From positions 50,458-114,457 of the forward strand of contig CAZDFQ010000001.1 in assembly GCA_964505005.1 (NCBI GenBank): a DNA stretch of 64,000 nt, given 5' to 3'. The stretch is from an uncultured Candidatus Saccharibacteria bacterium (GTDB taxonomy: Bacteria > Patescibacteriota > Minisyncoccia > UBA6257 > 2-01-FULL-56-20). The notes beneath the pieces were generated by a model that was not told where the DNA came from, did no database searches, and worked only from the letters and a program-made list of their open reading frames with translations. Of the stretch, positions 1 through 64,000 are shown in pieces. Within the stretch, counting starts at the first letter, position 1. Every line of letters starts with the position of its first letter. The translations under genes and the position numbers were made by a program.

Positions 1-944
1 ATTTCTTTTTCAGCTTTGGAATGCCAGCCGAGCAGTCCCATAAAATTGACCATGGCTTCGGGTAAATATCCCATATCCCGGTAGGCCAGGACAGAAGTGG
101 CCGCCTGGCGCGAAGAAAGTTTGCTGCGGTCAGGCGCAAGAATCAAGGGAATGTGGGCATAGGCCGGCGTTTCAAAACCGAGGGCTTTTTGGAAAAGAAT
201 TTGTTTGGGCGTGTTGGAAATGTGGTCTTCACCCCTGATGACGTGGCTAATTTTCATTTCTTCATCATCGATAACAGCCGCAAAATTATAAAGTGGAATG
301 AATTCATATTTGTGGGCCTGTCGAACCATCTCCCCTGCCCTATCGGTTTCCTCGATTCTGGCAATCGGCAAATCCCCGAAAAGTGCCGCATCAAATGAAA
401 CCTTACCCCGGATTAAATCTTTGAATTCGATTTTTGTTTCCGGCGTTTTGAATCTGATTAATTGCGGTTTTTCATCTGGCGCCGGCTTTTGAATGTTCCG
501 GCAATGGCCGCCGTATTTGGGAGGCAGTCCCTCGGCTAAAAGCGCCTGACGTTCAGCTTCTAATTTTTCTTTGGGGCAATAACAATAATAAGCCCGTTCT
601 TCTTTAAGAAGTTTTTCGAGATACTTTCTGTAAATGTCCAATCGCTCGCTTTGTCGATACGGCCCGTAATCACCGACATAGCTTTTAGCTTTGAGCTTTG
701 AGCTTTGAGGGGCGGGGCCTTCGTCCCATTTCAGTCCCAGCCATTTTAAACTTTCGAGAATCGCGTCTTCGTATTCTTTTTTAGAGCGTTCTTTATCTGT
801 ATCTTCGATGCGCAGAATAAAAACACCATTATGTTGTCTCGCAAATAGCCAGTTAAAAAGACCGGTCCGGGCATTGCCTAAGTGAAAAGGACCGGTAGGG
901 CTTGGCGCCAAACGCACCCGCACTGCTTTTGGGGCGGTTATCAT
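1..944 (-). CDS. gltX: glutamate--tRNA ligase, N-terminal ~314 aa (C-terminus lies beyond window edge)
   Basis: Minus-strand translation from ATG at 944-942 gives MITAPKAVRVRLAPSPTGPFHLGNARTGLFNWLFARQHNGVFILRIEDTDKERS...LKWDEGP with the class I HIGH motif; absent from ORF track because it runs off the window. Confidence 0.8.
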   Translation of the reverse strand, partial: MITAPKAVRVRLAPSPTGPFHLGNARTGLFNWLFARQHNGVFILRIEDTDKERSKKEYEDAILESLKWLGLKWDEGPAPQSSKLKAKSYVGDYGPYRQSERLDIYRKYLEKLLKEERAYYCYCPKEKLEAERQALLAEGLPPKYGGHCRNIQKPAPDEKPQLIRFKTPETKIEFKDLIRGKVSFDAALFGDLPIARIEETDRAGEMVRQAHKYEFIPLYNFAAVIDDEEMKISHVIRGEDHISNTPKQILFQKALGFETPAYAHIPLILAPDRSKLSSRQAATSVLAYRDMGYLPEAMVNFMGLLGWHSKAEKE

Positions 945-1312
945 ATAATAAATCTATCATTTTTAGCCGAAAAATCAATAAAAACTTGCTAGGCGGCGTT
1001 AGAAAAGCAGAGATTCTGCCGACAGACAGGAGTATTTTTAACATCGAACCTTGCTTTGGCGAGGAGGACAGAAAGATAGTAGGGCGGTGATGCATCGCAA
1101 TGGTCGAATTGCCGCGCGTTAAGGCAGTTTCGGTTTTGGAAGCTATTAGAGGTGTTATGCCCGGGCATAACATTATTATTTCGTCGCGTTATAAATAGCT
1201 GTTATCTCGACCACTGATAAAACCCGTTGTAGATGCGGACATCGCCGACGACGACCAGGAACTCGACCAGAGTGAAAGCCCTCCGGTCTTTACAAGAAAA
1301 ACAAGATAATTT

Positions 1313-2461
1313 TTATTTGATACTGATTTTCAGAATTTCTTCAGTAATAGTTTCCGCGGCTTGCGGTTTGAAGAATTTTCCCGAAGCCAAGCTCATCTTA
1401 TTTAAAATATCCTGATCTCCAAGAAGCTTTTTAATCTGACCAAGAAAAATTCCCGGCAAAAGATTGACTTCTTCGATTACCAAAGCCGCTCCAGTTTTGG
1501 CGAATTCGTAGGCATTAAGGCGCTGATGGTCATTAGCTGATTCCAGTATCGGAATGAGAATCGCCGGTTTAGCAAAAGCGGCAATTTCAAAAATCGTATT
1601 ACTGCCGGCCCTGGCGACTATCAAGTCGGCGGCGGAAAGAACGGTTTTTAAATTATTTTCAAGATAGGCCACTGCTTGATAACGATTCTTGAGTTCGATT
1701 TTAAGGGGAACCTCCAGCAGCGCGGCCCGGGAAAGTTTTTCGACTTCGGCGATATTGGCCGCACCGGTTTGATGAAGAATTTGAGTTAATGGCATCAGGT
1801 CTTTCAAAATCAACAGAAGCAAATTATTTATCCGCTGGCTGCCCTGCGAGCCGCCGAGAACAAACACCAACGGCTGAACCGATAAAAAACCGAGTTCTTC
1901 TTTGGCCTGTTCTTTTGTCAGTCGTTCCTTTAAAAGAAAACTTCTGACTGGCGTGCCAACAACCGTAGTTTTCTTGGAATTGAAATAATTTTGCGCCCGT
2001 TCAAAGCTTACGGCAATGCGTTTCGCGAATGGCGCAGAAAGCAAATTATTGAGACCGGGCTGGGCGTCCGATTCGTGAAGCATCACCGGAATTCTGTAGA
2101 ACCAGGCAGCCAGCACTACCGGAAAAGCGCCGCTGCCGCCTTTGGAAAAAACAGCGTCGGGCATAAACCAGAACATTTTAAAAAATGCCTGAGCCAGTCC
2201 GATGAAAAATTTCGGGACATCGAGAAGATTGAGAAGCGAGAAATACCTTCTGATTTTGCCGGCAGTCACCGAGCTGAATTTCAGGCCGGAATTTTCAAGG
2301 AGAGATTTATAATTATCAGGCGGACCGAAATATCTGAACTCGATGTAAGTCGCCTTCTCCGCCGCTTTTTTTTGTAATGCTTCAGCGACGGCCAACAAAG
2401 GATAAATGTGTCCCCCACTCCCTCCGCCCGTCAAAGCGATTCTTGTCTGCTGCTGTTTCAT
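1313..2461 (-). CDS. murG: undecaprenyldiphospho-muramoylpentapeptide beta-N-acetylglucosaminyltransferase MurG
   Basis: 382 aa; N-terminal IALTGGGSGGHIYPLLAVAEAL glycosyltransferase family 28 signature; adjacent to ftsW. Confidence 0.9.
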   Translation of the reverse strand: MKQQQTRIALTGGGSGGHIYPLLAVAEALQKKAAEKATYIEFRYFGPPDNYKSLLENSGLKFSSVTAGKIRRYFSLLNLLDVPKFFIGLAQAFFKMFWFMPDAVFSKGGSGAFPVVLAAWFYRIPVMLHESDAQPGLNNLLSAPFAKRIAVSFERAQNYFNSKKTTVVGTPVRSFLLKERLTKEQAKEELGFLSVQPLVFVLGGSQGSQRINNLLLLILKDLMPLTQILHQTGAANIAEVEKLSRAALLEVPLKIELKNRYQAVAYLENNLKTVLSAADLIVARAGSNTIFEIAAFAKPAILIPILESANDHQRLNAYEFAKTGAALVIEEVNLLPGIFLGQIKKLLGDQDILNKMSLASGKFFKPQAAETITEEILKISIK

Positions 2462-2631
2462 AATAGAATCCCAAATCTAATTTATTCAGAATAATATAAG
2501 TTTGGATAATTTAAAATCTCTAATCTCTAAATCCTAATTTCTAAACAATCTCAAATTTAAAAATTCAAAATGGTTTGAGATTTGATATTTGGATTTGTTT
2601 AAGATTTAGAGATTAGGATTTAGGATTTTAA
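2462..2631. repeat. composite palindromic intergenic repeat (family 1: AAATCTC/TAAATCC/TAATTTC units, two inverted arms)
   Basis: aaaatctctaatctctaaatcctaatttctaaacaatctcaaat ... atttgagatttgatatttggatttgtttaagatttagagattaggatttagg inverted arms seen directly. Confidence 0.7.
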
Positions 2632-3741
2632 TTATGTATATTTTGAAATATTTACAGCTATGCCACTTAAAGTTAGGAAAATCGCCAAAGCCGTACCGCC
2701 GTAACTGATAAAAGGAAGCGGCACTCCGGTTAAAGGCAGAAGTCCGGAAAGCGCGCCCATATTGACGATGGACTGAAAGGCCAGCAAGCAGCCGAAGCCG
2801 ACTAAAATTAATTGCCCAAATTTATCGCGTAAATCTTTAGCCAACCAGAAAAGCCGGAAAACCAGCAGGGCGAAAATGATTATCAGCGCGCCCGCGCCAA
2901 TGAACCCGAGTTCTTCGGCCGCCACGGCGAAAATCGAATCGCCGAAAGCCGATGGCAGATAGCTGATTTTGCTCGTCGAGCGGCCGTAGCCCAGGCCCCA
3001 TAAACCGCCGGAGCCAATGGCAATTAGCGCCTGATTTATCTGGTAACTCGCTCCCGTCGCATCATTTGCCGGTTTTAAGAAAGTGGTGATTCTTTGGAGC
3101 CGGTAAGGAGTAAACCAAATTATCAATCCCAGAAGCGCCAGACCGATAAAAGCGACTGTAAAGATGTGTCTTAATTTTGCGCCGCTGGAAAAATACATTA
3201 TCATTCCCGTGCCGAGAAGAATGACGACGGTGCTGGTGGCCGGTTGAAGAAACAGAAGCATGGCGATTAAGCCGGAAACAATCAAGAATGGTAGAAAGCC
3301 GGTGGAAAATTCTTCGCTTCTATTCATTTTAGGATTGCCCAACCAGGCAGCTAAATAAATAATGAAGGTCAGTTTGACTATTTCCGCGGGCTGGAACACG
3401 AAAGAACCGAAATTCAACCAGCGGTTGGCGCCGCCGCTCGCCACGCCTAATTTGGTGAAAACCAGCGCCAATAATCCCAGGCTGAGCAATAAAAGAATAA
3501 AAGCAATCTTCCGATAATTTTGATAATAAACCACCGAAGTGATTAAAAATCCTAGCAATCCGAATGAGAGCCCGTAAAAAATCTGATGTTTAAGATAGTA
3601 ATAGCTGTCTCCAAATCTCGATTTCCCCACTTCCGAAGAAGCGCTGGCCAAAATTACCAGGCCGGCCACGGTTAAAAGGAAGATAATGCTGACCAGAAAA
3701 TAATCCGGCCGATGCCCTCTTTTTATTAATTTGGTTGTCAT
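2632..3741 (-). CDS. ftsW: SEDS family cell division/elongation protein FtsW/RodA
   Basis: 369 aa polytopic membrane protein with typical FtsW/RodA C-terminal region; murG neighbour. Confidence 0.8.
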   Translation of the reverse strand: MTTKLIKRGHRPDYFLVSIIFLLTVAGLVILASASSEVGKSRFGDSYYYLKHQIFYGLSFGLLGFLITSVVYYQNYRKIAFILLLLSLGLLALVFTKLGVASGGANRWLNFGSFVFQPAEIVKLTFIIYLAAWLGNPKMNRSEEFSTGFLPFLIVSGLIAMLLFLQPATSTVVILLGTGMIMYFSSGAKLRHIFTVAFIGLALLGLIIWFTPYRLQRITTFLKPANDATGASYQINQALIAIGSGGLWGLGYGRSTSKISYLPSAFGDSIFAVAAEELGFIGAGALIIIFALLVFRLFWLAKDLRDKFGQLILVGFGCLLAFQSIVNMGALSGLLPLTGVPLPFISYGGTALAIFLTLSGIAVNISKYT

Positions 3742-3748
3742 TGTAGTT

Positions 3749-5287
3749 TCAAGCGCGTTTCAATATTTTCCCGTTAAATATGTTTTGAGGAACGCCGTCT
3801 TTGACAGCCACCCGGCCATTAACCACAACGAATTTTATCTCCACACCAAAATTTTTGGTATGGGGATTTGCTTTATTATTTCTGAAGACAACCAAGTCAG
3901 CGAAATTTCCTTCTCTTATTTCGCCTCGGCCGCGAAGATTGAATTTCTTTGCTGGTTCCAGAGTAATTTTTTTGATGGCTTCTTCGAGAGGCATCAAGCT
4001 TTCACGTTGAATCAGTTCCAGAAATTTTGTGAAAGTCGAGAAGGCGCGCTCTGGCTTGAAAATTCTTTCTTTCGGATTGTCTGGGAAACTGGCGGCGTTG
4101 GAAGCGACCAGCGAACGAGAATGACGAAGAGCGGCTTCGACCAGTTCCCGGTTGATATTCCGATAATGAATTACCGCCCGCAGTTTGGTGCTCCGCATCA
4201 ATCGGGAAAGCGCCTCGGCTGTGCCCTCTGAGCCGTATAATTCTTTCAATTCCGCCAAAGAATGGCCGACCAAAGATTCGTTTCTCGGCGCCCGACTGAC
4301 AATGAAATTTTCGCTCTGGATTGGCGGGAAATCTTTTTCGATTTTAGTTCTTTGCCACTCGTCTTCCAATAAGGCATTCATGGTTTCCCAGTTATCTTTT
4401 TGCGCCCAAATAGGCAAAAAAGTGTGAAGCGGAATCAGAATGGCGTCGTCGAGATAAAGGTCGAAATGGAAATCTCTATCGGCGGGCAAGCGGTCGAATT
4501 TTTCCAGCGCCTGCTGATAAAGATTTTCTTCGCCGAAATGCGGCAGAAAATGGCTGAGCAGGACTTTGACCGATGTCTCATTGGAAAGCTTTATCGTCTC
4601 GTCAGCCGATTCGAGCAGCTCGGAGCCGCTTTTCCGAAGATGAGTGGCATAGACGCCACCATAATTTTTTACAAGCTTAGCCAGAAATTTTATTTCCGAC
4701 TCCGACGTTTCCCGGCCATGGGCATAGCCCAAGCCGGTGGAAAGACCCAAGCCCCCTTCGGCCAAGGCCTGCTTCAGTATTTTGGAAAAAATTTTTAATT
4801 CGTTTTTAGTGAGATTTCTTGATGATTCGCCGATAAGGTCGCGACGGATGGTCGAATGGCCAATCAGAGTCCCGAAATTAACAGCCAACCTCCGTTTTTC
4901 CAAAACACTCAGAAACTCTTTCATCGTGTGCCAATTGACATTGATTTTATCTATGTCGGCCCATTTGCGGATGGATTCCAAGCTCCCATAAAGAAGCGGG
5001 GCGAGAGAGGCGCCGCAGTGACCGCCGATGATGGTCGTTGCGCCTTGCTTCAAAAAATCCTCCTGCCCCGGGTCGCTGAAAATTGTCAGACAATGGTCGG
5101 AGTCGGTATTAACATCAATGAAACCAGGACTTAAATAAGCTCCTTGGCCGTCAATTATTTCATCAGCGCCTCGGGAGGGAAAATTGCCGAAAGCCGAAAT
5201 TTTTTCACCACTGATGAAAATGTCGATTTTCGGCGGCAGTTTATAAGGAGAGCCGAGCACCTGGACGTTTTTGATAAGAAGGGTCAT
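3749..5287 (-). CDS. amidohydrolase family protein (D-aminoacylase-like; metal-binding HxH degenerate: GFIDVNTDSDH)
   Basis: 512 aa; N-terminal IKNVQV...GFIDV fold signature of Amidohydro_3 / N-acyl-D-amino-acid deacylase-like proteins. Confidence 0.5.
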   Translation of the reverse strand: MTLLIKNVQVLGSPYKLPPKIDIFISGEKISAFGNFPSRGADEIIDGQGAYLSPGFIDVNTDSDHCLTIFSDPGQEDFLKQGATTIIGGHCGASLAPLLYGSLESIRKWADIDKINVNWHTMKEFLSVLEKRRLAVNFGTLIGHSTIRRDLIGESSRNLTKNELKIFSKILKQALAEGGLGLSTGLGYAHGRETSESEIKFLAKLVKNYGGVYATHLRKSGSELLESADETIKLSNETSVKVLLSHFLPHFGEENLYQQALEKFDRLPADRDFHFDLYLDDAILIPLHTFLPIWAQKDNWETMNALLEDEWQRTKIEKDFPPIQSENFIVSRAPRNESLVGHSLAELKELYGSEGTAEALSRLMRSTKLRAVIHYRNINRELVEAALRHSRSLVASNAASFPDNPKERIFKPERAFSTFTKFLELIQRESLMPLEEAIKKITLEPAKKFNLRGRGEIREGNFADLVVFRNNKANPHTKNFGVEIKFVVVNGRVAVKDGVPQNIFNGKILKRA

Positions 5288-5367
5288 ACTTATTAATTAT
5301 AGCAAAAATATCTGCAGCCCTTATAGTTTGCTACTTTTTAAAAACCATAGCGGTGAAGCCGTGGCTA

Positions 5368-5497
5368 AAATTTCTAATTTCTAAACCCTAATTTCTAAAC
5401 AATCTCAAAATCAAAATCTCAAAACATTTTGGATTTTAAACATTTGGATTTATTTAGAGATTAGAAATTAGGATTTAGAGATTAATTATTCGGATGC
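5368..5497. repeat. composite palindromic intergenic repeat (family 1)
   Basis: ctaatttctaaaccctaatttctaaacaatctcaaaatcaaaatctcaaaa ... tttggatttatttagagattagaaattaggatttagagatt. Confidence 0.7.
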
Positions 5498-5512
5498 ATT
5501 TGCAGACTGAGA

Positions 5513-6382
5513 TTACTTTTCTGTAAAAATTTTCAGTTTATTATTATCAACAGCTGCTTCTATAGTGCCGCTCAAGTCCGTCCGGAAAATGTTCGCTGAA
5601 ACAGAAGCTAAACGGGCAAGCGCTTCTTTGGTCGGGTGCCCGTAAGGATTGCGGCTGCCGACCTCGATGACGGCAACCGCCGGCCGGACCGCTTTCAAAA
5701 ATTCTTCAGACGAAGAATATTTCGACCCGTGATGGGGAACTTTCAATATATCGGCTTTGACATTGAAATCATTAATGAGCGTTCGTTCGATATCCGAATC
5801 AATATCGGCCGTCAGCAGAACTTTCGCGCCGCCGGCATTCAGCAAGCCAATCAGGCCGGTGTCGTTTAATTCAGCGCTTTGAAGCAAATTGCTGTCAGGC
5901 AGCAAAAAATCCAGGCGGCTGTTGATATAACTAATCGAATCTCCGCCGGCCAAAGTCAGAAGAGGAACGTTTTTCTCCTTTATCTTTTGAAGAAGAGTTT
6001 TCCAGTCGTCGAGAGCAGCTGAGTCCGAGCGACCGTTAAAAATAAAAGCGCCAACCCGATAGTTTTCGAGGAGGTATTTAAAGCCGTTGAAATGGTCGAG
6101 TTGGGAGTGGGAAATAACAGCGATGTCGATGTAACGGTCGGTTAAGGCAGGGATTTTTTCGAGCTCCGAGAGTATTTTTTTGTCCGGCCCGGCATCGACC
6201 AATATTTTGACATTGGCAGGCAGAATAGCCAATTCCGCATCGCCCTGACCGACATCGAGAAAATAGAAATGCGGCTGACCAACCGGCTTGCCAAAAATAA
6301 TTCGTTGCCATAAAAAAACATCAAAAACTGCCAGTAAGAGAAATGAAATAATAATTAAATTATCAAATTTTTTCTTATCCAT
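5513..6382 (-). CDS. comEC: ComEC/Rec2 C-terminal metallo-beta-lactamase domain protein (split comEC, part 2)
   Basis: 289 aa; N-terminal TM helix; MBL motifs ISHSQLDH ... VPHHGS; start ATG overlaps stop of upstream ComEC N-part by 8 nt (ATGGATAA). Confidence 0.75.
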   Translation of the reverse strand: MDKKKFDNLIIISFLLLAVFDVFLWQRIIFGKPVGQPHFYFLDVGQGDAELAILPANVKILVDAGPDKKILSELEKIPALTDRYIDIAVISHSQLDHFNGFKYLLENYRVGAFIFNGRSDSAALDDWKTLLQKIKEKNVPLLTLAGGDSISYINSRLDFLLPDSNLLQSAELNDTGLIGLLNAGGAKVLLTADIDSDIERTLINDFNVKADILKVPHHGSKYSSSEEFLKAVRPAVAVIEVGSRNPYGHPTKEALARLASVSANIFRTDLSGTIEAAVDNNKLKIFTEK

Positions 6383-7802
6383 CTTGTGGTGGGCCTATCG
6401 AACCGTAATAGCGGATAAAAATAATCAAGCCGCTGTAGTAGATGATTAGAAGAAACCAGCTGAAATTCATTTTTAGCGGCAACTGGAGTTTTGAAAATAA
6501 TTTTATTACCAACAATTCGTATTTAAGAAGAATATTAACGACCTGGCTGAACAAAAAAGCGATGGGGTTCAATAGCAAGGCAGCGGCGGCCAGCGAAAAT
6601 CCCAAAAACATCGTCAGGGGCACGAATTCCAGAATCAAAATGTTGGCGAAAATGCCGGTTAAAGAAAATTGGTTGAAATTCTGGATTAAAATCGGCACCA
6701 CGGCCAGTTGGGCCGAAAGCGTTGTCAGAGCATTGTCTTTCCAAGAAAGAAAATTGGCGGTGGCTGATTCGTCTTTAAGCCGGAAAAATTTTTTAAAAGC
6801 CGGCTCCAAATAGACAATGCCGAGCAAGCTGGCAAACGACAGAATAAAACCGAGGTCGAGAATTACGACCGGTTCAAAAAAAGCCATAAAAGCCGCGGTC
6901 AGAGCAATGCCGTTTCTGAAACTGGGCAACCTTCCGGTTTCTTTGGCCAAAAGCGCAAGGAATCCCATTAAGGCGGCCCGGAGCACTGAGGCTTCGGCGC
7001 CGACCATCATCACGAATAAAAAAATAATCAGGCCGGTCAGAAGAAATTTGAGCCGTCGCGAAAAAAATCTGCCGAAAACAGCGGCTGTAGCAATGACTAA
7101 AATGGTGATATTGTAGCCGGAAAGGGCCACCAAATGAGTGGTGCCGCTTAAAGACATCTGTTGTTTTAAATCATTGGAAAATCCGCCCCGCCAACCAAAG
7201 GTCAACCCGCTGAGTAAAGCCGCGCTGTCGGTTGATAAAAAATTGTTGAACCTGGAAACCAATAGTTTTTTCAGTTTAATCAATTTTTCTTTCAGCCAAA
7301 AACCGCGATGAGCAGCGGAAGTTTCGATTTTCGGGAAAAGCAAAATCGGCCCTGATGTTTGGTCAGCCGGCGGTTCGATTATCCCCTCTCCCTTCACGAC
7401 ATCACCGTAATTTATTTCCGGCGACAGCGAAGCGAAAACCGAAACCCCGCCTTTTAATGGCGGCAAAAGTTCTATTTCCAATTTCTGGAATTTTTCTCCC
7501 AGCGAGGGTTCGCTGCTGACGATGCCGGAAAAAAGAATTTTTTTATTGTAGACGATATTCCGGCTGTCCCCCAGCGCCGTATTGTAAAATCGGTAATAAA
7601 AAATTCCGAAGAGAAACAGAAAAAATACTAAGATGAGAGTTTTCGGATTGAAGCGCTGCCGAATTATCTTCAAAAAATAAAAGAGCGGTGCCAACAAAAT
7701 TAAGTATAAACTTATCCCCAAACCGGCGATAACCAGCCCTAATAAAAACGAGATTGCGCCGTAAAATAGTATGTCGCTGGCTGCCGGTTTATCGTTTTCC
7801 AT
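6375..7802 (-). CDS. comEC: ComEC/Rec2 competence membrane-channel domain protein (split comEC, part 1)
   Basis: 475 aa, multi-TM, ComEC competence domain-like (…LSGTTHLVALSGYNITIL…). Confidence 0.7.
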   Translation of the reverse strand: MENDKPAASDILFYGAISFLLGLVIAGLGISLYLILLAPLFYFLKIIRQRFNPKTLILVFFLFLFGIFYYRFYNTALGDSRNIVYNKKILFSGIVSSEPSLGEKFQKLEIELLPPLKGGVSVFASLSPEINYGDVVKGEGIIEPPADQTSGPILLFPKIETSAAHRGFWLKEKLIKLKKLLVSRFNNFLSTDSAALLSGLTFGWRGGFSNDLKQQMSLSGTTHLVALSGYNITILVIATAAVFGRFFSRRLKFLLTGLIIFLFVMMVGAEASVLRAALMGFLALLAKETGRLPSFRNGIALTAAFMAFFEPVVILDLGFILSFASLLGIVYLEPAFKKFFRLKDESATANFLSWKDNALTTLSAQLAVVPILIQNFNQFSLTGIFANILILEFVPLTMFLGFSLAAAALLLNPIAFLFSQVVNILLKYELLVIKLFSKLQLPLKMNFSWFLLIIYYSGLIIFIRYYGSIGPPQDG

Positions 7803-7885
7803 TACACAAAGAACAAGAAACGAGAACGACTATTGCCTTGAGAAACGGGAGATTAGGACAAAATACAATCCTAATTTTTAATTTC

Positions 7886-8602
7886 TCATCTCTTATATTT
7901 CGTTTGTTTTTCCCTATACTCGGCTATTTTTTTGTGGTTGCCGGTTAAAAGCACTTTGGGAACCAGATATTTTTTGCCTTTGTAAACAAAGACTTCCGGC
8001 CGCGTATAATGAGGGTATTCGAGCGCCTGTCTGCTGGAAGCGCTTTTCTCCTTTTTAACGAGCCCTCCGAAATATGATTCCTCTCGGAGCGATTCCCATT
8101 TGATGGCGCCGGGCAGGAGACGGGTGACGGCTGAAATAATAATCATGGCCGCCACATCGCCGTCGGTCAAAACATACGGCCCGATGGAAATTTCTTCTGC
8201 TTTCAGTATCTTTTTAACTCGCTCATCAATTCCTTCGTAGCGGCCGCTTATTAAAATAAGGCGGTCGTACTTTTTCGCCCAATCATACGCCATTTTTTGC
8301 GTAAATTGCTTCCCTTTTGCGGAAAAAATGATTATTTTAGTTTTCCGCCGCTTTTTAAATTTCTTTGATACTTGATAAGTGATATGTGATACAGTTCGCA
8401 GTATTGGCTCAGCCATCAACACCATACCGGCACCGCCGCCATAGGGTTTATCGTCGACTTTGCGGTGTTTATCGGTCGAGAAATCGCGAAGATTATGAAC
8501 GGCGACTTTAATAATCCTTCCTTTTAAAGCGCGTTTCAAAATGGATTTATCAAAATAAGAATCGAAAATATTCGGGAAAATGGTGATAATATCAAACTGC
8601 AT
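7886..8602 (-). CDS. trmD: tRNA (guanine37-N1)-methyltransferase TrmD
   Basis: 238 aa; MQFDIITIFPNIFDSYFDKSILKRA... canonical TrmD N-terminus. Confidence 0.9.
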   Translation of the reverse strand: MQFDIITIFPNIFDSYFDKSILKRALKGRIIKVAVHNLRDFSTDKHRKVDDKPYGGGAGMVLMAEPILRTVSHITYQVSKKFKKRRKTKIIIFSAKGKQFTQKMAYDWAKKYDRLILISGRYEGIDERVKKILKAEEISIGPYVLTDGDVAAMIIISAVTRLLPGAIKWESLREESYFGGLVKKEKSASSRQALEYPHYTRPEVFVYKGKKYLVPKVLLTGNHKKIAEYREKQTKYKR

Positions 8603-8740
8603 CTGAGTTCTTTGTTTAGCTATTCCGTATCATCCGCAGACAATTCGCATCATCCGCATTATGCTAAGCCGCTTGAACATAATGCTAATCTGCGAATGAA
8701 TGCGAATGATGCGAATAGTCATTCAGTTTTTTATTTTTAT
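8603..8740. repeat. intergenic repeat (family 2: GCGAATG/CATCCGCA units, palindromic)
   Basis: catccgcattatgctaagccgcttgaacataatgctaatctgcgaatgaatgcgaatgatgcgaatag. Confidence 0.6.
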
Positions 8741-10897
8741 TTATTGCTCGCCGGCTATTTTTTTAAGCGATTCGTTTATCGCCTGACGGAGTTCTTCGAT
8801 GTTCACTTTTTCCGGATGTTCTTTTGGTTTAGCCAAATAATCTTTTACGATATTCAGATGATTGGGGAAGAAGTCGGCTAGCGAAGTTATCTCTTCGGCT
8901 GTAAAAACTTTTATTTCTTCACCTTCATCGCCGATTTTCTTGAGTGGCGGCAGTTCCGGAAGCTCGGCCTTAAAAAACATTATCGTATGGTTGCCTTTCT
9001 CATTTTCATAAATCATCTTCAAGTTCTCGGGCTTTAACAAAATCCCGGTTTCTTCTTCAATTTCTCTGATGGCTGCTTGTTCGGCAGTTTCTTCTCCTTT
9101 GCTTCGGCCGCCGGGCAGTTTCCAGTAATTGGGCGTTGGTTTCTTCGGGTCTTTTATCAAAGGGACTCCTTCGGGAGTGATAATCAAGACCGCCACGCTG
9201 GCGCCCTTCACCTTTTTGCGTTCGGTTTGCGAAAGTGAAGCCAAGGAAATTCTTTCTTTGCCTTTCGGAGCAGCTGGCGAAACTTCTTCAAGACGTTTAA
9301 CTGGCTTCCGAAATTCAAATTCAATACCCAGATTAGCCAAATCATAAGCAAATTCCTCGGCCAGTTTCTTTTCCGCTTTTTTAGCTGAAACCGGCTGGAG
9401 TTTACCGGCTTGAATTTTGGCCAGGCATTCGTCGCAATAAACCGGCCGGCCCTTTTGGGGTTCGAACGGAACCTTGGTCGATTTCCCGCAGATTGAGCAA
9501 ACAGCCGGATACATTCTGGCCGTAGTTGGTTCAGCCAGCATCCCGCTCCAGCGGTTGATTTCTTCTTCGACCATTTCGCTGGGTCGGGCATAGATTTTCC
9601 TCGAGGTTTCAATGATGCGCCCGGCGATTTCCGGAGAGCCGGCGACTTTGAAGGGCGGCAGGGTTTTTGCCGAAAAAGGACGGCAGGTGATGCCGTTGAC
9701 CATTAACTTTAAATAGACGCTGAAATTGGGCAGATTGACCATATCCTGAATCACGAATTCCGGCTCGAATTCTTTTTCGAGATAATCGGCGTCAGCCGCG
9801 CCTATCCGGAAGAGCACCATAGTGCCGACATTGCCGAAAACCGCGTCGCGAACCCGGGTGGAAACGTCGGTGATGAGCTGACCGATGTACTGGTGGGCCA
9901 CAATGAGATTCAGCCGGTATTTTCTCGCTTCGGAAAGAATGCCGGCGAACGAGTCCGTGGCAAAATTCTGGAACTCGTCAACATAAAGATAGAAATCAGC
10001 GCGTTCGTCTTCGGGAATTCTCACCCGTTCCATTGCCGAAAGCTGAATTTTGGTAATCAGCATCGCGCCCAAAAGCGAAGAATTGTCCTCGCCGATTCTT
10101 CCCTTGGACACGTTGACCAGAAGAATTTTTTTGGAATTCATTATCTCGAAAATGTCAATCGTGCTTTTCTCCTGGCCGACAATGTTTCGAATCATGGCCG
10201 TGGAAAGGAACTGGCCGACTTTGTTCTGAATCGGGGCAATGGCTTCGTTGCGGAACTGGTCCCGCCACTGCTCGTACTCGTTCACCCAAAAGGCCTTGAT
10301 GACCGGGTCTTTGACATTGGCAATAATTTTCTGCCGGTAATCCTTGTCAACCAGAATCCGGTTGATGCCGAGCAGGGTCGAGCCGGGATTTTCCAAAAGC
10401 GCCAGCACCGCATTGTTCAGAATGTATTCCATTCGGGCTGACCAGACATTGGCCCAGATTTTCGTGAAAATGCCCATCAAACCCGAAGCCACCAGATGTT
10501 TGTATTTCGGGTCTGGCAATTCAAGAATGTTAAAACCGATGTGGAAATCCGGGTCAGCCGGATTGAAATAAATCACATCCTTGGCCCGTTCCTCGGGAAT
10601 TTTCTGGAGCAACCCCTCAACCAGTTCGCCGTGCGGGTCGATGACGCAGACGCCTTCGCCGTTAGCGATGTCCTGAACAATCATATTGTTGAGAAGCGCG
10701 GTCTTGCCGGTGCCGGTTTTGCCGACGACATACATATGCTGCCGGCGGTCGTTCCGTTTGATGCCGAACAACTGGTTGGTGTTCCGGAAATCGGTTCGGG
10801 CGAAATAAACAACGTTTTTTTGGATGTCAGCGGTCATCGGAGTATGCGAAAGCCTTAACGAATAGGCACACTCGAAATTAAATTTATAATAACACAA
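8741..10897 (-). CDS. VirD4/TraD-like (FtsK/HerA superfamily) P-loop ATPase fused to a CxxC zinc ribbon and a C-terminal NUDIX hydrolase domain
   Basis: 718 aa; Walker A HMYVVGKTGTGKTALL; DEFQNF and AHQ motifs of T4SS coupling-protein-like ATPases; CSICGK...YCDEC zinc ribbon; NUDIX box GGRSKGEETAEQAAIREIEEETG near the C-terminus (coordinates ~8900-9100). Probable true start at internal M21 (MTADIQ..., ~10837). Confidence 0.8.
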   Translation of the reverse strand: MCYYKFNFECAYSLRLSHTPMTADIQKNVVYFARTDFRNTNQLFGIKRNDRRQHMYVVGKTGTGKTALLNNMIVQDIANGEGVCVIDPHGELVEGLLQKIPEERAKDVIYFNPADPDFHIGFNILELPDPKYKHLVASGLMGIFTKIWANVWSARMEYILNNAVLALLENPGSTLLGINRILVDKDYRQKIIANVKDPVIKAFWVNEYEQWRDQFRNEAIAPIQNKVGQFLSTAMIRNIVGQEKSTIDIFEIMNSKKILLVNVSKGRIGEDNSSLLGAMLITKIQLSAMERVRIPEDERADFYLYVDEFQNFATDSFAGILSEARKYRLNLIVAHQYIGQLITDVSTRVRDAVFGNVGTMVLFRIGAADADYLEKEFEPEFVIQDMVNLPNFSVYLKLMVNGITCRPFSAKTLPPFKVAGSPEIAGRIIETSRKIYARPSEMVEEEINRWSGMLAEPTTARMYPAVCSICGKSTKVPFEPQKGRPVYCDECLAKIQAGKLQPVSAKKAEKKLAEEFAYDLANLGIEFEFRKPVKRLEEVSPAAPKGKERISLASLSQTERKKVKGASVAVLIITPEGVPLIKDPKKPTPNYWKLPGGRSKGEETAEQAAIREIEEETGILLKPENLKMIYENEKGNHTIMFFKAELPELPPLKKIGDEGEEIKVFTAEEITSLADFFPNHLNIVKDYLAKPKEHPEKVNIEELRQAINESLKKIAGEQ

Positions 10898-10931
10898 AAT
10901 AGAAAATTAGAACAGCTCTACATAATAATAT

Positions 10932-12677
10932 TTAAGCCACCTCGTTATTGTAACAGCTTTCGCAATAAACATTTTTATATTTGTCAGGATTAAAAGTTAA
11001 TTTTATATCAACTCCGCATCTTGGGCATTTTCGGTCGTAAAATTTCAGACGCAAATCATAAATTTCCCGAAAGTATTGCAACCGGACAAGAGGGTGTTCT
11101 CTCGGCAATGCCAGATTATAGCGGCGATAGAATGAAAGTTCGTAGGAGGTCATCTTGAAATACTTATTGTTCTTTTCGTCGAAAATCGTTTTTCCCAAAA
11201 TGTCATCGGGTGCATCTTTAATGTCCGCCGGCAGTTCTGTTGATTTTATAATCTCACTTTGTACTTCGCTTTCTTGTAGAGGAATTTCGGATATGTCATA
11301 ACCATAACGACCGGCGTTTTCATAATCACGGAAACCTGGATAGCCAGCCGCCAAAGAAATTTTATAGGGGACAGATACAAGCTTAGGCGGGAAAAATTCG
11401 CCGTATTCGCTACTGCCAAGCATAGTAGATTTTATTTTGTCCACTAATTTCCAGTATTCATCCTCGTCATATTGCTTATTCAAAATACAAAATGATTTAT
11501 TGTTCAGGCCGATGCACCCGAAAATATCGTGGCAATTGCGACAGAGTTCGGAATATTCCGCGTTGCGGCAGTTATCCATTTGAAACGAGAAATGAACGTT
11601 GTAATTATCTCTCGTGCTGACAGTCATTAATTCATAACACAACTCCCCGCCCCCGCCGCCACTCACATCGTAAGAATCTTTATAGCCTAAGACACCGATG
11701 GTGTAGTTCACGTTTTGACACTCAGTGACATAATTGCACCAGTAACAATCTTTGGAATTCTCGATGTAATCGCCGACCGAATTGACCGAACGGAAATTGC
11801 GGTCCGGCTTATGAAGCGCCTCGCTTTTTATTTTTTTGAATTCCTTAATATATCGCTGAAGAACGTTGTAATCTCCTAAATTAATCTCTTTTAATTTCTT
11901 CTCGTATTCTTCCTTAGAAAGTTGCTGATTGCGGAAGTAGTATTTCTTATTCCTTAAATTTGAGGACATAAAACAATGCTCGCAATTCCGACAATCATAA
12001 AGAAAATAGCTTTCCAGACAATCCCGCGATTGCTCACAGAAAAAACAGCGATAGGAGTTGAATAAATTCTGGCAGGCATAACAAGTATCGCAATTCCAAA
12101 GCGATTCGCAGTCCACGCAATCTTTGCTGGCGTCGCAACACTCAAAATAATAGAGATTTTCTCCGCTTAAGGTGTCGAAGGTGAGATAACAATTTTTCAG
12201 ATTGGTTGAGGTATTGGTGTAGTCGCTGTTAATATTAGTTGTATCGGTCATAAGATTGGACCTGGGAACTTCGCGGCGCAACTTCTCGAACTGGCTCATA
12301 AAATTTTTGCTCTCGTCCCAGTTTCTTCCAAATCCCAGCGGGTCCCATTTGTCCGAAAACCAAACTTGATGTTCATATATTTTAAAAGGCGTTTGCGGGG
12401 GATAGGCAGCAATTATTAACTCTCCAGAATAAGCTGAGGGGACTTTAAAAAGTGAATGGACGTCCATGTTCGCAAGGCGTCTGCGGCAACGCTCTGCCGG
12501 ACTCAAAGTCGGCAGCGGCACGCGGATTCTTTTGTAGAATTGAATATCCTCGAGCCGGACATAGAATTTCTCGCCGGAAAACCGGCAGGTGCGCCACTGC
12601 CCGCCTTTTTCATCCAAAACTAAACTGGCAAAATATTTATCCAGGGCCTTATCAAATTGCGGCGTCTTAGAAATCAT
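10932..12677 (-). CDS. cysteine-rich repeat protein with C-terminal zinc ribbon (hypothetical)
   Basis: 581 aa; many degenerate repeats of the kind NCxxC/DCxxC (…CDASKDCVDCESLWNCDTCYACQNLFNSYRCFFCEQSRDC…) and terminal CPRCG...CESC; lies between two VirD4-like paralogs. Confidence 0.55.
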   Translation of the reverse strand: MISKTPQFDKALDKYFASLVLDEKGGQWRTCRFSGEKFYVRLEDIQFYKRIRVPLPTLSPAERCRRRLANMDVHSLFKVPSAYSGELIIAAYPPQTPFKIYEHQVWFSDKWDPLGFGRNWDESKNFMSQFEKLRREVPRSNLMTDTTNINSDYTNTSTNLKNCYLTFDTLSGENLYYFECCDASKDCVDCESLWNCDTCYACQNLFNSYRCFFCEQSRDCLESYFLYDCRNCEHCFMSSNLRNKKYYFRNQQLSKEEYEKKLKEINLGDYNVLQRYIKEFKKIKSEALHKPDRNFRSVNSVGDYIENSKDCYWCNYVTECQNVNYTIGVLGYKDSYDVSGGGGGELCYELMTVSTRDNYNVHFSFQMDNCRNAEYSELCRNCHDIFGCIGLNNKSFCILNKQYDEDEYWKLVDKIKSTMLGSSEYGEFFPPKLVSVPYKISLAAGYPGFRDYENAGRYGYDISEIPLQESEVQSEIIKSTELPADIKDAPDDILGKTIFDEKNNKYFKMTSYELSFYRRYNLALPREHPLVRLQYFREIYDLRLKFYDRKCPRCGVDIKLTFNPDKYKNVYCESCYNNEVA

Positions 12678-12759
12678 ACTTAAGATAAAATCCTAATTTC
12701 TAAACTCTAATTTCTAAATAATCCGCCGGGTGGCGGAAAATGACTAAACCCCAAAACTA
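12678..12759. repeat. composite palindromic intergenic repeat (family 1) with central CCGCCGGGTGGCGG hairpin
   Basis: aaatcctaatttctaaactctaatttctaaataatccgccgggtggcggaaaatgactaaacc. Confidence 0.7.
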
Positions 12760-15408
12760 TTAATGATTCTTTTGTCGCTTCAGCCACTCAGCGATATTTC
12801 GGCCGTCTCTTCTAGCCCAGGCGGCATTGGAGCGGATTTTTTCCAAAACCTGCTGAATGGTTCGTTGGGCGGCTGGCGCGGGATTTTTTCCGAAGAATCG
12901 CTCTATTTCCTCAGCGCATTTCTCGTCATTAAAATGGCTGAAAGGCCTGATTATTCTGGACAGAAGGTGCCCGCCGCCGCCATAAATCTTGAGGATTTTC
13001 CGCCAGTTAGCCTTCAGGAATTCCCAAGCCAATGGTCGGCTATGAGGATTGGCCAGCAAGCCAGCCATAAATTGAGGAAAATCCTGAGGCCGGACTTTCT
13101 CGCTCAAAGAAAACTCGAGGCAATCCCGAAGAAGGTTTTTATCCTGAAAACAAGTCAGCGCTCGGCCCAGCCGGTTTTTCTCTTCCTGAAGAACTTCTTC
13201 GACATATTTTCGTTTGAGGATTTTGTATTCGTGGGTCGAGCCGTTTTCAGCTGTCAGATTGTAAACCGCGCTTCGCAAATCAGGGTCAATATTTTTCCCG
13301 CTCGCAAACAACTTTTCGGCTTTTCCGATAGTGGCCGGATCGCCATAATGGCCGTAGTTCCGCAAAATCAAAGTTCGCAATAAGATTTTAGTATGACTGT
13401 CTTTGGGAGTTTTGCGCCAGCCGACTCTTTCAGCAATGCCTGAAAAAATCTCCCGGCCTAAGGCCTTATAATCTTCGTAGAATTTCTCACCGCTTAACAA
13501 AGAATCGAGCGTTTCCAAAGACGAAGCCATCTCGGTCCAAACCGGGTAATCAGTTTCGTTTTTATAAGCTAAGCTGAGCTCCAGAGCTTTGGTCGTCTCT
13601 AATTTGCCGGCTTCAGCCAAAGAAAAAGCGTCTCGGATTACCCCCAGGCGGTCAACCGTAGCCAATCTTTTCTTTTCAATCGGCTTGGTCAGCGCCGAAA
13701 GCAAATTCTCGGAGTAGGCCGTCCGGTAAACTCCGCTTTCAGCGGCGTTGAATTTCAGCCATTTGATTCGCGGTTCGATTAAAATTTTCCTCTTCTTGGC
13801 GAATAGGAACTTTTTCGGTTTGGCGCTTTTGTCGGTTATGAATTCAACGGGAATCGGCCAAGAGGACCTATAGGACTTATTGGTCTTATAGGCCCTACTG
13901 GAATAAAATCTTTCTTGTTTCAGCAACAATCGGCCGCCGCTTTCCCTAACGCTGACCAAAGGATAGCCGGCTTTCTGAGTCCAGGCCCTCATTATTTTCC
14001 TGACCGGCTGGCGGGAAATCTCTTCCAAAGCCAGCCATAAATCGTCAGTCGTGGCATTGGCATAGGCGTGCTTTTTCAGATAATGCCTTAGTCCTCGGCG
14101 GAAATTTTCTTCGCCCAATAAATTGGCCAGCATTTTTATCACCGCCGCGCCCTTGGAATAGCTGACCGCATCGAAAATCTCGCTGATTTCATTCGGATGA
14201 TGAACTTCGACCTCGATGGGATGGGTGTTTTGCAAAGCATCCAGCTCCAAAGCCTGACCCAGTTCCCGCCAGACAAACTGCGTCCAAATATCCCATTCAG
14301 GAAACAAATGGTCAATCGCCAGATACTCAACATAAGAAGCAAAGCCCTCGTTAAGCCAGAGATGAGTCCACCATTCCATGGTCACCAGGTTGCCGAACCA
14401 TTGATGAGCCAACTCGTGAGCGATGACCAGGGCCACCCATTGTTTATTAATTGTTGATGAATGGGCCGGGTCAACCAGCAGGGCGGATTCCCGATAAGTG
14501 ACCGCTCCCCAATTCTCCATGGCTCCAGCCGCAAAATCCGGAATGGCAATCAAGTCCAAAGCCGGCAAAGGATAAGGAATCCCGAAATAATCGCTGAAAA
14601 AAGAAAGGGTCTTAGCCGCGCACTCCAGAGCGAATTCGGCCTGATATTTCTTACCCGGCGTGGTGAACACTCTGACTTTTATCCCCTCTTTGGTTTTCTT
14701 CTCAATAGATTCAAAATCGCCGACAATGAAAGCCACCAGATAAGTTGACATTTTGGGAGTCGGCGCAAAGCGGACGATTTTATAACCTGATTGGTATTCT
14801 TTTATTTCAGTTTCAACCGTGTTGGAAATGGCGGTGGTGCAGCCGGGTATCAGTAAACTTATCTCGAAGACTGCTTTTTGAGCCGGTTCGTCGAAACAAG
14901 GGAAAGCGCGTCTCGCATCAGTGGCCTCGAACTGGGTGGTAGCAATGAATTTTTCTTTTCCCTGGTGCCAATAGCGGCTGCGGTAAAACCCCGCCATCTG
15001 GTCGTTTAAAAGGCCGCGAAACACCAATCTCAATCTGCCTTCCCCTTTTTTCAATGATTTAGGGAAAATAAAGCTAACGGTTTCTTTCCTGCTGTTATAG
15101 ATTATTTTTTTTGGAATAATTTCTTCGCCAGCTGAATGGAGAATGGCGCTTTCTATCTCAATGTCTTTTGAGTGGAGAGTAATTACTCTGACTGACTTTT
15201 CGATGTTCAACAAAATGGTTTCTTCGCCTTCGAAAGTAAAATTGTCCAAGTCCGGCTTCAGAAGCAGCTCGTATTTCTCCGGCTTGATGTGGCGGGCTAA
15301 TCGGATAGATTCGTTCATAGATAATAGTGGTTGACTTCTTGAGGAGCCGTATTCTCGCTTTGGCGCACCTGAAGAGTTTATGATATAATTTATTTTACTG
15401 TTCCCCAA
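12760..15408 (-). CDS. pepN: M1 family aminopeptidase N
   Basis: 882 aa; GAMENWG exopeptidase motif and HELAHQWFGNLVTMEWW...E zinc-binding motif; likely real start at internal MNESIRLA (~15318). Confidence 0.9.
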   Translation of the reverse strand: MGNSKINYIINSSGAPKREYGSSRSQPLLSMNESIRLARHIKPEKYELLLKPDLDNFTFEGEETILLNIEKSVRVITLHSKDIEIESAILHSAGEEIIPKKIIYNSRKETVSFIFPKSLKKGEGRLRLVFRGLLNDQMAGFYRSRYWHQGKEKFIATTQFEATDARRAFPCFDEPAQKAVFEISLLIPGCTTAISNTVETEIKEYQSGYKIVRFAPTPKMSTYLVAFIVGDFESIEKKTKEGIKVRVFTTPGKKYQAEFALECAAKTLSFFSDYFGIPYPLPALDLIAIPDFAAGAMENWGAVTYRESALLVDPAHSSTINKQWVALVIAHELAHQWFGNLVTMEWWTHLWLNEGFASYVEYLAIDHLFPEWDIWTQFVWRELGQALELDALQNTHPIEVEVHHPNEISEIFDAVSYSKGAAVIKMLANLLGEENFRRGLRHYLKKHAYANATTDDLWLALEEISRQPVRKIMRAWTQKAGYPLVSVRESGGRLLLKQERFYSSRAYKTNKSYRSSWPIPVEFITDKSAKPKKFLFAKKRKILIEPRIKWLKFNAAESGVYRTAYSENLLSALTKPIEKKRLATVDRLGVIRDAFSLAEAGKLETTKALELSLAYKNETDYPVWTEMASSLETLDSLLSGEKFYEDYKALGREIFSGIAERVGWRKTPKDSHTKILLRTLILRNYGHYGDPATIGKAEKLFASGKNIDPDLRSAVYNLTAENGSTHEYKILKRKYVEEVLQEEKNRLGRALTCFQDKNLLRDCLEFSLSEKVRPQDFPQFMAGLLANPHSRPLAWEFLKANWRKILKIYGGGGHLLSRIIRPFSHFNDEKCAEEIERFFGKNPAPAAQRTIQQVLEKIRSNAAWARRDGRNIAEWLKRQKNH

Positions 15409-15419
15409 TCAGAAGACCA

Positions 15420-15929
15420 ATGGCTGATGTCTTAAAAATAATCTTTGACCTCATCATCTGGATTTTCGTGCCGGTTATTTTAATAACCGTGATTTGGTTT
15501 TTGGCGTTTGCTTACAAAAGGACAGAAATCAAACGGCAAAAGTCCGCCCTGCAAGCTGGTTTCTGGGCCGGCCTGATGCTTTCCGTCATTTTCCTAATCT
15601 ATCAAGTAAATATTTTTTTGAAAATAGGCTTTCCGCAAAATGACATTTTCCAGGGGTTCAAGCTCTGGCTTTCACTGACCAGCGCGCTGGTTGTTTTTAT
15701 TCTAGCTCTTGGCGGCAAAAAAATTATTTCTCCGGCCTTAAGCGGCTGGCTGAATCTCCTCTTCACTTCAATAAGCTTATCGGCGTTCTTCCATTATATT
15801 TTTATCCGCACTTATAACGATGTCCTTCTTTCAGTTATTCTTGGCGCCGCTTTTGGTTTTCTGACGCACCTGGCGGCTTCGCCGTCGTCGCTAAAGGAAT
15901 TTTTCGGCCATCACCAATCGACGTTGTAA
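15420..15929 (+). CDS. hypothetical polytopic membrane protein
   Basis: 169 aa, ~4 hydrophobic helices; only plus-strand gene in a long minus-strand block. Confidence 0.45.
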   Translation: MADVLKIIFDLIIWIFVPVILITVIWFLAFAYKRTEIKRQKSALQAGFWAGLMLSVIFLIYQVNIFLKIGFPQNDIFQGFKLWLSLTSALVVFILALGGKKIISPALSGWLNLLFTSISLSAFFHYIFIRTYNDVLLSVILGAAFGFLTHLAASPSSLKEFFGHHQSTL

Positions 15930-16113
15930 AAATGCAAAATGACCCGCCCGCCTTGCTTCGCAACGCGAAGCGGGCAGGCAATTAAAAATGTCAAAAATGT
16001 TTAATTCCAAAATCCGACTTTAACATTTGGTAATTTTTCAATTTTGCCTTGTCATTTTGGATTTTTCCGCCAAAGGCGGATCAGCCTTGGGCTGAGATTT
16101 TTGATTTTTGAAT

Positions 16114-17559
16114 TTATATCAGCGGTTCCGGTTCTTCGGGGATTTTTTCTTTCTTTTTGCCTTCGATAATGGCTTTTTCTTGGAGCGTCCGGATGATACT
16201 GGCTTCTTCCTCGGCAATCAGTCTTTTCGCCGCCGCCACGGTCATGGTATATTTCTGCCGCGACTGCTCGATTATTCTTCTCCGATACGACTGATGAGCG
16301 GCGGGCAGAACCTTCAGTGTTTCGGCTGAAAACGGGTCGTAGGTCTCGCCGTCAATGGTCATCTTGATGTAAAACTCCTGAGTGGCGAGATTAATCATAT
16401 CTTTTATATCGAACACCGGCGCCATCTCCGGTTTGAGCTTTACGGCGTCATCGCCGCCGACCCGGAAAACAATAATGGCGCCGCTGTTGCCAAGCACCGC
16501 GGCTTGAACGCGCGGCAAAAGCTGCCCCAAGTATTGATGAGCCACGGTCATACAGATGCCGTATTTGCGGAGCTCGGTCAGCATATTTTCAAAAGTTTCG
16601 GTAACCAAGTTGTGGAACTCGTCCACATAAAGATAAAAATCCTCGCGTTCGGCTTCGGCTAAATTAGCTCTGGCCATGCCGGCCTGTTTTATTTTGGTTA
16701 TGAACATCGAACCGAAAAAGCTGGAATTCTCCTCGCCCAATCTCCCTTTGCAGAGATTTATCAGGATTAATTTTTTTTCATTTATAAATCTTTCCAACTC
16801 GATTTTATTTTCTTTTTGACCGAAGATGTTCCGAAGAAGGGGGTCGGAGAAAAACTGGCCGAGTTTATTGACCAGCGGGATAATGGCGTCGGTATCGAAT
16901 TTCTCCGACCAATCGGCAAATTCAATGGCCCAAAACCGGCGGACCATATCGTCTTCGATGTGTTCAATGACTTTCTGGCGGTAATTCCGGTCGGTCAATA
17001 TAGAAATCATTCCCCGCATGGTGGCCTGAGGATAATCAAGAAGCGCCAGAATCGTAAAACGAAACACATGCTCAAGTCGAGGCGTCCAGTTGGCGCCGAA
17101 CTGTCTTTCGACCACTTCAATCAAACCCTGAGCCAGTTGATGTTTAAACATCGGGTCAACATTGACCAACGGATTGAAAGAAACCGGATGCTCGACATCG
17201 CTCGGGTCAATCAAAACCACATCCTCAATCCTTTCCTCGGGAATAAAATCGAGAATGTTATTGATGGTATCGCCGTGAGGGTCAATCAAACAGAGACCGT
17301 GGCTGTAAGCAACATCCTGACGAACCAGAAGTTCCAAAAGCTTGGACTTACCGACTCCGCTTTTGCCGACAATATAAACATGCCGGCGCCGATCGCCTCT
17401 TTTGATGCCGAAAATAAATTTCTTTTCTTCGAGGGCCGCCACATAATTTGTCCGACCGATAAAAGAAACATCGGCCGGATTAACCCGACCGTACACCGGC
17501 AGTTCCGGCGGCGGCGGCGCATATTTTATGATTTGGATTCTTCCTTCCCGAGGAGCCAT
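16114..17559 (-). CDS. VirD4/TraD-like P-loop ATPase (paralog of the N-terminal 480 aa of 8741..10897)
   Basis: 481 aa; FGIKRGDRRRHVYIVGKSGVGKSKLL Walker A, DEFHNL, AHQ; collinear similarity to the 718-aa protein. Confidence 0.8.
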   Translation of the reverse strand: MAPREGRIQIIKYAPPPPELPVYGRVNPADVSFIGRTNYVAALEEKKFIFGIKRGDRRRHVYIVGKSGVGKSKLLELLVRQDVAYSHGLCLIDPHGDTINNILDFIPEERIEDVVLIDPSDVEHPVSFNPLVNVDPMFKHQLAQGLIEVVERQFGANWTPRLEHVFRFTILALLDYPQATMRGMISILTDRNYRQKVIEHIEDDMVRRFWAIEFADWSEKFDTDAIIPLVNKLGQFFSDPLLRNIFGQKENKIELERFINEKKLILINLCKGRLGEENSSFFGSMFITKIKQAGMARANLAEAEREDFYLYVDEFHNLVTETFENMLTELRKYGICMTVAHQYLGQLLPRVQAAVLGNSGAIIVFRVGGDDAVKLKPEMAPVFDIKDMINLATQEFYIKMTIDGETYDPFSAETLKVLPAAHQSYRRRIIEQSRQKYTMTVAAAKRLIAEEEASIIRTLQEKAIIEGKKKEKIPEEPEPLI

Positions 17560-17729
17560 ATCTTAAGAAAATCCTAATTTCTAAATCCTAAATTCTAAAT
17601 AATCTCAAATGTTCTAAATCAAAATAAAAAATATGTTTATAATTTTGGATTTTGGTCATTTGTCCGCCATCTGGCGGATTATTTAGAAATTAGATAAATT
17701 AGATATTAGGATTTAGGATTTTTTATTAT
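17560..17729. repeat. composite palindromic intergenic repeat (family 1) with central GTCCGCCATCTGGCGGA hairpin
   Basis: aatcctaatttctaaatcctaaattctaaataatctcaaat ... gtcatttgtccgccatctggcggattatttagaaattagataaattagatattaggatttagg. Confidence 0.7.
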
Positions 17730-18209
17730 TTATATCGCTCCGACTTCATTCAAGAAGGCTTCATAATCATCAAGGACTCGGGCCGCTTCCTCAGAAGAAA
17801 TTTGGAAATTCGGTTCATGGACAAGTTGATTGCGGAGGCGATGGGCCCGCCAGAGCCGTTCCAAAGTAGTGAAATCATCCGGAGATAATTGCTCTATTCT
17901 ATCAGCCATGTGCTGGCCTCTGATTCCCATACGGCGCATAATGTCGTCGGCGAAATTATCAGCTTCGATAACGGCCAGTTTTATCGACCCCGGCGACCCA
18001 GCCGCGGCTCTTTTCAAAATGGCTTCCCAACGTTCCTTTAAGGCGACGCTCCCGAGAGTGAATATTCTTTCTTCGGCTTTGAAGAATTTGAATCTTGGAT
18101 AGAATTCCCGACTGTTTACGAAAAGAAAAACCAAAAGACCAAAAATAATTAAGTCGGCGAGGATGAAAATTATTTTCAGAATATTGTAAAGAGAAGAAAA
18201 CCAATCCAT
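17730..18209 (-). CDS. hypothetical membrane-anchored protein (N-terminal TM; C-terminal RxxxxxxHE HEPN-like motif, weak)
   Basis: 159 aa; LYNILKIIFILADLIIFGLLVFLF TM; motif RAHRLRNQLVHE. Confidence 0.4.
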   Translation of the reverse strand: MDWFSSLYNILKIIFILADLIIFGLLVFLFVNSREFYPRFKFFKAEERIFTLGSVALKERWEAILKRAAAGSPGSIKLAVIEADNFADDIMRRMGIRGQHMADRIEQLSPDDFTTLERLWRAHRLRNQLVHEPNFQISSEEAARVLDDYEAFLNEVGAI

Positions 18210-18354
18210 AAAAATAATAAATCCTAAACCCGAAATCCTAATTTCTAAATAATCCGCCAGGTGGCGAACAAATGACCAAAATCCAAAATTAAAAAGTTTT
18301 TAGAATTTGAAATTAGAATTTTGAATTTGTTTAGGATTTAGAGATTAGAGATTT
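18210..18354. repeat. composite palindromic intergenic repeat (family 1) with central CGCCAGGTGGCG hairpin
   Basis: aatcctaaacccgaaatcctaatttctaaataatccgccaggtggcgaacaaatgaccaaaatcc... Confidence 0.7.
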
Positions 18355-19707
18355 TTATTTATATTTCTCTATTTCTTCTTCGCCGCCGAAAACGGCCGTG
18401 CCCGCCGGCGGACCGGCTTTGCGGCTTTCGACCCGGCGGATGTGCGGCGCGGTCAGCACCAAATAGGTCGGCGGATGGAAAATGGTGGCCAGACATTCGG
18501 TATTCATGGCAAAACTTCGGGAAGTAAAATTCCAATTTAAAAGATGAGAAGTCAAAAGCCGACCCATAAATGTTTTGGGTGGTATTTCCCGGCGGCGGTA
18601 ATTGTAAAGAATTCTTGATTTGCGGTATTCATTTCTCCGCCGCGGGAAGAGATGAGGCCATTTCCAGAATCGAACGCGGGTGCTCATTGTTTCATTCCGA
18701 CTCAAAGAATTTAAATCCAGAGCGGCAAATTGATTGAAACAAGCGGTGATGGCCCGGCGAGGGAACGAATCGTAATAAAGGGATTTGGGTGAAAGATAGA
18801 TGAAGCGAATCAAAGTATCAAAAGCCGGTTTTGACAAATTGTTTTCCACGGCTTTCAAGACATCGGTCTCCCCGGGAGTTCTCATAAAAGAACGGAAAAA
18901 TTGCGTCCCGGCGTTCTGTTCCGGTTTTACGACTTCAAATTGCGGCAGCGGTCCGCCGTGAAATGAGGTGGCGGTTTTTGGTTTGGCGGCTTCGGCCGCG
19001 GCTTTTTTAAATCTCAACTCTTCAATCAATCCATCCCATTTATCGCGCCATTCCCTTGCTTTCGGAGCAATCAAAAACTGAATGCAGACAATCTCTTCTT
19101 TTTTAATCGTCGCCATAAATTCCAGAAAAGCGGCCATGGGGTCATATTGCTTTTCTTCTTCTGGGGCTTCAAACTCCGAATAAACTTTTATGGGGTAAGC
19201 TTCTTCGCGGTCCAGTTTCATCTCCGAACCCCATAAGTCATAGCCCTGCTCATGTAATTCTTTAATATTAGCCGGTAATCTCTCGATATAATCATCAATT
19301 TCAACAATTTCAATTTCCGGATAATAAGAAAGAAAAGCCGCTTCCAAAAGCCCTTTCTGAAGATTATAGCCTCTTACATAAAAGTGCGTTTCGCCGCCGA
19401 AGCTGGCTATTTCCAAGGCATACCAGCGGGTTATTTCGCCGTCCCACCATTTTTCGGCAATGTCGGCCGGCGCATTCCTTAAAGCGTGAAAAGAAGTAAA
19501 GACCTGCTCCATGGCCCGCGGATTTTTTCTGATTTCCCGCGGCATTTTCAATTCCAAAACCACCCAATTGAGCTTTTTCTTGAAAATTTCCTGGCGCCAA
19601 TAAAGCCAAGTGGAAATGCCGGCGGGCAAAAGAATGACAAACGCCCAAAACCACCAACTTAAAGACAGAAAGTTCAAAAGAACATCGGCAATAAAGTTGA
19701 AAGGCAT
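18355..19707 (-). CDS. hypothetical protein with N-terminal TM helices and large soluble domain (partner gene of VirD4-like ATPase block)
   Basis: 450 aa; no motif recognised; co-directional and tightly spaced with 17730..18209 and 16114..17559. Confidence 0.5.
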   Translation of the reverse strand: MPFNFIADVLLNFLSLSWWFWAFVILLPAGISTWLYWRQEIFKKKLNWVVLELKMPREIRKNPRAMEQVFTSFHALRNAPADIAEKWWDGEITRWYALEIASFGGETHFYVRGYNLQKGLLEAAFLSYYPEIEIVEIDDYIERLPANIKELHEQGYDLWGSEMKLDREEAYPIKVYSEFEAPEEEKQYDPMAAFLEFMATIKKEEIVCIQFLIAPKAREWRDKWDGLIEELRFKKAAAEAAKPKTATSFHGGPLPQFEVVKPEQNAGTQFFRSFMRTPGETDVLKAVENNLSKPAFDTLIRFIYLSPKSLYYDSFPRRAITACFNQFAALDLNSLSRNETMSTRVRFWKWPHLFPRRRNEYRKSRILYNYRRREIPPKTFMGRLLTSHLLNWNFTSRSFAMNTECLATIFHPPTYLVLTAPHIRRVESRKAGPPAGTAVFGGEEEIEKYK

Positions 19708-19845
19708 AATAACTTAATTCTAAATCCTAATATCTAATTTCTAATCAAATCCCGATTTCCCAATGACCAATGACCAAAAGTTTTAGGCATTAGATATTCT
19801 GGCGTTGGAAATTTATTAGAAATTAGTAATTAGAAATTAGAAATT
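19708..19845. repeat. composite palindromic intergenic repeat (family 1)
   Basis: ttctaaatcctaatatctaatttctaatcaaatcc ... ttagaaattagtaattagaaattagaaatttt. Confidence 0.65.
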
Positions 19846-20877
19846 TTATCTTCTTATCTGGTAGGTCCCGTCCGGTTTGCGCAAAAAGAAATTTTTGTTT
19901 TGGAGATTCACCAGTATCGTATTGGGCTTGAAGAAGCGCTCTTTCTGGACAGAAGCAATCACTTCTCTTGTCCGCATTGGTCCGTTTTCTTTCAGGATGC
20001 GTTTGATAACTTCCCGGGCCGTTCCCGGTTGATAACCGTGTTCAGCCAACCCGTACATTCCCCGGCCAACTAAGACGAAGCGTGGGTCTTTAATCAGTTC
20101 ATTGTGAACCGTGGCTTCGAGAACACGCTTTTGGACTCCTTTTTCATTTATGAGTCGAGCGAGGCCAAGAAAATGAAGTGGTTTCTTCTCTTTTTTCAGC
20201 ACCAGATAAATGTGTTCCCGGACCGCTATTGGTTTGATTTCCGGCCATTCAGTCAAACCAACATCGCCGTAATAATTAACATGGAATTTTTTGGAAATTC
20301 TTAAATAACTTTCCGCTACCGCTGTCTCCAGCCGGCGCTTCCTGATAAAGGCCTGGAAATATTCTTGGTAATTTGGAGTTGCTGACAAAATTTCTTCTTT
20401 TCTTGGCTGCAAGAAATCAACCCATTCTTCAATGAATTTTATCGCTTTTTCCAAAGAATTTTTATCGAGGTAGTAAAAAAACCAGAAATTTTTATCCTCG
20501 GGATAAACAAGAGAGGCCGCTGTCGTCTCATGAAGAAAGTCAAGATGGTTATGGTTTAAATCGTTTATAAGAGCGCGCTGATGTTCCAAAAGGTCCTCTT
20601 CCCTTGAGACGCCTCCGCTATCTCTGATGTATTTTCGGCTCCGCTCCGCAAATTCGGATATCAACGAATGGGAAAGAGCTTTCTCTTTCAAAATCTTGAG
20701 GCCGCTTGATTCAATCTGGCGGATTCGCTCTCTGGTGATCCCGTATTCTTTACCCAAAGCCGCCAGGGTCTGGGGTCTGTCATAAGGGTCAAGGCCAAAA
20801 CGACCGGCCAAAATATTTGTCTGGCGGTCATCAAGATAAACCCAGAGCGGGCTGAGAATTTTGTTAATTGAAGCCAT
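19846..20877 (-). CDS. protein with N-terminal sigma-70 region-4-like HTH followed by an unknown domain
   Basis: 343 aa; ILAGRFGL...TLAALGKEYGITRERIRQIESSGLKILKE is a textbook sigma-70 r4 helix-turn-helix but placed at the N-terminus. Confidence 0.55.
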   Translation of the reverse strand: MASINKILSPLWVYLDDRQTNILAGRFGLDPYDRPQTLAALGKEYGITRERIRQIESSGLKILKEKALSHSLISEFAERSRKYIRDSGGVSREEDLLEHQRALINDLNHNHLDFLHETTAASLVYPEDKNFWFFYYLDKNSLEKAIKFIEEWVDFLQPRKEEILSATPNYQEYFQAFIRKRRLETAVAESYLRISKKFHVNYYGDVGLTEWPEIKPIAVREHIYLVLKKEKKPLHFLGLARLINEKGVQKRVLEATVHNELIKDPRFVLVGRGMYGLAEHGYQPGTAREVIKRILKENGPMRTREVIASVQKERFFKPNTILVNLQNKNFFLRKPDGTYQIRR

Positions 20878-21004
20878 TTTAGTGGTAACCGATGCCCTAA
20901 AGCTATAGCCATAAGACTCCAGTCGGACTTAATAAAATTATAAATTAGTTATACAAAATAGTCAAGCGAAGTGTACAGCAAAAGGATTCTTCCCGGGCGA
21001 GGCG

Positions 21005-21334
21005 TCAATTATTCATTCCTTTCAATAAATCTTCCTCGTCTCTAACTACATCTTCCAAGTCCTCCAAAGCCCGGCTCAATTCTTCTATAGCCGCAGGAAG
21101 TTCCGACTTGTCCCGACTCGATTTCATTCTTTCTAATTCGCTCTTCATCCTGTAAATCCTATCCATAATTTCTTTCCTCTTCTCTCTTAGCAAAACTAAT
21201 TCAGGCCGCTCCAGCTGTTCCGCTTTCTCCGGTTGCGGCCCGCCCTCCTTATTGCCATTCCCGTTGCGATGTTCAAATACCTCTTCTGAAAAATCTTCCA
21301 TCCCGTTAGAGACAGGATGTGTCAAAAAGCACAT
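21005..21334 (-). CDS. hypothetical coiled-coil protein
   Basis: 109 aa ORF, charged/coiled-coil, no motif; weak. Confidence 0.25.
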   Translation of the reverse strand: MCFLTHPVSNGMEDFSEEVFEHRNGNGNKEGGPQPEKAEQLERPELVLLREKRKEIMDRIYRMKSELERMKSSRDKSELPAAIEELSRALEDLEDVVRDEEDLLKGMNN

Positions 21335-21478
21335 CCGTGATATGTAAATTAGATTTTATTTCTGCGACCTTAGATGATTGTCCGGTAAAAAAATTCTTCA
21401 TAATTTAGTTGCCTCTAACGGGACCCCTACCCTTATCATAAATTTTAAAACATCATTCCCCAAATTCCAGTCCGGTGA

Positions 21479-22414
21479 TTATCTCCACAAAAAAAGAAGG
21501 GGGCTGGCGACGAAAATCGAGGAATAAATGCCGGTGGTCACGCCGACGAGCAATGTCAAAACAAAGTATTGGAGAGAGGTCGGACCGGCGAAATAAATCG
21601 CCAAAAGGACCAGAATCAGAGTCAAAGAAGTATTAATGGAGCGGGCTATTGTCTGATTTACGCTTCGATTAATCAGGGTTCCGAAATCGGTTCTGCTGCC
21701 GCCTGCGGTGAGTCGCGTCGAACCGCGGTCCAAAGAAAGATTCTCCCTGATGCGGTCGAAAACCACGATGGTATCATGGACCGAAAAACCCATCACCACC
21801 AGAATGGCCACCACGAAATTGCTGTCGATTTCTATGCCGCTGTAACGGCCGAGCACGGCCAGCAGTCCGGCCGGGATGGCGACATCGTGAAAAAGGGTAA
21901 TTAAAGTAATTAGGCCGTATTTCCATGAGCTGACCGGTTTAGACACCTTTCTGAAAGCAAAAGCGATGTAAAGAGAAATAGCAACGAGCACAAGGACGAT
22001 GGCCGTTAAAGCGCTTCTCTTCAATTCGCCGCTCACCGACGGCCCGATTGACCAAAAGTTTATCTCTTCGAACGAAGGATATTTATCTTTCAAAACCTGC
22101 AGGAATTTCTGGTGGTCGGCTTCGCTGATTATCGGCAGCCGCGCCAGAAAACTGTTGTCGGTCAAATTATAAGTGATGGTGGCCTCGGCAATGCCGAAAT
22201 CCGTTTTGAAAAGCCGGTTGAGGTCGTTGAGCGAAGGCGCTTGGGAAATTTTCCCGCCTGAGGCGGGTCCGCCTCGGGCGGAAAATTGCCAGAGCGTGCC
22301 GCTCGTGAATTCAATACCCGGCCGCAAGCCGAAAACAAGCATGACGACAATCGCCGCTCCGACCAGAACAGCGGAAAGACCGAGGAAAATGTTTTTGTGG
22401 CCGATGATATTCAT
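21479..22414 (-). CDS. secF: protein translocase subunit SecF
   Basis: 311 aa; SecF topology and conserved C-terminal TM bundle; downstream of secD. Confidence 0.9.
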   Translation of the reverse strand: MNIIGHKNIFLGLSAVLVGAAIVVMLVFGLRPGIEFTSGTLWQFSARGGPASGGKISQAPSLNDLNRLFKTDFGIAEATITYNLTDNSFLARLPIISEADHQKFLQVLKDKYPSFEEINFWSIGPSVSGELKRSALTAIVLVLVAISLYIAFAFRKVSKPVSSWKYGLITLITLFHDVAIPAGLLAVLGRYSGIEIDSNFVVAILVVMGFSVHDTIVVFDRIRENLSLDRGSTRLTAGGSRTDFGTLINRSVNQTIARSINTSLTLILVLLAIYFAGPTSLQYFVLTLLVGVTTGIYSSIFVASPLLFLWR

Positions 22415-22660
22415 AAATTTCTAAATCCTAATTTCTAATCTCTAAATAATCTCTTCGCCAGAGGCGAATCCGCCTTCGGCGGAAAAATTCAAATCTCAAA
22501 AAAATTATAAAAAGTTTTTGAATTTTAATCATTTGACATTTGGATTTGTTAATGAAGCTTCACTTCATCAATCGGTTCGCTCGGCAACCACAAGAATTTA
22601 TTTATTCTTGTATTGCCTAGCTGCCGATTGTAGAGATTAGGGTTTAGAAATTAGAGATTA
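22415..22660. repeat. composite palindromic intergenic repeat (family 1) with central GCCAGAGGCGAATCCGCCTTCGGCGG double hairpin
   Basis: ctaaatcctaatttctaatctctaaataatctcttcgccagaggcgaatccgccttcggcggaaaaattcaaatctc ... tagagattagggtttagaaattagagatt. Confidence 0.7.
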
Positions 22661-23911
22661 TTATCTTCGATTCTTCACAAATACGCGGAGGAAAAGCCGG
22701 GTGGTGGTTATGGCGCTGAACATGCTGACCAAGACGCCGATGAAAAGCGTCAAAGCAAACCCTTGGACAAAGCTGGAAGTAGATTCGTAAAGAATGATAG
22801 CGGTGATGATGGTGCTAATATTGGAATCCCTGATTGAAGGCCAGGCCCGGCGGAAGCCCTCTTCAATGGCCGCGGTCCACGAAAGACCTTTTTTGATTTC
22901 TTCTTTGACTCTTTCGAAAATCAGGATATTGGCGTCAACGGCCATGCCGATGGTCAAGATGAAACCGGCCAAACCGGACAAGCTCAAAGTAATCGGGATG
23001 ATTTTGAAAATGCCGAGGGTCAGAGCAATGTAAATAACCAACGCTAAGGCCGCGAAAATGCCGAAAAAGCGGTAATAGCCGAGCATAAAAAGCATCACCA
23101 AAAGCGTGCCGATGAGGCCGGCAAAAATCGCTTTTTTCAAAGAATCAGTGCCGAGCGTCGGGCTGATGGTCTGCTGGCTGATGAGATTTATCGGCGCGGG
23201 CAGGGCGCCGGCGTTGAGCCGGGCCACTATTTTTTTGGCCAGATTGACGTCGAATTGCCCGGTAATCACCGCTTTGCCGTTCGGAATCTCTTCATTAACA
23301 TACGGACAGCTGATGGACAAATTGTCCGGGATAATCGGCTCGTTATCGATGAAAACGCAGAGCGGCTTGTTCAGATTTTTCCTGGTCATCTGCTGAAAAA
23401 TTTTGGCGCCGGTGTCGTTGAGCGTAAAGTCAATCTCCGGCTTAGTGGTGTTCTGGCTGAAACCAAGCTGCGAGTTCACAAGATAGCGGCCGGTGAGATT
23501 CGTCAGAACTAATATGGTCGAGGTGCCGTTCTGCTCCACTTCCCGGAAATCGAGGAGTGGCGTTTCGCCTATTTGGCGGATGGCCTCGGCAATGTTTCCC
23601 ACGCCGCAAAGCTCGGCGATAAGATTGGCTTTATTGCCAGATTGAGCGATGAACACCTGGGGCTCGCTGACGCCGAAAAGATTGACGCGGCGTTCGATGA
23701 CATCGCGCAGGCCGTTCAAAATAGAATCTCGGTCGTTCGCGGAAACGCTGGATAAATCAGCTTCATAGACCAGATAGCTGCCGCCGGCCAAATCGCAGCC
23801 CAGACGCCACGGCCGAAAACTCTGACCGACATATTTCGGATACACAAAAATAGCAGCCCCAACTGCCGCCACAACAATCAAAGACAATAGAGGACCCGGG
23901 TACTTTTTCAT
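22661..23911 (-). CDS. secD: protein translocase subunit SecD
   Basis: 416 aa; signal-anchor, periplasmic domain then C-terminal 6-TM bundle typical of SecD. Confidence 0.9.
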   Translation of the reverse strand: MKKYPGPLLSLIVVAAVGAAIFVYPKYVGQSFRPWRLGCDLAGGSYLVYEADLSSVSANDRDSILNGLRDVIERRVNLFGVSEPQVFIAQSGNKANLIAELCGVGNIAEAIRQIGETPLLDFREVEQNGTSTILVLTNLTGRYLVNSQLGFSQNTTKPEIDFTLNDTGAKIFQQMTRKNLNKPLCVFIDNEPIIPDNLSISCPYVNEEIPNGKAVITGQFDVNLAKKIVARLNAGALPAPINLISQQTISPTLGTDSLKKAIFAGLIGTLLVMLFMLGYYRFFGIFAALALVIYIALTLGIFKIIPITLSLSGLAGFILTIGMAVDANILIFERVKEEIKKGLSWTAAIEEGFRRAWPSIRDSNISTIITAIILYESTSSFVQGFALTLFIGVLVSMFSAITTTRLFLRVFVKNRR

Positions 23912-24067
23912 ATTAGCGCAATTCGAATGACTCGAATCCGACTCGAGCGTCTCGAAAATTTGTCCAAAAAGATTATTCTTATTCGAGCGATTCGAATGTA
24001 TCCGAGATATTCGAGTTGCATAATATTATATCTTTTGACGATATTCTATCTATTTTGCCGCATTTTT

Positions 24068-24112
24068 GCAAGAAAAAGAATGAGGGTCGCCCAGTTTAGA
24101 ACCAGGCGACCC
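24068..24112 (-). terminator. rho-independent terminator downstream of pup
   Basis: GGGTCGCC-cagtttagaacca-GGCGACCC hairpin followed on the minus strand by TCATTCTTTTTCTTGC. Confidence 0.55.
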
Positions 24113-24135
24113 CCGACTTACTCTCCTATCCGCCG

Positions 24136-24342
24136 CTACTCCCCGCCGCGCTGAACGAAATGTTTCAGTGCCTCGTGTTTCATATTTTCGTCCAGCACAT
24201 CGTCAATCTCGTCCACCAGCTTGTCTATGTCCTCCTTCAGCTGTTTCCCCTTCACCATCGCCGGATTGGCAGAGGCCGGAGCCGGCGCAGGTTCCTCACG
24301 GCGCGAGGAACTCGGTTTTTCTACCCGAACTTGTTCTGCCAT
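24136..24342 (-). CDS. pup: prokaryotic ubiquitin-like protein Pup (C-terminal GGE)
   Basis: 68 aa from the SD-preceded ATG (GAGGAGGGGGAAGCC ATG): MAEQVRVEKPSSSRREEPAPAPASANPAMVKGKQLKEDIDKLVDEIDDVLDENMKHEALKHFVQRGGE; C-terminal half aligns closely with M. tuberculosis Pup ...LLDEIDDVLEENAEDFVRAYVQKGGQ. Local GC is clearly higher than flanks. Confidence 0.7.
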   Translation of the reverse strand: MAEQVRVEKPSSSRREEPAPAPASANPAMVKGKQLKEDIDKLVDEIDDVLDENMKHEALKHFVQRGGE

Positions 24343-24545
24343 GGCTTCCCCCTCCTCTTGATGCAGGGTTTGTCCGATAGCCAAAACTCTTCGCTCCTAA
24401 GTTCTATCTAAACCCTATCAGAGCGAGTTTATTTTTGTCAATTACAAAATAATATAAATCCTCGCCTAAATTTATTACTTCAATATGTCAATAACTTTCA
24501 CTACTGCCTCTTGTTTATCTTGCGCGATAAGTTAATAATGAAAAT

Positions 24546-25745
24546 ATGGCTCTTAGAAAATTAGCATTTTTTGTTTTTACCGTCCTGATTGCCTTGTCGT
24601 TCTCGATGTCGCTCGGACTGGCGGCCACAACTAAAACCACAACCAAAACTTCCTTTTACTACGCCGGCTGGCTGCCGTTCTGGAAAAAGCAGAGCGGCGC
24701 CCAGGACATTTCCGATGAATTGTATAAATTCCGCGAATTGAGTCCGTTTTCTTACGAGGTCAAGGCAGATGGCACGCTGGTTGACAAACTGAAACTGACC
24801 GAGGGTTTTTGGCCGAACTGGCTGCTAGCGGCCCGCGACGCCGGCGTAAAAATCATCCCGACCATCGCCTGGTTTGACGGCCAGGACATTCATAAACTCC
24901 TTGCCAACAAAAAGAAACGGCTTGCTCACGAAGACGCCATTGCCAAACTCGTCAAAGATATGAAATTCGACGGCATTGACATTGACTACGAAAGCAAACT
25001 GCCGGAAACCAAAGATTATTTCTCCACTTTCATCTACGGTCTGGCGCTTCGGCTGCACAGCCAGAAAAAAATTCTTTCCTGCACCATCGAGGCCCGGATG
25101 CCACTGACTTCGCTTTTGGGCGGCGTGCCCAAAGACACCCGAAGAGCCAACGATTACGCGGCTCTGAACAAATACTGCGATGAGGTGCGGGTGATGGCTT
25201 ATGACCAGGGGTTGATTGACGGCCAGCTCGACCGGGCCAAGGGCAACAGCGGCACTCTTTACGCGCCAGTGGCTGACCCGGACTGGGTGAAAAAAGTTCT
25301 CGCTGAAACCTTGAAACAGATAAGCAAGAAAAAAATTATGCTCGGCATTCCGACTTACGGCTACGAATACGAAGTCAGCTGGTCGGACGGCTTTCTGACC
25401 TACAAGCGTCTGCGCACCCATACTTTTTTCCAGGCCATAAAAAGAGCTGTGGAGGTCGGCGCTGTCCAGCAAAGAAACTCTGCCGGCGAATTGAGTTTCA
25501 CTTACAGTACCAGCAACTCGGTCGGCGACTTCTCGCCTTCGCTGACCTGGCAGGTTTCCTCAACCCAGCCCGCAGTCATTGCTTCAGCCAGCGTCAATGG
25601 CCTTGCCACGCGTTTCGTTTCATTCAGCGACGCCGAATCCGCTATGCAAAAAATAGCCCTGGCCAAAAAATTAGGGCTCCGCGGCGTGGTCTTTTTCAAG
25701 CTCGACGGCGAACAAGACCCGTTCTTGTGGGAGAAGATAAAGTGA
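24546..25745 (+). CDS. secreted glycoside hydrolase family 18 (chitinase/YaaH-like)
   Basis: 399 aa; signal peptide; GH18 catalytic motif FDGIDIDYE. Confidence 0.7.
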   Translation: MALRKLAFFVFTVLIALSFSMSLGLAATTKTTTKTSFYYAGWLPFWKKQSGAQDISDELYKFRELSPFSYEVKADGTLVDKLKLTEGFWPNWLLAARDAGVKIIPTIAWFDGQDIHKLLANKKKRLAHEDAIAKLVKDMKFDGIDIDYESKLPETKDYFSTFIYGLALRLHSQKKILSCTIEARMPLTSLLGGVPKDTRRANDYAALNKYCDEVRVMAYDQGLIDGQLDRAKGNSGTLYAPVADPDWVKKVLAETLKQISKKKIMLGIPTYGYEYEVSWSDGFLTYKRLRTHTFFQAIKRAVEVGAVQQRNSAGELSFTYSTSNSVGDFSPSLTWQVSSTQPAVIASASVNGLATRFVSFSDAESAMQKIALAKKLGLRGVVFFKLDGEQDPFLWEKIK

Positions 25746-25806
25746 AAAAATAAGCGGAGCCGAGCATGATGCCCGGCTCCTGATTACCGCGAGCAGAATC
25801 AATCCT

Positions 25807-26598
25807 TCAGAAGAAAGGAAGGATTCGCTCGAAATCGCACTCTACACCGAATCGCAGGTTGGCTCCCGCGATATAGTGTAGCATCCTGTCGAGATCTAAC
25901 GCGTCTTCCGGCATCGGTGTCCGCAGGCGTCCCTCCGCATCGATACTCAGCTCCGGGAACTCCGGGACGAGCGGCTCGATGAAGTGAAGTGTATCAGGGC
26001 CGAGACCGCCCGCGACACCGAGACCGAGTATCCAATCCTTAGGAATCGCCCGAAGATACTCGGCTAACTTCGCGGCGTCAAGGAACGCTCCCTTGCCGCC
26101 GCTCGCATCAATGAGAATCGCATCGATCATCGGCAGATAGGCGCCGACGAGTTCCTCGAAGCGTTCCATTGACTCAACCTGTGCCATTGCCTTGCTGCCG
26201 ATTTGGAGCACGAGGAACTTGTCGGGGTGAATTTCCCAGTAGTCCTCGAGGTCCGAAATCGGTGGCCAGACAATGTTGAGCTGGAAGCCGTCGAGATAGG
26301 GTCCGGCGAGCTCTGTAATCTCGACGAGTTGACTAAGCAGCGTCTCGGGATGGTCGGTGCTGTAGTGGACGAGGTTGAGCGCCCGCGGGTCATCAACGAA
26401 GATGCCTGCGACATTTTCCCTTTTGGGATACCGACCAGGCCACTTGTTCGGTTGGCCGGCGAGCGTTTTGGAGCTCATCAGAACTCCCACCATGAGGCGG
26501 CGCGTCCCTCTCTGCGGAACCACAGCGAGTGCTGTGGTGACCTCGAATCGAGACATGAACCCTGTGACGCCAATGTAGGGGCCTGTTTTCTCCGCCAT
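25807..26598 (-). CDS. phosphoribosylanthranilate isomerase (TrpF/PRAI)-fold protein
   Basis: SD GGAAAGGAGG then MAEKTGPYIGVTG...VGVL...FQLN...ILIDASGGKGAFLD...GVAGGLGPDT; matches the TrpF KxCGxT / VGVF / QLHG / GG(T)G / AGGL pattern; ~58% GC islet. Confidence 0.5.
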   Translation of the reverse strand: MAEKTGPYIGVTGFMSRFEVTTALAVVPQRGTRRLMVGVLMSSKTLAGQPNKWPGRYPKRENVAGIFVDDPRALNLVHYSTDHPETLLSQLVEITELAGPYLDGFQLNIVWPPISDLEDYWEIHPDKFLVLQIGSKAMAQVESMERFEELVGAYLPMIDAILIDASGGKGAFLDAAKLAEYLRAIPKDWILGLGVAGGLGPDTLHFIEPLVPEFPELSIDAEGRLRTPMPEDALDLDRMLHYIAGANLRFGVECDFERILPFF

Positions 26599-26752
26599 TG
26601 TGGAGCCTCCTTTCCGGCTACCAGATGACATTCCATATGGATAATTGGGATTGCTGCGGATAATATACTGAAAAAGAAAGAAATTGTCCAGCACAATCGG
26701 CAGTGGGCTAAAAGTAAATGACCATATCTTGTCCGCCCTGCAAGACCTCCGG

Positions 26753-26980
26753 CTATAAATCCTCGGGAGTAAGACCTGTATGTTTTGAAATCAGATTGAG
26801 CATGCGCGGCCCTATCTCTTCGCGTTCATGAAATGCAAAAGTAATATCTGGCCACCCAGTTCTGCTAAGTATTCTATGCGAACCGCGCTGGCGCTTGATT
26901 CGCCAACCGATGGAAAACAGCGCTTTAAGAACACGCGATGCCTTAGCGGCGCGCCATCCCATAGTCAAACAAACGAGCAA
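26753..26980 (-). CDS. hicA: HicA-family mRNA interferase toxin
   Basis: …LKALFSIGWRIKRQRGSHRIL…LNLISKHTGL matches HicA (GW..R..GSHR). Confidence 0.6.
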   Translation of the reverse strand: MLVCLTMGWRAAKASRVLKALFSIGWRIKRQRGSHRILSRTGWPDITFAFHEREEIGPRMLNLISKHTGLTPEDL

Positions 26981-27182
26981 CTGACGGCGGAGTACTGCCT
27001 TGTTCTATGCTGTCCGCTAAAGTCCTGAGGGCGATGGCGTAAGCCCGTCGTAGGGCTTCTTGTTTAGTATCTCCGTAGGCCATTACCCCCGGCAGTTTCG
27101 GGATTTCAGCAATCCACCGACCGTCATTCTCGCGGTCGAACTGAACAGTAAAGTGGGTTTTGGATTTTGATTTCATACTCAT
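26943..27182 (-). CDS. hicB: HicB-family antitoxin
   Basis: MSMKSKSKTHFTVQFDRENDGRWIAEIPKLPGVMAYGDTKQEALRRAYAIALRTLADSIEQG; UPF0150/HicB pattern (EDGGY.A.VPELPGC...G.T.EEAL). Confidence 0.55.
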   Translation of the reverse strand: MSMKSKSKTHFTVQFDRENDGRWIAEIPKLPGVMAYGDTKQEALRRAYAIALRTLADSIEQGSTPPSVARLFDYGMARR

Positions 27183-27281
27183 ACTGCTATTGCCAATAAT
27201 TATAGATAAGTTGTTGCGAATTGCAATAGAGTGATACAAGAAGTTGGTAACACAATGTGTCTCCCCAGAAGGACTCGCCGT

Positions 27282-27578
27282 CTAATCCTTAGAAAGATTG
27301 GACGAGCCTCGTCCAACTTTTTTAAAAGTTGGACGGGAACCTGCAAAAATCTTTTTAATATTATTTCGACCAGCGCGACTTTTCCAATATTTTTCTCTCG
27401 ATTTGGCCTCGGCTAAAGAGCTAACTGGCTCCATATAAATTACTTTCCATGGCCGGAAAAATTTAGTCGCCATAACTCTCCCATTATTGTGATACCAAAG
27501 CCTCTCCTCTAAATTATCTGTATAGCCAGTGTATGTTCTTGGGACTTTTTCACTCGATAAAATATATACTACAAACAT
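27282..27578 (-). CDS. small GIY-YIG nuclease domain protein (UPF0213/YhbQ-like)
   Basis: MFVVYILSS...YTGYTDNLEERLWYHN...; ATG abuts the 3' end of a tRNA-Lys fragment (GGGCGGACAAATT ATG). Confidence 0.6.
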   Translation of the reverse strand: MFVVYILSSEKVPRTYTGYTDNLEERLWYHNNGRVMATKFFRPWKVIYMEPVSSLAEAKSREKYWKSRAGRNNIKKIFAGSRPTFKKVGRGSSNLSKD

Positions 27579-27581
27579 AAT

Positions 27582-27680
27582 TTGTCCGCCCTGAAGGATT
27601 CGAACCTTCGACCATCTCCTTTCCGCCAAAGGCGGATCAGCCTCTGGCTGAAAAAGGGAGCTGCTCTCTAAAATAAATGA
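27582..27680 (-). pseudogene. tRNA-Lys 3' fragment (from D-stem 3' side to acceptor end) carrying a ~32-nt GC double-hairpin insertion at anticodon-loop position ~37/38
   Basis: AGAGCAGCTCCCTTTTT[CAGCCAGAGGCTGATCCGCCTTTGGCGG]AAAGGAGATGGTCGAAGGTTCGAATCCTTCAGGGCGGACA; identical to the intact tRNA-Lys outside the insert; 5' half replaced by AT-rich sequence. Confidence 0.55.
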
Positions 27681-27685
27681 CTTTT

Positions 27686-27762
27686 GTCCGCCCTGAAGGA
27701 TTCGAACCTTCGACCATCTCCTTAAAAGGGAGCTGCTCTACCGGACTGAGCTAAGGGCGGAC
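27686..27762 (-). tRNA. tRNA-Lys (anticodon UUU)
   Basis: GTCCGCCCTTAGCTCAGTCCGGTAGAGCAGCTCCCTTTTAAGGAGATGGTCGAAGGTTCGAATCCTTCAGGGCGGACA; cloverleaf by eye, loop CTTTTAA; flanks extend the acceptor helix (AAATGACTTTT/AAAAGTCATTT). Confidence 0.8.
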
Positions 27763-27767
27763 AAAAG

Positions 27768-28013
27768 TCATTTTAAGTTTAAATTATCAAGTAATTTTCT
27801 GCCTATGCCCGACTTAAGAATTCTTTCACGCCTTTTTGCTTCTGTAATGTTCGTATACTCCTCTTGATATATAAGCCTAAACGGCCCGTTTCTTTTAGTA
27901 AATTGGTTAGTCCCCCAATTATGCTCTTTTAACCTTTCTTCGGGCTTCAATTTTGTACTGCAAATATACCTCTTTCCGTTTCTTAAACTTTTTAAAACAT
28001 AAACGTAAAACAT
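27768..28013 (-). CDS. small GIY-YIG nuclease domain protein (UPF0213/YhbQ-like), paralog
   Basis: MFYVYVLKSLRNGKRYICSTKLKPEERLKEHN...; ATG sits inside the degenerate T-loop of an upstream tRNA-like fragment (GGGTCGAAT ATG). Confidence 0.6.
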   Translation of the reverse strand: MFYVYVLKSLRNGKRYICSTKLKPEERLKEHNWGTNQFTKRNGPFRLIYQEEYTNITEAKRRERILKSGIGRKLLDNLNLK

Positions 28014-28205
28014 ATTCGACCCTCTCCTTTCCGCCGAAGGCGGATCAGCCTCTGGCTGAAAAAGGCAGTTACTCTACCAGTTGAGCTACGGGGGATATTT
28101 ACTATCGACGAGCGCCCTGGTCCGCTAAAACTTGTTTTGCAAAGGGAGCTGCTGCTCTGCCTCCGCCAACCGGCGGATGAGCTACGGGGGGTTGTCTGCA
28201 ATCAA
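28013..28205 (-). pseudogene. two degenerate tRNA 5' fragments, each interrupted by the CCGCC..GGCGG hairpin element (one in anticodon loop, one in D-loop)
   Basis: CCCCCGTAGCTCAACTGGTAGAGTAACTGCCTTTTT[CAGCCAGAGGCTGATCCGCCTTCGGCGG]AAAGGAGAGGGTCGAAT and CCCCCGTAGCTCA[TCCGCCGGTTGGCGGA]GGCAGAGCAGCAGCTCCCTTTG. Confidence 0.4.
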
Positions 28206-28256
28206 CAAACTGCCGAACTTATGAACCGACAAACTATCAAGCTGCTAAACCTAAAC

Positions 28257-28847
28257 TTACAACCCCAGCTCTTCGTGGATGTCCTGCATTGCTTTCAGCG
28301 CAATCTCGGCCAATTCTGCCACAGAAATTCCTAAAAGTGAAGGGGTTAAATTGATTAATTCCCGGTTCACATTCCTCGCAAAGGCCTTTTCTTTCATTCG
28401 GTTCAAAATATTTTCCGGCTGCAAATCAGCCAATTTTTTCGACGGCAGAACCAGAGCCGCGGCCACAATCAAACCGGTGATTTCTTCGGTGCTATAAAGC
28501 GCTTTTTCGAGTAAGGTTTCCGGTTCCAAGCCGTGCAAATGATTATGAACCTTGACGGCTCTGACCACTTCTGCCGGAAATCCTTCTTTCGCCAAAATTT
28601 CCGCGGCAACCAGAGAATGTTTCTCCGGCTCTTTTTGAGTCATTTCCCAGTCCAAATCGTGCAAAAGGCCGGCCAGACCCCACCAATCCTCATCCTTGGC
28701 AAATCCCAACCGGCGGGCTAACGCCCTCATCAAGGCCTCGACCGCCAGACAATGTTTGATGAGATTTCCGTTTCTGATGTATCCGCGTAAAACCGCTAAA
28801 GCTTTTTCTCGAGAAAAAGAATTTTCCGTTGCCGGTTCGGTCCCCAT
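28257..28847 (-). CDS. HD-domain phosphohydrolase
   Basis: 196 aa; HCLAVEALMRALARRLG...GLLHDLDWE HD motif. Confidence 0.7.
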   Translation of the reverse strand: MGTEPATENSFSREKALAVLRGYIRNGNLIKHCLAVEALMRALARRLGFAKDEDWWGLAGLLHDLDWEMTQKEPEKHSLVAAEILAKEGFPAEVVRAVKVHNHLHGLEPETLLEKALYSTEEITGLIVAAALVLPSKKLADLQPENILNRMKEKAFARNVNRELINLTPSLLGISVAELAEIALKAMQDIHEELGL

Positions 28848-28883
28848 TTAATCTAATAATTTTAATTTAAATTTACAAAATTA

Positions 28884-28980
28884 CTATCACTATATCACAA
28901 TTGTGATATAGTGATAGCATCTGATTCTGATTCGGTTTGATGATTACTATATTTATATCACAATTGTGATATAAATATAG
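28884..28980. promoter_or_regulatory. two copies of a ~34-bp perfect palindrome (core TATATCACAATTGTGATATA) upstream of the HD gene and downstream of dnaJ
   Basis: CTATCACTATATCACAATTGTGATATAGTGATAG (28884-28917) and CTATATTTATATCACAATTGTGATATAAATATAG (28947-28980); family recurs at ~39099, ~57451, ~62789. Confidence 0.45.
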
Positions 28981-29044
28981 TTCGAGTTTGTTCTCTTTCT
29001 TCAACTTTACTAATTCTTCAATCTTACCAGATTAGATAGAGGAG

Positions 29045-30169
29045 TTATTCTGATTCTTCTTGAAGGTCTTCCAAAATTTTTTTGGCTTTAGGGCTCAATT
29101 TTTTCGGCGCTTTAATGATAAAACTCACCAGCAAATCTCCTCGGCCAAAACTGCCGAAGTGCGGCATTCCTTCGCCGGGAATCCGCAAATTGTCTTTGAG
29201 ATTGAAATGCGCTGGAATCTCCACCTGAAGTTTGCCGCCGCTGATAGTCGGGATTTCAATTTTTTTCCCAAGCAATAAATCAAGAATCTTGAGTTCCTTT
29301 TTGATAATCAAGTCATCGGCTCGGCGCTCAAACAACGGATGCGGTTTGATTTTTATCCGCACATACAAATCGCCGGTCGGCGTACCTAATTCCCCGGCTT
29401 CGCCGGCTGACTTAATTTTTATGAATTGCTCGTCCTGGACCCCGGGCAGAATTTTTAATTCCAGCGTCCGTTCGCCGCTTAGCCGACCGCTGCCCCGGCA
29501 GGTCTCGCAGATTCTATTCGGAATCCGGCCGGAGCCGCGGCAACGGCCGCAGGTTTTTATTTGAGAAAAGCTGCCGAAAAATGTCTGGCGCTTTTCGCGG
29601 ATTTCGCCCTGGCCATTGCAGGCATCGCAGGTTTTTGAGCCAGCTGAGACATCACCGCCCTGGCCTTGGCAAACATTGCAGGAAACAAAGGTTTTTATTT
29701 TGAGCTGTTTGATGGCCCCGCGAAACGCTTCTTCCAAAGTTATCTCCTGGACAACTTCAATGTCCGAGCCCCGCTGATAAGTGCGCCGTCTGGGTTTGGC
29801 GCCAATGCCTTCAAAAAAGCTCTCCAGAATTTCGTTGACATCGCCGAAATCGTAAAAAGAGAATTCCTGGCCGCCAAAGCCCGGTCCTCCTCCGCCAGCT
29901 GGCGGATGAAAACCGCTGAAATCCCAGCCAGCCGGCCCGCCCTGGGCCGAGAATCCGCCGAAGGGCTCGGCCGTACCGTAAGTATCGTAAAAACTCTTTT
30001 TCTTTTTATCAGAAAGAATCTGGTAGGCCTCGTTGATTTCCTTGAACTTCTTTTCATCGCCGCCGGCTTTGTCCGGATGATATTTGTGAGCCAGCCGGCG
30101 GTAGGCCTTTTTGATTTCTTCTTCAGAGGCGTTGCGCGCAACGCCCAAAATTTTGTAGTAATCTTTCAT
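29045..30169 (-). CDS. dnaJ: molecular chaperone DnaJ
   Basis: 374 aa; J-domain YKILGV...HPD, G/F region, four CxxCxGxG repeats. Confidence 0.9.
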
Positions 30170-30248
30170 TTCGAATTATATATTATAATAGATGACAACT
30201 ATTATATCAAGCAATAATTATTTCGTAAATATGAAATAAAATAATTCT

Positions 30249-31382
30249 ATGCGACTCATTACAGATAAAACAGCAAAATTGCTCTATGTTTCTCCGGCGC
30301 AGGATTCCGACATTTTTTGGGCAACGAAATTCGAGGCGCCGGATCCGTTTATTTTCGTGGAATATCGAGGGAAAAAATACATTATCGTCAACAGCCTGGA
30401 ATATGGAAGAGCCAAAAAAGAAGCCGAAGTTGATGAAGTGCTACTCGACAGCGATGTCTGGAAAAATAACAGAACCAGAACGATTTCCAGGGTCATCGCC
30501 GAATTTCTGAAGGGGCTCGGCAGTCGGACAATAGAAATTCCGGAAAATTTTCCGGCTGTCTTGTATCAAAAATTAAAAAACAAAAAATTCCGTTTCCGCT
30601 TTAAGGAGCCGCCGTTCTTCCCCAAGCGACTGATTAAAACAAAAGAGGAAATTGAAGATATAAAATTGGCGCAAAAAGCGCTGGAAAAGGCGTTTAAAGC
30701 GGTCAAGAAGGTTTTAGCGGCTGCCAAAATAAAAAACAGCAAAGTCCGGCGGAGCGGAAAAATAATTACTTCAGAATTCTTGAAAGACGTTTTCGAATCT
30801 GAATTGAACCGCTGGGGCTACGTTTCGAGCGGGACAATTTTCGCTTCCGGCGAACAGGCAGTTGACCCGCACCACGAGGGTTCGGGGCCGCTCATTCCGA
30901 ACACTTTAATTGTCTGCGATATGTTTGCGAGAACCAAAAAAGGACATCACTGGTCAGATATGACGCGGATGCTGGTCAAGGGCAAAGCCACAGCGGAAAT
31001 GAAAAAAATGTTCAGAGCCGTGCGATTGGCACAGAAGCAAGCCGAAGAAATGGTCAAACCAGGAGTTGACGGCTATGACATTCATCAACGGGCGGTAAAA
31101 ACTTTTGAAAAACTCGGCTGGAAAACCGGGAAAATCAACGGCGGATTGCAGGGATTTATCCACGGCACCGGTCACGGCATTGGTTTGGATATTCACGAAC
31201 TGCCGCGCCTCGGCCTCGTCAAAAACCAAATTCTTCGAGCCGGTAATGTCATCACCATCGAACCGGGTTTGTACTATCCCGGCCTTGGCGGCTGCCGCCT
31301 CGAGGACACCGTGGTCGTCAAAGAAAAGGGCTTTGAAAATCTGGCGAAAAATGTGAGTAAAGAGCTTATCGAAATCCCGTAA
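30249..31382 (+). CDS. M24 family Xaa-Pro aminopeptidase / creatinase-like peptidase
   Basis: 377 aa; HGTGHGIGLDIHE and ...GNVITIEPGLY pita-bread fold motifs. Confidence 0.75.
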   Translation: MRLITDKTAKLLYVSPAQDSDIFWATKFEAPDPFIFVEYRGKKYIIVNSLEYGRAKKEAEVDEVLLDSDVWKNNRTRTISRVIAEFLKGLGSRTIEIPENFPAVLYQKLKNKKFRFRFKEPPFFPKRLIKTKEEIEDIKLAQKALEKAFKAVKKVLAAAKIKNSKVRRSGKIITSEFLKDVFESELNRWGYVSSGTIFASGEQAVDPHHEGSGPLIPNTLIVCDMFARTKKGHHWSDMTRMLVKGKATAEMKKMFRAVRLAQKQAEEMVKPGVDGYDIHQRAVKTFEKLGWKTGKINGGLQGFIHGTGHGIGLDIHELPRLGLVKNQILRAGNVITIEPGLYYPGLGGCRLEDTVVVKEKGFENLAKNVSKELIEIP

Positions 31383-31390
31383 TAGTAACT

Positions 31391-31487
31391 CACATAATCC
31401 GAATGAATCCGAATAACATCCGAATGCCCCGAATAAATAAGTGGTATTCGTGTTATTCGGATGAATTCGGGTATTCGGATTATGCGG
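31391..31487. repeat. ~100-bp family-2 hairpin repeat (ATTCGGAT units), inverted partner of 36799..36896 (~93% identity as reverse complement)
   Basis: cacataatccgaatgaatccgaataacatccgaatgccccgaataaataagtggtattcgtgttattcggatgaattcgggtattcggattatgcgg. Confidence 0.65.
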
Positions 31488-31519
31488 CAACAAAGCCGGA
31501 GGCGCGCTATTCGTATGCC

Positions 31520-32629
31520 TCACGAAAACTCGATTGTCTCGCGCATCACTGATTCCCCGCGGACATAAATGATGTCAAGGCCAAGGAACAATTCATAGAT
31601 AACAAAAGCCAAGAAAATAATTAACCACCAGAAAACGGTTCCAATACTTCTGACGAGCAGAAACATTAAGGCCGCCCAAGCGAACAAAAACCAGCTGCCG
31701 AATTCCAGCCGCCAGTTTTCAAAAGTTTTCGTCAAAAAATTATAGATAACATCAACAACCGGCTCTTTGCCGGATAAATTCATTCCCAGATATTTGTTTA
31801 TTGCTGTCATAATCTGGCTGGCGGTCTGTTCAGTCACTTGTTTCTTGACCGCCGGAGGCACGACTTTCCAAGAATTGTCTTTAGAAAGCTGATATTCGGC
31901 TGAGCTTGTCGTGAAATCTTTCAAGTTGGAATGAAGATTTAATTCTGGATAAAAACTTTCGATGCTCATAATGCTCCAGCCGGCTGCTGATTCGAACCAG
32001 GCCTTGGAGATTAAAGCGCCTCCGCCTTCCCATTGCGGCAGATAAAAAAGAACAAAAAGAAGCGACAGGGCCGTGACCGTTCTTTTGGCCAGCGGCGTCG
32101 TGCTCCTGAAAAATCGGAGTTTAACAGAATTCAGTAATTCTGTGCGGCTCAAAACCTCGCCGAAACCGATAATAAAAAAGACGACGAGGCCGGTAGCCAC
32201 CAAAAAGCTGAGCGATTCCCGGTAAAAAAAGAAAAGCAGGGCGATAACTTCAAAAATCAAAATCAGAAATCGCCTTTTTAAACTCTGAATCAAAAGAACT
32301 CCTAAGCAGGAAAATATAATTAGAAAGCCGGTGCTGACAAGTAAAGGAGAGATTATGCGGCTGTCAACAAAAAATTTAAAAGAATAGCCAGCGGCCAAGG
32401 CCGAAACAACGGTTAAAACATCCAGTCCGAGCAGCCAGTAAAATCCTTTGGGCTTGGGTGTTTTTTCTACAATAACTTGCTTGAGGAGATTAACTTCTCC
32501 AGGGTCAGGATATCTCCAGCGCGGCCCCCTTAGTCGGTCTTCATTTAGATTCGTCTTCTTGTTCGGGTTCTGATTTTCCAGCATCGCCTTGATTATAGCA
32601 TCCGAATAGCGCGCTACGAAAGCGCCCAT
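31520..32629 (-). CDS. hypothetical polytopic membrane protein
   Basis: 369 aa, multiple TM segments, no motif recognised. Confidence 0.4.
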   Translation of the reverse strand: MGAFVARYSDAIIKAMLENQNPNKKTNLNEDRLRGPRWRYPDPGEVNLLKQVIVEKTPKPKGFYWLLGLDVLTVVSALAAGYSFKFFVDSRIISPLLVSTGFLIIFSCLGVLLIQSLKRRFLILIFEVIALLFFFYRESLSFLVATGLVVFFIIGFGEVLSRTELLNSVKLRFFRSTTPLAKRTVTALSLLFVLFYLPQWEGGGALISKAWFESAAGWSIMSIESFYPELNLHSNLKDFTTSSAEYQLSKDNSWKVVPPAVKKQVTEQTASQIMTAINKYLGMNLSGKEPVVDVIYNFLTKTFENWRLEFGSWFLFAWAALMFLLVRSIGTVFWWLIIFLAFVIYELFLGLDIIYVRGESVMRETIEFS

Positions 32630-32690
32630 CCGAATGAATAAGCATCATTCACTTAATCTTGCGCAACAGCCAAAATCTAAAATTCAATGT

Positions 32691-34583
32691 TTAGGTCGGA
32701 TTATCAGTCCCTTTATCGTTTCCCTCTTGATTAGGTGAGGGGTACATTATCTGCCCGATTTTTTGAAGTTCAGCCGAGAGTTCGGCAACGGCTGACTTCA
32801 GGGCGTCGCTGTCGCGGTTTTCCTGCCCGCTTCGACTCGCGTCAAGCGAGGCGAGAAGGCCTTTTTTGAGGGCATCGATTTTTTCATTGACGGAATTTTT
32901 AAGTTCAGCCGGAATTTTGTCGCCGGCGTCTTTAAGGGCTTTTTCAGCCGTATAAATCAAGGTCTCGGCCTGATTGCGGGTCTCGGCCAGCTCGCGCTTT
33001 TTCTGGTCTTCAGCAGCGAATTTGGCCGCCTCGTTTTTCAGGCGCCCTACCTCTTCTTTGGACAAACTGGTGGAGGCCTCGATGCGGACGGACTGGGATT
33101 TATTGGTGGCTTTATCCTTGGCGGAAACGTTCAAAATGCCGTTAGCGTCAATGTCAAAAGTAACCTCAATTTGCGGCAGGCCGCGGGCTGCTGGCGGAAT
33201 GCCGTCCAAAATGAAGCGGGCCAGGGTTTTATTGTCAGCGGCCATCGGCCGTTCGCCCTGCAGCACATGGATTTCTACCGAGGTCTGGCTATCCGCGGCG
33301 GTGGAAAAAATCTGGGTTTTGGAAGTTGGAACGGTCGTGTTCTTAGGAATCATCGGCGTGGCCACCGCGCCCAAAGTTTCGATACTCAAAGTCAGTGGCG
33401 TCACATCCAAAAGAAGAATGTCTTTAACATCGCCCTGCAAAATGCCGGCCTGGACCGCGGCGCCCACGGCCACCACCTCGTCGGGATTTATGCCTTTGTG
33501 CGGCTCTTTGCCAAAAAGGTTTTTAACCGCCTCCTGCATGGCCGGCATCCGGGTCTGGCCGCCGACCAGAATGACCTCGTTGATTTCCGAAAGTTTGAAA
33601 CCAGCGCCTTGGGGCGGTGCCGAAGTAACGGTTTCTTTGACGAGCTCAATGGAGCGGTCAATGTAATCCCGCACCAAATCTTCGAGCTTGGCCCGCGAGA
33701 GTTTCAGTAAAAAATGTTTTGGCCCGGCAGCGTCGGAGGTGATGTAAGGCAGATTTATTTCGGTTTCCGTAACCGTTGACAATTCATGTTTGGCTCTTTC
33801 CACTCCCTCTTTGAGTCGCTGAAGCGCCAGCGGGTCTTTGGAAATATCAATGCCTTCCTGTTTTTTGTATTCAGCCACCAGATATTCGTTGAGGCGCTTG
33901 TCAAAATCGTCACCGCCGAGATGGGTGTCGCCGCCAGTGGCTTTCACTTCGACCGTGTCGTCGCCGACTTCTAGAACCGAAACATCGAAAGTGCCGCCGC
34001 CGAAATCGTAAACCACGATTTTTTCATTTTTTTGTTTGTTGAGACCATAAGCCAGAGCCGCGGCTGTCGGCTCGTTGATGATGCGGCGGACTTTGAGACC
34101 GGCGATTTCGCCGGCATTCTTGGTGGCCTGGCGCTGGGAGTCGTCGAAATAAGCCGGCACGGTAATCACCGCTTCTTCGATTTTTTCGCCGAGCTTGGCT
34201 TCGGCGTCGGCTTTGAGCTTGGCCAGAATAAAAGATGAAATTTCTTCAGGCGAATACCATTTATCGCCCATCTTTATTTCCACGCCAGCCGAAGCGCTTT
34301 GCTGAATGTCATAAGGCAGCCAGGCCTTGTCGTGTTGGATTTCCTCGCTGATGAATTTCCGGCCGATGAGTCGCTTGACGGAGAAAATCGTGTTCTTGGG
34401 ATTGGTGATGGCCTGACGTTTGGCCAAAAGACCGACCAACCGCTCATTGGTTTTGCTGACGGCCACGACTGACGGCGTGGTTCGGCTGCCTTCGCTGTTT
34501 TCCAGAATTTTCGGTTCGCCGCCTTCGACAATCGCCATTGCCGAATTAGTGGTACCAAGGTCAATACCTAAAATCTTTGGCAT
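32691..34583 (-). CDS. dnaK: molecular chaperone DnaK (Hsp70)
   Basis: 630 aa; [29 protein letters not shown] Hsp70 signatures. Confidence 0.95.
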
Positions 34584-34679
34584 AATTTTAAAAAGTTAAA
34601 TGTTTAATGGGACATGCGACATGGAATAAAATTATACTTGTGATTCTCGTAATTTGTCCATAGTTTCTCTGCCCTTGTT

Positions 34680-35207
34680 TCATTTCGCTTGTCGCTGTTT
34701 GGACACTTTTACTCTTGCCGGCCTCAAAAGCTTGCCGTTAAGCCGGTAGCCGACTTCGATAATCTCAATAACTTCTCCGGCCGGTTTGTCTGATTCGGAT
34801 TCGGCAATGGTTTCGCTCGTTGCTGGATCGAATTTATCGCCAACCTTCAACTGGATCCTCTCCAGCCCATGCTGTTTCAATATATCTTCCAGCTGGGAAC
34901 GAATCATATAAATCCCTTTTTCGGCCTTGCCCTCTTTTTCGAGCGCGGCCAGGCCCAAATCAAAGCTGTCCAGCACGCCGATTAATTCTTTCAGCAATTC
35001 CTCGTTGGAAAAACGGACGATTTCCTCAAAACGTTTGACTTCGTCTTTTTTGTAATTTAAAAAATCAGCCCGGGCTCGCTGCCAGCCGGCCAGATACTCG
35101 TCACGCTCTTTTTGACACCTCGCAAGTTCGGCCGTTTCTTTCGCTTCTTTTACCTCTTCTTTTTTTTCTGCCTCTGTGGAATTATCTTTCTGAATTTCTC
35201 CAGCCAT
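34680..35207 (-). CDS. grpE: nucleotide exchange factor GrpE
   Basis: 175 aa; ...RARADFLNYKKD... GrpE motif; directly downstream of dnaK on the same strand. Confidence 0.85.
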   Translation of the reverse strand: MAGEIQKDNSTEAEKKEEVKEAKETAELARCQKERDEYLAGWQRARADFLNYKKDEVKRFEEIVRFSNEELLKELIGVLDSFDLGLAALEKEGKAEKGIYMIRSQLEDILKQHGLERIQLKVGDKFDPATSETIAESESDKPAGEVIEIIEVGYRLNGKLLRPARVKVSKQRQAK

Positions 35208-35307
35208 AATTAATACTTAAATTATATAAATAAAATATTCTATGTCAATATATATAAACATAATATAACGTTTTCTCGACGATCGTCAATTATTTGTTAC
35301 AAAAAAT

Positions 35308-35913
35308 TTATAAAAATTCATCATCGTCTATCTCACTTACCGTCATTAAATGCAGATACTGATCTAACTTCCGTATCAAAATCTCCTCATAGAAATCTTT
35401 CGCCACTGGTTGCTTGCCAATAAAAACGCTTTTTTGAAGAGGCTTATAATCCAAACTAACAAGTTGCCAGCGCAACCAATTACGGCTTTCTCTCTTTCTC
35501 TCTGGTATATCAAACATTATTATCCGCCATTTACCATCCCAAAATTCTTTTCTCTGTTTTTCTTTATGAAAAACTTTAACAATATTTAATCCCTGCGAAG
35601 TTAATCGGTAGCGACCTTCTTCTCTTTTTACTAATCCTTTTTTCTGGAGCCGCCAAAGAATTGTCCGAGCGCTATTTTGTTTTATATTTTTCAATTCATC
35701 ATAATAATCCCAAAAATCTTTCGTTTCTTCAATCCTTTTTAAACTCCGCCTCATTCCTCTTTTGGGTCCTTCAAGTATTTCAGAAACCGCTACTGCCCCT
35801 CTTCCAGCTAAACTGAAAATCAAGGCCAAACCACCGATGCCCAAATTAATTGGCAGTTCTTTTATTCTATTTTTTAATTCCCTTTTATTCATATTTCTCA
35901 TATTGTCTAGCAT
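35308..35913 (-). CDS. PaaX-like transcriptional regulator (wHTH plus PaaX C-terminal-like domain)
   Basis: 201 aa; ...WDGKWRIIMFDIPERKRESRNWLRWQL...GY..LQKSVF resembles PaaX_C; flanked on both sides by direct repeats containing TTGACGATCGT(C/T)AA palindromes. Confidence 0.45.
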   Translation of the reverse strand: MLDNMRNMNKRELKNRIKELPINLGIGGLALIFSLAGRGAVAVSEILEGPKRGMRRSLKRIEETKDFWDYYDELKNIKQNSARTILWRLQKKGLVKREEGRYRLTSQGLNIVKVFHKEKQRKEFWDGKWRIIMFDIPERKRESRNWLRWQLVSLDYKPLQKSVFIGKQPVAKDFYEEILIRKLDQYLHLMTVSEIDDDEFL

Positions 35914-36145
35914 TGTTAGTATAACATTTAATTGACGATCGTTAATTAAATGTTACATCTTTCGGCAAGCGCTAAACAGAAAATAATGATGCCCGCACTT
36001 TGGATTCAGGCGGCGGGCCAGCTTGTTCAGCCGAGTTTCACGGCTGAATGGTTTATTTCTTGGTCTTGGGCGGGGCACCGTAGGGACTCCCTTGCCAGAG
36101 TCGCCAGGCCAGCCGCTGCCAGAAACTTTAGCTTACCCACATCCG

Positions 36146-36370
36146 TCACCCTCTCTCGTGTTCGTGTTCCACAAAGCGATTATAGGGAATACCCTGTTGG
36201 ATAAGGTAACCGGTTATTGCCTCATCCACTTCTCGCCACGGGACTTTCCTTTCCACCCCATGAAAGCAGTTGTCGCAGAGGAACCGCCGTCTATCTTTCG
36301 GAACCCGTACCTCGTCACCGCAGGAGGAACATACGATGGTGTGGAACTTAACTCTCGGAGACACTCCCAT
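36146..36370 (-). CDS. small zinc-ribbon protein (CSSCGDEV family), GC-rich islet
   Basis: 74 aa; ...IVCSSCGDEVRVPKDRRRFLCDNCFHG; shares C(S/R)(S/R)CGDEV with the ORF at 48599..48850. Confidence 0.4.
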   Translation of the reverse strand: MGVSPRVKFHTIVCSSCGDEVRVPKDRRRFLCDNCFHGVERKVPWREVDEAITGYLIQQGIPYNRFVEHEHERG

Positions 36371-36629
36371 GGCTGCTTCCTCCCCTGCTATCGCTTCCTG
36401 ACTTCCCCCGGCATTCGTCGCAGAGCGTCATTCTCACCTCCCACTCTCCTGCCCGGGCTTTGAGGCTCAGGATGTCGAGCGCCGTGAGCTCCTGCCATTC
36501 GTCATACTTATGGACGCGATGACAGGAACTACAAGTCATCACCTCCAGCATTCGCCTATCTCCGTTCATTATTCTTTTCACCTCCTCCATCTTATCCACC
36601 GGAGCCAGCGACATCGCTACCGCTGACAC
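36348..36629 (-). CDS. small zinc-ribbon protein, overlaps downstream paralog by 23 nt
   Basis: 93 aa; ...CSSCHRVHKYDEW...CDECRGK; ~58% GC islet 35950-36780. Confidence 0.35.
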   Translation of the reverse strand: MSAVAMSLAPVDKMEEVKRIMNGDRRMLEVMTCSSCHRVHKYDEWQELTALDILSLKARAGEWEVRMTLCDECRGKSGSDSRGGSSHGSVSES

Positions 36630-36798
36630 CAGCCGTTCAGTTTACCGTTCTGGACGAGAACACCATACTTCAAGCAATACGGTCTTCTTCGCATGCTCTC
36701 CCCTTTCTTTTCGCTTTCGTCCAACTCAAACTTCTAAGAATAATTTAGCCACCCTAAAGAAAAGGGTCAAATAAAAATTTCCACAGGCACCTTCGCCG

Positions 36799-36896
36799 CC
36801 ACATAATCCGGATACCCGAATTTATCCGAATGATACGAATACTGCTTATTTATTTGGGGCATTCGGATGTTATTCGGATTCATTCGGATTATGTGG
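36799..36896. repeat. ~100-bp family-2 hairpin repeat, inverted partner of 31391..31487
   Basis: ccacataatccggatacccgaatttatccgaatgatacgaatactgcttatttatttggggcattcggatgttattcggattcattcggattatgtgg. Confidence 0.65.
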
Positions 36897-36935
36897 TCTT
36901 CTCTATTTTGCGACATTTATGATAAAATGTATTGG

Positions 36936-37880
36936 ATGACTGAAATAGAAAAACTTTTGCAAAATTATTTGGATTATTTGGAAATTGAACGAAATCGTTC
37001 ACCGAAAACCCGGGAGAATTACGAACATTATCTCAAAGAATTTTTGCGGTTCAACCGCATCAGGAAACCGGAAGATATTACCGATGAAGCGGTCAGAAGC
37101 TTCCGGCTGGCTTTGGCCCGCCCGAATTTCGCAAAGCGAAACTCAAGCGGGCAAGTCCGAGCGCTCAAAAAAATCACCCAGAATTATTATGTCATCGCCA
37201 TCAGGAACTTTTTGAAATATCTCACTAAGAGGGATATCAAAGTTCTACCAGCGGAAAAAATCGAACTGCCCAAAACTCCCAGCCGCCAGCTCAAAATCAT
37301 CGATTACGGCGATTTGGAACGGCTGCTGGACGCGCCCAAAGGCGGCGATTTACGCTCGCTGCGGGATAAAGCGATTTTGGAAACGTTTTTTTCCACCGGC
37401 CTGCGGATTTCCGAGCTTTGTTCTTTGAATCGTTATTTGAATATCGACCGCGGCGAAATTACGGTCCGCGGCAAAGGTGATAAACTACGGCTTGTTTTTC
37501 TTTCTAACCGAGCCAAAAAGGCCATCAAAAACTATTTAGCTAAGCGGACTGACGCTGAAGAAGCGCTTTTTGTAAGTTTAACTAAAAGCTCAAAGCTCAA
37601 AGCTCAAAGCTTATCTAAAGTCATCGGCAGAATCATCCCCCGGACAGTCCAGCGCTTGGTGAGTTTTTACGCCCGAAAAGCCGGCATTAGCGAGCGCATA
37701 ACCCCTCATCAACTCCGGCATCAGTTCGCCACCGACCTTTTGCTGAACGGCGCTGACTTACGCTCGGTCCAAGCGCTTCTCGGCCATTCCAATATCTCCA
37801 CCACGCAAATTTACACCCATCTCACCAACAAAGAACTCCGTGAAGTCCATAAGGCCTTCCACGGGAGAAGGAGGAAATAA
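36936..37880 (+). CDS. tyrosine site-specific recombinase, XerC/XerD family
   Basis: Start taken at MTEIEKLLQNYLDYLEIERNRSPKTRENY... (the ORF-track start at 36867 lies inside the repeat); C-terminal RHQFATDLLLNGADLRSVQALLGHSNISTTQIYTHL catalytic R/H/Y region. Confidence 0.85.
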   Translation: MTEIEKLLQNYLDYLEIERNRSPKTRENYEHYLKEFLRFNRIRKPEDITDEAVRSFRLALARPNFAKRNSSGQVRALKKITQNYYVIAIRNFLKYLTKRDIKVLPAEKIELPKTPSRQLKIIDYGDLERLLDAPKGGDLRSLRDKAILETFFSTGLRISELCSLNRYLNIDRGEITVRGKGDKLRLVFLSNRAKKAIKNYLAKRTDAEEALFVSLTKSSKLKAQSLSKVIGRIIPRTVQRLVSFYARKAGISERITPHQLRHQFATDLLLNGADLRSVQALLGHSNISTTQIYTHLTNKELREVHKAFHGRRRK

Positions 37881-37885
37881 ATTTA

Positions 37886-37930
37886 GTAAGTGCACGTTGC
37901 TGGGTCGAACCAGCGGTCTTTTCGACTTGC
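37886..37930 (-). pseudogene. tRNA 3'-end-like remnant (T-arm plus acceptor strand) between recombinase gene and tRNA-Val
   Basis: minus-strand reading GACCGCTGGTTCGACCCAGCAACGTGCAC has a T-arm-like GCTGG-TTCGAC-CCAGC; weak. Confidence 0.3.
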
Positions 37931-37944
37931 CCCGTTAAATTTTT

Positions 37945-38016
37945 GTGGACGGTGCAGGGATTGAACCTGCGACCTCTCGCATGTGAAGCGAGCGTTCTGC
38001 CACTGAACTAACCGTC
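37945..38016 (-). tRNA. tRNA-Val (anticodon CAC)
   Basis: GGACGGTTAGTTCAGTGGCAGAACGCTCGCTTCACATGCGAGAGGTCGCAGGTTCAATCCCTGCACCGTCCA; anticodon stem CTCGC/GCGAG, loop TTCACAT. Confidence 0.8.
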
Positions 38017-38106
38017 CGATTGAGTGCCACGTCTGCCCGTCATAGCTTTACGCGAAGACGGGAGCTAAGAACGCTATGAAAACATCTTATATAATATTAT
38101 CATATG

Positions 38107-38237
38107 CCAGGTAGTGAAAATTCGACTGTTATGCTATAGCATAACACCTGAAATAAATTTGCCATTATTTGGCTCTAATTGTAAGAAATATAAGACCGAC
38201 ATCTTTAATAAATTATAGTCGAATTTCTACTACCTAG
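38107..38237. mobile_element. 131-bp MITE-like element with imperfect 18-bp terminal inverted repeats, ending 4 nt before the nuclease start codon
   Basis: CCAGGTAGTGAAAATTCG...GTTATGCTATAGCATAACAC...CGAATTTCTACTACCTAG; second copy at 53553..53686; first 47 bp identical. Confidence 0.6.
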
Positions 38238-38241
38238 TAAT

Positions 38242-38853
38242 ATGCCAAGCCGCGCTGGAAAGTATATTTTGCTTCTAACTGTTCTAATTTCGACGCTGTT
38301 TCTTTTTCGTTCTCAGGAATCGGCTCCGCAAATAGTAAAATTCCCTGCCCCGAACCACTCAATTCAGCCGGTGGTTTCTCAATCAGCGACTTCCAGCGGT
38401 CAAAACACAAATTTAAAAACAAGTAGAACCCTCGCCTCGGTAATCCGCGTTATTGACGGCGACACAATTGTTGCCAATATTGGCGGTAAATTGACGCGAG
38501 TGCGTTTGATCGGCATTGATTCGCCAGAGGTCGTTGACCCGCGAAAGTCGGTTCAGTGTTTCGGCGAAGAAGCCAGAAATGAAGCTGAGATGCTGCTCGC
38601 CGGCAAAAATATATTTCTCGAAAAAGACCCAAGCCAGGGCGATTACGACAAATATGGCCGGTTGTTGGCCTATGTTTTCACTGCGGATGGCGACAATTTC
38701 AACGAATTGATGATTGAGAACGGCTACGCTTATGAATACACCTATCGCCTGCCCTATAAATATCAGAGCGATTTCAAAGCCAGCCAACGAGAAGCGGAAC
38801 GTCTCCAAAAAGGACTTTGGAATCCGGAAGTGTGCCCGGCAAAAACAAAATAA
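38242..38853 (+). CDS. secreted/membrane-anchored thermonuclease (staphylococcal nuclease, SNase-like)
   Basis: 203 aa; N-terminal TM/signal; VIRVIDGDTIV...RVRLIGIDSPE...YGRLLAYVF SNc motifs. Confidence 0.75.
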   Translation: MPSRAGKYILLLTVLISTLFLFRSQESAPQIVKFPAPNHSIQPVVSQSATSSGQNTNLKTSRTLASVIRVIDGDTIVANIGGKLTRVRLIGIDSPEVVDPRKSVQCFGEEARNEAEMLLAGKNIFLEKDPSQGDYDKYGRLLAYVFTADGDNFNELMIENGYAYEYTYRLPYKYQSDFKASQREAERLQKGLWNPEVCPAKTK

Positions 38854-38879
38854 TAAAGTTTTCGGAATACTTCAAGAAA

Positions 38880-39044
38880 AAAGTTTAGCAATAATTAAAA
38901 TTAAAAGAACTGCTGTAATCATCAACACATATAATCTCCAAAACCATGACCACCACAATCCTAATATAGTAATCTTAGGATTTTTATCCATCAACTCTTT
39001 CACGGTCGGATTAAACTTTTGCCAAAAATTTTTGTCGTCCATTT
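38880..39044 (-). CDS. possible small membrane protein (~54 aa, below ORF-track cutoff)
   Basis: MDDKNFWQKFNPTVKELMDKNPKITILGLWWSWFWRLYVLMITAVLLILIIAKL read by eye; hydrophobic C-terminal helix; low confidence. Confidence 0.25.
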
Positions 39045-39175
39045 TTGTCGAAAGTCACTCAACGACCTTTGTAGCCCTCGCTTACCCGTTTACTAACATT
39101 ATATCACAATTGTGATATAGTAATAGTAACTTCACGACCCCTCTTTTATTGCTTTGCTCGGCTATCCAAAGAAGA

Positions 39176-39544
39176 TTACTGAATTTCGGCTTGAGCGCCC
39201 GCGGCTTCGAGTTTTTTCTTCAATTCTTCGGCTTCTTCTTTTTTGAGCCCTTCTTTGACCATCTTCGGCGCGCCTTCCACTAAATCTTTTGATTCTTTAA
39301 GCCCCAAGCCGGTGGCTTCGCGAACCACTTTAATCACATTGATTTTTTGTTCGCCAGTGGTTTTTAAAAGCACGTTAAAACTAGTTTTTTCTTCGGCGAC
39401 TTGCCCTGAGTCAGTCGAAGGGGCGGCGACCGGCGCGGCCGCAGAAATGCCGAATTTTTCTTCAAGAGCTTTGACGAGCTCGGCGAGTTCAACCGTAGTC
39501 AAGGATTCGATTTTTGAAATTAAGTCTTCAAATTTATGTTCCAT
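39176..39544 (-). CDS. rplL: 50S ribosomal protein L7/L12
   Basis: 122 aa; ...[22 protein letters not shown]...[24 protein letters not shown]. Confidence 0.9.
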
Positions 39545-39718
39545 AAATTTACAATCTCTAATTTCTAAATCCTAATTTCTAAATAATCTCAAATGTCCAA
39601 AATCCGAAGTTCAAAACCGTTTTTGAAATTTGAAATTAGAATTTTGAATTTATTTAGGATTTAGATATTAGGATTTAGGATTTCACATTATGACGACCTT
39701 TTTGCCCTTCGATTGAAC
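39545..39718. repeat. composite palindromic intergenic repeat (family 1)
   Basis: tctctaatttctaaatcctaatttctaaataatctcaaatgtccaaaatccgaagttcaaaaccgtttttgaaatttgaaattagaattttgaatttatttaggatttagatattaggatttagg. Confidence 0.7.
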
Positions 39719-40255
39719 TCAGGACAATCCTGAGCTTGTCGAACGGGTTGCTTTCTCATTCAACACATAAAGCAATGATCTTATCGGAGCGGCCAGAATG
39801 CCCAGCAATTGTGCGAGAATAATTTCCCGTGGCGGCAGCTGGCCGATGAAAATTATTTTCTCGCGTTCGATGAAGCCATTGTGCTCAATATCATAAGCGC
39901 CGAGAATTTTTTTGAGAACTTCCTGGCGAGCGCTTTTGGAATCTCCGCCGAGAGCGTTAAAAAAATTAAAGACCGGCGCGCTCGCTTTTTCTATAGCGCC
40001 CTCGGAAAAAATGGTGCCGAGCTGCTGGCCAAGGGTTTTAACATCAACTTCTATCCCCCGTTCTTTAAGAAGGAGTCCGAGGAGGCGCTTTTTGATGACG
40101 AAATATTTCGCGGGCACTTCTTTCAGCTGCTGGCGGAATTTTCTTGTGTCGGCCGTGCCAATTCCCGAAAAATCCGTAAAAATCAAAACCTGGCTTTTAT
40201 CTAAAAGCTTCTTGCCTTCGTTAAGTTCTTTTTGTTTCTGGGCTTTGGTCTTCAT
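39719..40255 (-). CDS. rplJ: 50S ribosomal protein L10
   Basis: 178 aa; position upstream of rplL and L10-like sequence (…VLIFTDFSGI…). Confidence 0.8.
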   Translation of the reverse strand: MKTKAQKQKELNEGKKLLDKSQVLIFTDFSGIGTADTRKFRQQLKEVPAKYFVIKKRLLGLLLKERGIEVDVKTLGQQLGTIFSEGAIEKASAPVFNFFNALGGDSKSARQEVLKKILGAYDIEHNGFIEREKIIFIGQLPPREIILAQLLGILAAPIRSLLYVLNEKATRSTSSGLS

Positions 40256-40556
40256 ACTTTTGTCATAATGCGAATCTACGAATTAATTATGCGAATGCCA
40301 CGAAAATTTTTCGCATCATTAGTATCATGCTTAACAAAAAACCTGCCTCCAAAGCAGGTACATCGGCTGATTATTTTTCAGCTTTCAATCCTCGGCGGGG
40401 CTTATATATTACGATTGGCCCGCTGTCTTTGGAGTTAGAAAAAATAATAGCAAACACCAAAAATCTGTCAACTCTACATATAACTTTACTTCCTGCCGCC
40501 GCCAAAGTGTTATGCTATGGCATAACACCTATGTGCTGATAAGTTTTAGGCATTGG

Positions 40557-42830
40557 TTACTTTTCCAATTTTAGCGATACTATTTTTGAAGTGCCGTCGT
40601 CATTGAGAGTGACGCCGTATAAGACATCAGCCACTTCCATCACCTCGCGGTTATGGGTAACGATAATGAACTGCGTTTTTTGGGAAAATTCTTTAAGGAT
40701 TTTTCCGAAGCGCTGCGAATTCCGCGAATCAAGCGCGGCGTCTATCTCGTCAAGGACCAGAAACGGCGGCGGGCTGACTGAAATCAAGGCAAAAAGCGCG
40801 GCAATGCCGACCAAGCTTTTTTCTCCGCCGGAAAGCGTCTCCAAAGAGCTGATTCTTTTGCGAGGCAAGCTCAAACTTATTTCAATGCCTTCTTCGATTT
40901 CTTTTTCTTCTTCATTACTATTGACTTTGTCTTGAGTAACTTCCCGTACCACTTCCTCCCCATTTTTGTTTTCTTGTCTCTTGCCTCTTGCCTGCCCGCC
41001 AAAGCCCTCGCCTTGCCGAAGCCGTCGGCGAAGCGCAGGTTGGCGCAGGCGGGTCTCTTGTCGCCCGATTTTCAGCCTAGCGTTGCCGCCGTCAAACATC
41101 AGCCGGAAAAATTTATTAAACTCCTCATTGATTTCGCCGAGCGCTTCCCTGAATTCATCTTTAATTTTTTTCTTCAATTCTTCAATCAATACCTCTAAAT
41201 CATTTTTGGCTTTCCCAAGGTCTTCAAATTGTTGTTTCAGAAAATGAAAACGTTCTTCGGTTTCTCTCGATTCTTTAAGAATGACTTCATCAATCTCACC
41301 AATGGCGGCTAAATCGCCTCTCAGCTTGAAAATCCGTTTTTCCAACGACTCAGCTGGAACGTCCCCGGCGGCTATTGTCGGCAGATTCCTGAATTCTTCA
41401 ATTGAGCGATTGGCTTGTTCAATCTGGCGTTCGAGCTCGGCCACCCGCAGCCTTAGCCGTTCTTTCTCAAATAAACGTTCCTGATTCCGATTCTCCCATT
41501 TTTCAATTTTCTCTTTGACCACATTGATTCGGGCCGCGGCATTTTTGAACAAGCCGTAGAATTCATCCCGATGTTTAGCGAGCTCTTCTTCTTTCGTCTG
41601 AAGGTCGGAAATGTTCTTAGCGAATTCCTGCAATTGAACATTTAATTCTTTGAGCCGAGTCTCAACGGCCGAGGAAGATTTATTGGTCTCTTTATCGGCG
41701 GTGAAAGGGACGACTGAAGAAACGAAATTCCTGATTTCTTCGATGGTTTCGCGCACGGCCGAACGTAAAGAATCAATCTCTCCGTCAGCGGTTTTCTCCA
41801 ACCTGTCTTTTATCTTCTCTAAAAAGCCGAGGGGTTTTGCCGCCGAGATAACGAATTCTTTGTCCTCTTTTTCGCCGATTCTACCAAGTTCGAGTTCGGC
41901 TTCCAAGCGCCCCAATTCTTTCTGAAGTCGGCTCCGTTTCTCAAAAAGCGAATTTAATTCTTTTTTGATTCCCTCCAGTTCTTTTCGTTCATGAGGCTGG
42001 CTGGCTTCGATTTTCTGGAGATTTTCTTCGGCGGCTTTTTTCTCTTCGTTCAGAATTTTCAATTCGCCGGCATGGCTTTCGATTTCTTTTTCAATTTCGG
42101 AAATTATTTTTTGAAGAACCTGCCACTGGTTTCCGAAAAACTGATTCTCCAGTTCGCGGAGTTCTTTTTCCAGGATTTCCCGTTTTTCCCAGCGGCCGGT
42201 CTGGCGCTTTAGCGAACGGAGGTGCGGCAGAATTTCTTTTAGTAAAGCATCGACTTTCTCAAAATTAATCTGGGTATTCTTCAATTGGCGCTCGCTGGAA
42301 ATTTTTTTAAGCTGATACTCCCGAAGACCGAGCATCTCTTCCAGCATTTCCCGTCTCTCTGGCGGCGAAACCCGGACGAAAACATCGCTGTTGCCCTGGG
42401 TGACAACCACCAGTCCTTTGGTTCCCAGCCGGGCTTTAGCGAAGAAATCAATCAGATTTTTCAGACGAATCTCTGCTTTATTCAGAAAAAACTTATTCGT
42501 ACCGTCGCGATTAACCTGACGCGAAACCGAAATTTCAGAGAACTCGAGGGGGAAAAAATTATTTTCATTCTCAAAATGAAGCACGGCCTGGGCCTGGCCC
42601 AGCCGCGGCTTTTTCGGCGTTCCGGCGAAAATTAAATCTTCTGATTTGGCGCTCCGAAGATTCCGGGCCTCCCGTTCGCCCAGCAACCAGCGGACCGCGT
42701 CGATGATATTTGACTTTCCGGAGCCATTAGGGCCGACAATGGCTGTAATGCCGGTCGGCAATTCAATGACTGTTTTCTGGGCAAAAGATTTAAATCCGTT
42801 GAGCTCGAGACGTTTGAGAAGATGAGGCAT
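40557..42830 (-). CDS. smc: chromosome segregation ATPase SMC (short, 757 aa) with a GC-rich in-frame insertion near the C-terminal head
   Basis: N-terminal LELNGFKSF...IVGPNGSGKSNIIDAVRWLLGE; C-terminal LSGGEKSLVGIAALFAL...LVLDEIDAALD; ~60% GC segment 40930-41110 encodes RLRQPALRRRLRQGEGFGGQARGKRQE... Confidence 0.8.
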   Translation of the reverse strand: MPHLLKRLELNGFKSFAQKTVIELPTGITAIVGPNGSGKSNIIDAVRWLLGEREARNLRSAKSEDLIFAGTPKKPRLGQAQAVLHFENENNFFPLEFSEISVSRQVNRDGTNKFFLNKAEIRLKNLIDFFAKARLGTKGLVVVTQGNSDVFVRVSPPERREMLEEMLGLREYQLKKISSERQLKNTQINFEKVDALLKEILPHLRSLKRQTGRWEKREILEKELRELENQFFGNQWQVLQKIISEIEKEIESHAGELKILNEEKKAAEENLQKIEASQPHERKELEGIKKELNSLFEKRSRLQKELGRLEAELELGRIGEKEDKEFVISAAKPLGFLEKIKDRLEKTADGEIDSLRSAVRETIEEIRNFVSSVVPFTADKETNKSSSAVETRLKELNVQLQEFAKNISDLQTKEEELAKHRDEFYGLFKNAAARINVVKEKIEKWENRNQERLFEKERLRLRVAELERQIEQANRSIEEFRNLPTIAAGDVPAESLEKRIFKLRGDLAAIGEIDEVILKESRETEERFHFLKQQFEDLGKAKNDLEVLIEELKKKIKDEFREALGEINEEFNKFFRLMFDGGNARLKIGRQETRLRQPALRRRLRQGEGFGGQARGKRQENKNGEEVVREVTQDKVNSNEEEKEIEEGIEISLSLPRKRISSLETLSGGEKSLVGIAALFALISVSPPPFLVLDEIDAALDSRNSQRFGKILKEFSQKTQFIIVTHNREVMEVADVLYGVTLNDDGTSKIVSLKLEK

Positions 42831-42975
42831 AATCGTAAATTTCTAAATCCGAATTTCTAAACAAATCCCAAAAATCCCAATTACCCAATAACCAATTAAC
42901 CTAATATCTAATTTGGGCATTTCCCTCGTTGGTCATTGATTAGGTCAATTAGGAATTAGGAATTAGTCATTTAAT
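42831..42975. repeat. composite palindromic intergenic repeat (family 1)
   Basis: aatcgtaaatttctaaatccgaatttctaaacaaatcccaaaaatcccaattacccaataaccaattaacc ... ggtcattgattaggtcaattaggaattaggaattagtc. Confidence 0.65.
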
Positions 42976-43677
42976 TTACTTATACTTCTCCAGCGCCTTC
43001 TTGGCAGCCGCCAGTTCCGCTTCCTGCTTGGAAGAACCCAGTCCTTCGGCAGTCAACTCCTCCTCGAAATAGACGCCGATTCGAAAGGTACGCTGATGAG
43101 CCGGCCCACTTTCTTCTAAAACCCGGTAGTTCGGCGTTATTTTAAGTTTCTCCTGGATTAATTCCTGGAGTTCACTCTTTGAATCTTTGTAACTTTTGGT
43201 TTCCAGAATTTCGGGAAGATGCGGCAGAATAAGCCGGCTGATAAAACCAACCGCGGCTTCATAGCCGGCGTCGAGATAAATCGCTCCGATGAGCGCCTCA
43301 ATAGCATTAGCCAGGATTACTTCTCTCGCTTTGGAAGTGTCGGCGCGTTCGCCTTTGGACATAAAAATATAGTCGTCCAAATGGAAGCTGGCGGCAATCC
43401 GGCCCAGCATCTGGTAATTTACCAGCGCGGCCCGAAACATCGTCAGCTGCCCCTCGGCCTCTTGAGGAAATTGTTGGAAGAGTTTTTCGCTGACTGCCAA
43501 TTCCAAAACAGCGTCGCCCAAATATTCCAGCCGTTCATTGTTGGGAAACGGCCAGTCGCTTCTTTCATTCAGATACGAACGATGAGTCAACGCTTCTCTC
43601 AGGAAATCTTTATTTTTAAAATTGAAACCGATAACGGCTTCGAGTTCTTCAAGGAGATGAGATTGATTATTATTCAT
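42976..43677 (-). CDS. rnc: ribonuclease III
   Basis: 233 aa; ERLEYLGDAVLELAVS RNase III signature plus C-terminal dsRBD. Confidence 0.9.
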   Translation of the reverse strand: MNNNQSHLLEELEAVIGFNFKNKDFLREALTHRSYLNERSDWPFPNNERLEYLGDAVLELAVSEKLFQQFPQEAEGQLTMFRAALVNYQMLGRIAASFHLDDYIFMSKGERADTSKAREVILANAIEALIGAIYLDAGYEAAVGFISRLILPHLPEILETKSYKDSKSELQELIQEKLKITPNYRVLEESGPAHQRTFRIGVYFEEELTAEGLGSSKQEAELAAAKKALEKYK

Positions 43678-43898
43678 TTCAATTCTAAAGATCTTAAAAC
43701 ATATTCGTATAATTCGTATGCCATTCGTAGATTAGGATTATATCTCAAGCAACTCGGCATAATGCGAATAATACCTGCCCGCCAATTGCCTTCTAAGATG
43801 ACTGGGATAATAATTTGGACATTTCCGACCGTTTTGAAATCACTACTAAAATTTGATTGACAGGCTTTGGCAGGCGGGCGAATTCTTATGCGAATTAT
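43678..43898. repeat. intergenic repeat (family 2, ATTCGTA/CGAATA units) with GCAGGCGGGCG hairpin
   Basis: catattcgtataattcgtatgccattcgtagattaggatt...cataatgcgaataatacctgcccgcc...ggcaggcgggcgaattcttatgcgaattattt. Confidence 0.55.
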
Positions 43899-44342
43899 TT
43901 AACTCTCTTTAGCGTTATCTTCCTCTTTATGGATTTCGCGGTAGACCGTTCCCAGAACGCCGTTTATAAATTTGACTGAATTCGGCGCGCCGTAATTTTT
44001 GGCTATTTCCACGGCTTCATTGATGGCTACCTTGGGCGGCACCTCGCTGGGGTCAGCGTATAAAAGCTCATAGAGGCCCAGTCGCAAAACGTTTCTATCA
44101 ATCATCGCAATCTTCGGGATTGGCCACTCCGGCGCGGCTTTCTCAATGATTTTGTCGATTTCCGGCAGATGCTCGGCGAGCCCCTTCAAAATCTTCCAGG
44201 CGAATTCCGGTTCGTCAATGCCCGGCGCGAACTCCTCGAGATTCCGCTCCAAAATAGTGGTTAAATCTTTCTTCCGGTCGTAGAAGTCCCATTCATAGAG
44301 TGCCTGGAGAATCACGCTTCTTATAAGATGTCGGGTGGCCAT
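43899..44342 (-). CDS. nusB: transcription antitermination factor NusB
   Basis: 147 aa; [20 protein letters not shown]... NusB fold signature. Confidence 0.85.
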
Positions 44343-44423
44343 CGTTTTAAGTTTGTAAGTTATAAGTTTATAAGTTCTAAAGGGAATTAACTTATCGACT
44401 TAAAAACTTATGAACTTCTCAAC

Positions 44424-44573
44424 TTACTTGCCGCATTGCGGACAAAGCCGATGCGGCATTTTAGGGCCGCCGCAGTTTTTGCAAGCCAAAAGACGCCTCT
44501 TCTTCAAAGCTAAATGCGACCGGCGCCGGCCGACTTTACCTTTGGTGTGATGTTTTACTGGTACGCCACCCAT
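44424..44573 (-). CDS. rpmF: 50S ribosomal protein L32 (zinc-ribbon type), 49 aa, missed by ORF track (below 60 aa)
   Basis: Minus-strand ATG at 44573: MGGVPVKHHTKGKVGRRRSHLALKKRRLLACKNCGGPKMPHRLCPQCGK; matches L32 RRSH...CxNCG...HR.C..CG. Confidence 0.8.
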   Translation of the reverse strand: MGGVPVKHHTKGKVGRRRSHLALKKRRLLACKNCGGPKMPHRLCPQCGK

Positions 44574-44654
44574 TATTCCGAGAATCTCTAAATTCTAAGT
44601 TCTAATCTCTAAAATTTTGAATTTCGATATTTGAGATTGTTTAGAGATTAGAGT
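44574..44654. repeat. composite palindromic intergenic repeat (family 1)
   Basis: aatctctaaattctaagttctaatctctaaaattttgaatttcgatatttgagattgtttagagattagagtttaaagattagagatt. Confidence 0.65.
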
Positions 44655-45461
44655 TTAAAGATTAGAGATTATGTTAGAATATTTTTTCAGAAACGTCAAT
44701 CTGTGCATAAGAATAGGACCGTATTTTTTTATCCTTGCGCGGTGCACTTTCGTTCCGTATCCTTTATGAATTTCGAAGCCGTATTGAGAATATTTTTTCG
44801 ACAATTTCTTCATATATTCGTCGCGGCTCACTTTAGCGATAATTGAAGCGATTTTGATGGCCGTGATTTTTTCATCGCCCCGGACCACGGTTTTAGGATT
44901 TAGGGTATAGCCAATAGCCATTAGGTTTTTTTTATCAAGAAACAGCCCGCCATCCAAATAAATTTTCGCCCTAGTGGCTAAACCCCGGTGGCTAGTGGCT
45001 AATCTAAGGAGGGCGCGGCTGGCGGCCCGATTGGCGGCTCGGGCAATGTTCAGTCGTTCTATGCCGCGCGGATAAACGCGGCTTATTTTGTACAAGAGGC
45101 CCGGGTGCTGCTTTAAATACTTAAACCAGGCGGCTCTTTGAGAAGCAGAAAGTTTTTTTGAATCCCGAAGTTTCCCTAGGGCACGATTTGCGATTTGCGA
45201 TTTGCGATTTGCCGGCAACGCAACTGCCGCGACCACCACCGGGCCAGCTAAAGCTCCCCGCCCCACTTCATCAATGCCAATGACATAGGATTGTCGGGCG
45301 AGGCTCGTCCGTTTTCGGACGGCCCGCCCCACTTCATCTATTCCTATCACGAATGAATGACGGGGCGCCCGCTCCGACTCGCATCGAGCGAGGCGAGGGG
45401 CTCGCCTTTTTAAGGCGCCCCGGCCGACTTCATCGATACCAATGACCCAACGCCTTGTCAT
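44655..45461 (-). CDS. rnhB: ribonuclease HII with N-terminal triplication of the VIGIDEVGRG active-site segment separated by GC-rich hairpin inserts
   Basis: 268 aa; WVIGIDEVGRGALKRRAPRLARCESERAPRHSF / VIGIDEVGRAVRKRTSLARQSY / VIGIDEVGRGALAGPVVVAAVALP; then ...DSKKLS... RNase HII core; nucleotide level: three copies of ccccgccccacttcatc(a/t)a(t)gccaatgac with hairpin spacers (45230-45461). Confidence 0.8.
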   Translation of the reverse strand: MTRRWVIGIDEVGRGALKRRAPRLARCESERAPRHSFVIGIDEVGRAVRKRTSLARQSYVIGIDEVGRGALAGPVVVAAVALPANRKSQIANRALGKLRDSKKLSASQRAAWFKYLKQHPGLLYKISRVYPRGIERLNIARAANRAASRALLRLATSHRGLATRAKIYLDGGLFLDKKNLMAIGYTLNPKTVVRGDEKITAIKIASIIAKVSRDEYMKKLSKKYSQYGFEIHKGYGTKVHRARIKKYGPILMHRLTFLKKYSNIISNL

Positions 45462-47296
45462 TCGACGGTCACGCTTTTTGCCAAATTGCGCGGTTTATCG
45501 ACATCGCGTCCCAATCTCACAGCCAGATGATAAGCGAAAAGGTGAAGCGGCATGACCGAAAGAAGCGGCGTCAGCATTTCCAAAGTTTTCGGAATGTAAA
45601 TTATATCGTCGGCCAATTCGGCAACTTTTTTGTCGCCGGCTGTCGCAATGGCGATTATTTTCCCATGGCGGGCTTTTACTTCTTGGGCATTGGAAAAATT
45701 TTTCTCATACAGGCTGTCGCTCGGCATAATAAAAAAGGAGGGAAAGTCTTTATCGATAAGGGCAATCGGGCCATGTTTCATTTCGCCGGCGCCGTAGCCC
45801 TCGGCGTGAATGTAAGAAACCTCTTTAAGTTTCAAGGCGCCTTCCAGAGCAATGGGATAATTGTATTTTCTGCCCAAAAAGAAAAAATCTCGCGCTTCAG
45901 AATATTTATCCGCCAATTTTTTTATTTTTGCGTTTTCTTTTAGAACTTGCCGCATCTTCTCTGGCAATTCTTGAAGTTCCCTGACAATCCGTTTGCCCAT
46001 TGTCAGAGACATTCCCCGTTGTCTTCCCAAAAAAAGCGTCAAAAGAGCCAGAACAGCCAGCTGGGAAGCGAAGGCCTTGGTGGAGGCAACGGCGATTTCC
46101 GGACCGGCATGATTATACACGCCGGCCTCGGTGAGGCGGCTGATGCTTGAACCCACGGTGTTCACGATGCCCAAAGTAAGGATGCCTTTTCGCTTCGCTT
46201 CCTCGAGTGCCGCCAACGTATCCGCCGTTTCTCCGGACTGGCTCACTGCCAGAAGAGCGGTGGCCGGCAGAAACGCTGCTTCGCGATAGCGCAGTTCAGA
46301 AGCCGAATGCACTTCAACAGGAAGATGAGCATAGGCCTCAAGCATATATTCGCCCACCAGCGCCGCGTAATAAGCAGTTCCGCATCCCGTTATGACGAGA
46401 TTTTTAATGTTCCGCAGCTCTTTTTCCGAATTTTCCAAGCCGCCAAGTTTGGCCAGTCCGTCTTTCGGTATCAGTCGGCCGCGGAGCGCGTTTTCGACTG
46501 CTTCCGGTTCTTCGAATATTTCTTTGAGCATAAAATGCGGGAAACCCTGTTTTGAAATGCGGGCAACATCCCATTCAATGGTCTGCGCTGTTCTCTTTAC
46601 TTCTTTCAGACCGGCGGAGAAAATCCGGCAGCTGTTCCTCTCTATTACTGCGCACTCGCCATCATTCAGGTAAACCACCTCTCGCGTGTACGGAACAATG
46701 GCTGAAGCATCGGAGGCGACGAAATATTCACCTTTACCTAAGCCTAAAATGAGCGGACTGGACTCGCGCACGGCCACAATTTTTTCTTCCGAGGAACTAA
46801 GAATAACGAGAGCATACGAACCCTTGAGAAGATGCCTTGCTTGGAATACTGCTTCCGCAAGCGTCGTTGACGGCTTCCGTTTCATTATTTCTTCAAGCAA
46901 ATGCGGTACTACCTCGGTATCCGTTTCGGAACTGAACTTGTGCCCCAATTTTTTAAGTCGCAAACGTAATTCTTTGTAGTTCTCGACAATGCCGTTATGC
47001 GCCACGAAAATGTTCTTCCGGCAATCGGAATGCGGATGGGCGTTCCGGTCGGACGGCTCGCCGTGGGTTGCCCAGCGAGTGTGGAAAATACCGATGCCAT
47101 AGTCTTTTTCGAGCGGCAATTTCGGCTCCAGGGCAGAGATTCTTCCTTTCGATTTTCTCGAAAAAATCTTTCCTTTGCCGTTCCACAAGGCCGCCCCGGC
47201 GCTGTCATAGCCGCGATATTCCAGCCGTTTCAACCCCTCAAGGAGTTCAGCGAGCGGTTTTTTATTTTCGCCGATGTAACCAAAAATGCCGCACAT
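45458..47296 (-). CDS. glmS: glutamine--fructose-6-phosphate aminotransferase
   Basis: 612 aa; MCGIFGYIG Ntn-amidotransferase start, two SIS domains, C-terminal ...KPRNLAKSVTVE. Confidence 0.9.
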   Translation of the reverse strand: MCGIFGYIGENKKPLAELLEGLKRLEYRGYDSAGAALWNGKGKIFSRKSKGRISALEPKLPLEKDYGIGIFHTRWATHGEPSDRNAHPHSDCRKNIFVAHNGIVENYKELRLRLKKLGHKFSSETDTEVVPHLLEEIMKRKPSTTLAEAVFQARHLLKGSYALVILSSSEEKIVAVRESSPLILGLGKGEYFVASDASAIVPYTREVVYLNDGECAVIERNSCRIFSAGLKEVKRTAQTIEWDVARISKQGFPHFMLKEIFEEPEAVENALRGRLIPKDGLAKLGGLENSEKELRNIKNLVITGCGTAYYAALVGEYMLEAYAHLPVEVHSASELRYREAAFLPATALLAVSQSGETADTLAALEEAKRKGILTLGIVNTVGSSISRLTEAGVYNHAGPEIAVASTKAFASQLAVLALLTLFLGRQRGMSLTMGKRIVRELQELPEKMRQVLKENAKIKKLADKYSEARDFFFLGRKYNYPIALEGALKLKEVSYIHAEGYGAGEMKHGPIALIDKDFPSFFIMPSDSLYEKNFSNAQEVKARHGKIIAIATAGDKKVAELADDIIYIPKTLEMLTPLLSVMPLHLFAYHLAVRLGRDVDKPRNLAKSVTVE

Positions 47297-47465
47297 ACTT
47301 TAAAAATCCAAATTTCAAAATCCAAATGACAAATTAATAACTAAAATTCAAAAAGTTTTTGACTTTTGGGCTTTGGATTTGATTTGAAATTTGGGCTTTG
47401 AAATTCGCCATTTAGGCTGTTTTGTTTGATGCCAAAAGACGAATAATAGATTTATAAGATGGGCT
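47297..47465. repeat. composite palindromic intergenic repeat (family 1, CCAAAT/ATTTGG variant)
   Basis: aaaaatccaaatttcaaaatccaaatgacaaatt...tttgggctttggatttgatttgaaatttgggctttgaaattcgcc. Confidence 0.65.
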
Positions 47466-48503
47466 TTAAAGCAACGACAAAATAACTTTAGCGAGTTTCC
47501 TGTGGCTGTGACGGATGAATTTCCCAGAATCAAGGAGGTCGGTTAAAATATACTTTGGCTTTTTTTGTTTCAAATTAACCCCGCACCTTTTGGTGAACGA
47601 ATCTCGTGTTTTTTTTATGTGGAGCGGTCTTCGCGTGAGCTTCCTGCTAAAAGGTGCGGGGTTAAGACCGGCAGGGTCCACGAATTCGGATTTTTCTTTT
47701 TGATAGCGTTGAAGGATGCGCTGGGGCGGTTTTTTATTATTAAAAATAACATAATCTATAACTCCTTTTCCTAAATAGGTTTCGAGGGCCTGGATAAAAT
47801 CGGCTGCCCGGAAGTTGTGAGTTTCGCCGAATTTCGTCATTAAATTTGCGATATAAACTTTTTTGGCTTTTGATTTTCGGATTTCCTCGGGCAGGCCTTT
47901 AACCAGCAAATTGGGAATTAAGCTCGTGTAAAGGTCGCCGGGGCCAAGGATAATCAGGTCGACGTTTTTCAGAATTTTCTTTATCCTCGGGTTCATCCTG
48001 GCGGCTGGCTCGAGCCAAATTTTTTTAATGGCTGACCTCGCCGAACTTTTCGGAATGTCGATATTCGTTTCTCCTTTCAGGGTCTTGCCGTCGGCAAGCT
48101 TGGCATAAAGCCGGACATTGTCCAAAGTTACCGGCACCACCTCGCCTCGAATGTTCAAAACCTGCGAGGCCTCGCGAACCGCTGAAGCAAAATCACCGGT
48201 CATTTTCTCCAGGGCGCTCAAAAATAAATTACCTAAACTGTGACCATGCAAACTGCCTTGGCTGAAACGGTAATTAAAAAGCTCGCGGAGTGTTTCGCTT
48301 GATTCGGAAAGAGCCACCAGCACCCGCCTTATGTCTCCGGGCGGCAACACGCCGTACTGGTCCCGTAATATGCCGCTGGAACCGCCGTCATCAGCCATGG
48401 AAACGACGGCAGTCAAATTAACCGGATAGGGCTTAAGCGCGGTTAAAACTGCGAAATTGCCAGTGCCGCCGCCGATGGTAACAACATTTTTTCTTCTCAT
48501 CAT
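47466..48503 (-). CDS. CofD/YvcK (UPF0052) family protein with C-terminal extension encoded by a hairpin-forming insert
   Basis: 345 aa; MMRRKNVVTIGGGTGNFAVLTALK...MADDGGSSG; C-terminal ~60 aa encoded by 47560-47700 containing CCCCGCACCTTTT...AAAAGGTGCGGGG 13-bp inverted repeat. Confidence 0.7.
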   Translation of the reverse strand: MMRRKNVVTIGGGTGNFAVLTALKPYPVNLTAVVSMADDGGSSGILRDQYGVLPPGDIRRVLVALSESSETLRELFNYRFSQGSLHGHSLGNLFLSALEKMTGDFASAVREASQVLNIRGEVVPVTLDNVRLYAKLADGKTLKGETNIDIPKSSARSAIKKIWLEPAARMNPRIKKILKNVDLIILGPGDLYTSLIPNLLVKGLPEEIRKSKAKKVYIANLMTKFGETHNFRAADFIQALETYLGKGVIDYVIFNNKKPPQRILQRYQKEKSEFVDPAGLNPAPFSRKLTRRPLHIKKTRDSFTKRCGVNLKQKKPKYILTDLLDSGKFIRHSHRKLAKVILSLL

Positions 48504-48598
48504 TTATATCATACCTAAATTCGTCATCATTGCCATATTAAAAGCGCCGCTCTAAAAACAACGCACCCCGCCTGACGCAAATCAGCCAAACGGGGTGG

Positions 48599-48850
48599 TT
48601 AGGTTGAACTTTTCGCGGACTTTACATAGTGGTGATGGCCGCCGGAAAAGCACGAGGAACATATCTCTTTCTCTGTCAGGGGGTCTTTGACGATGTTCCT
48701 CCTTTTTTGCCCGCAGATTGCACATTCGCGGAGTGGATTTATTCTGTCCCTCCACTCCCGCAGATAGTGCTTCCTGCAGAGTCCATCGGCGAAGACCTCG
48801 TCGCCGCATCTGCGGCAGTGCCGGCCGCTATTCCTACTATTCTTAGGCAT
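48599..48850 (-). CDS. small zinc-ribbon protein (CxxCGDEV family), GC-rich islet
   Basis: SD AAAAAAGGAGGAAGCG then MPKNSRNSGRHCRRCGDEVFADGLCRKHYLREW...CAICGQKRRN...CSSCFSGGHHHY; the 120-aa ORF-track call (48599..48961) re-split at this internal SD-supported start. Confidence 0.4.
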   Translation of the reverse strand: MPKNSRNSGRHCRRCGDEVFADGLCRKHYLREWRDRINPLRECAICGQKRRNIVKDPLTEKEICSSCFSGGHHHYVKSAKSST

Positions 48851-49019
48851 CGCTTCCTCCTTTTTTGCCAGCGGCTTTGCATCGGCTCTCCCCGCACTTC
48901 TCGCAGAAGTGCTTCGTTCTACTCTTAGTTCTACAGATGAAGCGCGGTACCGCTTCTCCATCTTTTAATTGGATACGGAGGCGGCACTGGTCGCAAAAGA
49001 ACAGCCCGTTTATCTGCAT
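48843..49019 (-). CDS. small zinc-ribbon protein (58 aa), stop overlaps downstream start by 8 nt (ATGCCTAA)
   Basis: SD AAGGAGGCAGTTTGAT then MQINGLFFCDQCRLRIQLKDGEAVPRFICRTKSRTKHFCEKCGESRCKAAGKKGGSDA; read by eye. Confidence 0.35.
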   Translation of the reverse strand: MQINGLFFCDQCRLRIQLKDGEAVPRFICRTKSRTKHFCEKCGESRCKAAGKKGGSDA

Positions 49020-49260
49020 ATCAAACTGCCTCCTTCCCGGCTCTTAGCCGAGAGTATTGTCCTGGGTTTAATTGCCCTTTATGAAAAGCTGCAACTTCCC
49101 AGAAAGGATAATCAAAATTTTATCTTTAAATTTATAAAATCGGGATTTATATGCAAAGAGAGGTTGCGAAGCAACCGGCTGAAAACCCCGTGTTGGAAGA
49201 TAGGAGCGAAGCGACGTAAGAAACCCGAGGGTGTCTTAAGCGGGGGTCGGGGTTTTCAGG

Positions 49261-49549
49261 TGCCGCGGGGGTGAATCGAACACCCGACGCCATGCTCTTC
49301 CATAAGGACTATATCATCATCCGGTTTTCAAACGGATGCGAGGCGCTTCCTCCGACGTAACGTCGGCGTACTCCCAAAGGGATAGTCTCTACACCTGCCC
49401 CGGCTAATGTCGGGGATTGGCTCGGGATTGTCCGCCCCATCCGTAGATGCCGGCGGAGTTCCCCCGAATTCACCTCGTTTTCATCTAAGCATTACTGCTT
49501 AGCGGCCCGAAGATTCCAGGCATGCGCTCTACCACTGAGCTACCGCGGC
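49261..49549 (-). tRNA. tRNA (probably Phe, anticodon GAA after splicing) interrupted by a ~217-nt group I intron in the anticodon loop
   Basis: 5' exon GCCGCGGTAGCTCAGTGGTAGAGCGCATGCCT (49549-49518), 3' exon GAAGAGCATGGCGTCGGGTGTTCGATTCACCCCCGCGGCA (49300-49261); intron (49517-49301) ends in G, preceding exon ends in U, and contains GGTGTAGAGACTA and CCGAGCCAA, near-identical to the Azoarcus tRNA-Ile group I (IC3) intron core; exon junction and anticodon are inferred. Confidence 0.65.
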
Positions 49550-49736
49550 AGTACTCGTTAATGATAACAAATTAGATTGAGCTTTCAAATAGAAACCCTT
49601 AAAGCGTTCCGCAACAGATCTGTTGGTAGCAGGACGGCGGTCATTTATTAAGGTCATAGATAACTCCGTAGTGTTATGCTACAGCATAACACCCGCCAAT
49701 ACTCTCTTTTTGCTTTCTACCACGATGAATTCATAT

Positions 49737-50867
49737 TCACTTCTTCAGCTTCAAAATCATCCTTCTTTCTGCCGGCTTGATGGAATCAATGACAAATTGA
49801 TAAGTTCCGCCCGCAGTCAGCGCTTTTTTCATTTCCTCGCCGCCTCCGAACTCGGAGATATGAATCAATCCCTGCAGGCCTTTTTCGGTGTCAATGACCG
49901 CGCCGAAAGGATTGAGTTTATAGACCTTGCCGGAAATTTCCTGCCCCGGCTGATAATATTCTCCCGCTTTCTCCCACGGGTCTGGTTTCAAGGCTTTCAG
50001 CGAAAGGAAAACCCGGCTGTCGCGGATATCAATAATCTTCACCTTCACCGGTTCATCCAGTTTGACTACCTCTTTGGGATTTTCAATCAGGCGGTAATCA
50101 ATTTCCGAGATATGGACCAGGCCTTCGATTTGAGGATTGTCGACGAAACGGACGAAAACCCCGAAATCAGCTATTCCGGAAACCACGCCGTCCACCACCT
50201 GCCCGACTTGATAATTGGCGAGCAGTTCCTTGATGTTGGCCGCTACTATTTCCCGCTCGGAGATTATGAGTTTATTGGCCCGGGGATTAACGGTAATCAC
50301 TTTGACATTGAATTCTTCTCCGATAAACTTTCTGAGCGCTTCGAGATTCTTCTGCTGGTCGCCTTCGGTGTTTTTCGGATAATGCTCCTGGGAAAGCTGA
50401 GAGGCCGGCAGAAAGGCCTTCAATCCAAAAAGGTCGGCAACCAAGCCGCCGGAATTGGCGCCGGTTATTTTCACCTTGATGATTTCGCCGCTTTCCTGAA
50501 GTTCCTGGAGCTGCTGCCAGATGCGCTGTTTGCCGGTTTCCGACAATGAAAGTTCGACATAACCGCCTTCGCCTTCAAGGTTTTCTATTCTCGCCATCAC
50601 TTTATCGCCGGGATTAAGTTTTTTGATTATATCTCTGGCGTTAAGCAGCTCGGCACCGTAAACAATACCGGTGCCGAACCGGCCCAGGTCAAAGAAAATC
50701 TGGCGCTGCTCTTTTCGCAGAAGCTCGACTTCAACCACTTCGCCCTCGCGGAGCCGGGCTCCGGAAAACTCATTTTTAAGGGCTTGAAGAAGTGCTGAAT
50801 TCGATTTGTTGTTTTTCTCGTTGACTGGCATGCGAAATATCATAGAAATTCGTTCGTAAAAAATCAA
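49737..50867 (-). CDS. rpsA: 30S ribosomal protein S1 (four S1 domains)
   Basis: 376 aa (likely start at internal MPVNEKNN, ~50831); repeated S1-domain pattern G.V.G.V..I..FG.FV. Confidence 0.8.
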   Translation of the reverse strand: MIFYERISMIFRMPVNEKNNKSNSALLQALKNEFSGARLREGEVVEVELLRKEQRQIFFDLGRFGTGIVYGAELLNARDIIKKLNPGDKVMARIENLEGEGGYVELSLSETGKQRIWQQLQELQESGEIIKVKITGANSGGLVADLFGLKAFLPASQLSQEHYPKNTEGDQQKNLEALRKFIGEEFNVKVITVNPRANKLIISEREIVAANIKELLANYQVGQVVDGVVSGIADFGVFVRFVDNPQIEGLVHISEIDYRLIENPKEVVKLDEPVKVKIIDIRDSRVFLSLKALKPDPWEKAGEYYQPGQEISGKVYKLNPFGAVIDTEKGLQGLIHISEFGGGEEMKKALTAGGTYQFVIDSIKPAERRMILKLKK

Positions 50868-51016
50868 GGGTGGAAATAAACAGCGTAAAATTGCCTTGTC
50901 GCAAAAATTAGAGTATAGTTATTCTGAAAACAGAATGCCAAACCACGAATGGATGCGAATACCGCGAATAAAAACTCAATTCGGATGCATTCGTAGTCAT
51001 TCGTAGCATTTGTAGC

Positions 51017-51931
51017 ATGAAAATCATCGGCGAAAAAATCAGATGGATTGACATTCAGCAGCCCGCGGAGGGAGACATCAACTGGCTGCAGAAAAATTTT
51101 AGTTTCCATCCGCTGATTATTAAGGAATTGAAGAAATCGTCGGCTCGTTCGAAAGTTGATGCATTCGACGACTATCTCTATCTCATTTATCATCTTCCGG
51201 TTTATGACTCTTTGGAAAAAGTTTCGCGGCGTTCGGAAATCGATTTTTTGCTTACCAAGAACGATGTCATTACGGTGCATTACGACGACATCGAAGTATT
51301 TTCCGATTTCCAAAAATCGCTGATGAATGAAGCCGCCGGCCGGCAGCTGAAAGAAAAAATCCCGGGAAACACCCTCAAACTGACTTACGAACTTCTCAGC
51401 CGGCTTATCAATTTTCATCAGCGGCAGCTGAACCACGTCGAGGAAGAAGTCGAAGACATCGGCAATGAGCTTTTCAAAAACAAGGAAAAAGAACTCCTGA
51501 AAAAAATTTCTTACGCCAAGCGGAACATTTCCGAATACCAACTGATTGTCAAGCCTCAGCAGCATCTTTTCAGTTCTTTTCTCGAAAGCGGGTCGAATTT
51601 CTGGGGCAAAGAAAGCCGGGTTTATTTAGCCGACTTGGCCGGCGAATACCTGAAGCTTCTCCAGCGGCTCGAGTCGTCCCGCGAGGCCGTCACCGATTTT
51701 GAAACCACCAACAACCAGTTGATGGATATGAAAACCAATGAAATTATGAAGACCTTTACGATTCTGGCGTTTTCCACTTTTCCGTTGGTGCTGCTGGCCG
51801 GAATTTTCTCGATGAAGACCGCTGGCGTGCCTCTGACAAACAACCCGGCTGGTTTCTGGATTGTGGTCGGCATTATGGCAGCCGTTCTTGTTCTGATGTT
51901 CATTTATTTCAAGCGCAAACGTTGGCTCTGA
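51017..51931 (+). CDS. CorA-like divalent-cation transporter with non-canonical pore motif (SMK instead of GMN)
   Basis: 304 aa; CorA architecture: long cytoplasmic domain, two C-terminal TM helices, AGIFSMKTAG where GMN is expected, terminal KRKRW. Confidence 0.55.
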   Translation: MKIIGEKIRWIDIQQPAEGDINWLQKNFSFHPLIIKELKKSSARSKVDAFDDYLYLIYHLPVYDSLEKVSRRSEIDFLLTKNDVITVHYDDIEVFSDFQKSLMNEAAGRQLKEKIPGNTLKLTYELLSRLINFHQRQLNHVEEEVEDIGNELFKNKEKELLKKISYAKRNISEYQLIVKPQQHLFSSFLESGSNFWGKESRVYLADLAGEYLKLLQRLESSREAVTDFETTNNQLMDMKTNEIMKTFTILAFSTFPLVLLAGIFSMKTAGVPLTNNPAGFWIVVGIMAAVLVLMFIYFKRKRWL

Positions 51932-52020
51932 TTTTAAATTTCTAAATTCTAATCTCTAATTTCTAATTTCTAAATAATCTCAAAATCCAAATTTCAAATT
52001 CTGAAACGAACGCCTGAATA
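51932..52020. repeat. intergenic repeat (family 1 units, single arm)
   Basis: ttttaaatttctaaattctaatctctaatttctaatttctaaataatctcaaaatccaaatttcaaattctg. Confidence 0.6.
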
Positions 52021-52103
52021 AATCCTGTTGACGCCATAAAAAAATTATGGCATTGTTTGGAGTAGATATTCGTAAGCAAAATAAGGGATAAATTCGGATA
52101 CAG

Positions 52104-52462
52104 GAAGGAGGTGAAGGGAGAAGCTGTTTGACAAGGGCGACCGTTTCGGTTGGGCGATGTAGCTGTCAGGGCGGGGTGACCGTTGGGGTTGGGCGAGCTG
52201 TACGGATGGGGTGACCATTCTCCGGGGGCGAGCTGTTTCATCTGGGTGGCCGTAATTGAGGGGCGCAGTAACCAACTCGCTAAGGAGGTGATGAGAGCTG
52301 TGTTTATGGGGTGACCGTTTATCCGGGGCGAGCTGTATGAGGTGGGTGGCCGTCTTGTGAGGGCGAGCTGTTCTTTAAGGGTGACCGTGGCCCATGGGTG
52401 AGCTGTTGTAGCAGGGTGACCGTAGAAAATGGGCGTAGTAACTACGCCGAAGGAGGAATGAA
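52104..52462. repeat. array of alternating short direct repeats R1 GGGCGAGCTGT and R2 GGGTGACCGT, each followed by a variable 7-mer (35-bp period, ~8 units), upstream of the IS110-like ORF
   Basis: e.g. gggcgagctgt-acggatg-gggtgaccat-tctccgg-gggcgagctgt-ttcatct-gggtggccgt-aattgag...; units 1, 5 and the last are split by SD-containing inserts (AAGGAGGTGA...). Confidence 0.75.
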
Positions 52463-53248
52463 ATGGAGACGAGGAAGACGGGGCTGAACGAGTTGGAAGA
52501 GCGGATCGTCGTGGCTGCGTACAAGCTGGTGGAAGCCCAGCGGCAGCGCGGCCGCATCGGCCGGATAATCGGCAGAATCAAGCCGACAGCTGGCCGAAAC
52601 GGTTGGAAGCCCAAGCCGCCTGGGCCACTCCGGCATCTCCGCGTCCAGGCCTTCGCCGAAGTCGGCTTCAGCGAACCCGAATACGAGGCCTGGGAGCCGA
52701 AGATCGAGGAGTACCGACAGGAGCTCCAGGCGCTCGTGCGTGAGCATCCGGTTTGGACCACTTGGGCTGTCAAGGTGCCGGGTCTTGGGAAGACGATGAC
52801 CGGCCTGGTAATGGCCGCCATCGGCGATGTGACGCGGGTGCACACCGCGTCCGGGCTCTGGAAGTCGTTTGGCCTCCATGTGGACAACGAGACCAAAATG
52901 GCGGTCAAGCCCCAACCCGGCGTACCCGGTACGCTTGGCCATCCGTTCGCCAGGAAAATCCTGGGCGTGATGCGGTCAACCTACTTCCGCATCGGCGCCA
53001 AGGGCCAGGGCGGTTTCTATTACGACCGCTACCTGGAGAAGCGCCGGGAGTACGACCAAGCGCATCCGGACTGGCCCGAAGGCCGGCGCCTGGGCGCGGC
53101 AATCCGCAAGTTCGAGAAACTTCTCCTCTCCCACATCTGGGAGGTGTGGAGAAGGTCCAAGGGCCTACCGGTGTTGCCGCCTTATGCCGTGGCCCAACCC
53201 TGGAGCCTGCACAAAAAAATCAGGCCCGAGGAAGCGATGGCGCAGTAA
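52463..53248 (+). CDS. IS110-family transposase C-terminal (Transposase_20-like, HhH/IGD) domain protein lacking the DEDD RuvC-like N-domain; Arg-rich N-terminus
   Basis: 261 aa; VKVPGLGKTMTGLVMAAIGDVTRVHTASGLWKSFGLHVDNETKMAVKPQPG fits IS110 C-domain (IPGIG..TA..L.AEIGD..RF.S...L..Y.GL.P....SG); N-term RQRGRIGRIIGRIKPTAGRNGWKPKPP; strong [18 protein letters not shown]; ~62% GC. Confidence 0.5.
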   Translation: METRKTGLNELEERIVVAAYKLVEAQRQRGRIGRIIGRIKPTAGRNGWKPKPPGPLRHLRVQAFAEVGFSEPEYEAWEPKIEEYRQELQALVREHPVWTTWAVKVPGLGKTMTGLVMAAIGDVTRVHTASGLWKSFGLHVDNETKMAVKPQPGVPGTLGHPFARKILGVMRSTYFRIGAKGQGGFYYDRYLEKRREYDQAHPDWPEGRRLGAAIRKFEKLLLSHIWEVWRRSKGLPVLPPYAVAQPWSLHKKIRPEEAMAQ

Positions 53249-53452
53249 GCCCGAAGGGTAAACTGTATGAATTGGGTGCCCGTACGTCTGGGGCGAGCTG
53301 TTTGCATTGGGTGACCGTTTTTGCGGGGCGAGCCGTACTACGCGGAGTGACCGTGGCCCGAGGGCGAGCTGTTTGACAAGGGCGACCGTGGTTGTTGGGC
53401 GAGCTGTGGGGGCTGGGTGACCGTTTCGAGAGGGCGCTGTTCAACAAAAGGA
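53249..53452. repeat. downstream array of the same R1/R2 + 7-mer units (~7 units)
   Basis: ggggcgagctgt-ttgcatt-gggtgaccgt-ttttgcg-gggcgagccgt-actacgc-ggagtgaccgt-ggcccga-gggcgagctgt-ttgacaa-gggcgaccgt-...; 7-mer ttgacaa also present in upstream array. Confidence 0.75.
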
Positions 53453-53454
53453 GG

Positions 53455-53495
53455 GCGGGCTTGCGCGAAACGCGCAAGCCCGCAACTATTTTTAT
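53455..53495 (+). terminator. rho-independent terminator closing the GC-rich islet
   Basis: GCGGGCTTGCGCG-aaa-CGCGCAAGCCCGC perfect 13-bp stem followed by aactATTTTTAT. Confidence 0.6.
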
Positions 53496-53552
53496 AATGA
53501 ACAAAGTCGAACTATTTATACCGCCTCGATTTTTTTATATAATGGAATTCGT

Positions 53553-53686
53553 ATGCCAGGTAGTGAAAATTCGACTGTTATGCTATAGCATAACACCTAA
53601 ATAAGTCGTCATTATCCAGGCTAATCATCGTAAATAAATATATAAATGTTGGAATTGATAAACTAAATCGAATTTCTACTACCTTG
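53553..53686. mobile_element. second copy of the 131-bp MITE-like element, ending 1 nt before the cysS start codon
   Basis: CCAGGTAGTGAAAATTCGACTGTTATGCTATAGCATAACACCT...CGAATTTCTACTACCTTG; related palindrome GTGTTATGCTA(T/C)(A/G)GCATAACAC also at ~40517 and ~49668. Confidence 0.6.
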
Positions 53687-53687
53687 T

Positions 53688-55133
53688 ATGAAAAATCGAA
53701 TTCGTATTTTCGACACCTTATCGGCTAAAAAGAAAATTTTGAAGCCATCGAGGGGCAGCGCCATCCGGCTTTTTGTGTGCGGGCCGACGGTCTATGACTA
53801 CAGCCATCTTGGCCACGCCCGAACTTATGTTTTTTTTGATTTTCTAGTCAAATACCTCAGGAATCGCGGCTTGAAAGTTTTTTATCTTCAGAACATCACC
53901 AATGTTGACGACAGAATCATCAAGCGCGCCAGAGAAAACGGCAAGGACCCTCTCAAGCTGGCTGATTTTTTCACCAAAGAGTATTTCCGCGATATGAAAT
54001 CGCTCGGCATCAATTCTGTTGATGTTTATGCGCCGGCTACCAGATTCATCCCCCCAATCGTGAGACAGGTCAAAACCCTTCTTAAAAAAGGTTATGCCTA
54101 CAAAATAGAAAACGACGGTTATTATTTTGACATTTCGCGCTTTCCCGAATACGGGAAATTATCCAAGCGGACGGCCGGTCAGGCCGAAGACGCGGTCTCG
54201 AGAATTGACGAAAGCGTCCGCAAAAGGAATAAAGGCGATTTTTGTTTGTGGAAGCTTGGGCAAAAACAGACGATAACTTCGAAATCGTTTGCCGTCATTA
54301 ACGGCGAACCGCTTTGGGAAACTTCCCTCGGCTGGGGCCGGCCGGGCTGGCATATTGAAGACACGGCGATTTCCGAACATTATTTCGGGCCACAATACGA
54401 CCTTCACGGCGGCGGCCTGGATTTGAAATTCCCCCATCATGAAGCCGAGATTGCCCAGCAGGAAGCCGCCTCGGGCAAAAAACCATTTGTCGAAATCTGG
54501 CTGCACACCGGTATGCTCTACATCGAAGGCAAAAAAATGAGCAAAAGTTTGGGAAACTTTATCACCATCAGGTCGGCGCTGAAAAAATATCCATCATCGG
54601 CGCTTCGTTTTCTCTTTTTGAGTCATCATTATCGTTCGCCGCTTGATTTCAAAAAAACTCAAATCGAGAAGGTGGAAAATACCCTGAAAGATGTTCGATT
54701 GTTCATCGGTAAACTCGATTTTATCATTAAGAAACAAAAAATTTCTCGCCGACCCAAATTGAAAATAAAAAATTATTCTCAAGCTTTTTTTGAAGCGCTG
54801 GATGACGATATAAATACTCCAAAGGCATTGGCTGTTTTATTCAAGCTTTTCTCCGAAGCCAACAAAATAGTTTTTCAGCTGAACAAGGCAGCGGCGCGGC
54901 GAATCAAAGAATTTGTCAAAAAAAGCTTCTCTCTTTTCGGCGTAAACTTCTCCTTGCCGAAAATTCCTTTAAAAATAAAGCGTCTGGCGGCTGAACGGGA
55001 GGAATTCCGAAGAAACAAACAGTTTATCCAGTCCGATGCCTTGCGGAAAAAAATCGCTTCATTAGGATATGTAATTGAAGATACACCAATAGGTCCCTTT
55101 CTGTGGCCTAAAATCCGAAGCACGAAATTCTAA
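53688..55133 (+). CDS. cysS: cysteine--tRNA ligase
   Basis: 481 aa; CGPTVYDYSHLGHAR (HIGH) and KMSKSLGN motifs. Confidence 0.9.
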   Translation: MKNRIRIFDTLSAKKKILKPSRGSAIRLFVCGPTVYDYSHLGHARTYVFFDFLVKYLRNRGLKVFYLQNITNVDDRIIKRARENGKDPLKLADFFTKEYFRDMKSLGINSVDVYAPATRFIPPIVRQVKTLLKKGYAYKIENDGYYFDISRFPEYGKLSKRTAGQAEDAVSRIDESVRKRNKGDFCLWKLGQKQTITSKSFAVINGEPLWETSLGWGRPGWHIEDTAISEHYFGPQYDLHGGGLDLKFPHHEAEIAQQEAASGKKPFVEIWLHTGMLYIEGKKMSKSLGNFITIRSALKKYPSSALRFLFLSHHYRSPLDFKKTQIEKVENTLKDVRLFIGKLDFIIKKQKISRRPKLKIKNYSQAFFEALDDDINTPKALAVLFKLFSEANKIVFQLNKAAARRIKEFVKKSFSLFGVNFSLPKIPLKIKRLAAEREEFRRNKQFIQSDALRKKIASLGYVIEDTPIGPFLWPKIRSTKF

Positions 55134-55291
55134 ACAAATCCAAATGTCAAAATCCAAATTTCAAATCAAGCTCAAAGTTCAAAATTTTTATCATTTGGAT
55201 TTTGCCCGGCCTTCGCAGCCGAAGCGGCTGCTTCGGCGGAGTAGGCGATTTGATTTGAAATTTGAGCTTTGAAGTTTGGCATTAAAAATTT
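55134..55291. repeat. composite palindromic intergenic repeat (family 1, CCAAAT variant) with central GCAGCCGAAGCGGCTGCTTCGGCGG hairpin
   Basis: aaatccaaatgtcaaaatccaaatttcaaatcaagctcaaagttcaaa...gccttcgcagccgaagcggctgcttcggcggagtaggcgatttgatttgaaatttgagctttgaagtttgg. Confidence 0.7.
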
Positions 55292-56671
55292 ATGGCCAAA
55301 AAATCCCAATTAAAACTTCCGCCGCAGAATCTCGAAGCCGAACAGTCGGTGCTCGGCTGTATTCTGATAGATAAAAACGTGATTTTTAAAGTTGCCGATG
55401 TTCTGACGCCGAAAGATTTTTATGCGCCGGCTCATGAAAAAATCTTTGAAACGATTCTCGAACTCTACGACAAGCACCAGCCGATTGACATTCTGACTTT
55501 GACTAATCGCCTCAAGGAAAAAGAAGTTCTTGCTGATGTCGGCGGTTCTTCCTATCTTGCCGAACTGACCAACCAGGTGACCACGGCCGCTCATGTCGAC
55601 CACTATGTTAAAATCGTCCGCGAGAAAAAAGTTCTCCGCGACCTTATCGAGGCCTCGGCCGAAGTCACCGAAGACGCTTTTGAATCGACGAAAGAGGTGG
55701 AAGAAATTCTTGACAGCATCGAACAGAAAATTCTTTCCATTTCCCAGAAATCGTCGCCGCAGAATTTTGTCCATTTGCGGGACGAATTGAGGCCGGCTTA
55801 TGAACGAATAGAAAAACTGCACCAGGGCAAAGGAATTCTCCGCGGCATCGCGACCGGTTTTACGGAACTGGATAATCTTCTTTCTGGCCTCCAGACATCG
55901 GATTTAATAATTCTCGGCGCCCGGCCGTCGCTCGGCAAAACCGCTTTGGCTCTAGACATCGCCCGCCAGGCGGCCGCGAAAGCCAATTTGCCGGTCGGCG
56001 TATTTTCCTTGGAAATGTCCCGCGAACAGGTCATTGACCGCATCATTGCCGCCGAATCCCAGGTGCCGCTTTGGAAACTCCGCACCGGCCGGATAAACGA
56101 TGATTTGGAATTTGAAATGATTCAGGCCGCGCTCGACAAACTCTCGCAGATAAATATTTTCATCGACGATACGCCTTCGCCGAACATCATCCAGATGCGC
56201 TCAATGGCCAGACGCTTGCAGCTCGAACACGGCTTGGGTCTTCTGGTCATCGATTATCTTCAACTTATCGCGCCGCGGACCAATTCTGAAAATATGGTTC
56301 AGCAGATTACTGAAATTTCCCGGGGATTGAAAGCTTTGGCGCGGGAACTGAACGTCCCGATTCTGGCGGTTTCCCAGCTTTCCCGCGCGGTTGACCAGCG
56401 GGACAACAAAATCCCTCGTTTGTCGGACCTCCGAGAAAGCGGCAGCATCGAGCAGGACGCTGATGTGGTTCTTTTCATTTATCGGAAAGACCGCGACCGG
56501 ATGGATTTGCCAGCCGAAGAGCAAAATGTCGCCGAAATTCTCATTGCCAAACACCGGAACGGGCCGCTCGGTTCCGTGAAATTGAAATTCGACCAGGAAC
56601 GGGTAACTTTCCGGAACATGGAAACGCGCTACAGCGAAGAGCCCTCGGAAGTGCTGGAAAGCAACCTCTGA
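55292..56671 (+). CDS. dnaB: replicative DNA helicase DnaB
   Basis: 459 aa; N-terminal PQNLEAEQSVLGCILID, Walker A GARPSLGKTALAL, RecA-like C-domain. Confidence 0.9.
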   Translation: MAKKSQLKLPPQNLEAEQSVLGCILIDKNVIFKVADVLTPKDFYAPAHEKIFETILELYDKHQPIDILTLTNRLKEKEVLADVGGSSYLAELTNQVTTAAHVDHYVKIVREKKVLRDLIEASAEVTEDAFESTKEVEEILDSIEQKILSISQKSSPQNFVHLRDELRPAYERIEKLHQGKGILRGIATGFTELDNLLSGLQTSDLIILGARPSLGKTALALDIARQAAAKANLPVGVFSLEMSREQVIDRIIAAESQVPLWKLRTGRINDDLEFEMIQAALDKLSQINIFIDDTPSPNIIQMRSMARRLQLEHGLGLLVIDYLQLIAPRTNSENMVQQITEISRGLKALARELNVPILAVSQLSRAVDQRDNKIPRLSDLRESGSIEQDADVVLFIYRKDRDRMDLPAEEQNVAEILIAKHRNGPLGSVKLKFDQERVTFRNMETRYSEEPSEVLESNL

Positions 56672-56792
56672 CCATAAAAATCCAAATATAAAAATCCAAA
56701 TTTCAAATCAATGACTAAAATCAAAAATCCCCGCCTGCGGCAGGCAGGCAAAATTTGAGTTCTGGGATAGAATTTGATTTGACATTCGAGCT
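56672..56792. repeat. composite palindromic intergenic repeat (family 1, CCAAAT variant) with central CCCCGCCTGCGGCAGGCAGG hairpin
   Basis: aaaaatccaaatataaaaatccaaatttcaaatcaatgactaaaatcaaaaatccccgcctgcggcaggcaggcaaaatttgagttctgggatagaatttgatttgacattcgagctttgaaatttga. Confidence 0.7.
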
Positions 56793-57431
56793 TTGAAATT
56801 TGATATTTCAATGAAGCTTCCGGAACAGGTTAGAAAACTCATTGATACCCTTGCCGAATTGCCATCCATCGGACCCAGGCAAGCCACCCGGCTGGTTTTT
56901 TATCTCATTAACAAGGGTCAGGACAGTATTCAAAATTTAGCGCGGAATATTGACGAGCTTAAAAGAATAAAAGTTTGCAGCCGCTGTTTTTTTATTCATC
57001 AAAATGTCGATAATCGCTGCGACATTTGCCGGAATCCGGCCCGGCGCCAGAACGTTATTATGCTCGTTGAAAAAGAAACCGATTTGCTTTCAATTGAGAA
57101 TACAGGAAAATTTCAGGGTCGCTATTTTATTTTAGGGGCTATTCCCAAAACCGGACTACTGGAGGACTGGCAGAAACTACGACTGCAAAGTCTGAAAAGT
57201 TTTATAGAAAAAGACTTGAACAGCCCTTCAACAGGCTCAGGGCAAGCCGAGGAAATCATTTTGGGCTTCAACCCGACCAGCTCCGGCGATTTCAACGCTT
57301 CCTTGCTCGAAAAAGAATTAAAACCCTATGCCAAAAAAATCAGCCGCCTCGGCCGGGGCTTGCCCACCGGCGGCGAGATAGAGTTTGCCGATGATGAAAC
57401 TTTAGGAAGCGCATTGGAGAAAAGAGGATGA
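56793..57431 (+). CDS. recR: recombination protein RecR
   Basis: 212 aa; LIDTLAELPSIGPRQATRLVFYL HhH, C4 zinc finger CSRCFFIHQNVDNRCDIC, Toprim. Confidence 0.85.
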   Translation: MKFDISMKLPEQVRKLIDTLAELPSIGPRQATRLVFYLINKGQDSIQNLARNIDELKRIKVCSRCFFIHQNVDNRCDICRNPARRQNVIMLVEKETDLLSIENTGKFQGRYFILGAIPKTGLLEDWQKLRLQSLKSFIEKDLNSPSTGSGQAEEIILGFNPTSSGDFNASLLEKELKPYAKKISRLGRGLPTGGEIEFADDETLGSALEKRG

Positions 57432-57507
57432 AATATAAATTAACTATTATTATATCGCATATGTGATATAATAATAGTAAGAATAACTTAGCTGCCAAAT
57501 CTTTGAA

Positions 57508-58641
57508 TCAGCCGTGTCTTATCACCACCACATCGCCATCTTGGACCTCGTATTCTTTCCCTTCCAGCCGAATCAAACCTTTCTGCTTGGCCTGATTCCA
57601 GCAGTTCGACTGCCCTGAGCTCACCGTTGAAGGGCCGCCCGCCTCAATCAGTTTTTGCCAATTAATCACTTCGGCTCTGATGAATTTTTTCTCAAAATCC
57701 GAATGAATCACGCCGGCCGCTTCTGGCGCGAGCGTCCCCTTTTTGATTGTCCAAGCCCGAGTTTCGTCTTCGCCGGTGGTGAAAAAACTTATTAAATCAA
57801 GAATCTCATAACTCTTTTTTATCAAATCCGACATTCTCACATTCTGCAGAATGTGAGAATGTTCTGTTTCGGCCAAGTCGGCGATGATATAATCTGCGTC
57901 CAGCTCTTTTATTTTCTGCCGGAGTTCCACCGAAACATCGAACTCCTTGCCGTTCAGCAAATAAATCTGTTTTTTGGCTGTGAGTAAATTCAACTCAACT
58001 ATGGAACCATTCCCGCCTTCGCCAAGGCTTCGGCGGGCAGGCGCTCGCTTGTCCGCCGTAGTTTTAACGGAGGCGGAAATTAGAGACATAATTTCATCTG
58101 AACTCACCGGCAGATTCCCTTTCTCCAGCCATTCTTTGAGCCGTTGAAGAGCATCTTTTGTCTGGAGCGCTTCTTTTTTGCCGGTACGGGCTTCTGATTC
58201 AGCTTTATCCAGCCGGCGCGAAACCGTTTCCAAATCCTTAAAAATCAATTCCGTGTTTATTGTTTCCAAGTCGCGCAACGAGTCCGGCTCGCCCTCGATA
58301 TGAATGATTTCCGGATTTTTGAAAACGCGGAGAACAATTACAATCGCCTGGGTTTCCCGGATGTGCGACAAAAACTGGTTGCCGAGCCCCTCGCCCTTGT
58401 AAGACCCTTTAACCAGGCCGGCAATGTCATAAAACTCCACCACGGCCGGAATGATTTTTTTCGAATGGCTGATTTCCGCCAGTTTCTGGAGCCGCTCATC
58501 CGGCACCGAAACCACGCCGACATTCGGGTCAATCGTCGCAAACGGGTAATTGGCGATATTAACTTCCTGTTTGGTTAAAATTTTAAAAAGCGTCGATTTG
58601 CCGACGTTCGGCAAACCGACGATGCCAATAGATAGTTTCAT
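57508..58641 (-). CDS. ychF: ribosome-binding ATPase YchF (Obg-family GTPase) carrying an in-frame GC-hairpin insertion
   Basis: 377 aa; MKLSIGIVGLPNVGKSTLFKILT, C-terminal TGS (...GKEYEVQDGDVVVIRHG); insert ~57990-58060 (cccgccttcgccaaggcttcggcggg) encodes ...KRAPARRSLGEGGNGS... Confidence 0.85.
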   Translation of the reverse strand: MKLSIGIVGLPNVGKSTLFKILTKQEVNIANYPFATIDPNVGVVSVPDERLQKLAEISHSKKIIPAVVEFYDIAGLVKGSYKGEGLGNQFLSHIRETQAIVIVLRVFKNPEIIHIEGEPDSLRDLETINTELIFKDLETVSRRLDKAESEARTGKKEALQTKDALQRLKEWLEKGNLPVSSDEIMSLISASVKTTADKRAPARRSLGEGGNGSIVELNLLTAKKQIYLLNGKEFDVSVELRQKIKELDADYIIADLAETEHSHILQNVRMSDLIKKSYEILDLISFFTTGEDETRAWTIKKGTLAPEAAGVIHSDFEKKFIRAEVINWQKLIEAGGPSTVSSGQSNCWNQAKQKGLIRLEGKEYEVQDGDVVVIRHG

Positions 58642-58905
58642 AAAGTTAGAAATTAAAGATGAGAAATGAGAAATTAGGACTGCTCCAGAGATATTCTACA
58701 ATCGGTAGCGAGAAGAAAGCAATTGTAGGGCATTTGTTTTCGAGGAGCGAACCGATTGGTGAAGTGAAGCTTCATACAACTACAACTATTCGCATCATTC
58801 GCCTAACATTCGCAGATTAGCATTATGTTTGAAAACAAAAGGGAACCGGTCATCGCGCAGTTGCCCGAACTGCGCTCGCGGTTCCCGAACTCTTGGGCTT
58901 AGGGG

Positions 58906-59436
58906 CTATCTTACGAAGTACGGCCGGTGTTCCGGCGCCGGCCTGACCGAACCCGGTTGCGGCTGGCGATGGGGCTGGTATGGGTCGCCGCAGGCGTCCT
59001 GATGGACCCGACCGTCTCGGTCTGTCCACCCCTCGCCGCGGAGCACCGCGGCCAGGGCCTGGCCGGCAACGGCCCGCAGTAGCCCATCCCCCTTGTTCGC
59101 GAAGTGGAGGGGGACGGGAAGGATGATGACGCCGTCTCCCTTCTGGAAACGAAGGGAGAATTTCCTGAGGCCGGGGGTGTCGGCCAAAAACACCCCTTCA
59201 TAGGCCCCGCTTTTGAGGGTCACGTTCCGGGTTTCGCCATTGGCGAGCCGAACCGAGAGCTGACCCTCACGGCTGGAGATTGATTCCTTCCAGCCGCTGA
59301 ATTCCATACATCGGCCGCGGGGGCCGGGGTCGGAAGCCATGGCGACCATAGCTTCCAAAACTTTCTCGCCAGCGCCCCCGCGCGCTGACGAAATAACGCC
59401 TGTCAACTGCTTCCCGGGTCTCACATACCTCGCCAT
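58906..59436 (-). CDS. hypothetical protein in a ~63% GC islet
   Basis: 176 aa ORF, no motif recognised; GC-rich context produces many spurious ORFs, so weak. Confidence 0.25.
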   Translation of the reverse strand: MARYVRPGKQLTGVISSARGGAGEKVLEAMVAMASDPGPRGRCMEFSGWKESISSREGQLSVRLANGETRNVTLKSGAYEGVFLADTPGLRKFSLRFQKGDGVIILPVPLHFANKGDGLLRAVAGQALAAVLRGEGWTDRDGRVHQDACGDPYQPHRQPQPGSVRPAPEHRPYFVR

Positions 59437-59643
59437 AGCACGCCCCCCTTAATTTAGTAATGACAAATTGCTCCCCCTCCTCCGACTCCAGTCGGAGAAG
59501 TTCAAACCGCCCTATTGCGGTCTGAAGATTGGGTATGCGAATGGCCTTGGCGAATAGGCACATGCGAATTTTACTTATTCGAGGATACCCAATCTTCAAA
59601 TCGCAAAAAACATTTTTAGAATAAAATGTCTTTCTGGTCTTTG

Positions 59644-60885
59644 TCAACTCCGCGCGGACTTTGTCTCGAGTTGCCTCATAATTTTATTTTTCTCCGAAAG
59701 TTCGATTTTGGACTTGGCAACCGCTTTTTTCATAATTTCAATGGTCTGGTCGTAAGTTGGCCGGTCAATAGGATAGGGCGTGGCGTCTTTGCCGCCAAAA
59801 GCGAAACTGTAGCGCGCCGGGTCTTCATAAGACGGCTCGGCGCCGTAGATTACTTCGGAAACCAAGGAGAGGGCCCGAACTGTTTTGGGACCAACGCCAG
59901 CCGTTGAAAGAAGTTTCTCATATTTCTCTGGTTTTTCATCAGTGAGTTTGGCGAGAATTTTTTCGAGATAGCGGCTGTTCCAGAAATTCTCGTTTTCCAC
60001 CGGATGGTGACGAAATTCAATATTTTGAAGTTCAAGCCAGCTGAACAATTCTCCCTGCCGGTTTTTCAGGCCAATCATCTGGCTCAATCGCGAGGTATGC
60101 CGCCGGATGAGTTGGATATCTTTCATCAAGGTTTTAAAACTAGCTTCAACCAATTCCACGCTCGTTTGCCGCGTGCCTTCGCTTCTTTGAGCAGTCAAAT
60201 CAAGGGTCGGCGCTTTAAGCCCCGAGACAATGCCGCTGTGCGGCTCGCAAACTAAATCTTTTATGTTCCCCGAATACCAATGATATCTTCTGGCCGTGAC
60301 GGCTTCGGTATTCATCCCCTGCTGAATGACAGCCCAAGAACCGGAACGACTGAAGAAAAATGAGTGATGATAAATCTGAAAGCCGTCCTGCACCAGAGCC
60401 GAATCAACCTTGGCCGCCATTTTGGAATTATAAGTCAGATTACTGACTACGCCGCCGGCTAAGCCGAGCCGCGAACCCCAGCTTTTAATTTCCTCGGGCG
60501 TTTTCCGTGAGGTCCTACCTTTGCCGCCGCAAATGAAAATTCCCAATTCTTTTTCCTGGCCGCGAATCGCTTCTTTGAGCGCAGCGGTTAGAATCGTGGT
60601 CAGGCCACTCGCATTCCAATCAAAAGCCAAGACCGTACCCAGAGATTGGAACCATACCGGGTCGCTGATTCTTCTGATAAATTCATCGGGTCCGAGCTCG
60701 GCAACTAAAATTTCGGTCATTTGGCGGCCGAGTTTGACCATCCGCTGAAAAAGCCATTTAGGGCAACGGCCTTCGTCAAGAGTAAATGTGGCAATGCCGC
60801 GGTTCATAATTATCCATTGTACTCTCTTTTGTACTCTCTTTCTAACCGCGTTCCTACCAATCTCCTCCCCACATTTCTCGTTCAA
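59644..60885 (-). CDS. DUF763-like protein (hypothetical)
   Basis: 413 aa; probable start at internal MNRGIATFTLDEGRCPKWLFQRMVKLGRQMTEILV (~60807); resembles the conserved N-terminus of DUF763 proteins from memory only. Confidence 0.4.
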   Translation of the reverse strand: MNEKCGEEIGRNAVRKRVQKRVQWIIMNRGIATFTLDEGRCPKWLFQRMVKLGRQMTEILVAELGPDEFIRRISDPVWFQSLGTVLAFDWNASGLTTILTAALKEAIRGQEKELGIFICGGKGRTSRKTPEEIKSWGSRLGLAGGVVSNLTYNSKMAAKVDSALVQDGFQIYHHSFFFSRSGSWAVIQQGMNTEAVTARRYHWYSGNIKDLVCEPHSGIVSGLKAPTLDLTAQRSEGTRQTSVELVEASFKTLMKDIQLIRRHTSRLSQMIGLKNRQGELFSWLELQNIEFRHHPVENENFWNSRYLEKILAKLTDEKPEKYEKLLSTAGVGPKTVRALSLVSEVIYGAEPSYEDPARYSFAFGGKDATPYPIDRPTYDQTIEIMKKAVAKSKIELSEKNKIMRQLETKSARS

Positions 60886-61111
60886 AGGCGCGAGCTTCTC
60901 GCCGTTGCTCTTCCGAAGGATTTTTAAGCCGCTCCTCTATCAAATGCCACTCCAAAAGATTGCCGCGATTAGTTCGAATCCGGCGGACATACACATCTTC
61001 CTTTTTTATACCGGGTGGCAATTGCTCCCACCAGTTATCAGTATCCTCAACGACGCCCTTTACTATTTGCGCCAACTCCTCTTCTTCCTTGAATTTAGAT
61101 TCGTCTTCCAT
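60854..61111 (-). CDS. small hypothetical protein
   Basis: 85 aa, charged, no motif. Confidence 0.25.
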   Translation of the reverse strand: MEDESKFKEEEELAQIVKGVVEDTDNWWEQLPPGIKKEDVYVRRIRTNRGNLLEWHLIEERLKNPSEEQRREARAFEREMWGGDW

Positions 61112-61202
61112 ACTAAACTAATACCTCAGGCGATTTCGTTTTCTTATTTAATAAATTTATGAGTCCGCATCATTCGCCTAAGTATTCGCGATATCCGCAT
61201 TA

Positions 61203-61829
61203 TTATCTTCTATTATAACGCCCCATAAGTTCGGCTTGAGCTAAGATATGTCCTTCCATAACAGCCAGAAGATTGTTTTTCGTGGTTGTTTCTTTTGGCA
61301 AATCAAGTTCAGTATCAAGGGCGTAAATCTTGAAAAAGTAACGATGCTCGCGGTCAGGCGGACAAGGACTCTGGTAGCCGAACCGGCCGCCAGTATTTTT
61401 GCCGACTACTCCTTCGGGAGTTGCTCCTTCAGAAATAACGCTTGTTTGCGGCGGGATATTCCAAACAAGCCAATGGTCCCAGACGCCGTCGGGCCTAATT
61501 GATTTCGGCGCATCCGGGTCATCCATAGTCAAAACCAAACTCTTGGCATTTTCCGGAACGCCGTCTATCCGCAATTCAGGACTGATATTCTGGCCAGCGC
61601 AGGTGTATTTGACGGGGATGACCCCGCCGTTATTGAAAGCCGGGCTTTGAATATTCATAGCTTTTGAAATTAAGGTTTCCGGCGGCGACTGGGGCGGAGA
61701 CAAAACAGTTGACGGTTCTGTTGGTTTAAGCTTTGGCCCGGGCACCAAAATCAGAACCGCCAGCATAATCAAAATCAGTGCTCCCAACCCGATTGCGATT
61801 ATTATAATATTTTTCTGCATTTCAAACAA
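61203..61829 (-). CDS. YbhB/YbcL (PEBP/RKIP-like) family protein, membrane-anchored
   Basis: 208 aa; N-terminal TM; ...DPDAP...HWLVWNIP...HRYFFKIYALD PEBP signature. Confidence 0.75.
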   Translation of the reverse strand: MFEMQKNIIIIAIGLGALILIMLAVLILVPGPKLKPTEPSTVLSPPQSPPETLISKAMNIQSPAFNNGGVIPVKYTCAGQNISPELRIDGVPENAKSLVLTMDDPDAPKSIRPDGVWDHWLVWNIPPQTSVISEGATPEGVVGKNTGGRFGYQSPCPPDREHRYFFKIYALDTELDLPKETTTKNNLLAVMEGHILAQAELMGRYNRR

Positions 61830-62154
61830 TTTGGTTTTTCAGCCAAGCAAAATATTTCCGATTAAAACTTACCGGGATTTTGGCGATACAGGGAATAGAA
61901 TAAGGATGAATTTTCTCCACTTCTTTTTTTATTTTTCCAAAATCAGCCGCGGCGGTTTTGGCAAGCAAAATATATTCATTTTCATCCACCAATTTTCCTC
62001 CCCAATGATATAAACTATTTACCGGCCCGAAAATATTGGCGCAGGCAATCAATTTTCTCTTCAGGAGATGCCGGGCGACGCGGCGGGCTTGTTTTTTTGA
62101 CGGATTGGTAATGTAAATAAAAAGAGCTCGCATAAATTTTATTGTCTGAACCAC
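61822..62154 (-). CDS. cutA: divalent-cation tolerance protein CutA
   Basis: 110 aa; ...CANIFGPVNSLYHWGGKLVDENEYILLAKT...HPYSIPCI CutA1 pattern. Confidence 0.7.
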   Translation of the reverse strand: MVQTIKFMRALFIYITNPSKKQARRVARHLLKRKLIACANIFGPVNSLYHWGGKLVDENEYILLAKTAAADFGKIKKEVEKIHPYSIPCIAKIPVSFNRKYFAWLKNQIV

Positions 62155-62666
62155 TTGGATTTCTTGAATTTCTTCAGGCCTTCAGTCCTTCTCTCGTCTT
62201 TGGCATCCTCGTTCTTCAGAAAGTCCTCGTACTCTCCCCGCAGAAATCCAACCATAATTTCGCTTCTCGGCTTGCTCGTCCCCGGATAGCGCCAGGCGCT
62301 GATTATTTTAATAACTTCTTGTCCCTTGTCGCTTGTCCCTTTTCGCTTTTTTTGGAGCATTACCCAAATCTCCTGATTCCAGGTCTCTTGCCTCTTGTCT
62401 TCTCTTGCTGAAGCGGGTTTGCCCGCCCAAGTTTTCCCGTGGAAAATTTGGGTGGGCTGCATCATGGCGATGGTTTTCGGCGCGATGCCTTCTTCAATGC
62501 GCTTGGGCGAATGGATAACCCGCTTGACTCTCGCTTCGGACAGCCGGTAGAAACGCATTTTCTCGCGGCTGTGATAGGTCCAATATAACCGGGTAGTAGA
62601 AATTCGATTTATTTCAGCTGACATTTTTGTTTTTACTCGACTTGACGATACTATCCTGAGACACAA
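62139..62666 (-). CDS. DUF4258-like N-terminal domain protein with C-terminal extension containing GC-rich in-frame inserts
   Basis: 175 aa; ...YWTYHSREKMRFYRLSEARVKRVIHSPKRIEEG fits the DUF4258 H..R...R.IS...V..VI..P..IE pattern; inserts ~62300-62440 share gtctcttgcctcttg and gcccgcc(c)aag with the smc insert. Confidence 0.4.
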   Translation of the reverse strand: MCLRIVSSSRVKTKMSAEINRISTTRLYWTYHSREKMRFYRLSEARVKRVIHSPKRIEEGIAPKTIAMMQPTQIFHGKTWAGKPASAREDKRQETWNQEIWVMLQKKRKGTSDKGQEVIKIISAWRYPGTSKPRSEIMVGFLRGEYEDFLKNEDAKDERRTEGLKKFKKSKWFRQ

Positions 62667-62911
62667 TCTTCAATTATTATTGGCCATCGAAGACGGACAG
62701 ATCGAATTTTCACTACCCGGTAAAAGTTTTCGATTTCTGAAAAATCATTGAAGCAGAATTCCTGGCTGTTTACTGCTGTTTACTATTACTATATAACAAT
62801 TGTTATATAGTAATAGTAGAGCGCAGAACCGAAACCACTGCATTTACTATTATTAACGATTTCTCGGAGGGCGCGGGGATATAGAGGGACGGAATACGGA
62901 TATATTAAAAA

Positions 62912-63601
62912 TCAGAATAGGTTGGCCTCCCGATACTGACAGTAAAGACAATTCTCTGAAGAAGTCGGCGCTTCTTTCGAATCCAGAATGTTTCTGGCGT
63001 TTTTCAGGGCTGGCTCAATCCAGGAATCGTCGCCTTCATAAGGTTCAACGAAGATATCGAAAGAGAGAGCCGGCTCGGCGCTTTCAAAACCATTGGCTTT
63101 ATTGACTCTGGCAAAAACGATATAGCTCTTTGGTGAAACCGGAAAATCGTTTCTTTGCAACAGCCACTGGTAAATTTCGAGCTGGCGGCGATAGGAATCG
63201 TACATTTGGTGTTCGTTCGCGCCCGTGGCTTTGTAGTCAACCACGCTCAATTCGCCCTGGGGATTAACCCAGACATCGTCAACCGCGCCATAGACCAGAA
63301 AGTCAGTTGGTTGGTGATGGTGTTGGACGCCGGTAAAATTATTGCGCCACTGCTGGATTTCCGGAGTGTTATAGGGAATCGCTTCGATGCCGTGTTTTTT
63401 CATTATTGGATGCGGCTGGCCCTTTTCACGGTACTTATCAAATTCTTTTTTCAAAAGATAATCAATGGCGTTGTTGATGGTGTAAGGCGCCGGCGGCGGC
63501 CGTTTGATTCCCTTTTTCATTTCCAGCCAGAAACACCGCGGGCATTCTAAAAATAATTCAATTTTCGAACGGGAAAGCTTGAGCATAAATTCAAAATTCA
63601 A
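62912..63601 (-). CDS. PD-(D/E)xK nuclease with four flanking cysteines (Cas4/RecB-like Fe-S nuclease domain), stand-alone
   Basis: 229 aa; N-terminal CPRCFW, core GAVDDVWVNPQGELSVVDYKAT (D...D.K), C-terminal CLYCQY; no cas genes or CRISPR array nearby. Confidence 0.55.
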   Translation of the reverse strand: MNFEFMLKLSRSKIELFLECPRCFWLEMKKGIKRPPPAPYTINNAIDYLLKKEFDKYREKGQPHPIMKKHGIEAIPYNTPEIQQWRNNFTGVQHHHQPTDFLVYGAVDDVWVNPQGELSVVDYKATGANEHQMYDSYRRQLEIYQWLLQRNDFPVSPKSYIVFARVNKANGFESAEPALSFDIFVEPYEGDDSWIEPALKNARNILDSKEAPTSSENCLYCQYREANLF

Positions 63602-63660
63602 ATATCAAAAATCTCAGCCCGAGGCTGATCCGCCTTTGGCGGAAAAATGAAAAATAAAAT
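63602..63660. repeat. central double-hairpin element of family-1 repeats (GCCCGAGGCTGATCCGCCTTTGGCGG)
   Basis: caaaaatctcagcccgaggctgatccgcctttggcggaaaaatgaaaaataaaat. Confidence 0.6.
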
Positions 63661-63780
63661 ATAAAAAATTTAGCAGAGACCTATTTCATTAAGCATACTG
63701 CAAAACAACTCTGGGGCGGATTGATGATATGATCGCACCGCCCCATTACTCCCGGGCTCTCAAAGGGGTACAACGACTGA

Positions 63781-63996
63781 CTACTTCCCGAGAGTCCCGC
63801 GCCTGAAGAGATCGAAGAAGAGTTGATCCGCTGTCTCCTCTCCCAGGATCTCTCTCGCCTCCCCCGACATGAGCACGTCCTCACCAGCGTCAACGACCGC
63901 TGCTTCTCGAGCCTGAGATAGAATATTCTCCTTTCGATCAGCGAGTTCCGGCCTGGTTGCGAGCCACTTTTCCAAGTCCGACATGAGGATAGCCAT
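63781..63996 (-). CDS. hypothetical small protein in GC-rich segment at window edge
   Basis: 71 aa ORF (MAILMSDLEKWLATRPELADRKENIL...); GC ~56%; context cut by window end. Confidence 0.2.
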   Translation of the reverse strand: MAILMSDLEKWLATRPELADRKENILSQAREAAVVDAGEDVLMSGEAREILGEETADQLFFDLFRRGTLGK

Positions 63997-64000
63997 TGGC

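Follow-up and report, generated by a model that had tools for sequence, protein, structure and literature searches.

Small in-frame palindromic inserts and a repeated active-site strand with hairpin spacers in rnhB of a CPR bacterium

Introduction

The stretch of DNA analysed here (the window, 64,000 nucleotides) comes from a CPR bacterium, assigned to Paceibacterota in our analysis. Several of its genes contain GC-rich hairpin-forming segments, and rnhB, encoding RNase HII, starts with three copies of its own active-site strand. Are these segments members of one family of palindromic elements, and is the rnhB array one of them? The initial annotation proposed that all are lineage-specific insertions similar to Rickettsia palindromic elements (RPEs), with hairpin cores resembling those of an intergenic double-hairpin family. 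RPEs are short palindromes located in frame in housekeeping genes of a reduced genome, where they are tolerated at surface or variable regions (PMC10969869).

Results

Layout of the rnhB array

The start codon of rnhB overlaps the glmS stop codon (ATGA). Three in-frame (W/F/Y)VIGIDEVGR copies, separated by spacers of 66 and 36 nt, make up the N-terminus of its product (Table 1). The Pfam RNase_HII profile matches residues 61-258 (8.9e-33) with its position 1 aligned at the third copy, whose catalytic D64 and E65 are invariant across 120 homologs. Spacer 1 is composed of two inner hairpins with closing arms GGGGCGCC/GGCGCCCC and folds at -40.9 kcal/mol (z -3.4 against shuffles); homologous long spacers are present in L013, L161 and L162. 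Spacer 2, whose core is common to 12 or more other genomes, forms a 14-bp hairpin together with the preceding GGGCGG (-27.9 kcal/mol, z -5.6 against shuffles). For this gene, coordinates, frame and folds all agree with the initial description of three strand copies and GC hairpin spacers.

Table 1. Positions of the rnhB repeat array and of other palindromic segments in the window
Feature	Positions	Strand	Description
rnhB (RNase HII)	44655-45461	-	268 aa; ORF and translation
rnhB copy 1, WVIGIDEVGR (TGGGTCATTGGTATCGATGAAGTCGGCCGG)	45420-45449	-	active-site strand repeat
rnhB spacer 1, long "type A", 66 nt	45354-45419	-	translated as GALKRRAPRLARCESERAPRHS
rnhB copy 2, FVIGIDEVGR	45324-45353	-	active-site strand repeat
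rnhB spacer 2, short "type B", 36 nt, GCCGTCCGAAAACGGACGAGCCTCGCCCGACAATCC	45288-45323	-	translated as AVRKRTSLARQS
rnhB copy 3, YVIGIDEVGR	45258-45287	-	native beta-strand 1 with catalytic D and E
dnaK C-terminal in-frame insert	32822-32860	-	about 11 aa; homologous to inner hairpin of rnhB spacer 1
smc GC hairpin insert, in frame, 63 nt (...ALRRRLRQGEGFGGQARG...)	40991-41053	-	about 15-18 aa
yvcK/CofD internal in-frame insert	47575-47665	-	about 30 aa; 17-bp terminal inverted repeats TTAACCCCGCACCTTTT; z -4.9
ychF AT-rich palindrome, perfect 14-bp stem	57831-57862	-	ACATTCTCACATTCTGCAGAATGTGAGAATGT (HSHILQNV); z -5.7
ychF GC double-hairpin insert, in frame (SVKTTADKRAPARRSLGEGG)	58011-58078	-	about 20 aa
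Conserved Patescibacteria hypothetical protein	62139-62666	-	no insert at the claimed strings

Inserts in smc, ychF, yvcK and dnaK

An in-frame GC hairpin absent from orthologs does occur in smc, its size being 63 nt (about 15-18 aa) and not the 180 bp originally assumed. It is missing from 30 orthologs, sits in a hypervariable acidic linker, folds weakly better than chance (z -2.1) and is flanked by an 8-nt direct repeat, CAAGAGAC, as read from the sequence. The core CCTGCCCGCCRAAGCC is common to the smc and ychF inserts, on opposite strands. The hairpin insert reported for ychF was confirmed as about 20 residues missing from L027 and 119 other homologs (-37.4 kcal/mol, z -3.3). Its 3' hairpin core was also found in L023, L082/L083, L021, L037 and L040, both in intergenic positions and inside ORFs, and one hairpin core, CCCGCCGAAGC..GGCGGG, turns up in further genomes of Paceibacterota, again between genes and within long ORFs. 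The peptide of the AT-rich palindrome of ychF (HSHILQNV) occupies the matching site in five orthologs; a near-identical copy of this palindrome lies inside the rnhB gene of L013, adjoining a second related palindrome, and a further copy is present elsewhere in L013.

The yvcK/CofD gene likewise possesses an in-frame inverted-repeat insert, which is internal, near the C-terminus, rather than the terminal extension it had been taken for. The insert is missing from both compared orthologs (L020, L010), and its repeat core reappears in L081, where it encloses another interior at the rpsP 3' end. One more insert, not among the examples first listed, was detected in dnaK and is missing from the L016 and L005 orthologs. 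It is identical in 28 of 31 nt to positions 45365-45395 of rnhB spacer 1 and, as a copy of part of that spacer, shows that this segment of the hairpin, at least, is capable of moving.

The ORF at 62139-62666 had been counted among the insert hosts on account of strings shared with smc. Orthologs conserve both KRQET(W), the translation of the shared 15-mer CAAGAGGCAAGAGAC, and KRQETWNQEIWVM, and the region folds no better than chance (z -1.2). Since the shared string is conserved coding sequence, it speaks against an insertion in this gene. The ORF has no Pfam match at <=0.001; its former label, DUF4258, corresponds to E = 0.06 and fails Pfam's cut-off.

Relationship among the inserts

Formal nucleotide alignment (45 comparisons) revealed limited similarity among the inserts. 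Three pairs stand out: rnhB spacer 1 with the dnaK insert (z 12), rnhB spacer 1 with spacer 2 (z 4.2) and smc with ychF (z 4.1). When three copies of the intergenic double-hairpin family were included, the smc insert reached z 3.1 with one of them and rnhB spacer 2 z 4.0 with another, values that are borderline among 45 comparisons; the ychF and yvcK inserts stayed at chance level against this family. None of the inserts first listed is strongly similar to it.

What survives of the RPE comparison concerns smc, ychF, yvcK and dnaK, whose inserts are lineage-specific, with one core recurring elsewhere. To that extent they appear RPE-like in effect. They are not one family, and neither the ORF at 62139-62666 nor rnhB belongs with them. 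RPEs, moreover, form dispersed multicopy families of about 100-150 bp, each with one conserved peptide in one frame, whereas the inserts found here are heterogeneous and measure 33-95 nt.

Distribution and copy-number change of the rnhB module

Two to four strand copies are present in 17 of the best 120 homologs and in 5 of the 44 GTDB species that have this type of motif, or roughly one in ten related species. More divergent examples were found beyond these sets, and across many Paceibacterota lineages the copy number ranges from 1 to at least 4. Orthologs at 50-60% identity possess this module, spacer core included. A search of 160 loci found the exact core restricted to rnhB spacers, and in 1.6 Mb of related DNA 15 of the 16 sites with at most one mismatch are again rnhB. 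Neither a copy-spacer-copy arrangement in any other ORF nor orphan copies of the strand segment were found. This distribution contradicts the notion of a lineage-specific RPE-like insert; unlike RPEs, the rnhB element is confined to a single locus, is read in different frames and comprises a duplicated coding segment. From its sequence distribution, the array behaves as an old locus-specific module and not as a dispersed mobile element.

Changes in copy number can be followed among close relatives. One cluster at 90% identity has five members of 219 aa and eight of 197 aa, and among strains about 2% apart, seven assemblies with the unit differ from three without it by exactly 66 nt. The single copy of this polymorphic species matches copy 1, L176 is a recombinant of both haplotypes, and the documented loss is precise, between GGNCGG repeats flanking the hairpin. 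In this species, 8 of the 30 positions distinguish the two copies, while identity in the flanks is at least 98%, which excludes a fresh target duplication. No relationship exists between genomes in the DNA upstream of the array, and the native M-(K/R)-Y start is retained. Because the homolog tree is star-like, many losses and several gains are inseparable. All 15 gaps found by nucleotide motif alone are in frame and stop-free, and so are 20 or more units; the module is always in frame, and read-through translation is therefore probable.

Constraint at the nucleic acid and protein levels

The spacer core GGCGAGCCTCGCCC is translated as ASLA (9), RASP (15) or GEPRP (2), two of these frames being seen in DNA and the third inferred from protein. 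Being read in different frames, the core must be conserved as nucleic acid. The change of frame needs paired indels, or could alternatively reflect independent insertions. Hairpin pairing is kept in 90.6% of cells, compared with 33-49% in slid controls, with compensatory change at three pairs, although covariation is thin, amounting to four cells for the nested hairpin. The V-G-R-G codons have their reverse complement in the 3' arm of the hairpin, GAGCCTCGCCCGAC, which is able to pair with either adjacent copy. An alternative helix, formed with the downstream copy, is paired in 83% of cells (32-52% when slid) but does not beat the shuffle control (96 of 500). The Val wobble base pairs with the first linker base in 11 of 16 genomes (p = 0.018), and GGG CGR is the codon pair of the last copy in 15 of 16 duplicated genes, versus 20 of 67 single-copy genes (p = 3e-6).

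The strand copies themselves differ almost only synonymously. Within the GIDEVGR codons, copies 1 and 3 are separated by four synonymous and no non-synonymous changes, copies 2 and 3 by two and none; over all upstream versus native copies, 64 synonymous and nine non-synonymous differences were counted (pS 0.57, pN 0.029, pN/pS = 0.05, p = 1e-27). Substitutions inside the heptad nevertheless occur in 6 of 20 scored upstream copies, mostly at residues invariant in functional copies and including catalytic D to N and E to K. Evidently, conservation acts on the hairpin at the nucleic acid level and on the repeated strand at the protein level. A purely RNA-level function does not fully explain the strong purifying selection on upstream copies. 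In an AF2 model of the product (pLDDT 84.5), residues 1-40 have low confidence and are predicted disordered, a helix spans residues 43-55 (pLDDT about 76-81) and the last copy provides beta-1 (strand E59-66), a preference biased by an alignment of mostly single-copy sequences.

Discussion

The explanation we favour, with about an even chance of being correct, is that two phenomena have been pooled. The first consists of short (33-95 nt) lineage-specific palindromic inserts lying in frame in variable surface or linker regions of smc, ychF, yvcK and dnaK. They represent several small hairpin or inverted-repeat families, some of them recurring in other genomes of Paceibacterota between genes and within ORFs, and behave like selfish DNA of RPE type that proteins tolerate. 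The second is the rnhB array, a separate, locus-specific module whose hairpin may act in cis. Most likely, about the first 15 rnhB codons (K-Y-V-I-G-I-D-E-V-G-R-G-A-L-A) were long ago duplicated in tandem and in frame, and a natural quasi-palindrome of the upstream unit, GGGCGR...CTCGCC, would have been extended to a strong GC hairpin. The module was probably inherited vertically and lost precisely via GGGCGG direct repeats. Its translated product is predicted to be a basic, mostly disordered N-terminal extension, the last copy forming the catalytic strand. In cis, the hairpin would throttle or gate translation or stability of the rnhB mRNA, tuned by copy number. Two circumstances may keep upstream copies intact: single-copy alleles belong to the same gene pool, and an upstream copy is a possible competitor for the beta-1 slot.

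Could a single RPE- or MITE-like mobile palindrome, a dispersed selfish hairpin repeatedly entering ORFs including rnhB and surviving only in frame, account for everything? It suits the smc, ychF, yvcK and dnaK inserts, the occurrence of the ychF hairpin core within long ORFs and between genes of other genomes, the reappearance of the yvcK terminal repeats in L081 and the duplicate of part of spacer 1 in dnaK; even the rnhB core in different frames is what independent frame-filtered insertions would give. We consider it unlikely all the same, given a core limited to one locus in 1.6 Mb, an insert set that is not a single family and the exclusion of a fresh target duplication. In addition, the flanking 30 nt are always duplicated beside the rnhB core, and no RPE or MITE mechanism yields that.

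Alternatively, the protein may be what is selected: a basic N-terminal extension of VIGIDEVGR repeats and R/K-rich linkers would bind nucleic acid or have a regulatory role, such as that of a pseudo-beta-1 that inhibits its own enzyme or competes for the strand position, and GC-rich Gly/Arg/Ala codons would give rise to the hairpin incidentally. N-terminal extensions bind substrate in some RNase H enzymes, such as Bacillus stearothermophilus RNase HII and, through the hybrid-binding domain, RNase H1. Purifying selection at the amino acid level, linkers rich in R/K whatever their frame and the predicted helix are consistent with this view. It is made improbable by a spacer core conserved as nucleotides in different frames, so that the peptide is not conserved, by compensatory stem changes that alter the peptide (V..T versus A..A) and keep the pairing, by the heptad substitutions in upstream copies and by the predicted disorder of residues 1-40.

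Also improbable is the absence of any function, with a neutral tandem duplication slowly being lost while repeated template switching within a strand (quasi-palindrome correction) maintains the similarity of its palindrome arms. The 3' arm as an exact inverted copy of V-G-R-G codons, the linker base following the adjacent Val wobble base, the documented loss and the lack of the module in about 90% of lineages would all fit. A pN/pS of 0.05 at such pS is, however, unexpected for a neutral extension, the downstream Gly-Arg codons are held at GGG CGR, and the module persists through saturating synonymous divergence although precise deletion is easy, which argues for selection or drive.

Programmed translational bypassing, with take-off at the upstream GGG CGG, skipping of the hairpin and landing on matching codons of the next copy to give a native-length enzyme, is very improbable: a stable hairpin begins at the candidate take-off codons, matching GGG CGG flanks the gap in about half of units with an almost invariant landing side, and upstream and downstream copies are both constrained, but L013, L081 and L167 have unlike codons at the two sites, no stop codon follows the take-off codon as it does in T4 gene 60, and the gaps are all in frame and stop-free, which bypassing does not require and which therefore points to read-through.

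The favoured module also resembles other known systems in part. Like intragenic tandem-repeat contingency loci, rnhB contains in-frame direct repeats near its 5' end, numbering one versus two in close strains and two to four between lineages. Its repeated peptide is, by contrast, its own catalytic strand, and units of 60-96 nt with such synonymous divergence make fast or reversible slipped-strand switching unlikely. Quasi-palindrome template-switch products and deletions between direct repeats flanking palindromes are normally sporadic mutations; the rnhB layout (coding motif, its reverse complement, motif) and the precise loss between GGNCGG repeats recall them, whereas the rnhB product is conserved over deep divergence and looks constrained. 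In fungal mitochondria, mobile GC clusters, double-hairpin elements and "byp" elements are GC-rich hairpins of an AT-richer genome that enter coding regions, sometimes as tandem arrays; hairpin units in tandem are also seen in P0137. The mitochondrial elements are dispersed, however, and byps break the frame and are bypassed, while rnhB spacers are locus-specific and always in frame.

A CPR precedent for structured RNA units within coding sequence, frame intact, is given by tas genes, whose in-frame tigRNA arrays lie in disordered protein regions (bioRxiv 10.64898/2026.09.09.750476). The rnhB spacers differ in lying outside a tas gene and lacking box C/D-like motifs and variable guide segments. 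The window has a TIGR-like array of its own at 52122-53445, with a unit different from the rnhB spacers.

The rnhB array and its predicted structure

The closest homologs of the proteins encoded in the window come from metagenome bins of Candidatus Paceibacterota, Liptonbacteria and Patescibacteria, and the order rnhB-nusB-rnc-smc is kept in related loci. As the initial annotation had proposed, the N-terminus of the rnhB product (RNase HII) is triplicated and its copies are separated by GC-rich hairpin spacers: three in-frame (W/F/Y)VIGIDEVGR copies stand 66 nt (spacer 1) and 36 nt (spacer 2) apart. The Pfam RNase_HII profile begins at the third copy, which also forms strand beta-1 in the AlphaFold model (pLDDT 84.5), where a moderately confident helix spans residues 43-55 and confidence is low for residues 1-40. 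Both spacers fold strongly. Spacer 2, together with the preceding Gly-Arg codons, gives a 14-bp hairpin of -27.9 kcal/mol (z -5.6 against shuffles), and spacer 1 a three-way structure of -40.9 kcal/mol (z -3.4 against shuffles). Further inside the gene lies a perfect fourfold heptamer, CAAATCG; since the peptide that it encodes, ..NRKSQIANR.., is shared by the orthologs P0013 and P0090, this repeat belongs to conserved coding sequence.

Features of the window, in window coordinates
Feature	Position	Strand	Description
Gene cluster	40-48 kb	minus	glmS, rnhB, nusB, rnc, smc; yvcK/CofD upstream
rnhB	44655-45461	minus	N-terminus MTRR, then the three in-frame copies
rnhB copy 1	45449-45420	minus	(W/F/Y)VIGIDEVGR
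rnhB copy 2	45353-45324	minus	(W/F/Y)VIGIDEVGR
rnhB copy 3	45287-45258	minus	(W/F/Y)VIGIDEVGR
Spacer 1	45354-45419	minus	66 nt
Spacer 2	45288-45323	minus	36 nt
CAAATCG repeat in rnhB	45184-45212	minus	four perfect units
smc insert	40991-41053		63-nt GC hairpin, 8-nt direct repeat on its flanks
ychF AT-rich palindrome	57831-57862		14-bp stem, peptide common to five orthologs
yvcK insert, terminal inverted repeats	47575-47591, 47649-47665		perfect, 17 bp
tRNA-Lys(UUU) locus	27590-28095	minus	partial second self-copy 17 nt further on
GIY-YIG ORF	27768-28013		Pfam 1.5e-11
Group I intron match	49295-49527	minus	Rfam, 63.6 bits, E = 8e-14
Arrays of 35-36-nt units	52122-52436, 53261-53445		AGCTGT-N7-GGGYGACCGT-N7-GGGCGA
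ORF between the arrays	52463-53248	plus	261 aa
Heptamer-array spacers (examples)	2512-2637, 5366-5488, 39550-39688, 44583-44672, 47301-47414		intergenic
Palindrome families D13 and D18	28881-28985, 39090, 57441, 62780; and 38127, 40508, 49672, 53576		TTACTAT..TATATCACAATTGTGATATA.. (D13) and TGTTATGCTATAGCATAACA (D18), both perfect and intergenic

Distribution of the module

Two or three N-terminal copies were found in 17 of the 120 best rnhB homologs (50-63% identical), with recognisably similar spacers (GRAARKRASLARQ, GRAASKRRASP and the long form AAKRRASRLARASAKRAP). The module is present in five of the 44 GTDB species representatives having the motif type, among them a Campbellbacteria contig that carries at least four copies. 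More divergent carriers came from a search of 1.84 billion cluster representatives, among them one with three copies and spacers holding tandem hairpin units; a metagenome scan with the N-terminal peptide yielded, among the matches listed, one new duplicated locus, L081.

Comparison of spacer DNA from 16 carrier genomes revealed a common core, GCCGCC-loop-GGCGAGCCTCGCCC. The family cores are GGCGAGCCTCGCCC, CCCGCCGAAGC..GGCGGG and ACCCCGCACCTTTT. The exact 13-mer core GGCGAGCCTCGCC occurs in rnhB spacers only (160 related loci searched), 15 of the 16 sites matching the 14-mer GGCGAGCCTCGCCC with at most one mismatch in 1.6 Mb of related loci are at rnhB spacers, and within the window the core is present at rnhB alone. 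No other ORF of the related loci showed the copy-spacer-copy layout, nor did the 160 loci contain orphan motif copies far from rnhB, which would have marked a large integrated element. The rnhB segments had been considered lineage-specific; this view has to be abandoned, because orthologs carry the same module; its core is nearly confined to one locus.

Viral contigs scanned for the spacer pattern gave six matches, none of them in RNase HII; all six lie in ParB-like phage genes of ~70% GC and are attributed to chance. A neighbour-joining tree of 119 homologs, built for carrier clustering, was star-like and uninformative. An assembly artefact is rejected, since seven assemblies made independently for one species share the array and many data sets and assemblers are involved. 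The searchable literature held no description of the rnhB module, and nothing relevant was found on palindromic inserts in CPR bacteria or on rnhB duplications. As a whole, the rnhB array forms a conserved module, specific to its locus, variable in copy number and of uncertain function.

The spacer is conserved as nucleic acid, the repeated strand as protein

Across the spacers the core is read as ASLA in nine cases, as RASP in 15 and as G(E/R)PRP in two, the last frame being taken from protein only. The spacer peptide is therefore not what is conserved. In the nested hairpin 90.6% of cells are paired, compared with 33-49% for slid partners, and three of its pairs show compensatory change (for instance GTCCG/CGGAC, GCCCG/CGGGC and GCTCG/CGAGC). 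Wobble pairs lean to the sense strand (13 G-U versus 4 A-C), which is weak evidence because most of them come from one invariant column. Inside the rnhB ORF, a nucleic-acid structure has thus stayed conserved over deep divergence.

The 3' half of the hairpin, GAGCCTCGCCCGAC, exactly reverse-complements GTC GGG CGA GGC TC (V-G-R-G-S), so that the Val-Gly-Arg-Gly codons of both flanking copies are possible pairing partners. In whole-unit folds the downstream partner is preferred in about 10 of 17 genomes; in the helix with the downstream copy 83% of cells are paired, as against 32-52% when slid, with shuffles not exceeded. In 11 of 16 genomes the linker opens with a base able to pair with the wobble position of the Val codon downstream (permutation p = 0.018). 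Downstream Gly-Arg codons read GGG CGR in 15 of 16 carriers but in only 20 of 67 single-copy genes (Fisher p = 3e-6), and the upstream Gly-Arg codons are less fixed. Thus, presence of the hairpin constrains synonymous sites ~35 nt downstream.

The copies themselves are preserved as protein. When the GIDEVGR codons of 20 upstream copies were compared with the native copies of the same genomes, 64 synonymous and nine non-synonymous differences were counted (pS 0.57, pN 0.029, pN/pS 0.05), a synonymous excess of binomial p = 1e-27 against site proportions. Measured against synonymous saturation, the copies are therefore old, and yet they remain constrained. This constraint is looser on upstream than on native copies: six of the 20 scored upstream copies have a heptad substitution, mostly at positions invariant in 120 functional sequences and including D to N and E to K.

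Copy number differs between close strains

In a cluster of 90% identity (Parcubacteria GW2011_GWA1_59_11 and relatives), alleles of 219 and 197 amino acids differ by exactly 22 residues, or exactly 66 nt. The two-copy array is identical in seven independent assemblies and a single copy is found in three, while flanks and gene body of one- and two-copy strains are 98-100% identical. Of its 30 positions, the single copy shares 28 with copy 1. Between copies 1 and 2, eight of 30 positions differ, all of them synonymously, which excludes a fresh local duplication in this polymorphic species; set against the near-identical flanks, the divergence of the copies shows that the duplication is far older than the ~2% strain split. 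One carrier, L176, is a recombinant, because it combines the upstream haplotype of carriers with the body haplotype of non-carriers. The simplest reading of these alignments would be recent precise loss between GGNCGG repeats, accompanied by allelic exchange of both forms.

A mobile cassette, in which spacer and downstream copy move jointly, is rejected, since downstream copies, unlike the spacer core, are only as alike between genomes as synonymous drift allows. The start and promoter region cannot be part of such a cassette either: the DNA upstream of rnhB is unrelated among carriers, which retain the native M-(K/R)-(Y/F/W) start. In one read-derived sequence (P0133, of the P0030 cluster) the CofD C-terminus is fused to rnhB and IIGIDEVGRGC is wholly absent; either an assembly error or a null allele deleted at the same hotspot could account for it.

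In-frame inserts in other genes

Inserts in smc, ychF, yvcK and a DUF4258 gene had been combined with the rnhB segments into one family resembling Rickettsia palindromic elements (RPEs). The observation is largely real and the interpretation only partly right: in-frame palindromic inserts do occur in smc, ychF and yvcK, and also in dnaK, which had been missed, but formal alignment puts insert pairs mostly at chance similarity, so that they do not form one family. Each of these four inserts occurs once in the window, and they resemble one another weakly or not at all.

Compared with 30 orthologs, smc has 15-18 extra residues within a hypervariable acidic linker. Its in-frame GC insert was thus recognised correctly, while its size is 63 nt and not ~180 bp; its fold is marginally better than shuffles. 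The proposed GC hairpin insert of ychF (20 residues) is found in no other of the 120 homologs compared. Inserts of the '..SSGQ..' type, the third in ychF, are widespread; variable insertion sites number a dozen or more in YchF of this group. In other genomes the ychF hairpin core CCCGCCGAAGC..GGCGGG lies both between genes and inside long ORFs. The insert of yvcK, described as a terminal extension, does contain an inverted repeat but is internal, ~91 nt long and absent from two orthologs. TTAA occurs inside both of its terminal repeats, where a target-site duplication is indistinguishable from the repeat itself, and the repeat core is also found at the rpsP 3' end in L081. In the C-terminal lid of dnaK, an 11-residue insert absent from two orthologs matches the inner hairpin of rnhB spacer 1 at 28 of 31 nt. 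This is the only hint that part of the spacer has been copied to another place.

For the ORF at 62139-62666, neither an insert nor the DUF4258 assignment is supported. It represents a conserved Patescibacteria family without Pfam assignment (DUF4258 only at E = 0.06), and the 15-mer which it shares with smc encodes KRQET(W), conserved in orthologs; the stretch beside the 15-mer is variable across all family members.

In the closest relative, L013, the variable middle of rnhB (10410-10500 of that locus) holds two in-frame palindromes, AACATTCTAACATTCTGCAGAATGTTAGAATGTT and AACTATTCTAATATTCTTAAGAATATTAGAATAG, both AT-rich and perfect. Of these, AACATTCTAACATTCTGCAGAATGTTAGAATGTT is almost the same as the AT-rich palindrome of ychF in the window; AACTATTCTAATATTCTTAAGAATATTAGAATAG, which follows it, is related.

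Proteins of CPR/Patescibacteria are full of unexplained insertions. At least some of them are hairpin-forming DNA belonging to a number of small families and tolerated where loops are variable.

Comparison with known systems

Within these bacteria, the closest parallel is offered by tigRNA arrays that lie in frame within tas genes (bioRxiv 10.64898/2026.09.09.750476). In contrast to CRISPR or TIGR arrays, the rnhB repeats are coding and conserved as protein only, and the spacers are homologous across genomes. With contingency tandem repeats the module shares a copy number differing between close strains (219 versus 197 aa). RPEs are dispersed and multicopy, encode a conserved peptide in one frame and measure ~100-150 bp (PMC10969869). 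The scattered inserts have a similar effect, an in-frame palindrome leaving the ORF undisrupted, but differ in size, copy number and fixed reading frame (PMC10969869): inserts are 33-95 nt long, and the rnhB core, read as ASLA, RASP or GEPRP, is not dispersed in the window or in the 1.6 Mb of related loci. The yvcK insert, with its perfect repeats, has the terminal structure of a MITE. Translational bypass, as in T4 gene 60 or mitochondrial byp, does not fit, all rnhB gaps being in frame and stop-free and take-off and landing codons matching in about half of the units only. Searched against Rfam 15 at gathering score, the whole window gave nothing at rnhB; at permissive E (up to 5), the single match in 45150-45550 was noise. 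The rnhB module lacks the defining features of RPEs or MITEs, of CRISPR or TIGR arrays, of translational bypass and of any Rfam family.

Possible origin and role of the rnhB module

K/R-rich residues precede each downstream copy and in this resemble the native N-terminus; when the hairpin is read in the ASLA frame, CTC GCC of its 3' arm falls into the phase of the native Leu-Ala codons after G-R-G-A; and the native GGGCGR..CTCGCC is already a small quasi-palindrome. All this fits an origin by in-frame tandem duplication of approximately the first 15 rnhB codons, after which the palindrome would have been extended within the dispensable upstream unit.

We argue that the hairpin structure is probably under selection, because it was retained through saturating divergence despite easy deletion, and because stems are compensated and downstream codons constrained. 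Judging from sequence, we favour a cis effect on rnhB mRNA, in which copy number might serve as a tuning knob. Purifying selection on the upstream copies may stem in part from a gene pool shared with single-copy alleles, the recombinant L176 showing such sharing. Another cause may be that upstream copies compete with the native one for the place of beta-1, where a defective copy would poison the enzyme.

A further reading, which we consider rather unlikely, makes the hairpin either a functional cis-acting RNA or DNA element embedded in the coding sequence or a site-specific element with ~30-nt target duplication. The hairpin would embed itself by pairing with the enzyme's own catalytic-motif codons, the spare motif copy would let the enzyme survive, and RNase HII output could be set by a toggle between upstream and downstream pairing or by copy number. 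If true, CPR bacteria would possess an intragenic regulatory module of a new kind.

The rnhB hairpin is unusual in being antisense to catalytic-motif codons and flanked by extra, presumably translated motif copies under purifying selection, in a unit gained or lost exactly between strains. It offers a tractable case for co-evolution of structured nucleic-acid elements with coding constraints and for hairpin-plus-repeat architectures driving precise indels, and it calls for caution when RNase HII of these phyla is annotated or aligned.

Other repeats and elements in the window

Two arrays of 35-36-nt units flank an ORF within a 59% GC island. Its product is without Pfam match and hits PDB 9mty_A, an IS110-family C-terminal-domain protein, at E = 6e-11. 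By layout, the region 52122-53445 looks like a TIGR-Tas locus; such loci were reported in CPR bacteria in a 2026 preprint (bioRxiv 10.64898/2026.09.09.750476).

The tRNA-Lys locus is another hairpin with flanking duplication. The anticodon loop of the partial tRNA copy holds a 31-nt intergenic double hairpin, TCAGCCAGAGGCTGATCCGCCTTTGGCGGA; upstream, a tRNA-like 5' half with the same hairpin is found together with the GIY-YIG ORF. The group I intron match lies between an S1-domain gene and a small ORF.

The majority of intergenic spacers are made up of AT-rich heptamer arrays (CTAATTT, AAATCCT and similar) forming long inverted repeats, often centred on a TCCGCC-N3/4-GGCGGA hairpin; these may be bidirectional terminators. 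The palindromes of families D13 and D18 look like candidate operator sites.

Follow-up and report, generated by a model that had tools for sequence, protein, structure and literature searches.

A tRNA-Phe(GAA) gene with a probable ORF-less group I intron of class Phe.2Ug, most probably from a member of the Patescibacteria

The 64-kb stretch of DNA analyzed here (the window) contains a split gene that we assign, with a probability of about 0.9, to tRNA-Phe(GAA), probably from a member of the Patescibacteria (CPR), carrying an ORF-less 217-nt group I intron of class Phe.2Ug between U33 and G34. Exon 1 reads GCCGCGG-TA-GCTC-AGTGGTA-GAGC-G-CATGC-CT from 49549 onward. Exon 2, down to 49261, reads GAAGA-GCATG-GCGTC-GGGTG-TTCGATT-CACCC-CCGCGGC-A, where G34–A38 are followed by the 3′ strand of the anticodon stem, the variable loop, the T arm, the 3′ strand of the acceptor, and A73. 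The elements from which the initial annotation had rebuilt a standard tRNA, namely, the acceptor (GCCGCGG/CCGCGGC), the T arm (GGGTG-TTCGATT-CACCC), and the anticodon stem (CATGC/GCATG), were all found. The split gene received no call from ARAGORN in its default mode, which reported only tRNA-Lys and tRNA-Val in the window, or from the Rfam tRNA model. Once the intron search was enabled, ARAGORN returned tRNA-Phe(gaa) i(33,217), with the intron at 33, and on the spliced sequence it recovered a tRNA-Phe cloverleaf whose anticodon is GAA and whose discriminator base is A73. The gene does not encode CCA; CCT lies directly 3′ of it. Position 37 of the tRNA carries G, which is also the base in 20 of 38 relatives, the others having A.

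The product of splicing in silico is identical at 72 of 72 positions to an uninterrupted gene on the metagenome contig Ga0194125_10001437 (L185 13440-13511). That gene scores 69.5 bits against the Rfam tRNA model and is called tRNA-Phe(gaa) by ARAGORN. The uninterrupted twin belongs to a tRNA cluster, Arg(TCT)-Phe(GAA)-His(GTG) (L185 13360-13653, minus strand), a setting unlike the S1-tRNA-Phe order of the window.

Table 1. Features of the split tRNA-Phe locus and its surroundings (positions in the window unless a locus is named)
Feature	Position	Strand	Sequence or content	Basis
tRNA-Phe(GAA) gene, split	49549-49261	(-)		ARAGORN with intron search
Exon 1, tRNA positions 1-33	49518..49549	(-)	acceptor 5′ strand, D arm, anticodon stem 5′ strand, C32 U33	
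Exon 2, tRNA positions 34-73	49261..49300	(-)	G34 A35 A36 G37 A38 to A73	
Group I intron, 217 nt	49301..49517	(-)	GGAAUC...CCUUAUG	Rfam RF00028, covariation, MFE fold
Internal guide	49505..49513	(-)	5′-UCUUC|GGGC-3′	pairs with both exon ends
P2 hairpin	49486..49501	(-)	UAAGCA-GUAA-UGCUUA, GNRA loop	covariation
Catalytic core P3-P8	49306..49477	(-)		alignment and covariation
P3	49477-49472 / 49344-49339	(-)	CGAGGU/GCCUCG	
P4	49467-49462 / 49427-49422	(-)	UCGGGG/UCCCGA	
P5	49457-49452 / 49436-49431	(-)	UCCGCC/GGCGGA, UACG-capped extension	
P6	49421-49419 / 49395-49393	(-)	GCC/GGU	
P6a	49415-49411 / 49402-49398	(-)	CCCCG/CGGGG	
P7	49389 + 49387-49383 / 49311-49306	(-)	G-(A)-GACUA/UAGUCC	
P8	49338-49333 / 49323-49318	(-)	CAUCCG/CGGAUG	
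Two-hairpin insert between P7 and P3′, 31 nt	49352..49382	(-)		layout recurs in relatives
omega-G, final intron base	49301..49301	(-)	G	guide pairing, tail comparison
Promoter-like site	49561..49588	(-)	TTGAAA, 16 nt, TG-n-TATCAT	consensus match only
Trailer hairpin, 81 nt	49179..49259	(-)	12-bp stem, 57 nt enclosed	exact inverted repeat
Terminator-like hairpin	49162..49176	(-)	GGTTGC-TTC-GCAACC then TCTCTTTGCA	consensus scan
Four-domain S1 protein gene, preceding tRNA-Phe	49737-50867			
Cys-rich ORF, 120 aa	48599-48961	(-)	CxxC pairs	DZR_2, E = 0.009
Cys-rich ORF, 58 aa	48843-49019	(-)	CxxC pairs	Zn_ribbon_Nudix, E = 0.02
TIGR-Tas-like ORF, 261 aa	52463-53248	(+)		NCBIfam NF052498, E = 1.4e-21, 77 bits (curated cut-off 100)
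Direct arrays flanking the TIGR-Tas-like ORF	52122-52436 and 53261-53437		~35-nt unit	
Downstream element, L202	11085-11199	(+)		
Downstream element, L194	2060-2203	(-)		
Downstream element, L222	2254-2359	(-)		

The intervening sequence is exactly 217 nt long, as counted in the initial annotation. The Rfam Intron_gpI model (RF00028), which was built from non-bacterial seeds (Williams, bioRxiv 2020), matches 49527-49295 on the minus strand over its full length (1-253) with 63.6 bits (E = 8e-14). This is 13.6 bits above the gathering score of 50, and it is the sole Intron_gpI match in the 64 kb. The helices were assigned from the Rfam alignment, the published alignment of Williams, and the sequence itself. 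P1 is formed by GCCU|GGA and UUCGGGC, with a U33.G wobble at the 5′ splice site. The insert between P7 and P3′ consists of UCCC-UUU-GGGA (P7.1-like), GUA, and CCGACG-UUA-CGUCGG (P7.2-like). P9 is absent: only UUAUG follows P7, its G being the omega-G, so that 4 nt separate P7 from the omega-G, and this 5-nt tail is the shortest among 38, tied with that of L118. A minimum free energy (MFE) fold recovers P2–P6a, P7.1, P7.2, and P8 on its own and leaves out the P3/P7 pseudoknot. The model score, the U.G of P1, the omega-G with P10, and the P3–P8 core with its pseudoknot together identify a group I intron. Its sole internal ORF (54 aa, overlapping the core) has no Pfam match, and no homing endonuclease was found encoded in the 217 nt, so that it does not qualify as a homing intron.

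The proposed structure was compared with a MAFFT alignment of 37 tRNA-Phe introns, that of the window and 36 homologues. Paired cells amount to 87.5% in the proposed structure versus 29%–47% after the 3′ partners are slid by one to three columns. Double-sided changes occur at 36 of 59 pairs, and the observed covariation score was matched by none of 500 shuffles. Compensatory changes are seen in P2, P3, P6a, and P8 and in the exon-derived portion of P1, and they affect all six pairs of P2, where 97.7% of cells are paired; P4, P6, and P7 are invariant across the 37 introns. In total, 65 alignment columns are invariant across the 37 sequences, that of the window among them. For P7.2, only 33% of cells are paired in the full alignment. 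MAFFT fails to align this helix because most relatives carry another insert at that place. Taken apart, the “type B” subset shows the two-hairpin layout in nine more unique relatives, with stems that differ and yet compensate mutually.

The 5′ splice site is marked by U.G in all 37 aligned genes, with covariation at the two exon pairs above it. At the 3′ junction, the GG leaves two candidate omega-G positions by sequence alone. The guide, however, pairs with both exon ends: UCUUC with the start of exon 2 (GAAGA) at five of five pairs, forming P10, and GGGC with the end of exon 1 (GCCU). Opposite tRNA position 37, the guide has C in 20/20 genes with G37 and U in 18/18 genes with A37. The P10 register and the covariation at position 37 (38/38 genes) thus place the 3′ splice site after G 49301 and the junction at U33|G34. 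The splicing pattern given in the initial annotation, U|G...G|G with loop CUGAAGA and anticodon GAA (Phe), is therefore upheld by ARAGORN, by P10 covariation, and by the identical uninterrupted gene; likewise, Rfam, covariation, and that gene agree on a group I intron in the anticodon loop of a tRNA.

Another junction or a non-Phe identity can be dismissed almost completely. Splicing one base later, which the GG would permit on sequence alone, leaves a 6-nt loop that ARAGORN cannot assign and conflicts with the P10 register and covariation, and it was rejected. Protein-spliced tRNA introns have their canonical site at 37/38, one base 3′ of the anticodon, and a bulge-helix-bulge motif. A bulge-helix-bulge intron was likewise rejected here, since the intervening sequence lies between 33 and 34 and contains a complete group I core. 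It is also very improbable that the locus is a dead copy, that is, a tRNA-Phe pseudogene whose intron has lost splicing, the genome having another, intact tRNA-Phe outside this locus. Such a reading draws on the fact that the view is limited to 64 kb, in which ARAGORN and Rfam find no other tRNA-Phe. However, no decay is seen at the conserved core positions, as the 65 invariant columns over 37 sequences indicate, the exons match a working-type gene exactly, and promoter-like and terminator-like sites flank the gene. Moreover, CPR genomes appear to need such genes: in circularized complete CPR genomes, the tRNA set is full only if intron-bearing tRNAs are counted (PMC8172020).

The missing P9 is the weak point of the splicing reading, and exon ligation may be slow or need help. 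One possibility, which we regard as unlikely, is that this is a true group I intron that, having lost P9, is inefficient alone and needs a host RNA chaperone or tRNA-binding protein in order to fold or to carry out the second step. The stretch of only UUAUG between P7 and the intron end fits such dependence. So does the fact that 18 of 38 relatives also lack P9 and that the tails of many copy a strand of the anticodon stem, which suggests that the tRNA body helps to present the 3′ splice site. On the other hand, the core helices, U.G, omega-G, and P10 are all intact and conserved, no maturase-like gene adjoins the locus, and the P7.1/P7.2 hairpins could replace P9 as a peripheral clamp, a role reported for the P7.1/P7.2 of the Twort intron (PMC1995217). 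Tails of at most 15 nt without a P9 hairpin are the form taken in those 18 of 38 family members. In the P9-less L001, L018, L023, L027, L060, L068, L073, L079, L093, L096, L097, and L119, the tail of 8–15 nt that precedes the omega-G repeats part of the 5′ strand of the anticodon stem; in L073, for example, AGACGC occurs in both the tail and exon 1. The tail in the window, UUAUG, retains only AUG of this copy. Such a tail could pair with exon 2 as a mimic of the anticodon stem and so present the 3′ splice site.

The established group I pathway has two steps and is initiated by guanosine, and the features seen in this intron are precisely the ones it calls for. Under our preferred reading of self-splicing, the gene would be transcribed from the promoter-like site (49588-49561), which stops 12 nt before the 5′ end of the tRNA and may act as a promoter, to the terminator-like hairpin, a putative terminator, giving a transcript from 49588 to 49162. 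The intron would fold into P1–P8, with the P3/P7 pseudoknot and a clamp of P7.1/P7.2 type. The guide GGGC would then grip GCCU at the end of exon 1, where the U33.G wobble marks the 5′ splice site, and an external guanosine bound in P7 would attack after U33. In the second step, the omega-G would occupy the guanosine site while UCUUC holds the GAAGA of exon 2 as P10, and the 3′-OH of U33 would attack after the omega-G, joining the exons with loop CUGAAGA into a normal tRNA-Phe. The intron would thus be catalytic, and its ligated product would presumably serve as the working tRNA-Phe of the cell. No report of transcription or splicing of any Phe.2Ug member was found in the literature.

The initial annotation regarded a tRNA-Phe host as unusual. 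This did not hold, because class Phe.2Ug was cataloged in 2020 and 37 Phe cases occur among the 120 genome matches listed. Bacterial combinations of tRNA and intron have been extended from four classical ones to 21 (Williams, bioRxiv 2020, doi 10.1101/2020.01.27.920355), and the supplementary seed alignment of that work includes Mba55.Phe.2Ug, of the tRNA-Phe class, which is base for base the locus L060 (Parcubacteria bacterium GW2011_GWD2_38_12). The intron described here has the traits of that class: a tRNA-Phe(GAA) host, insertion after the second nucleotide of the anticodon loop, U(-1), and omega-G. It is an ordinary new example of a cataloged and common combination and implies no new mechanism. 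With the seed it shares the host tRNA, the site after U33, U(-1), the omega-G, P2 with a GNRA loop, the core blocks GGUGAAUUCGGGG, AAUCCCGAGCC, GGUGUAGAGACUA, and AUAGUCC, and extra structure between P7 and P3′. The insert itself differs, being of the minority type B in the window (two hairpins joined by GUA) and a single hairpin with the conserved loop UGAGUCCCAACAAUAAU in the seed, and the 3′ tail is 5 nt long as opposed to 12 nt.

Analogous to the Azoarcus pre-tRNA-Ile(CAU) intron (IC3, “Ile2.5Ug”), this is a small ORF-less intron in the anticodon loop of a bacterial tRNA. Sequences identical or nearly so are found in J3/4-P4 (AAUUCGG.GAAAC), P4′/P6 (CCGAGCCAAG), and J6/7-P7 (AGGUGUAGAGACUA). 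Indeed, GGTGTAGAGACTA and CCGAGCCAA, which the initial annotation had likened to Azoarcus core elements, are present and identical to the Azoarcus intron as printed in Williams’ alignment. The terminal TATGG that it had listed with them is not homologous: in Azoarcus, UAUGG belongs to P8 and the intron ends in ...AACCGG, and the last G of TATGG in the window is the exon base G34. The Azoarcus intron is inserted after position 36 rather than 33, has no hairpins between P7 and P3′, and carries a P9 hairpin with a GAAA loop, the intron of the window being the opposite on both counts. Self-splicing and structure of the Azoarcus intron are established experimentally, whereas the present intron is known from sequence. 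The cyanobacterial and plastid tRNA-Leu(UAA) introns (“Leu.3Ug,” IC3) resemble it in their anticodon-loop site, in a P1 made from the anticodon stem-loop, and in a patchy distribution without an endonuclease gene; they differ in the host tRNA, in the site (34/35), and in a classical IC3 periphery, which has P9 but no P7.1/P7.2. Introns with P7.1/P7.2, for example, the IA introns of phage Twort (orf142-I2) and IStron ribozymes and also the tmRNA T-loop introns in Williams’ alignment, likewise have two hairpins between P7 and P3′. P7.1/P7.2 at that place and an extended P9.0–P9.2 region are IA traits (PMC4227781). The present intron has P7.1/P7.2-like hairpins by layout and lacks the P9 domain, and the core sequences of IA introns differ from its own, which are of the tRNA (IC3) type.

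The description “IC3-like” was therefore accurate for the core, whose blocks are common to Azoarcus and cyanobacterial tRNA introns, and failed for the periphery. In the four classical types of Williams’ alignment, P7 leads directly to P3′ and P9 follows P7; here there is a two-hairpin insert and no P9. As IC3 fits the core but not the periphery, the intron is best filed under class Phe.2Ug rather than under a subgroup.

The distribution of the intron was surveyed in two scans. A degenerate pattern of three core blocks, run against 185,579 species-representative genomes, gave at least 120 loci; of the 120 listed, a sample rather than a census, 37 are tRNA-Phe(GAA) genes split at the identical site, mostly in Patescibacteria. 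The closest introns among the matches listed are all in tRNA-Phe. The same core pattern (L001–L120) also occurs in tRNA-Asn, Thr, Tyr, Gln, Asp, His, Arg, Leu, and Ser, these non-Phe hosts being mostly in Patescibacteria, Omnitrophota, and Elusimicrobia MAGs. Many of the tRNA-Asn introns are ∼550 nt long and may contain an ORF. Several split tRNA-Phe genes receive a wrong label from ARAGORN, namely, Phe(aaa) for L042, L093, and L119, Val for L088, Ser for L060, and Pro for L105; all six were mapped by hand to Phe.2Ug. As the split gene is missed and several of its relatives are mislabeled by default tRNA finders, genomes of this lineage can seem to be without tRNA-Phe.

The second scan, of metagenomes, used the 3′ exon as query with the anticodon stem left free and gave at least 120 loci: 88 uninterrupted, 30 with an intron at 33/34, and 2 cut by contig ends. 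Among the matches listed, which are a sample and not a census, the intron is thus present in 30 of 118 tRNA-Phe genes that share this 3′ half, or about a quarter of these near-identical genes. The S1 gene precedes tRNA-Phe in 16 listed metagenome loci, 13 without and 3 with the intron, and the order S1-tRNA-Phe with the intron present is also found in L088, a Paceibacterota genome. Presence of the intron behind the same S1 gene therefore varies at orthologous loci, which suggests that it has been gained or lost repeatedly among relatives. The locus adds one more well-supported case of the heavy colonization of Patescibacteria tRNA genes by small ORF-less group I introns.

A broader reading, which we put forward only tentatively, is that the intron belongs to a structural sub-lineage of tRNA group I introns with an IC3-type core, a P7.1/P7.2-like clamp, no P9, and, in relatives, a tail copying the anticodon stem, that the intron is still moving, and that the trailer hairpin downstream of the gene is an integration scar. 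If so, the intron, with 217 nt and 4 nt from P7 to the omega-G, would rank with the most reduced group I ribozymes in nature; its patchiness without an endonuclease of its own would point to movement by reverse splicing or by an endonuclease acting in trans; and the 81-nt trailer, which has short motifs in common with elements beside duplicated tRNA-Phe 3′ ends in relatives, could have been left behind by an element integrating into tRNA-Phe.

The 12-bp-stem hairpin that the initial annotation had placed 3′ of the tRNA is exact, with arms CTGAAAACCCCG (49259-49248) and CGGGGTTTTCAG (49190-49179). Its fold has a z score of -5.2. It has no Rfam match at E ≤ 1, and neither a second copy of the trailer nor a duplicated tRNA 3′ end was found in the 64-kb window. 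In relatives, a plain A-rich/U-rich terminator hairpin usually lies directly 3′ of the tRNA, and the arms of the trailer look like that terminator with a 57-nt insert. An nhmmer search with the trailer against the fetched loci gave a best E of 0.59, which is not significant, and a profile of the relatives’ downstream elements gave E = 0.26 against the window, also not significant.

These downstream elements, 70–145 nt long, follow the tRNA terminator in 10 of 129 non-redundant tRNA-Phe loci (those of Table 1 and L097, L138, L158, L162, L216, L219, and L230). They start with the antisense of the T loop and stem of their own tRNA (GGTGAATCGAAC) and end with a direct copy of its 3′ end (..GATTCACCCCCGCGGCA), a copy that changes along with the tRNA in L097. 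The elements of L158 and L219 have a closing stem and two hairpins that differ in sequence and keep their pairing. No Rfam or ARAGORN match was found for the relatives’ elements, which could be integration scars at tRNA-Phe or a small RNA. The best match of the L216 and L222 profile in the whole window falls inside the trailer, at 49183-49243 on the plus strand, but its E of 0.26 is not significant. Four short motifs of the L216/L222 element recur there, though not in the same sequence: GGGGGTCGGGG, GTGTWGGAAG, a hairpin AAACC(C)GAGGGT, and GGAGCGWAGCGACG. In three other loci, L161, L169, and L193, a fragment of the tRNA 3′ end is simply duplicated 43 nt downstream.

The neighboring genes are bacterial housekeeping genes, encoding GlmS, a CofD/YvcK-like protein, S1, CorA, CysRS, and RNase HII. 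No identical copy of the CofD-like protein was found by an exact look-up. The exons are identical to those of the Patescibacteria MAGs L001 and L038, and most of the metagenome relatives listed are from groundwater. Together with the synteny of L088 and the TIGR-Tas-like locus described below, these observations indicate that the host most probably belongs to the Patescibacteria (CPR). The tandem zinc-ribbon genes of the initial annotation could be confirmed only in part: two small overlapping Cys-rich ORFs do lie downstream of tRNA-Phe, but their Pfam and NCBIfam matches are all below threshold. No link between these ORFs and the intron is evident.

A GC-rich islet (GC 0.59, 52122-53437), 2.6 kb from tRNA-Phe, resembles a TIGR-Tas locus. 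Its ORF matches the model “TIGR-Tas system RNA-guided endonuclease” below the curated cut-off and also matches IS110 weakly. Each unit of the arrays on both sides of the ORF has two alternating conserved repeats, GGGCGAGCTGT and GGGTGACCGT, with ∼7–8 variable bases between them. Repeat family D2 has eight units upstream and four downstream, and the overlapping D1 adds one downstream copy (53334-53410); Tandem Repeats Finder did not detect the arrays. TIGR-Tas systems, which are typical of CPR, have a dual-repeat array (PMC12045711), and the arrays of the window match this arrangement. The CysRS of the window (53688-55133) is identical to a protein encoded in L241, a 1.7-kb Logan contig from run SRR5161795 and the only match to an exact look-up of this protein. 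The run is a metagenome of a copper-mine tailings dam in Brazil (PMC7327174), which may be a clue to where the source organism lives.

Follow-up and report, generated by a model that had tools for sequence, protein, structure and literature searches.

A very probable TIGR-TasA system with two alternating repeats at a chromosomal locus between corA and cysS

The locus described here is very probably a chromosomal dual-repeat TIGR-TasA system. It lies within a 64-kb stretch of DNA (the window), where a tas gene and two G-rich arrays are located between corA and cysS. The finding is real, but its kind is already known: TIGR (Tandem Interspaced Guide RNA; Faure et al. 2025, PMC12045711) loci encode RNA-guided DNA-binding systems that were first described in 2025. 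Dual-repeat TIGR with TasA is defined by two alternating 8–12-nt repeats, short spacers and a solo Nop-domain gene, with an array up- and/or downstream of the gene and a truncated edge repeat and terminator at the end (PMC12045711). The locus fits this definition, and the array architecture is therefore not novel. A previous sequence-only reading of this DNA had not recognised the architecture from described IS110, iteron or CRISPR systems, and had rightly named a guide-RNA role as a point to test. The basic picture of TIGR-Tas biology is unchanged by the locus. It adds a well-resolved chromosomal TIGR-TasA case from a CPR-like genome, in which the gene is flanked by an array on each side, and indicates that the TIGR-Tas class can be rediscovered by reading raw sequence alone.

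Arrays, repeats and genomic setting

The arrays alternate an 11-nt edge repeat, GGGCGAGCTGT, with a 10-nt loop repeat, GGGTGACCGT. Each unit runs from the edge repeat through the 7-nt spacer A and the loop repeat to the 7-nt spacer B, giving a 35-nt period (Table 1). The arrays were delimited by custom parsing; Tandem Repeats Finder does not report them, because the variable spacers hold the score under its threshold. Exact copies of the edge (n=7) and loop (n=6) repeats are all on the + strand within 52174-53424. The 64-kb window has no further exact copy of either repeat in either orientation; the chance expectation for an 11-mer is ~0.03 occurrences.

The upstream array starts with a degenerate edge repeat (GGGAGAAGCTGT) and ends with one that is 3'-truncated (GGGCG, 52431-52435). 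In the downstream array, the first edge repeat is likewise degenerate (GGGTAAACTGT). The last one in the window (GGGCGCTGT, 53432-53440) reads GGGCG-CTGT and is defective, not cleanly truncated. The Shine-Dalgarno sequence (SD) and ATG of the gene lie inside a split edge repeat, whose GGGCG and ACTGT halves flank the leader and tas. All array units have the same orientation as the gene, and the block closes with an intrinsic terminator. Upstream of the array, scanning for sigma-70 promoters gave no strong site on the + strand; the relatives carry consensus promoters at the position equivalent to the leader of the window.

Table 1 Features of the locus (window coordinates)
Feature	Position	Strand	Content	Basis
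Leader region before first array	52028..52115	+	candidate weak promoter (TTGACG, 17 nt, CATTGT); SD-like AAGGAGGTGAAGGGAG running into first edge repeat	read from sequence
Upstream TIGR array	52116..52435	+	8 tigRNA units	parsing, column information, base-pair counts
Interrupted edge repeat of unit 5	52261..52308	+	GGGCG + CAGTAACCAACTCGCTAAGGAGGTGATGAG + AGCTGT	
tas leader	52432..52462	+	hairpin GGCGTAG-TAA-CTACGCC (52432-52448, 7-bp stem) that takes in the truncated edge repeat, then SD GAAGGAGG	
tasA gene	52463..53248	+	single ORF, 261 aa	
Downstream TIGR array	53256..53440	+	5 units	parsing
Intrinsic terminator	53455..53493	+	13-bp stem GCGGGCTTGCGCG/CGCGCAAGCCCGC, then T-run	

Most of the layout given in the sequence-only reading holds. 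Parsing and column information confirm the two short repeats alternating with variable 7-mers at a 35-bp period, and the start of the gene does lie within a split repeat. The segment TTGACAA is present in both arrays (52128 and 53373). The single 261-aa ORF sits in a GC-rich islet, as stated (GC content of the ORF 63.5%, of the arrays 60.5% and of the remaining window 46.1%). The count of ~8 upstream units was right, whereas downstream there are 5 units in place of ~7. The period of 35 nt is not divisible by 3, and long minus-strand ORFs across the arrays are artefacts of the repeats.

Seven homologous loci (L003, L004, L005, L007, L008, L009 and L010; protein identity 36-71%) have the same edge repeat, GGGCGAGCCGT, together with related loops, 7-nt spacers and terminators. 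The tas ORF of the window is intact and is conserved in all seven, an array is present every time, and the repeats are conserved while the spacers vary, so that array and tas co-occur in seven independent loci. The arrangement of truncated edge repeat and terminator is also found in L003, L004, L005 and L007. A MAG of Candidatus Pacebacteria is the source of the L003/L006 relative. This lineage belongs to the CPR, a group in which TIGR systems are reportedly frequent (PMC12045711). Identical contigs are present in sequencing runs SRR5161795 and SRR5161805 of the source community.

Column information was calculated from 41 complete 35-nt units, pooled across the window and six related loci. It amounts to 0.02-0.16 bits in two blocks, each exactly 7 positions long, and to 0.55-2.0 bits in the repeats, where all positions except one reach at least 1.07. 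The edge-to-edge period is 35 nt in 41/45 cases, and 117 of the 124 spacers in the window and homologous loci are distinct.

The repeats are conserved in their motifs, pair and covary. Both read GG...C(G/A)U, and 97.7% of cells in the proposed closing helices are paired. One repeat base pair covaries: the loop pair 16-20 occurs as G-C (50), U-A (9) and A-U (2), a score reached by 0/500 shuffles. The edge pair 4-32 is CG or UG. Folding of the array transcript gave no stability above shuffles on either strand (z = +1.3 and +1.1), which fits tigRNA arrays because no extended structure is expected of them alone. Rfam gave no match in the locus.

The TasA protein

The product of tasA is predicted to lack a nuclease domain and to consist of a coiled coil and a Nop/IS110-like C-terminal RNA-binding domain. 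The Tas-type Nop domain is indicated by an NCBIfam model, a profile search of the PDB and Foldseek. The NCBIfam model NF052498 (TIGR_Tas_endo, 'TIGR-Tas system RNA-guided endonuclease') matches residues 68-230 with E=1.4e-21; its score of 77.4 bits is under the curated cut-off of 100, and the first 39 profile positions are unmatched. A phmmer search against the PDB has 9mty_A as its sole match (E=6e-11). The family profile retrieves 9mty_A at 1e-20 and TasH (9W04 and related entries) at 4.6e-5, with nothing else meaningful. PADLOC gave no match for the ORF, and Pfam none at E<=10. Because the Pfam scan is empty, the C-domain status is not demonstrable via PF02371 or PF01798, and the PF02371 match claimed in the first reading is not borne out.

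The AlphaFold model (pLDDT 86, pTM 0.85) is all-helical, with no beta-sheet. The best Foldseek match is TIGR-TasR 9MTY (E=6e-9, TMq 0.63), accompanied by ten TasH chains (TMq 0.59-0.67); the 11 top matches are Tas chains throughout. The next matches are IS621 and ISCro4 (TMq 0.47-0.49), and Nop5 is marginal (E about 1). The N-terminal helices are predicted to form the coiled coil, the Tas profile match begins at residue 68, and an Arg-rich insertion of about 30 aa (~residues 27-56) is located between the two coiled-coil helices. In the predicted structure, the 261-aa protein has no space for a nuclease domain. HNH and RuvC are absent judging from the all-helical model and the empty Pfam scan.

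Tyr289 and His296 of SpTasH are the catalytic residues of pre-tigRNA processing (PMC13421893). A corresponding Tyr/His pair appears conserved in TasA, with Y241 and H250 as candidates. In the profile search, Y241 is aligned to Y289 of SpTasH, and H250 is invariant across the 8 closest homologues. The spacing differs, with H250 located 9 residues past the Tyr compared to 7 in SpTasH, and H250 adjoins a low-confidence loop (pLDDT <50, residues 244-248).

Over the coiled coil and the C-terminal domain, TaTasR (9MTY) and SpTasH (9W03, 9W04) match best in both sequence and structure. They share the HhH-like G-x-G...IGD motif with the window protein, and the processing Tyr of TasH aligns. Both have an N-terminal RuvC or HNH nuclease and cut DNA, whereas the window protein has neither nuclease domain. 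The dual-repeat TIGR-TasA systems of Flavonifractor plautii (FpTasA) and Minisyncoccota (MbTasA) were compared by features and not by sequence relatedness. [quoted passage not shown]

Proposed mechanism and competing explanations

We propose that the upstream array, tasA and the downstream array would form one + strand transcript ending at the intrinsic terminator. TasA would dimerise via its two long coiled-coil helices. Each protomer may bind the motifs common to both repeats, a box D-like GG start and a box C-like C-G/A-U end, which would be closed by 2-3 Watson-Crick pairs; this binding is modelled on the TasR and TasH structures. The precursor would be cut in the middle of the edge repeat, probably by Tyr241/His250 after the example of Y289/H296 in SpTasH. 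Such cuts would free 35-nt tigRNAs of the form AGCUGU-N7-GGGUGACCGU-N7-GGGCG, in which the two 7-nt spacers would pair with opposite strands in adjacent halves of a DNA site. Since TasA is predicted to have no nuclease domain, the outcome would be binding and DNA bending (steric repression or interference) and not cleavage, as experiments with another TasA (MbTasA) and with catalytically dead TasR suggest. RNA-guided DNA binding or repression without cleavage is thus the likely function by analogy. MbTasA shows guide-dependent DNA binding and transcription repression (bioRxiv 10.64898/2026.09.09.750476).

Targets were searched as composite sites A+rc(B) and rc(B)+A against shuffled controls. 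The sequence-only reading had suggested comparing the 7-mers with the genome. In the 64-kb window, the 13 window guides gave no exact match at gaps of 0-6 nt, and matches with 1-2 mismatches were at the level of the shuffled controls. When the 62 guides of all loci were compared with 89 kb at gaps of 0-2 nt, 32 matches with at most one mismatch were found, against 14-29 in controls. Guides of the related loci gave no targets above shuffled controls. The lone exact match places a guide from L009 onto the window.

The affiliation to IS110 proposed in the first reading would make the locus a decayed element of that family, with the ORF as a transposase reduced to its C-terminal domain, and the repeats as what is left of bridge-RNA ends or of a circle junction. 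The ORF does match the PHROG family phrog_4285 'transposase' (E=1.3e-14) and, weakly, the NCBIfam IS110 model (E=0.0016, residues 73-138, 17.6 bits compared to a cut-off of 140). Foldseek places IS621 among the structural neighbours (TMq about 0.48), and a leader-like junction is present within the array. IS110/IS621 recombinases indeed have a homologous RNA-binding C-terminal domain, and their guides likewise read both DNA strands. The first reading was right that an HhH-like C-terminal module is common to the ORF and IS110 transposases and that the DEDD domain is absent. Inspection of the ORFs and flanking genes (CorA, CysS, an S1-domain protein and DnaB) revealed no DEDD/RuvC gene in frame or nearby, and neither PF01548 (DEDD/RuvC-like) nor PF02371 was detected by Pfam. 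The catalytic Ser and the mobility of IS110/IS621 are equally missing. Tas models and structures score far above IS110, the intact ORF is always accompanied by arrays in its seven relatives, and the repeats are absent from the remainder of the 64 kb. An IS110 element has one bridge RNA, a single two-loop unit with no phased array. The decayed-element explanation is largely refuted already, and we regard it as extremely improbable.

Two further explanations were weighed. An iteron-like array would provide duplex DNA sites for the Arg-rich/HhH protein, for example in partition or replication control, with no RNA involved. Short phased repeats flanking the gene and the basic insertion in the protein would suit such a role, and TasA genes occasionally share an operon with parB-like genes (PMC12045711). 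A DNA iteron needs neither hypervariable spacers nor spacers of exact length, and both are observed here. Every unit is co-oriented with the gene and followed by a terminator, the RNA-type pair in the loop repeat is kept by compensatory changes, and solved homologues use the same domain to bind RNA, making the iteron-like explanation very improbable. A TIGR-like system could also have another role, with 7-nt guides directing RNA targeting or modification on host RNAs, similarly to box C/D sRNPs. The archaeal particle (Nop5-fibrillarin-L7Ae) is also built on a coiled-coil-dimerised Nop-fold protein, with a bipartite guide whose two short antisense elements are bordered by box motifs. Characterised DNA-targeting Tas systems use longer guides than those seen here, the site is chromosomal among housekeeping genes in a CPR-like genome, and no DNA target emerged from searching the window and related loci. 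On the other hand, fibrillarin and L7Ae are not adjacent, the RUGAUGA/CUGA K-turn boxes are absent, Rfam is empty and the structural likeness to Nop5 is marginal. Box C/D sRNPs target RNA, whereas the Tas systems characterised so far target DNA; TasR is inactive on RNA substrates and MbTasA, the sole TasA tested, bound dsDNA. We consider an RNA-targeting role highly unlikely.

In CRISPR-Cas systems, one repeat, at least about 21 nt long, alternates with spacers of comparable length, and cas genes are present. These systems likewise place a phased repeat-spacer array by an effector gene and process it into unit-length guides. The locus differs in having two kinds of 10-11-nt repeat, two 7-nt spacers per guide, no cas neighbours and no PADLOC match, and the earlier statement that the arrays are not CRISPR stands. 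TIGR loci further differ from CRISPR in having no known adaptation module and in being reported as PAM-independent.

Scars, spacer length and a possible variant

Several features depart from the published systems; the shorter spacers and the scars inside the arrays count as minor departures. The unit is 35 nt compared to 36, and the variable segments are exactly 7 nt compared to 9 (8-12), just under the published range. The boxes read GG...C(G/A)U in place of the canonical UG...CCA, the repeat cores exceed the published ones by 1-2 nt, and the Arg-rich insertion is an addition of the window protein. The TasA sub-clade comprises 12 clusters at E<=1e-30 within a family of ~3,800 clusters (E<=0.001). 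In the accessible part of the PMC12045711 supplements, neither its repeat nor its protein motif was found. The published TIGRFinder pipeline accepts 8-10-nt spacers, and motif-based finders tuned to that range may miss a clade with 7-nt spacers and a 35-nt unit. The non-canonical boxes (GG / CGU) have covariation support and, like the spacer and unit length and the scars, are of practical interest to specialists.

Unit 5 of the upstream array is interrupted: a second version of the tas leader, comprising truncated edge repeat, SD and ATG, runs directly into the 3' half of an edge repeat. Here, GGGCGCAGTAAC, an SD and ATGAG are joined to AGCTGT, paralleling the true leader, GGGCGTAGTAAC...SD...ATGGAG. 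The sequence-only reading had noticed this relic, which is real, but had placed it at about 52236-52275 and likened it to a circle-junction or tandem-amplification scar. We rejected a circle junction: there is no transposase, there are no inverted ends and no extra copies, and L004 has analogous scars in which an array end is joined to the tas 3' end. The scar of a lost tas copy, a duplicated leader without its gene, is the better explanation.

Tentatively, the sub-clade could represent a TIGR variant with 7+7-nt guides and 35-nt tigRNAs, in which arrays grow by duplication of a [tas + array] module and loss of tas, and which is possibly a host regulator; as a whole we think this rather less likely than likely. 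The scars of leader and 3' end in the window and L004 would arise because the extra tas copy is lost after module duplication. The chromosomal location means that the locus could be a host gene regulator and not a defence system. How TIGR arrays expand was named as an open question by the discoverers of TIGR. Module duplication and loss, if true, would be the first concrete clue to this expansion, and the lost-tas scars within the arrays bear on how TIGR arrays are built.

The gene product is a nuclease-free Tas protein

The gene of the GC-rich block had been assigned to the IS110 family by its C-terminal half in the sequence-only reading, which took the locus for a novel IS110-derived architecture. 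A Pfam scan of the protein, PF02371 and PF01548 included, gave no match even at E≤10. The best NCBIfam model is NF052498 ('TIGR-Tas system RNA-guided endonuclease', E=1.4e-21, residues 68-230), with a score of 77 bits, under the 100-bit threshold of that equivalog; the model for IS110 reaches only 17.6 bits (E=0.0016). The sole PDB match of the single sequence is 9mty_A (E=6e-11), from the entry 'TIGR-TasR in complex with tigRNA and target DNA'. When eight homologues are combined into a profile, the matches are 9mty_A at 1e-20 and the TasH entries 9W02, 9W03, 9W04 and relatives at 4.6e-5, with nothing else meaningful in the PDB. The reading as an IS110-derived architecture is superseded.

The AlphaFold model (14 homologues as input; pLDDT 86, pTM 0.85) is wholly helical, contains no beta-sheet and leaves no space for a RuvC or HNH domain. 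Its nearest PDB structures are TasR (TMq 0.63-0.64) and TasH (TMq 0.59-0.67), followed by the IS621 and ISCro4 recombinases (TMq 0.47-0.49), with Nop5 marginal. Because of the Tas family and PDB matches, the fold and the lack of a nuclease domain, we identify the protein as TasA, the nuclease-free Tas form.

The coiled coil consists of two long helices (residues 10-35 and 71-93), between which the model places a basic, partly disordered insertion. This Arg/Lys/Pro-rich segment (residues 27-56, RQRGRIGRIIGRIKPTAGRNGWKPKPPGPL), modeled partly at low confidence, reaches its greatest length in the window protein and in P0002, the homologue closest to it; judging from its position, it could contact DNA. 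Metal-independent processing of pre-tigRNA, the precursor of the guide, is reportedly catalysed by Y289 and H296 of SpTasH (PMC13421893). Y241 pairs with SpTasH Y289 in the HMMER alignment, and H250, nine residues further on, is invariant in the eight closest homologues.

Among 1.84 billion cluster representatives, a profile search returned 3,784 matches at E≤0.001, 1,189 at E≤1e-10 and 12 at E≤1e-30. Judged from these matches, the Tas family is large and the clade of the window protein small.

Anatomy of the locus and its TIGR arrays

The gene and its alternating short-repeat arrays, as originally described, hold up far beyond chance. GC content is 63.5% in the ORF, 60.5% in the arrays and 46.1% in the remaining window.

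Features of the locus and of the group I intron, in window coordinates
Feature	Position	Strand	Description	Source
corA	51017-51931		upstream flank of block	Pfam
AT-rich tandem repeat	51926-51986		period 7/14, ATTTCTAA-like, ~6 copies	
Candidate promoter	52028		TTGACG-17-CATTGT, weak candidate	
Upstream array start	52105-52127		AAGGAGGTGAAGGGAGAAGCTGT	
Upstream array	52116-52430	+	eight units	parse
Split edge of upstream unit 5	52261-52308		31-nt interruption, GGGCG-CAGTAACCAACTCGCTAAGGAGGTGATGAG-AGCTGT	
Hairpin	52432-52448		perfect, 7 bp, GGCGTAG-TAA-CTACGCC	
tas gene	52463-53248	+	261 aa, single real gene within block	
Arg/Lys/Pro-rich insertion	about 52541-52630		residues 27-56	
Downstream array	53256-53431	+	five units	parse
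cysS	53688-55133		downstream flank of block	Pfam
Group I intron region	49262-49549	-	splits tRNA anticodon loop	
Intron match	49295-49527	-	RF00028, 63.6 bits	Rfam

All repeats of both arrays lie on the + strand. Each unit consists of an edge repeat GGGCGAGCTGT, a 7-nt variable segment (spacer A), a loop repeat GGGTGACCGT and a second 7-nt variable segment (spacer B); one downstream spacer has 8 nt. Exact edge and loop repeats (7 and 6 copies) are all within the locus, and none was found outside it on either strand of the 64 kb. The tas gene interrupts a split edge repeat: the upstream array terminates in GGGCG, followed by the 7-bp hairpin, SD and ATG, and the array restarts past the stop codon with the degenerate edge GGGTAAACTGT. 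It finishes in the defective edge GGGCGCTGT, and 14 nt further on a 13-bp GC-rich hairpin with a T-run forms a terminator. The hairpin directly 5' of the tas SD includes the 3'-truncated edge. It could form in competition with closure of the upstream array's last tigRNA, or, after processing, stabilise the tas mRNA at its 5' end. A consensus promoter scan gave no strong + strand site for the locus. The AT-rich repeat between the corA stop and the locus may be the trace of an insertion boundary, or just spacer DNA of low complexity.

TIGR arrays are defined by two distinct alternating repeats of 8-12 nt, named edge and loop, and short spacers, usually of 9 nt (Faure et al., PMC12045711). The window arrays agree with this definition in each point, and the locus is a TIGR-TasA system, a kind first described in 2025. 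Its variant features are modest: 7-nt spacers in a 35-nt unit, where the published text gives 9 nt, a maximum of 12, and 8 in SpTIGR (PMC12045711), and TIGRFinder accepts 8-10 nt; repeat cores that exceed the canonical 9 nt by 1-2 nt; GG/CGU instead of UG/CCA boxes; and putative scars of lost tas copies. A conserved T precedes and a conserved G follows each variable block. Should these two bases take part in target pairing as well, the guides would have 9 nt, two of them fixed.

In the TasR structure, box D starts and box C ends both repeats, a Watson-Crick pair connects the boxes, and a single additional pair, which covaries, is present in the edge repeat. Both window repeats start with GG and finish with C(G/A)U. 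To assess pairing, we took 62 units of the window and seven relatives, eight loci in total, and permuted them to the form expected after processing, AGCYGU-N7-loop-N7-GGGCG. Of the cells in the five closing pairs proposed, 97.7% are paired. Since the selection pattern partly fixed the edge pairs, only the unconstrained loop pair 16-20 is independent evidence; 50 units have G-C there, 9 have U-A and 2 have A-U, across at least three loci, and the observed score is reached by 0/500 shuffles. Folding of the array RNA on both strands, a check raised by the sequence-only reading, revealed no unusual stability, as the literature leads one to expect.

Related loci and probable scars inside the arrays

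Homologues of the protein (36-71% identity) were traced to contigs; two of these (L001, L002) have the same sequence as the window. In each of the seven independent loci (L003, L004, L005, L007, L008, L009, L010), the arrays are co-oriented and combine the edge GGGCGAGCCGT with 7-nt spacers and loop repeats that differ in a related manner (GGGTGACCAT, GGTCAAACGT, GGGAATCCGT and others). The truncated edge and terminator recur in L003, L004, L005 and L007, the contigs that reach the array end. Edge-to-edge distance is exactly 35 nt in 41/45 cases, the two variable blocks are each exactly 7 columns wide (0.02-0.16 bits per column), and 117 of 124 spacers are distinct. One relative belongs to a Candidatus Pacebacteria MAG, a CPR lineage; TIGR systems are reportedly common in CPR bacteria (PMC12045711).

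In L003 (6765-6790), L004 (1855-1880) and L009 (2060-2085), the tas frame enters the first downstream unit and ends at a TGA within spacer A (GCCGT-TTTGAC...). The recurrence of TTGAC-type spacers in the clade, including TTGACAA, which occurs twice in the window, is probably due to this.

The GC content of tas exceeds that of its flanks in every locus examined, by about 4-17 points, with the largest contrast in the window; in L003 it is 39.4% vs 35.6%. The arrays are GC-rich because their repeats are. The contrast at the window locus fits acquisition from a higher-GC donor, and the excess across loci points to tas genes that spread horizontally and have partly ameliorated to the composition of their hosts. 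No integrase, empty site or element ends were identified at the window locus.

Leader-like or tas-3'-end-like pieces are embedded in edge repeats of the window (52100-52127 and unit 5) and of L004. The unit 5 interruption had been read as a likely circle-junction or tandem-amplification scar of the IS110 type. Its first 12 nt equal the real tas leader GGGCGTAGTAAC at 11/12 positions, and SD and ATG(G)AG come next, as at the true tas start. The leader/edge junction recurs at the very beginning of the upstream array. The two interruptions in L004 (1930-1990, 2247-2297) fuse the end of an array or the leader of a terminator (GGGCGCAC-TTTTAAATAC) to the tas 3' end (AAGCCATGGAGAA...GCCGT), and the L009 upstream array begins with AGGAGG fused to AGCCGT. 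We do not take these for circle junctions of the IS110 type, and infer that the interruptions are scars of tandemly duplicated tas-plus-array modules whose extra tas copy has since been lost. The spacers of the sub-arrays have no mutual similarity; the duplications would therefore be old, or the modules recombined in from elsewhere. Such scars are a possible clue to the growth of TIGR arrays.

Proposed mechanism, targets and a group I intron

We take the anatomy, family membership, conservation, repeat pairing, nuclease-domain absence and terminator as established. By analogy with characterised homologues, one + strand transcript would span array, tasA and array. A TasA dimer would bind one edge and one loop repeat at their box motifs, and the Y241/H250 pair would cut mid-edge, freeing 35-nt tigRNAs. 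The two spacers would pair with opposite strands of adjacent half-sites, and the complex, having no nuclease, would bind and bend DNA, blocking transcription or replication. Such nuclease-free binding, bending and blocking was shown for MbTasA and catalytically dead TasR (bioRxiv 10.64898/2026.09.09.750476).

Comparison of the 7-mers with DNA, suggested by the sequence-only reading, was carried out in the window: with both geometries and gaps from 0 to 6 nt covered, no composite target site was found there for the 13 window guides. Target matches for guides of related loci are not in excess of shuffled spacers.

Elsewhere in the window, a group I intron splits a tRNA gene within its anticodon loop; this gene is absent from the ARAGORN output. 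The exon halves are GCCGCGGTAGCTCAGTGGTAGAGCGCATGCCT... and ...GAAGAGCATGGCGTCGGGTGTTCGATTCACCCCCGCGGCA. Splicing after U33 would give the anticodon loop CUGAAGA, and this predicted loop suggests a tRNA-Phe(GAA).
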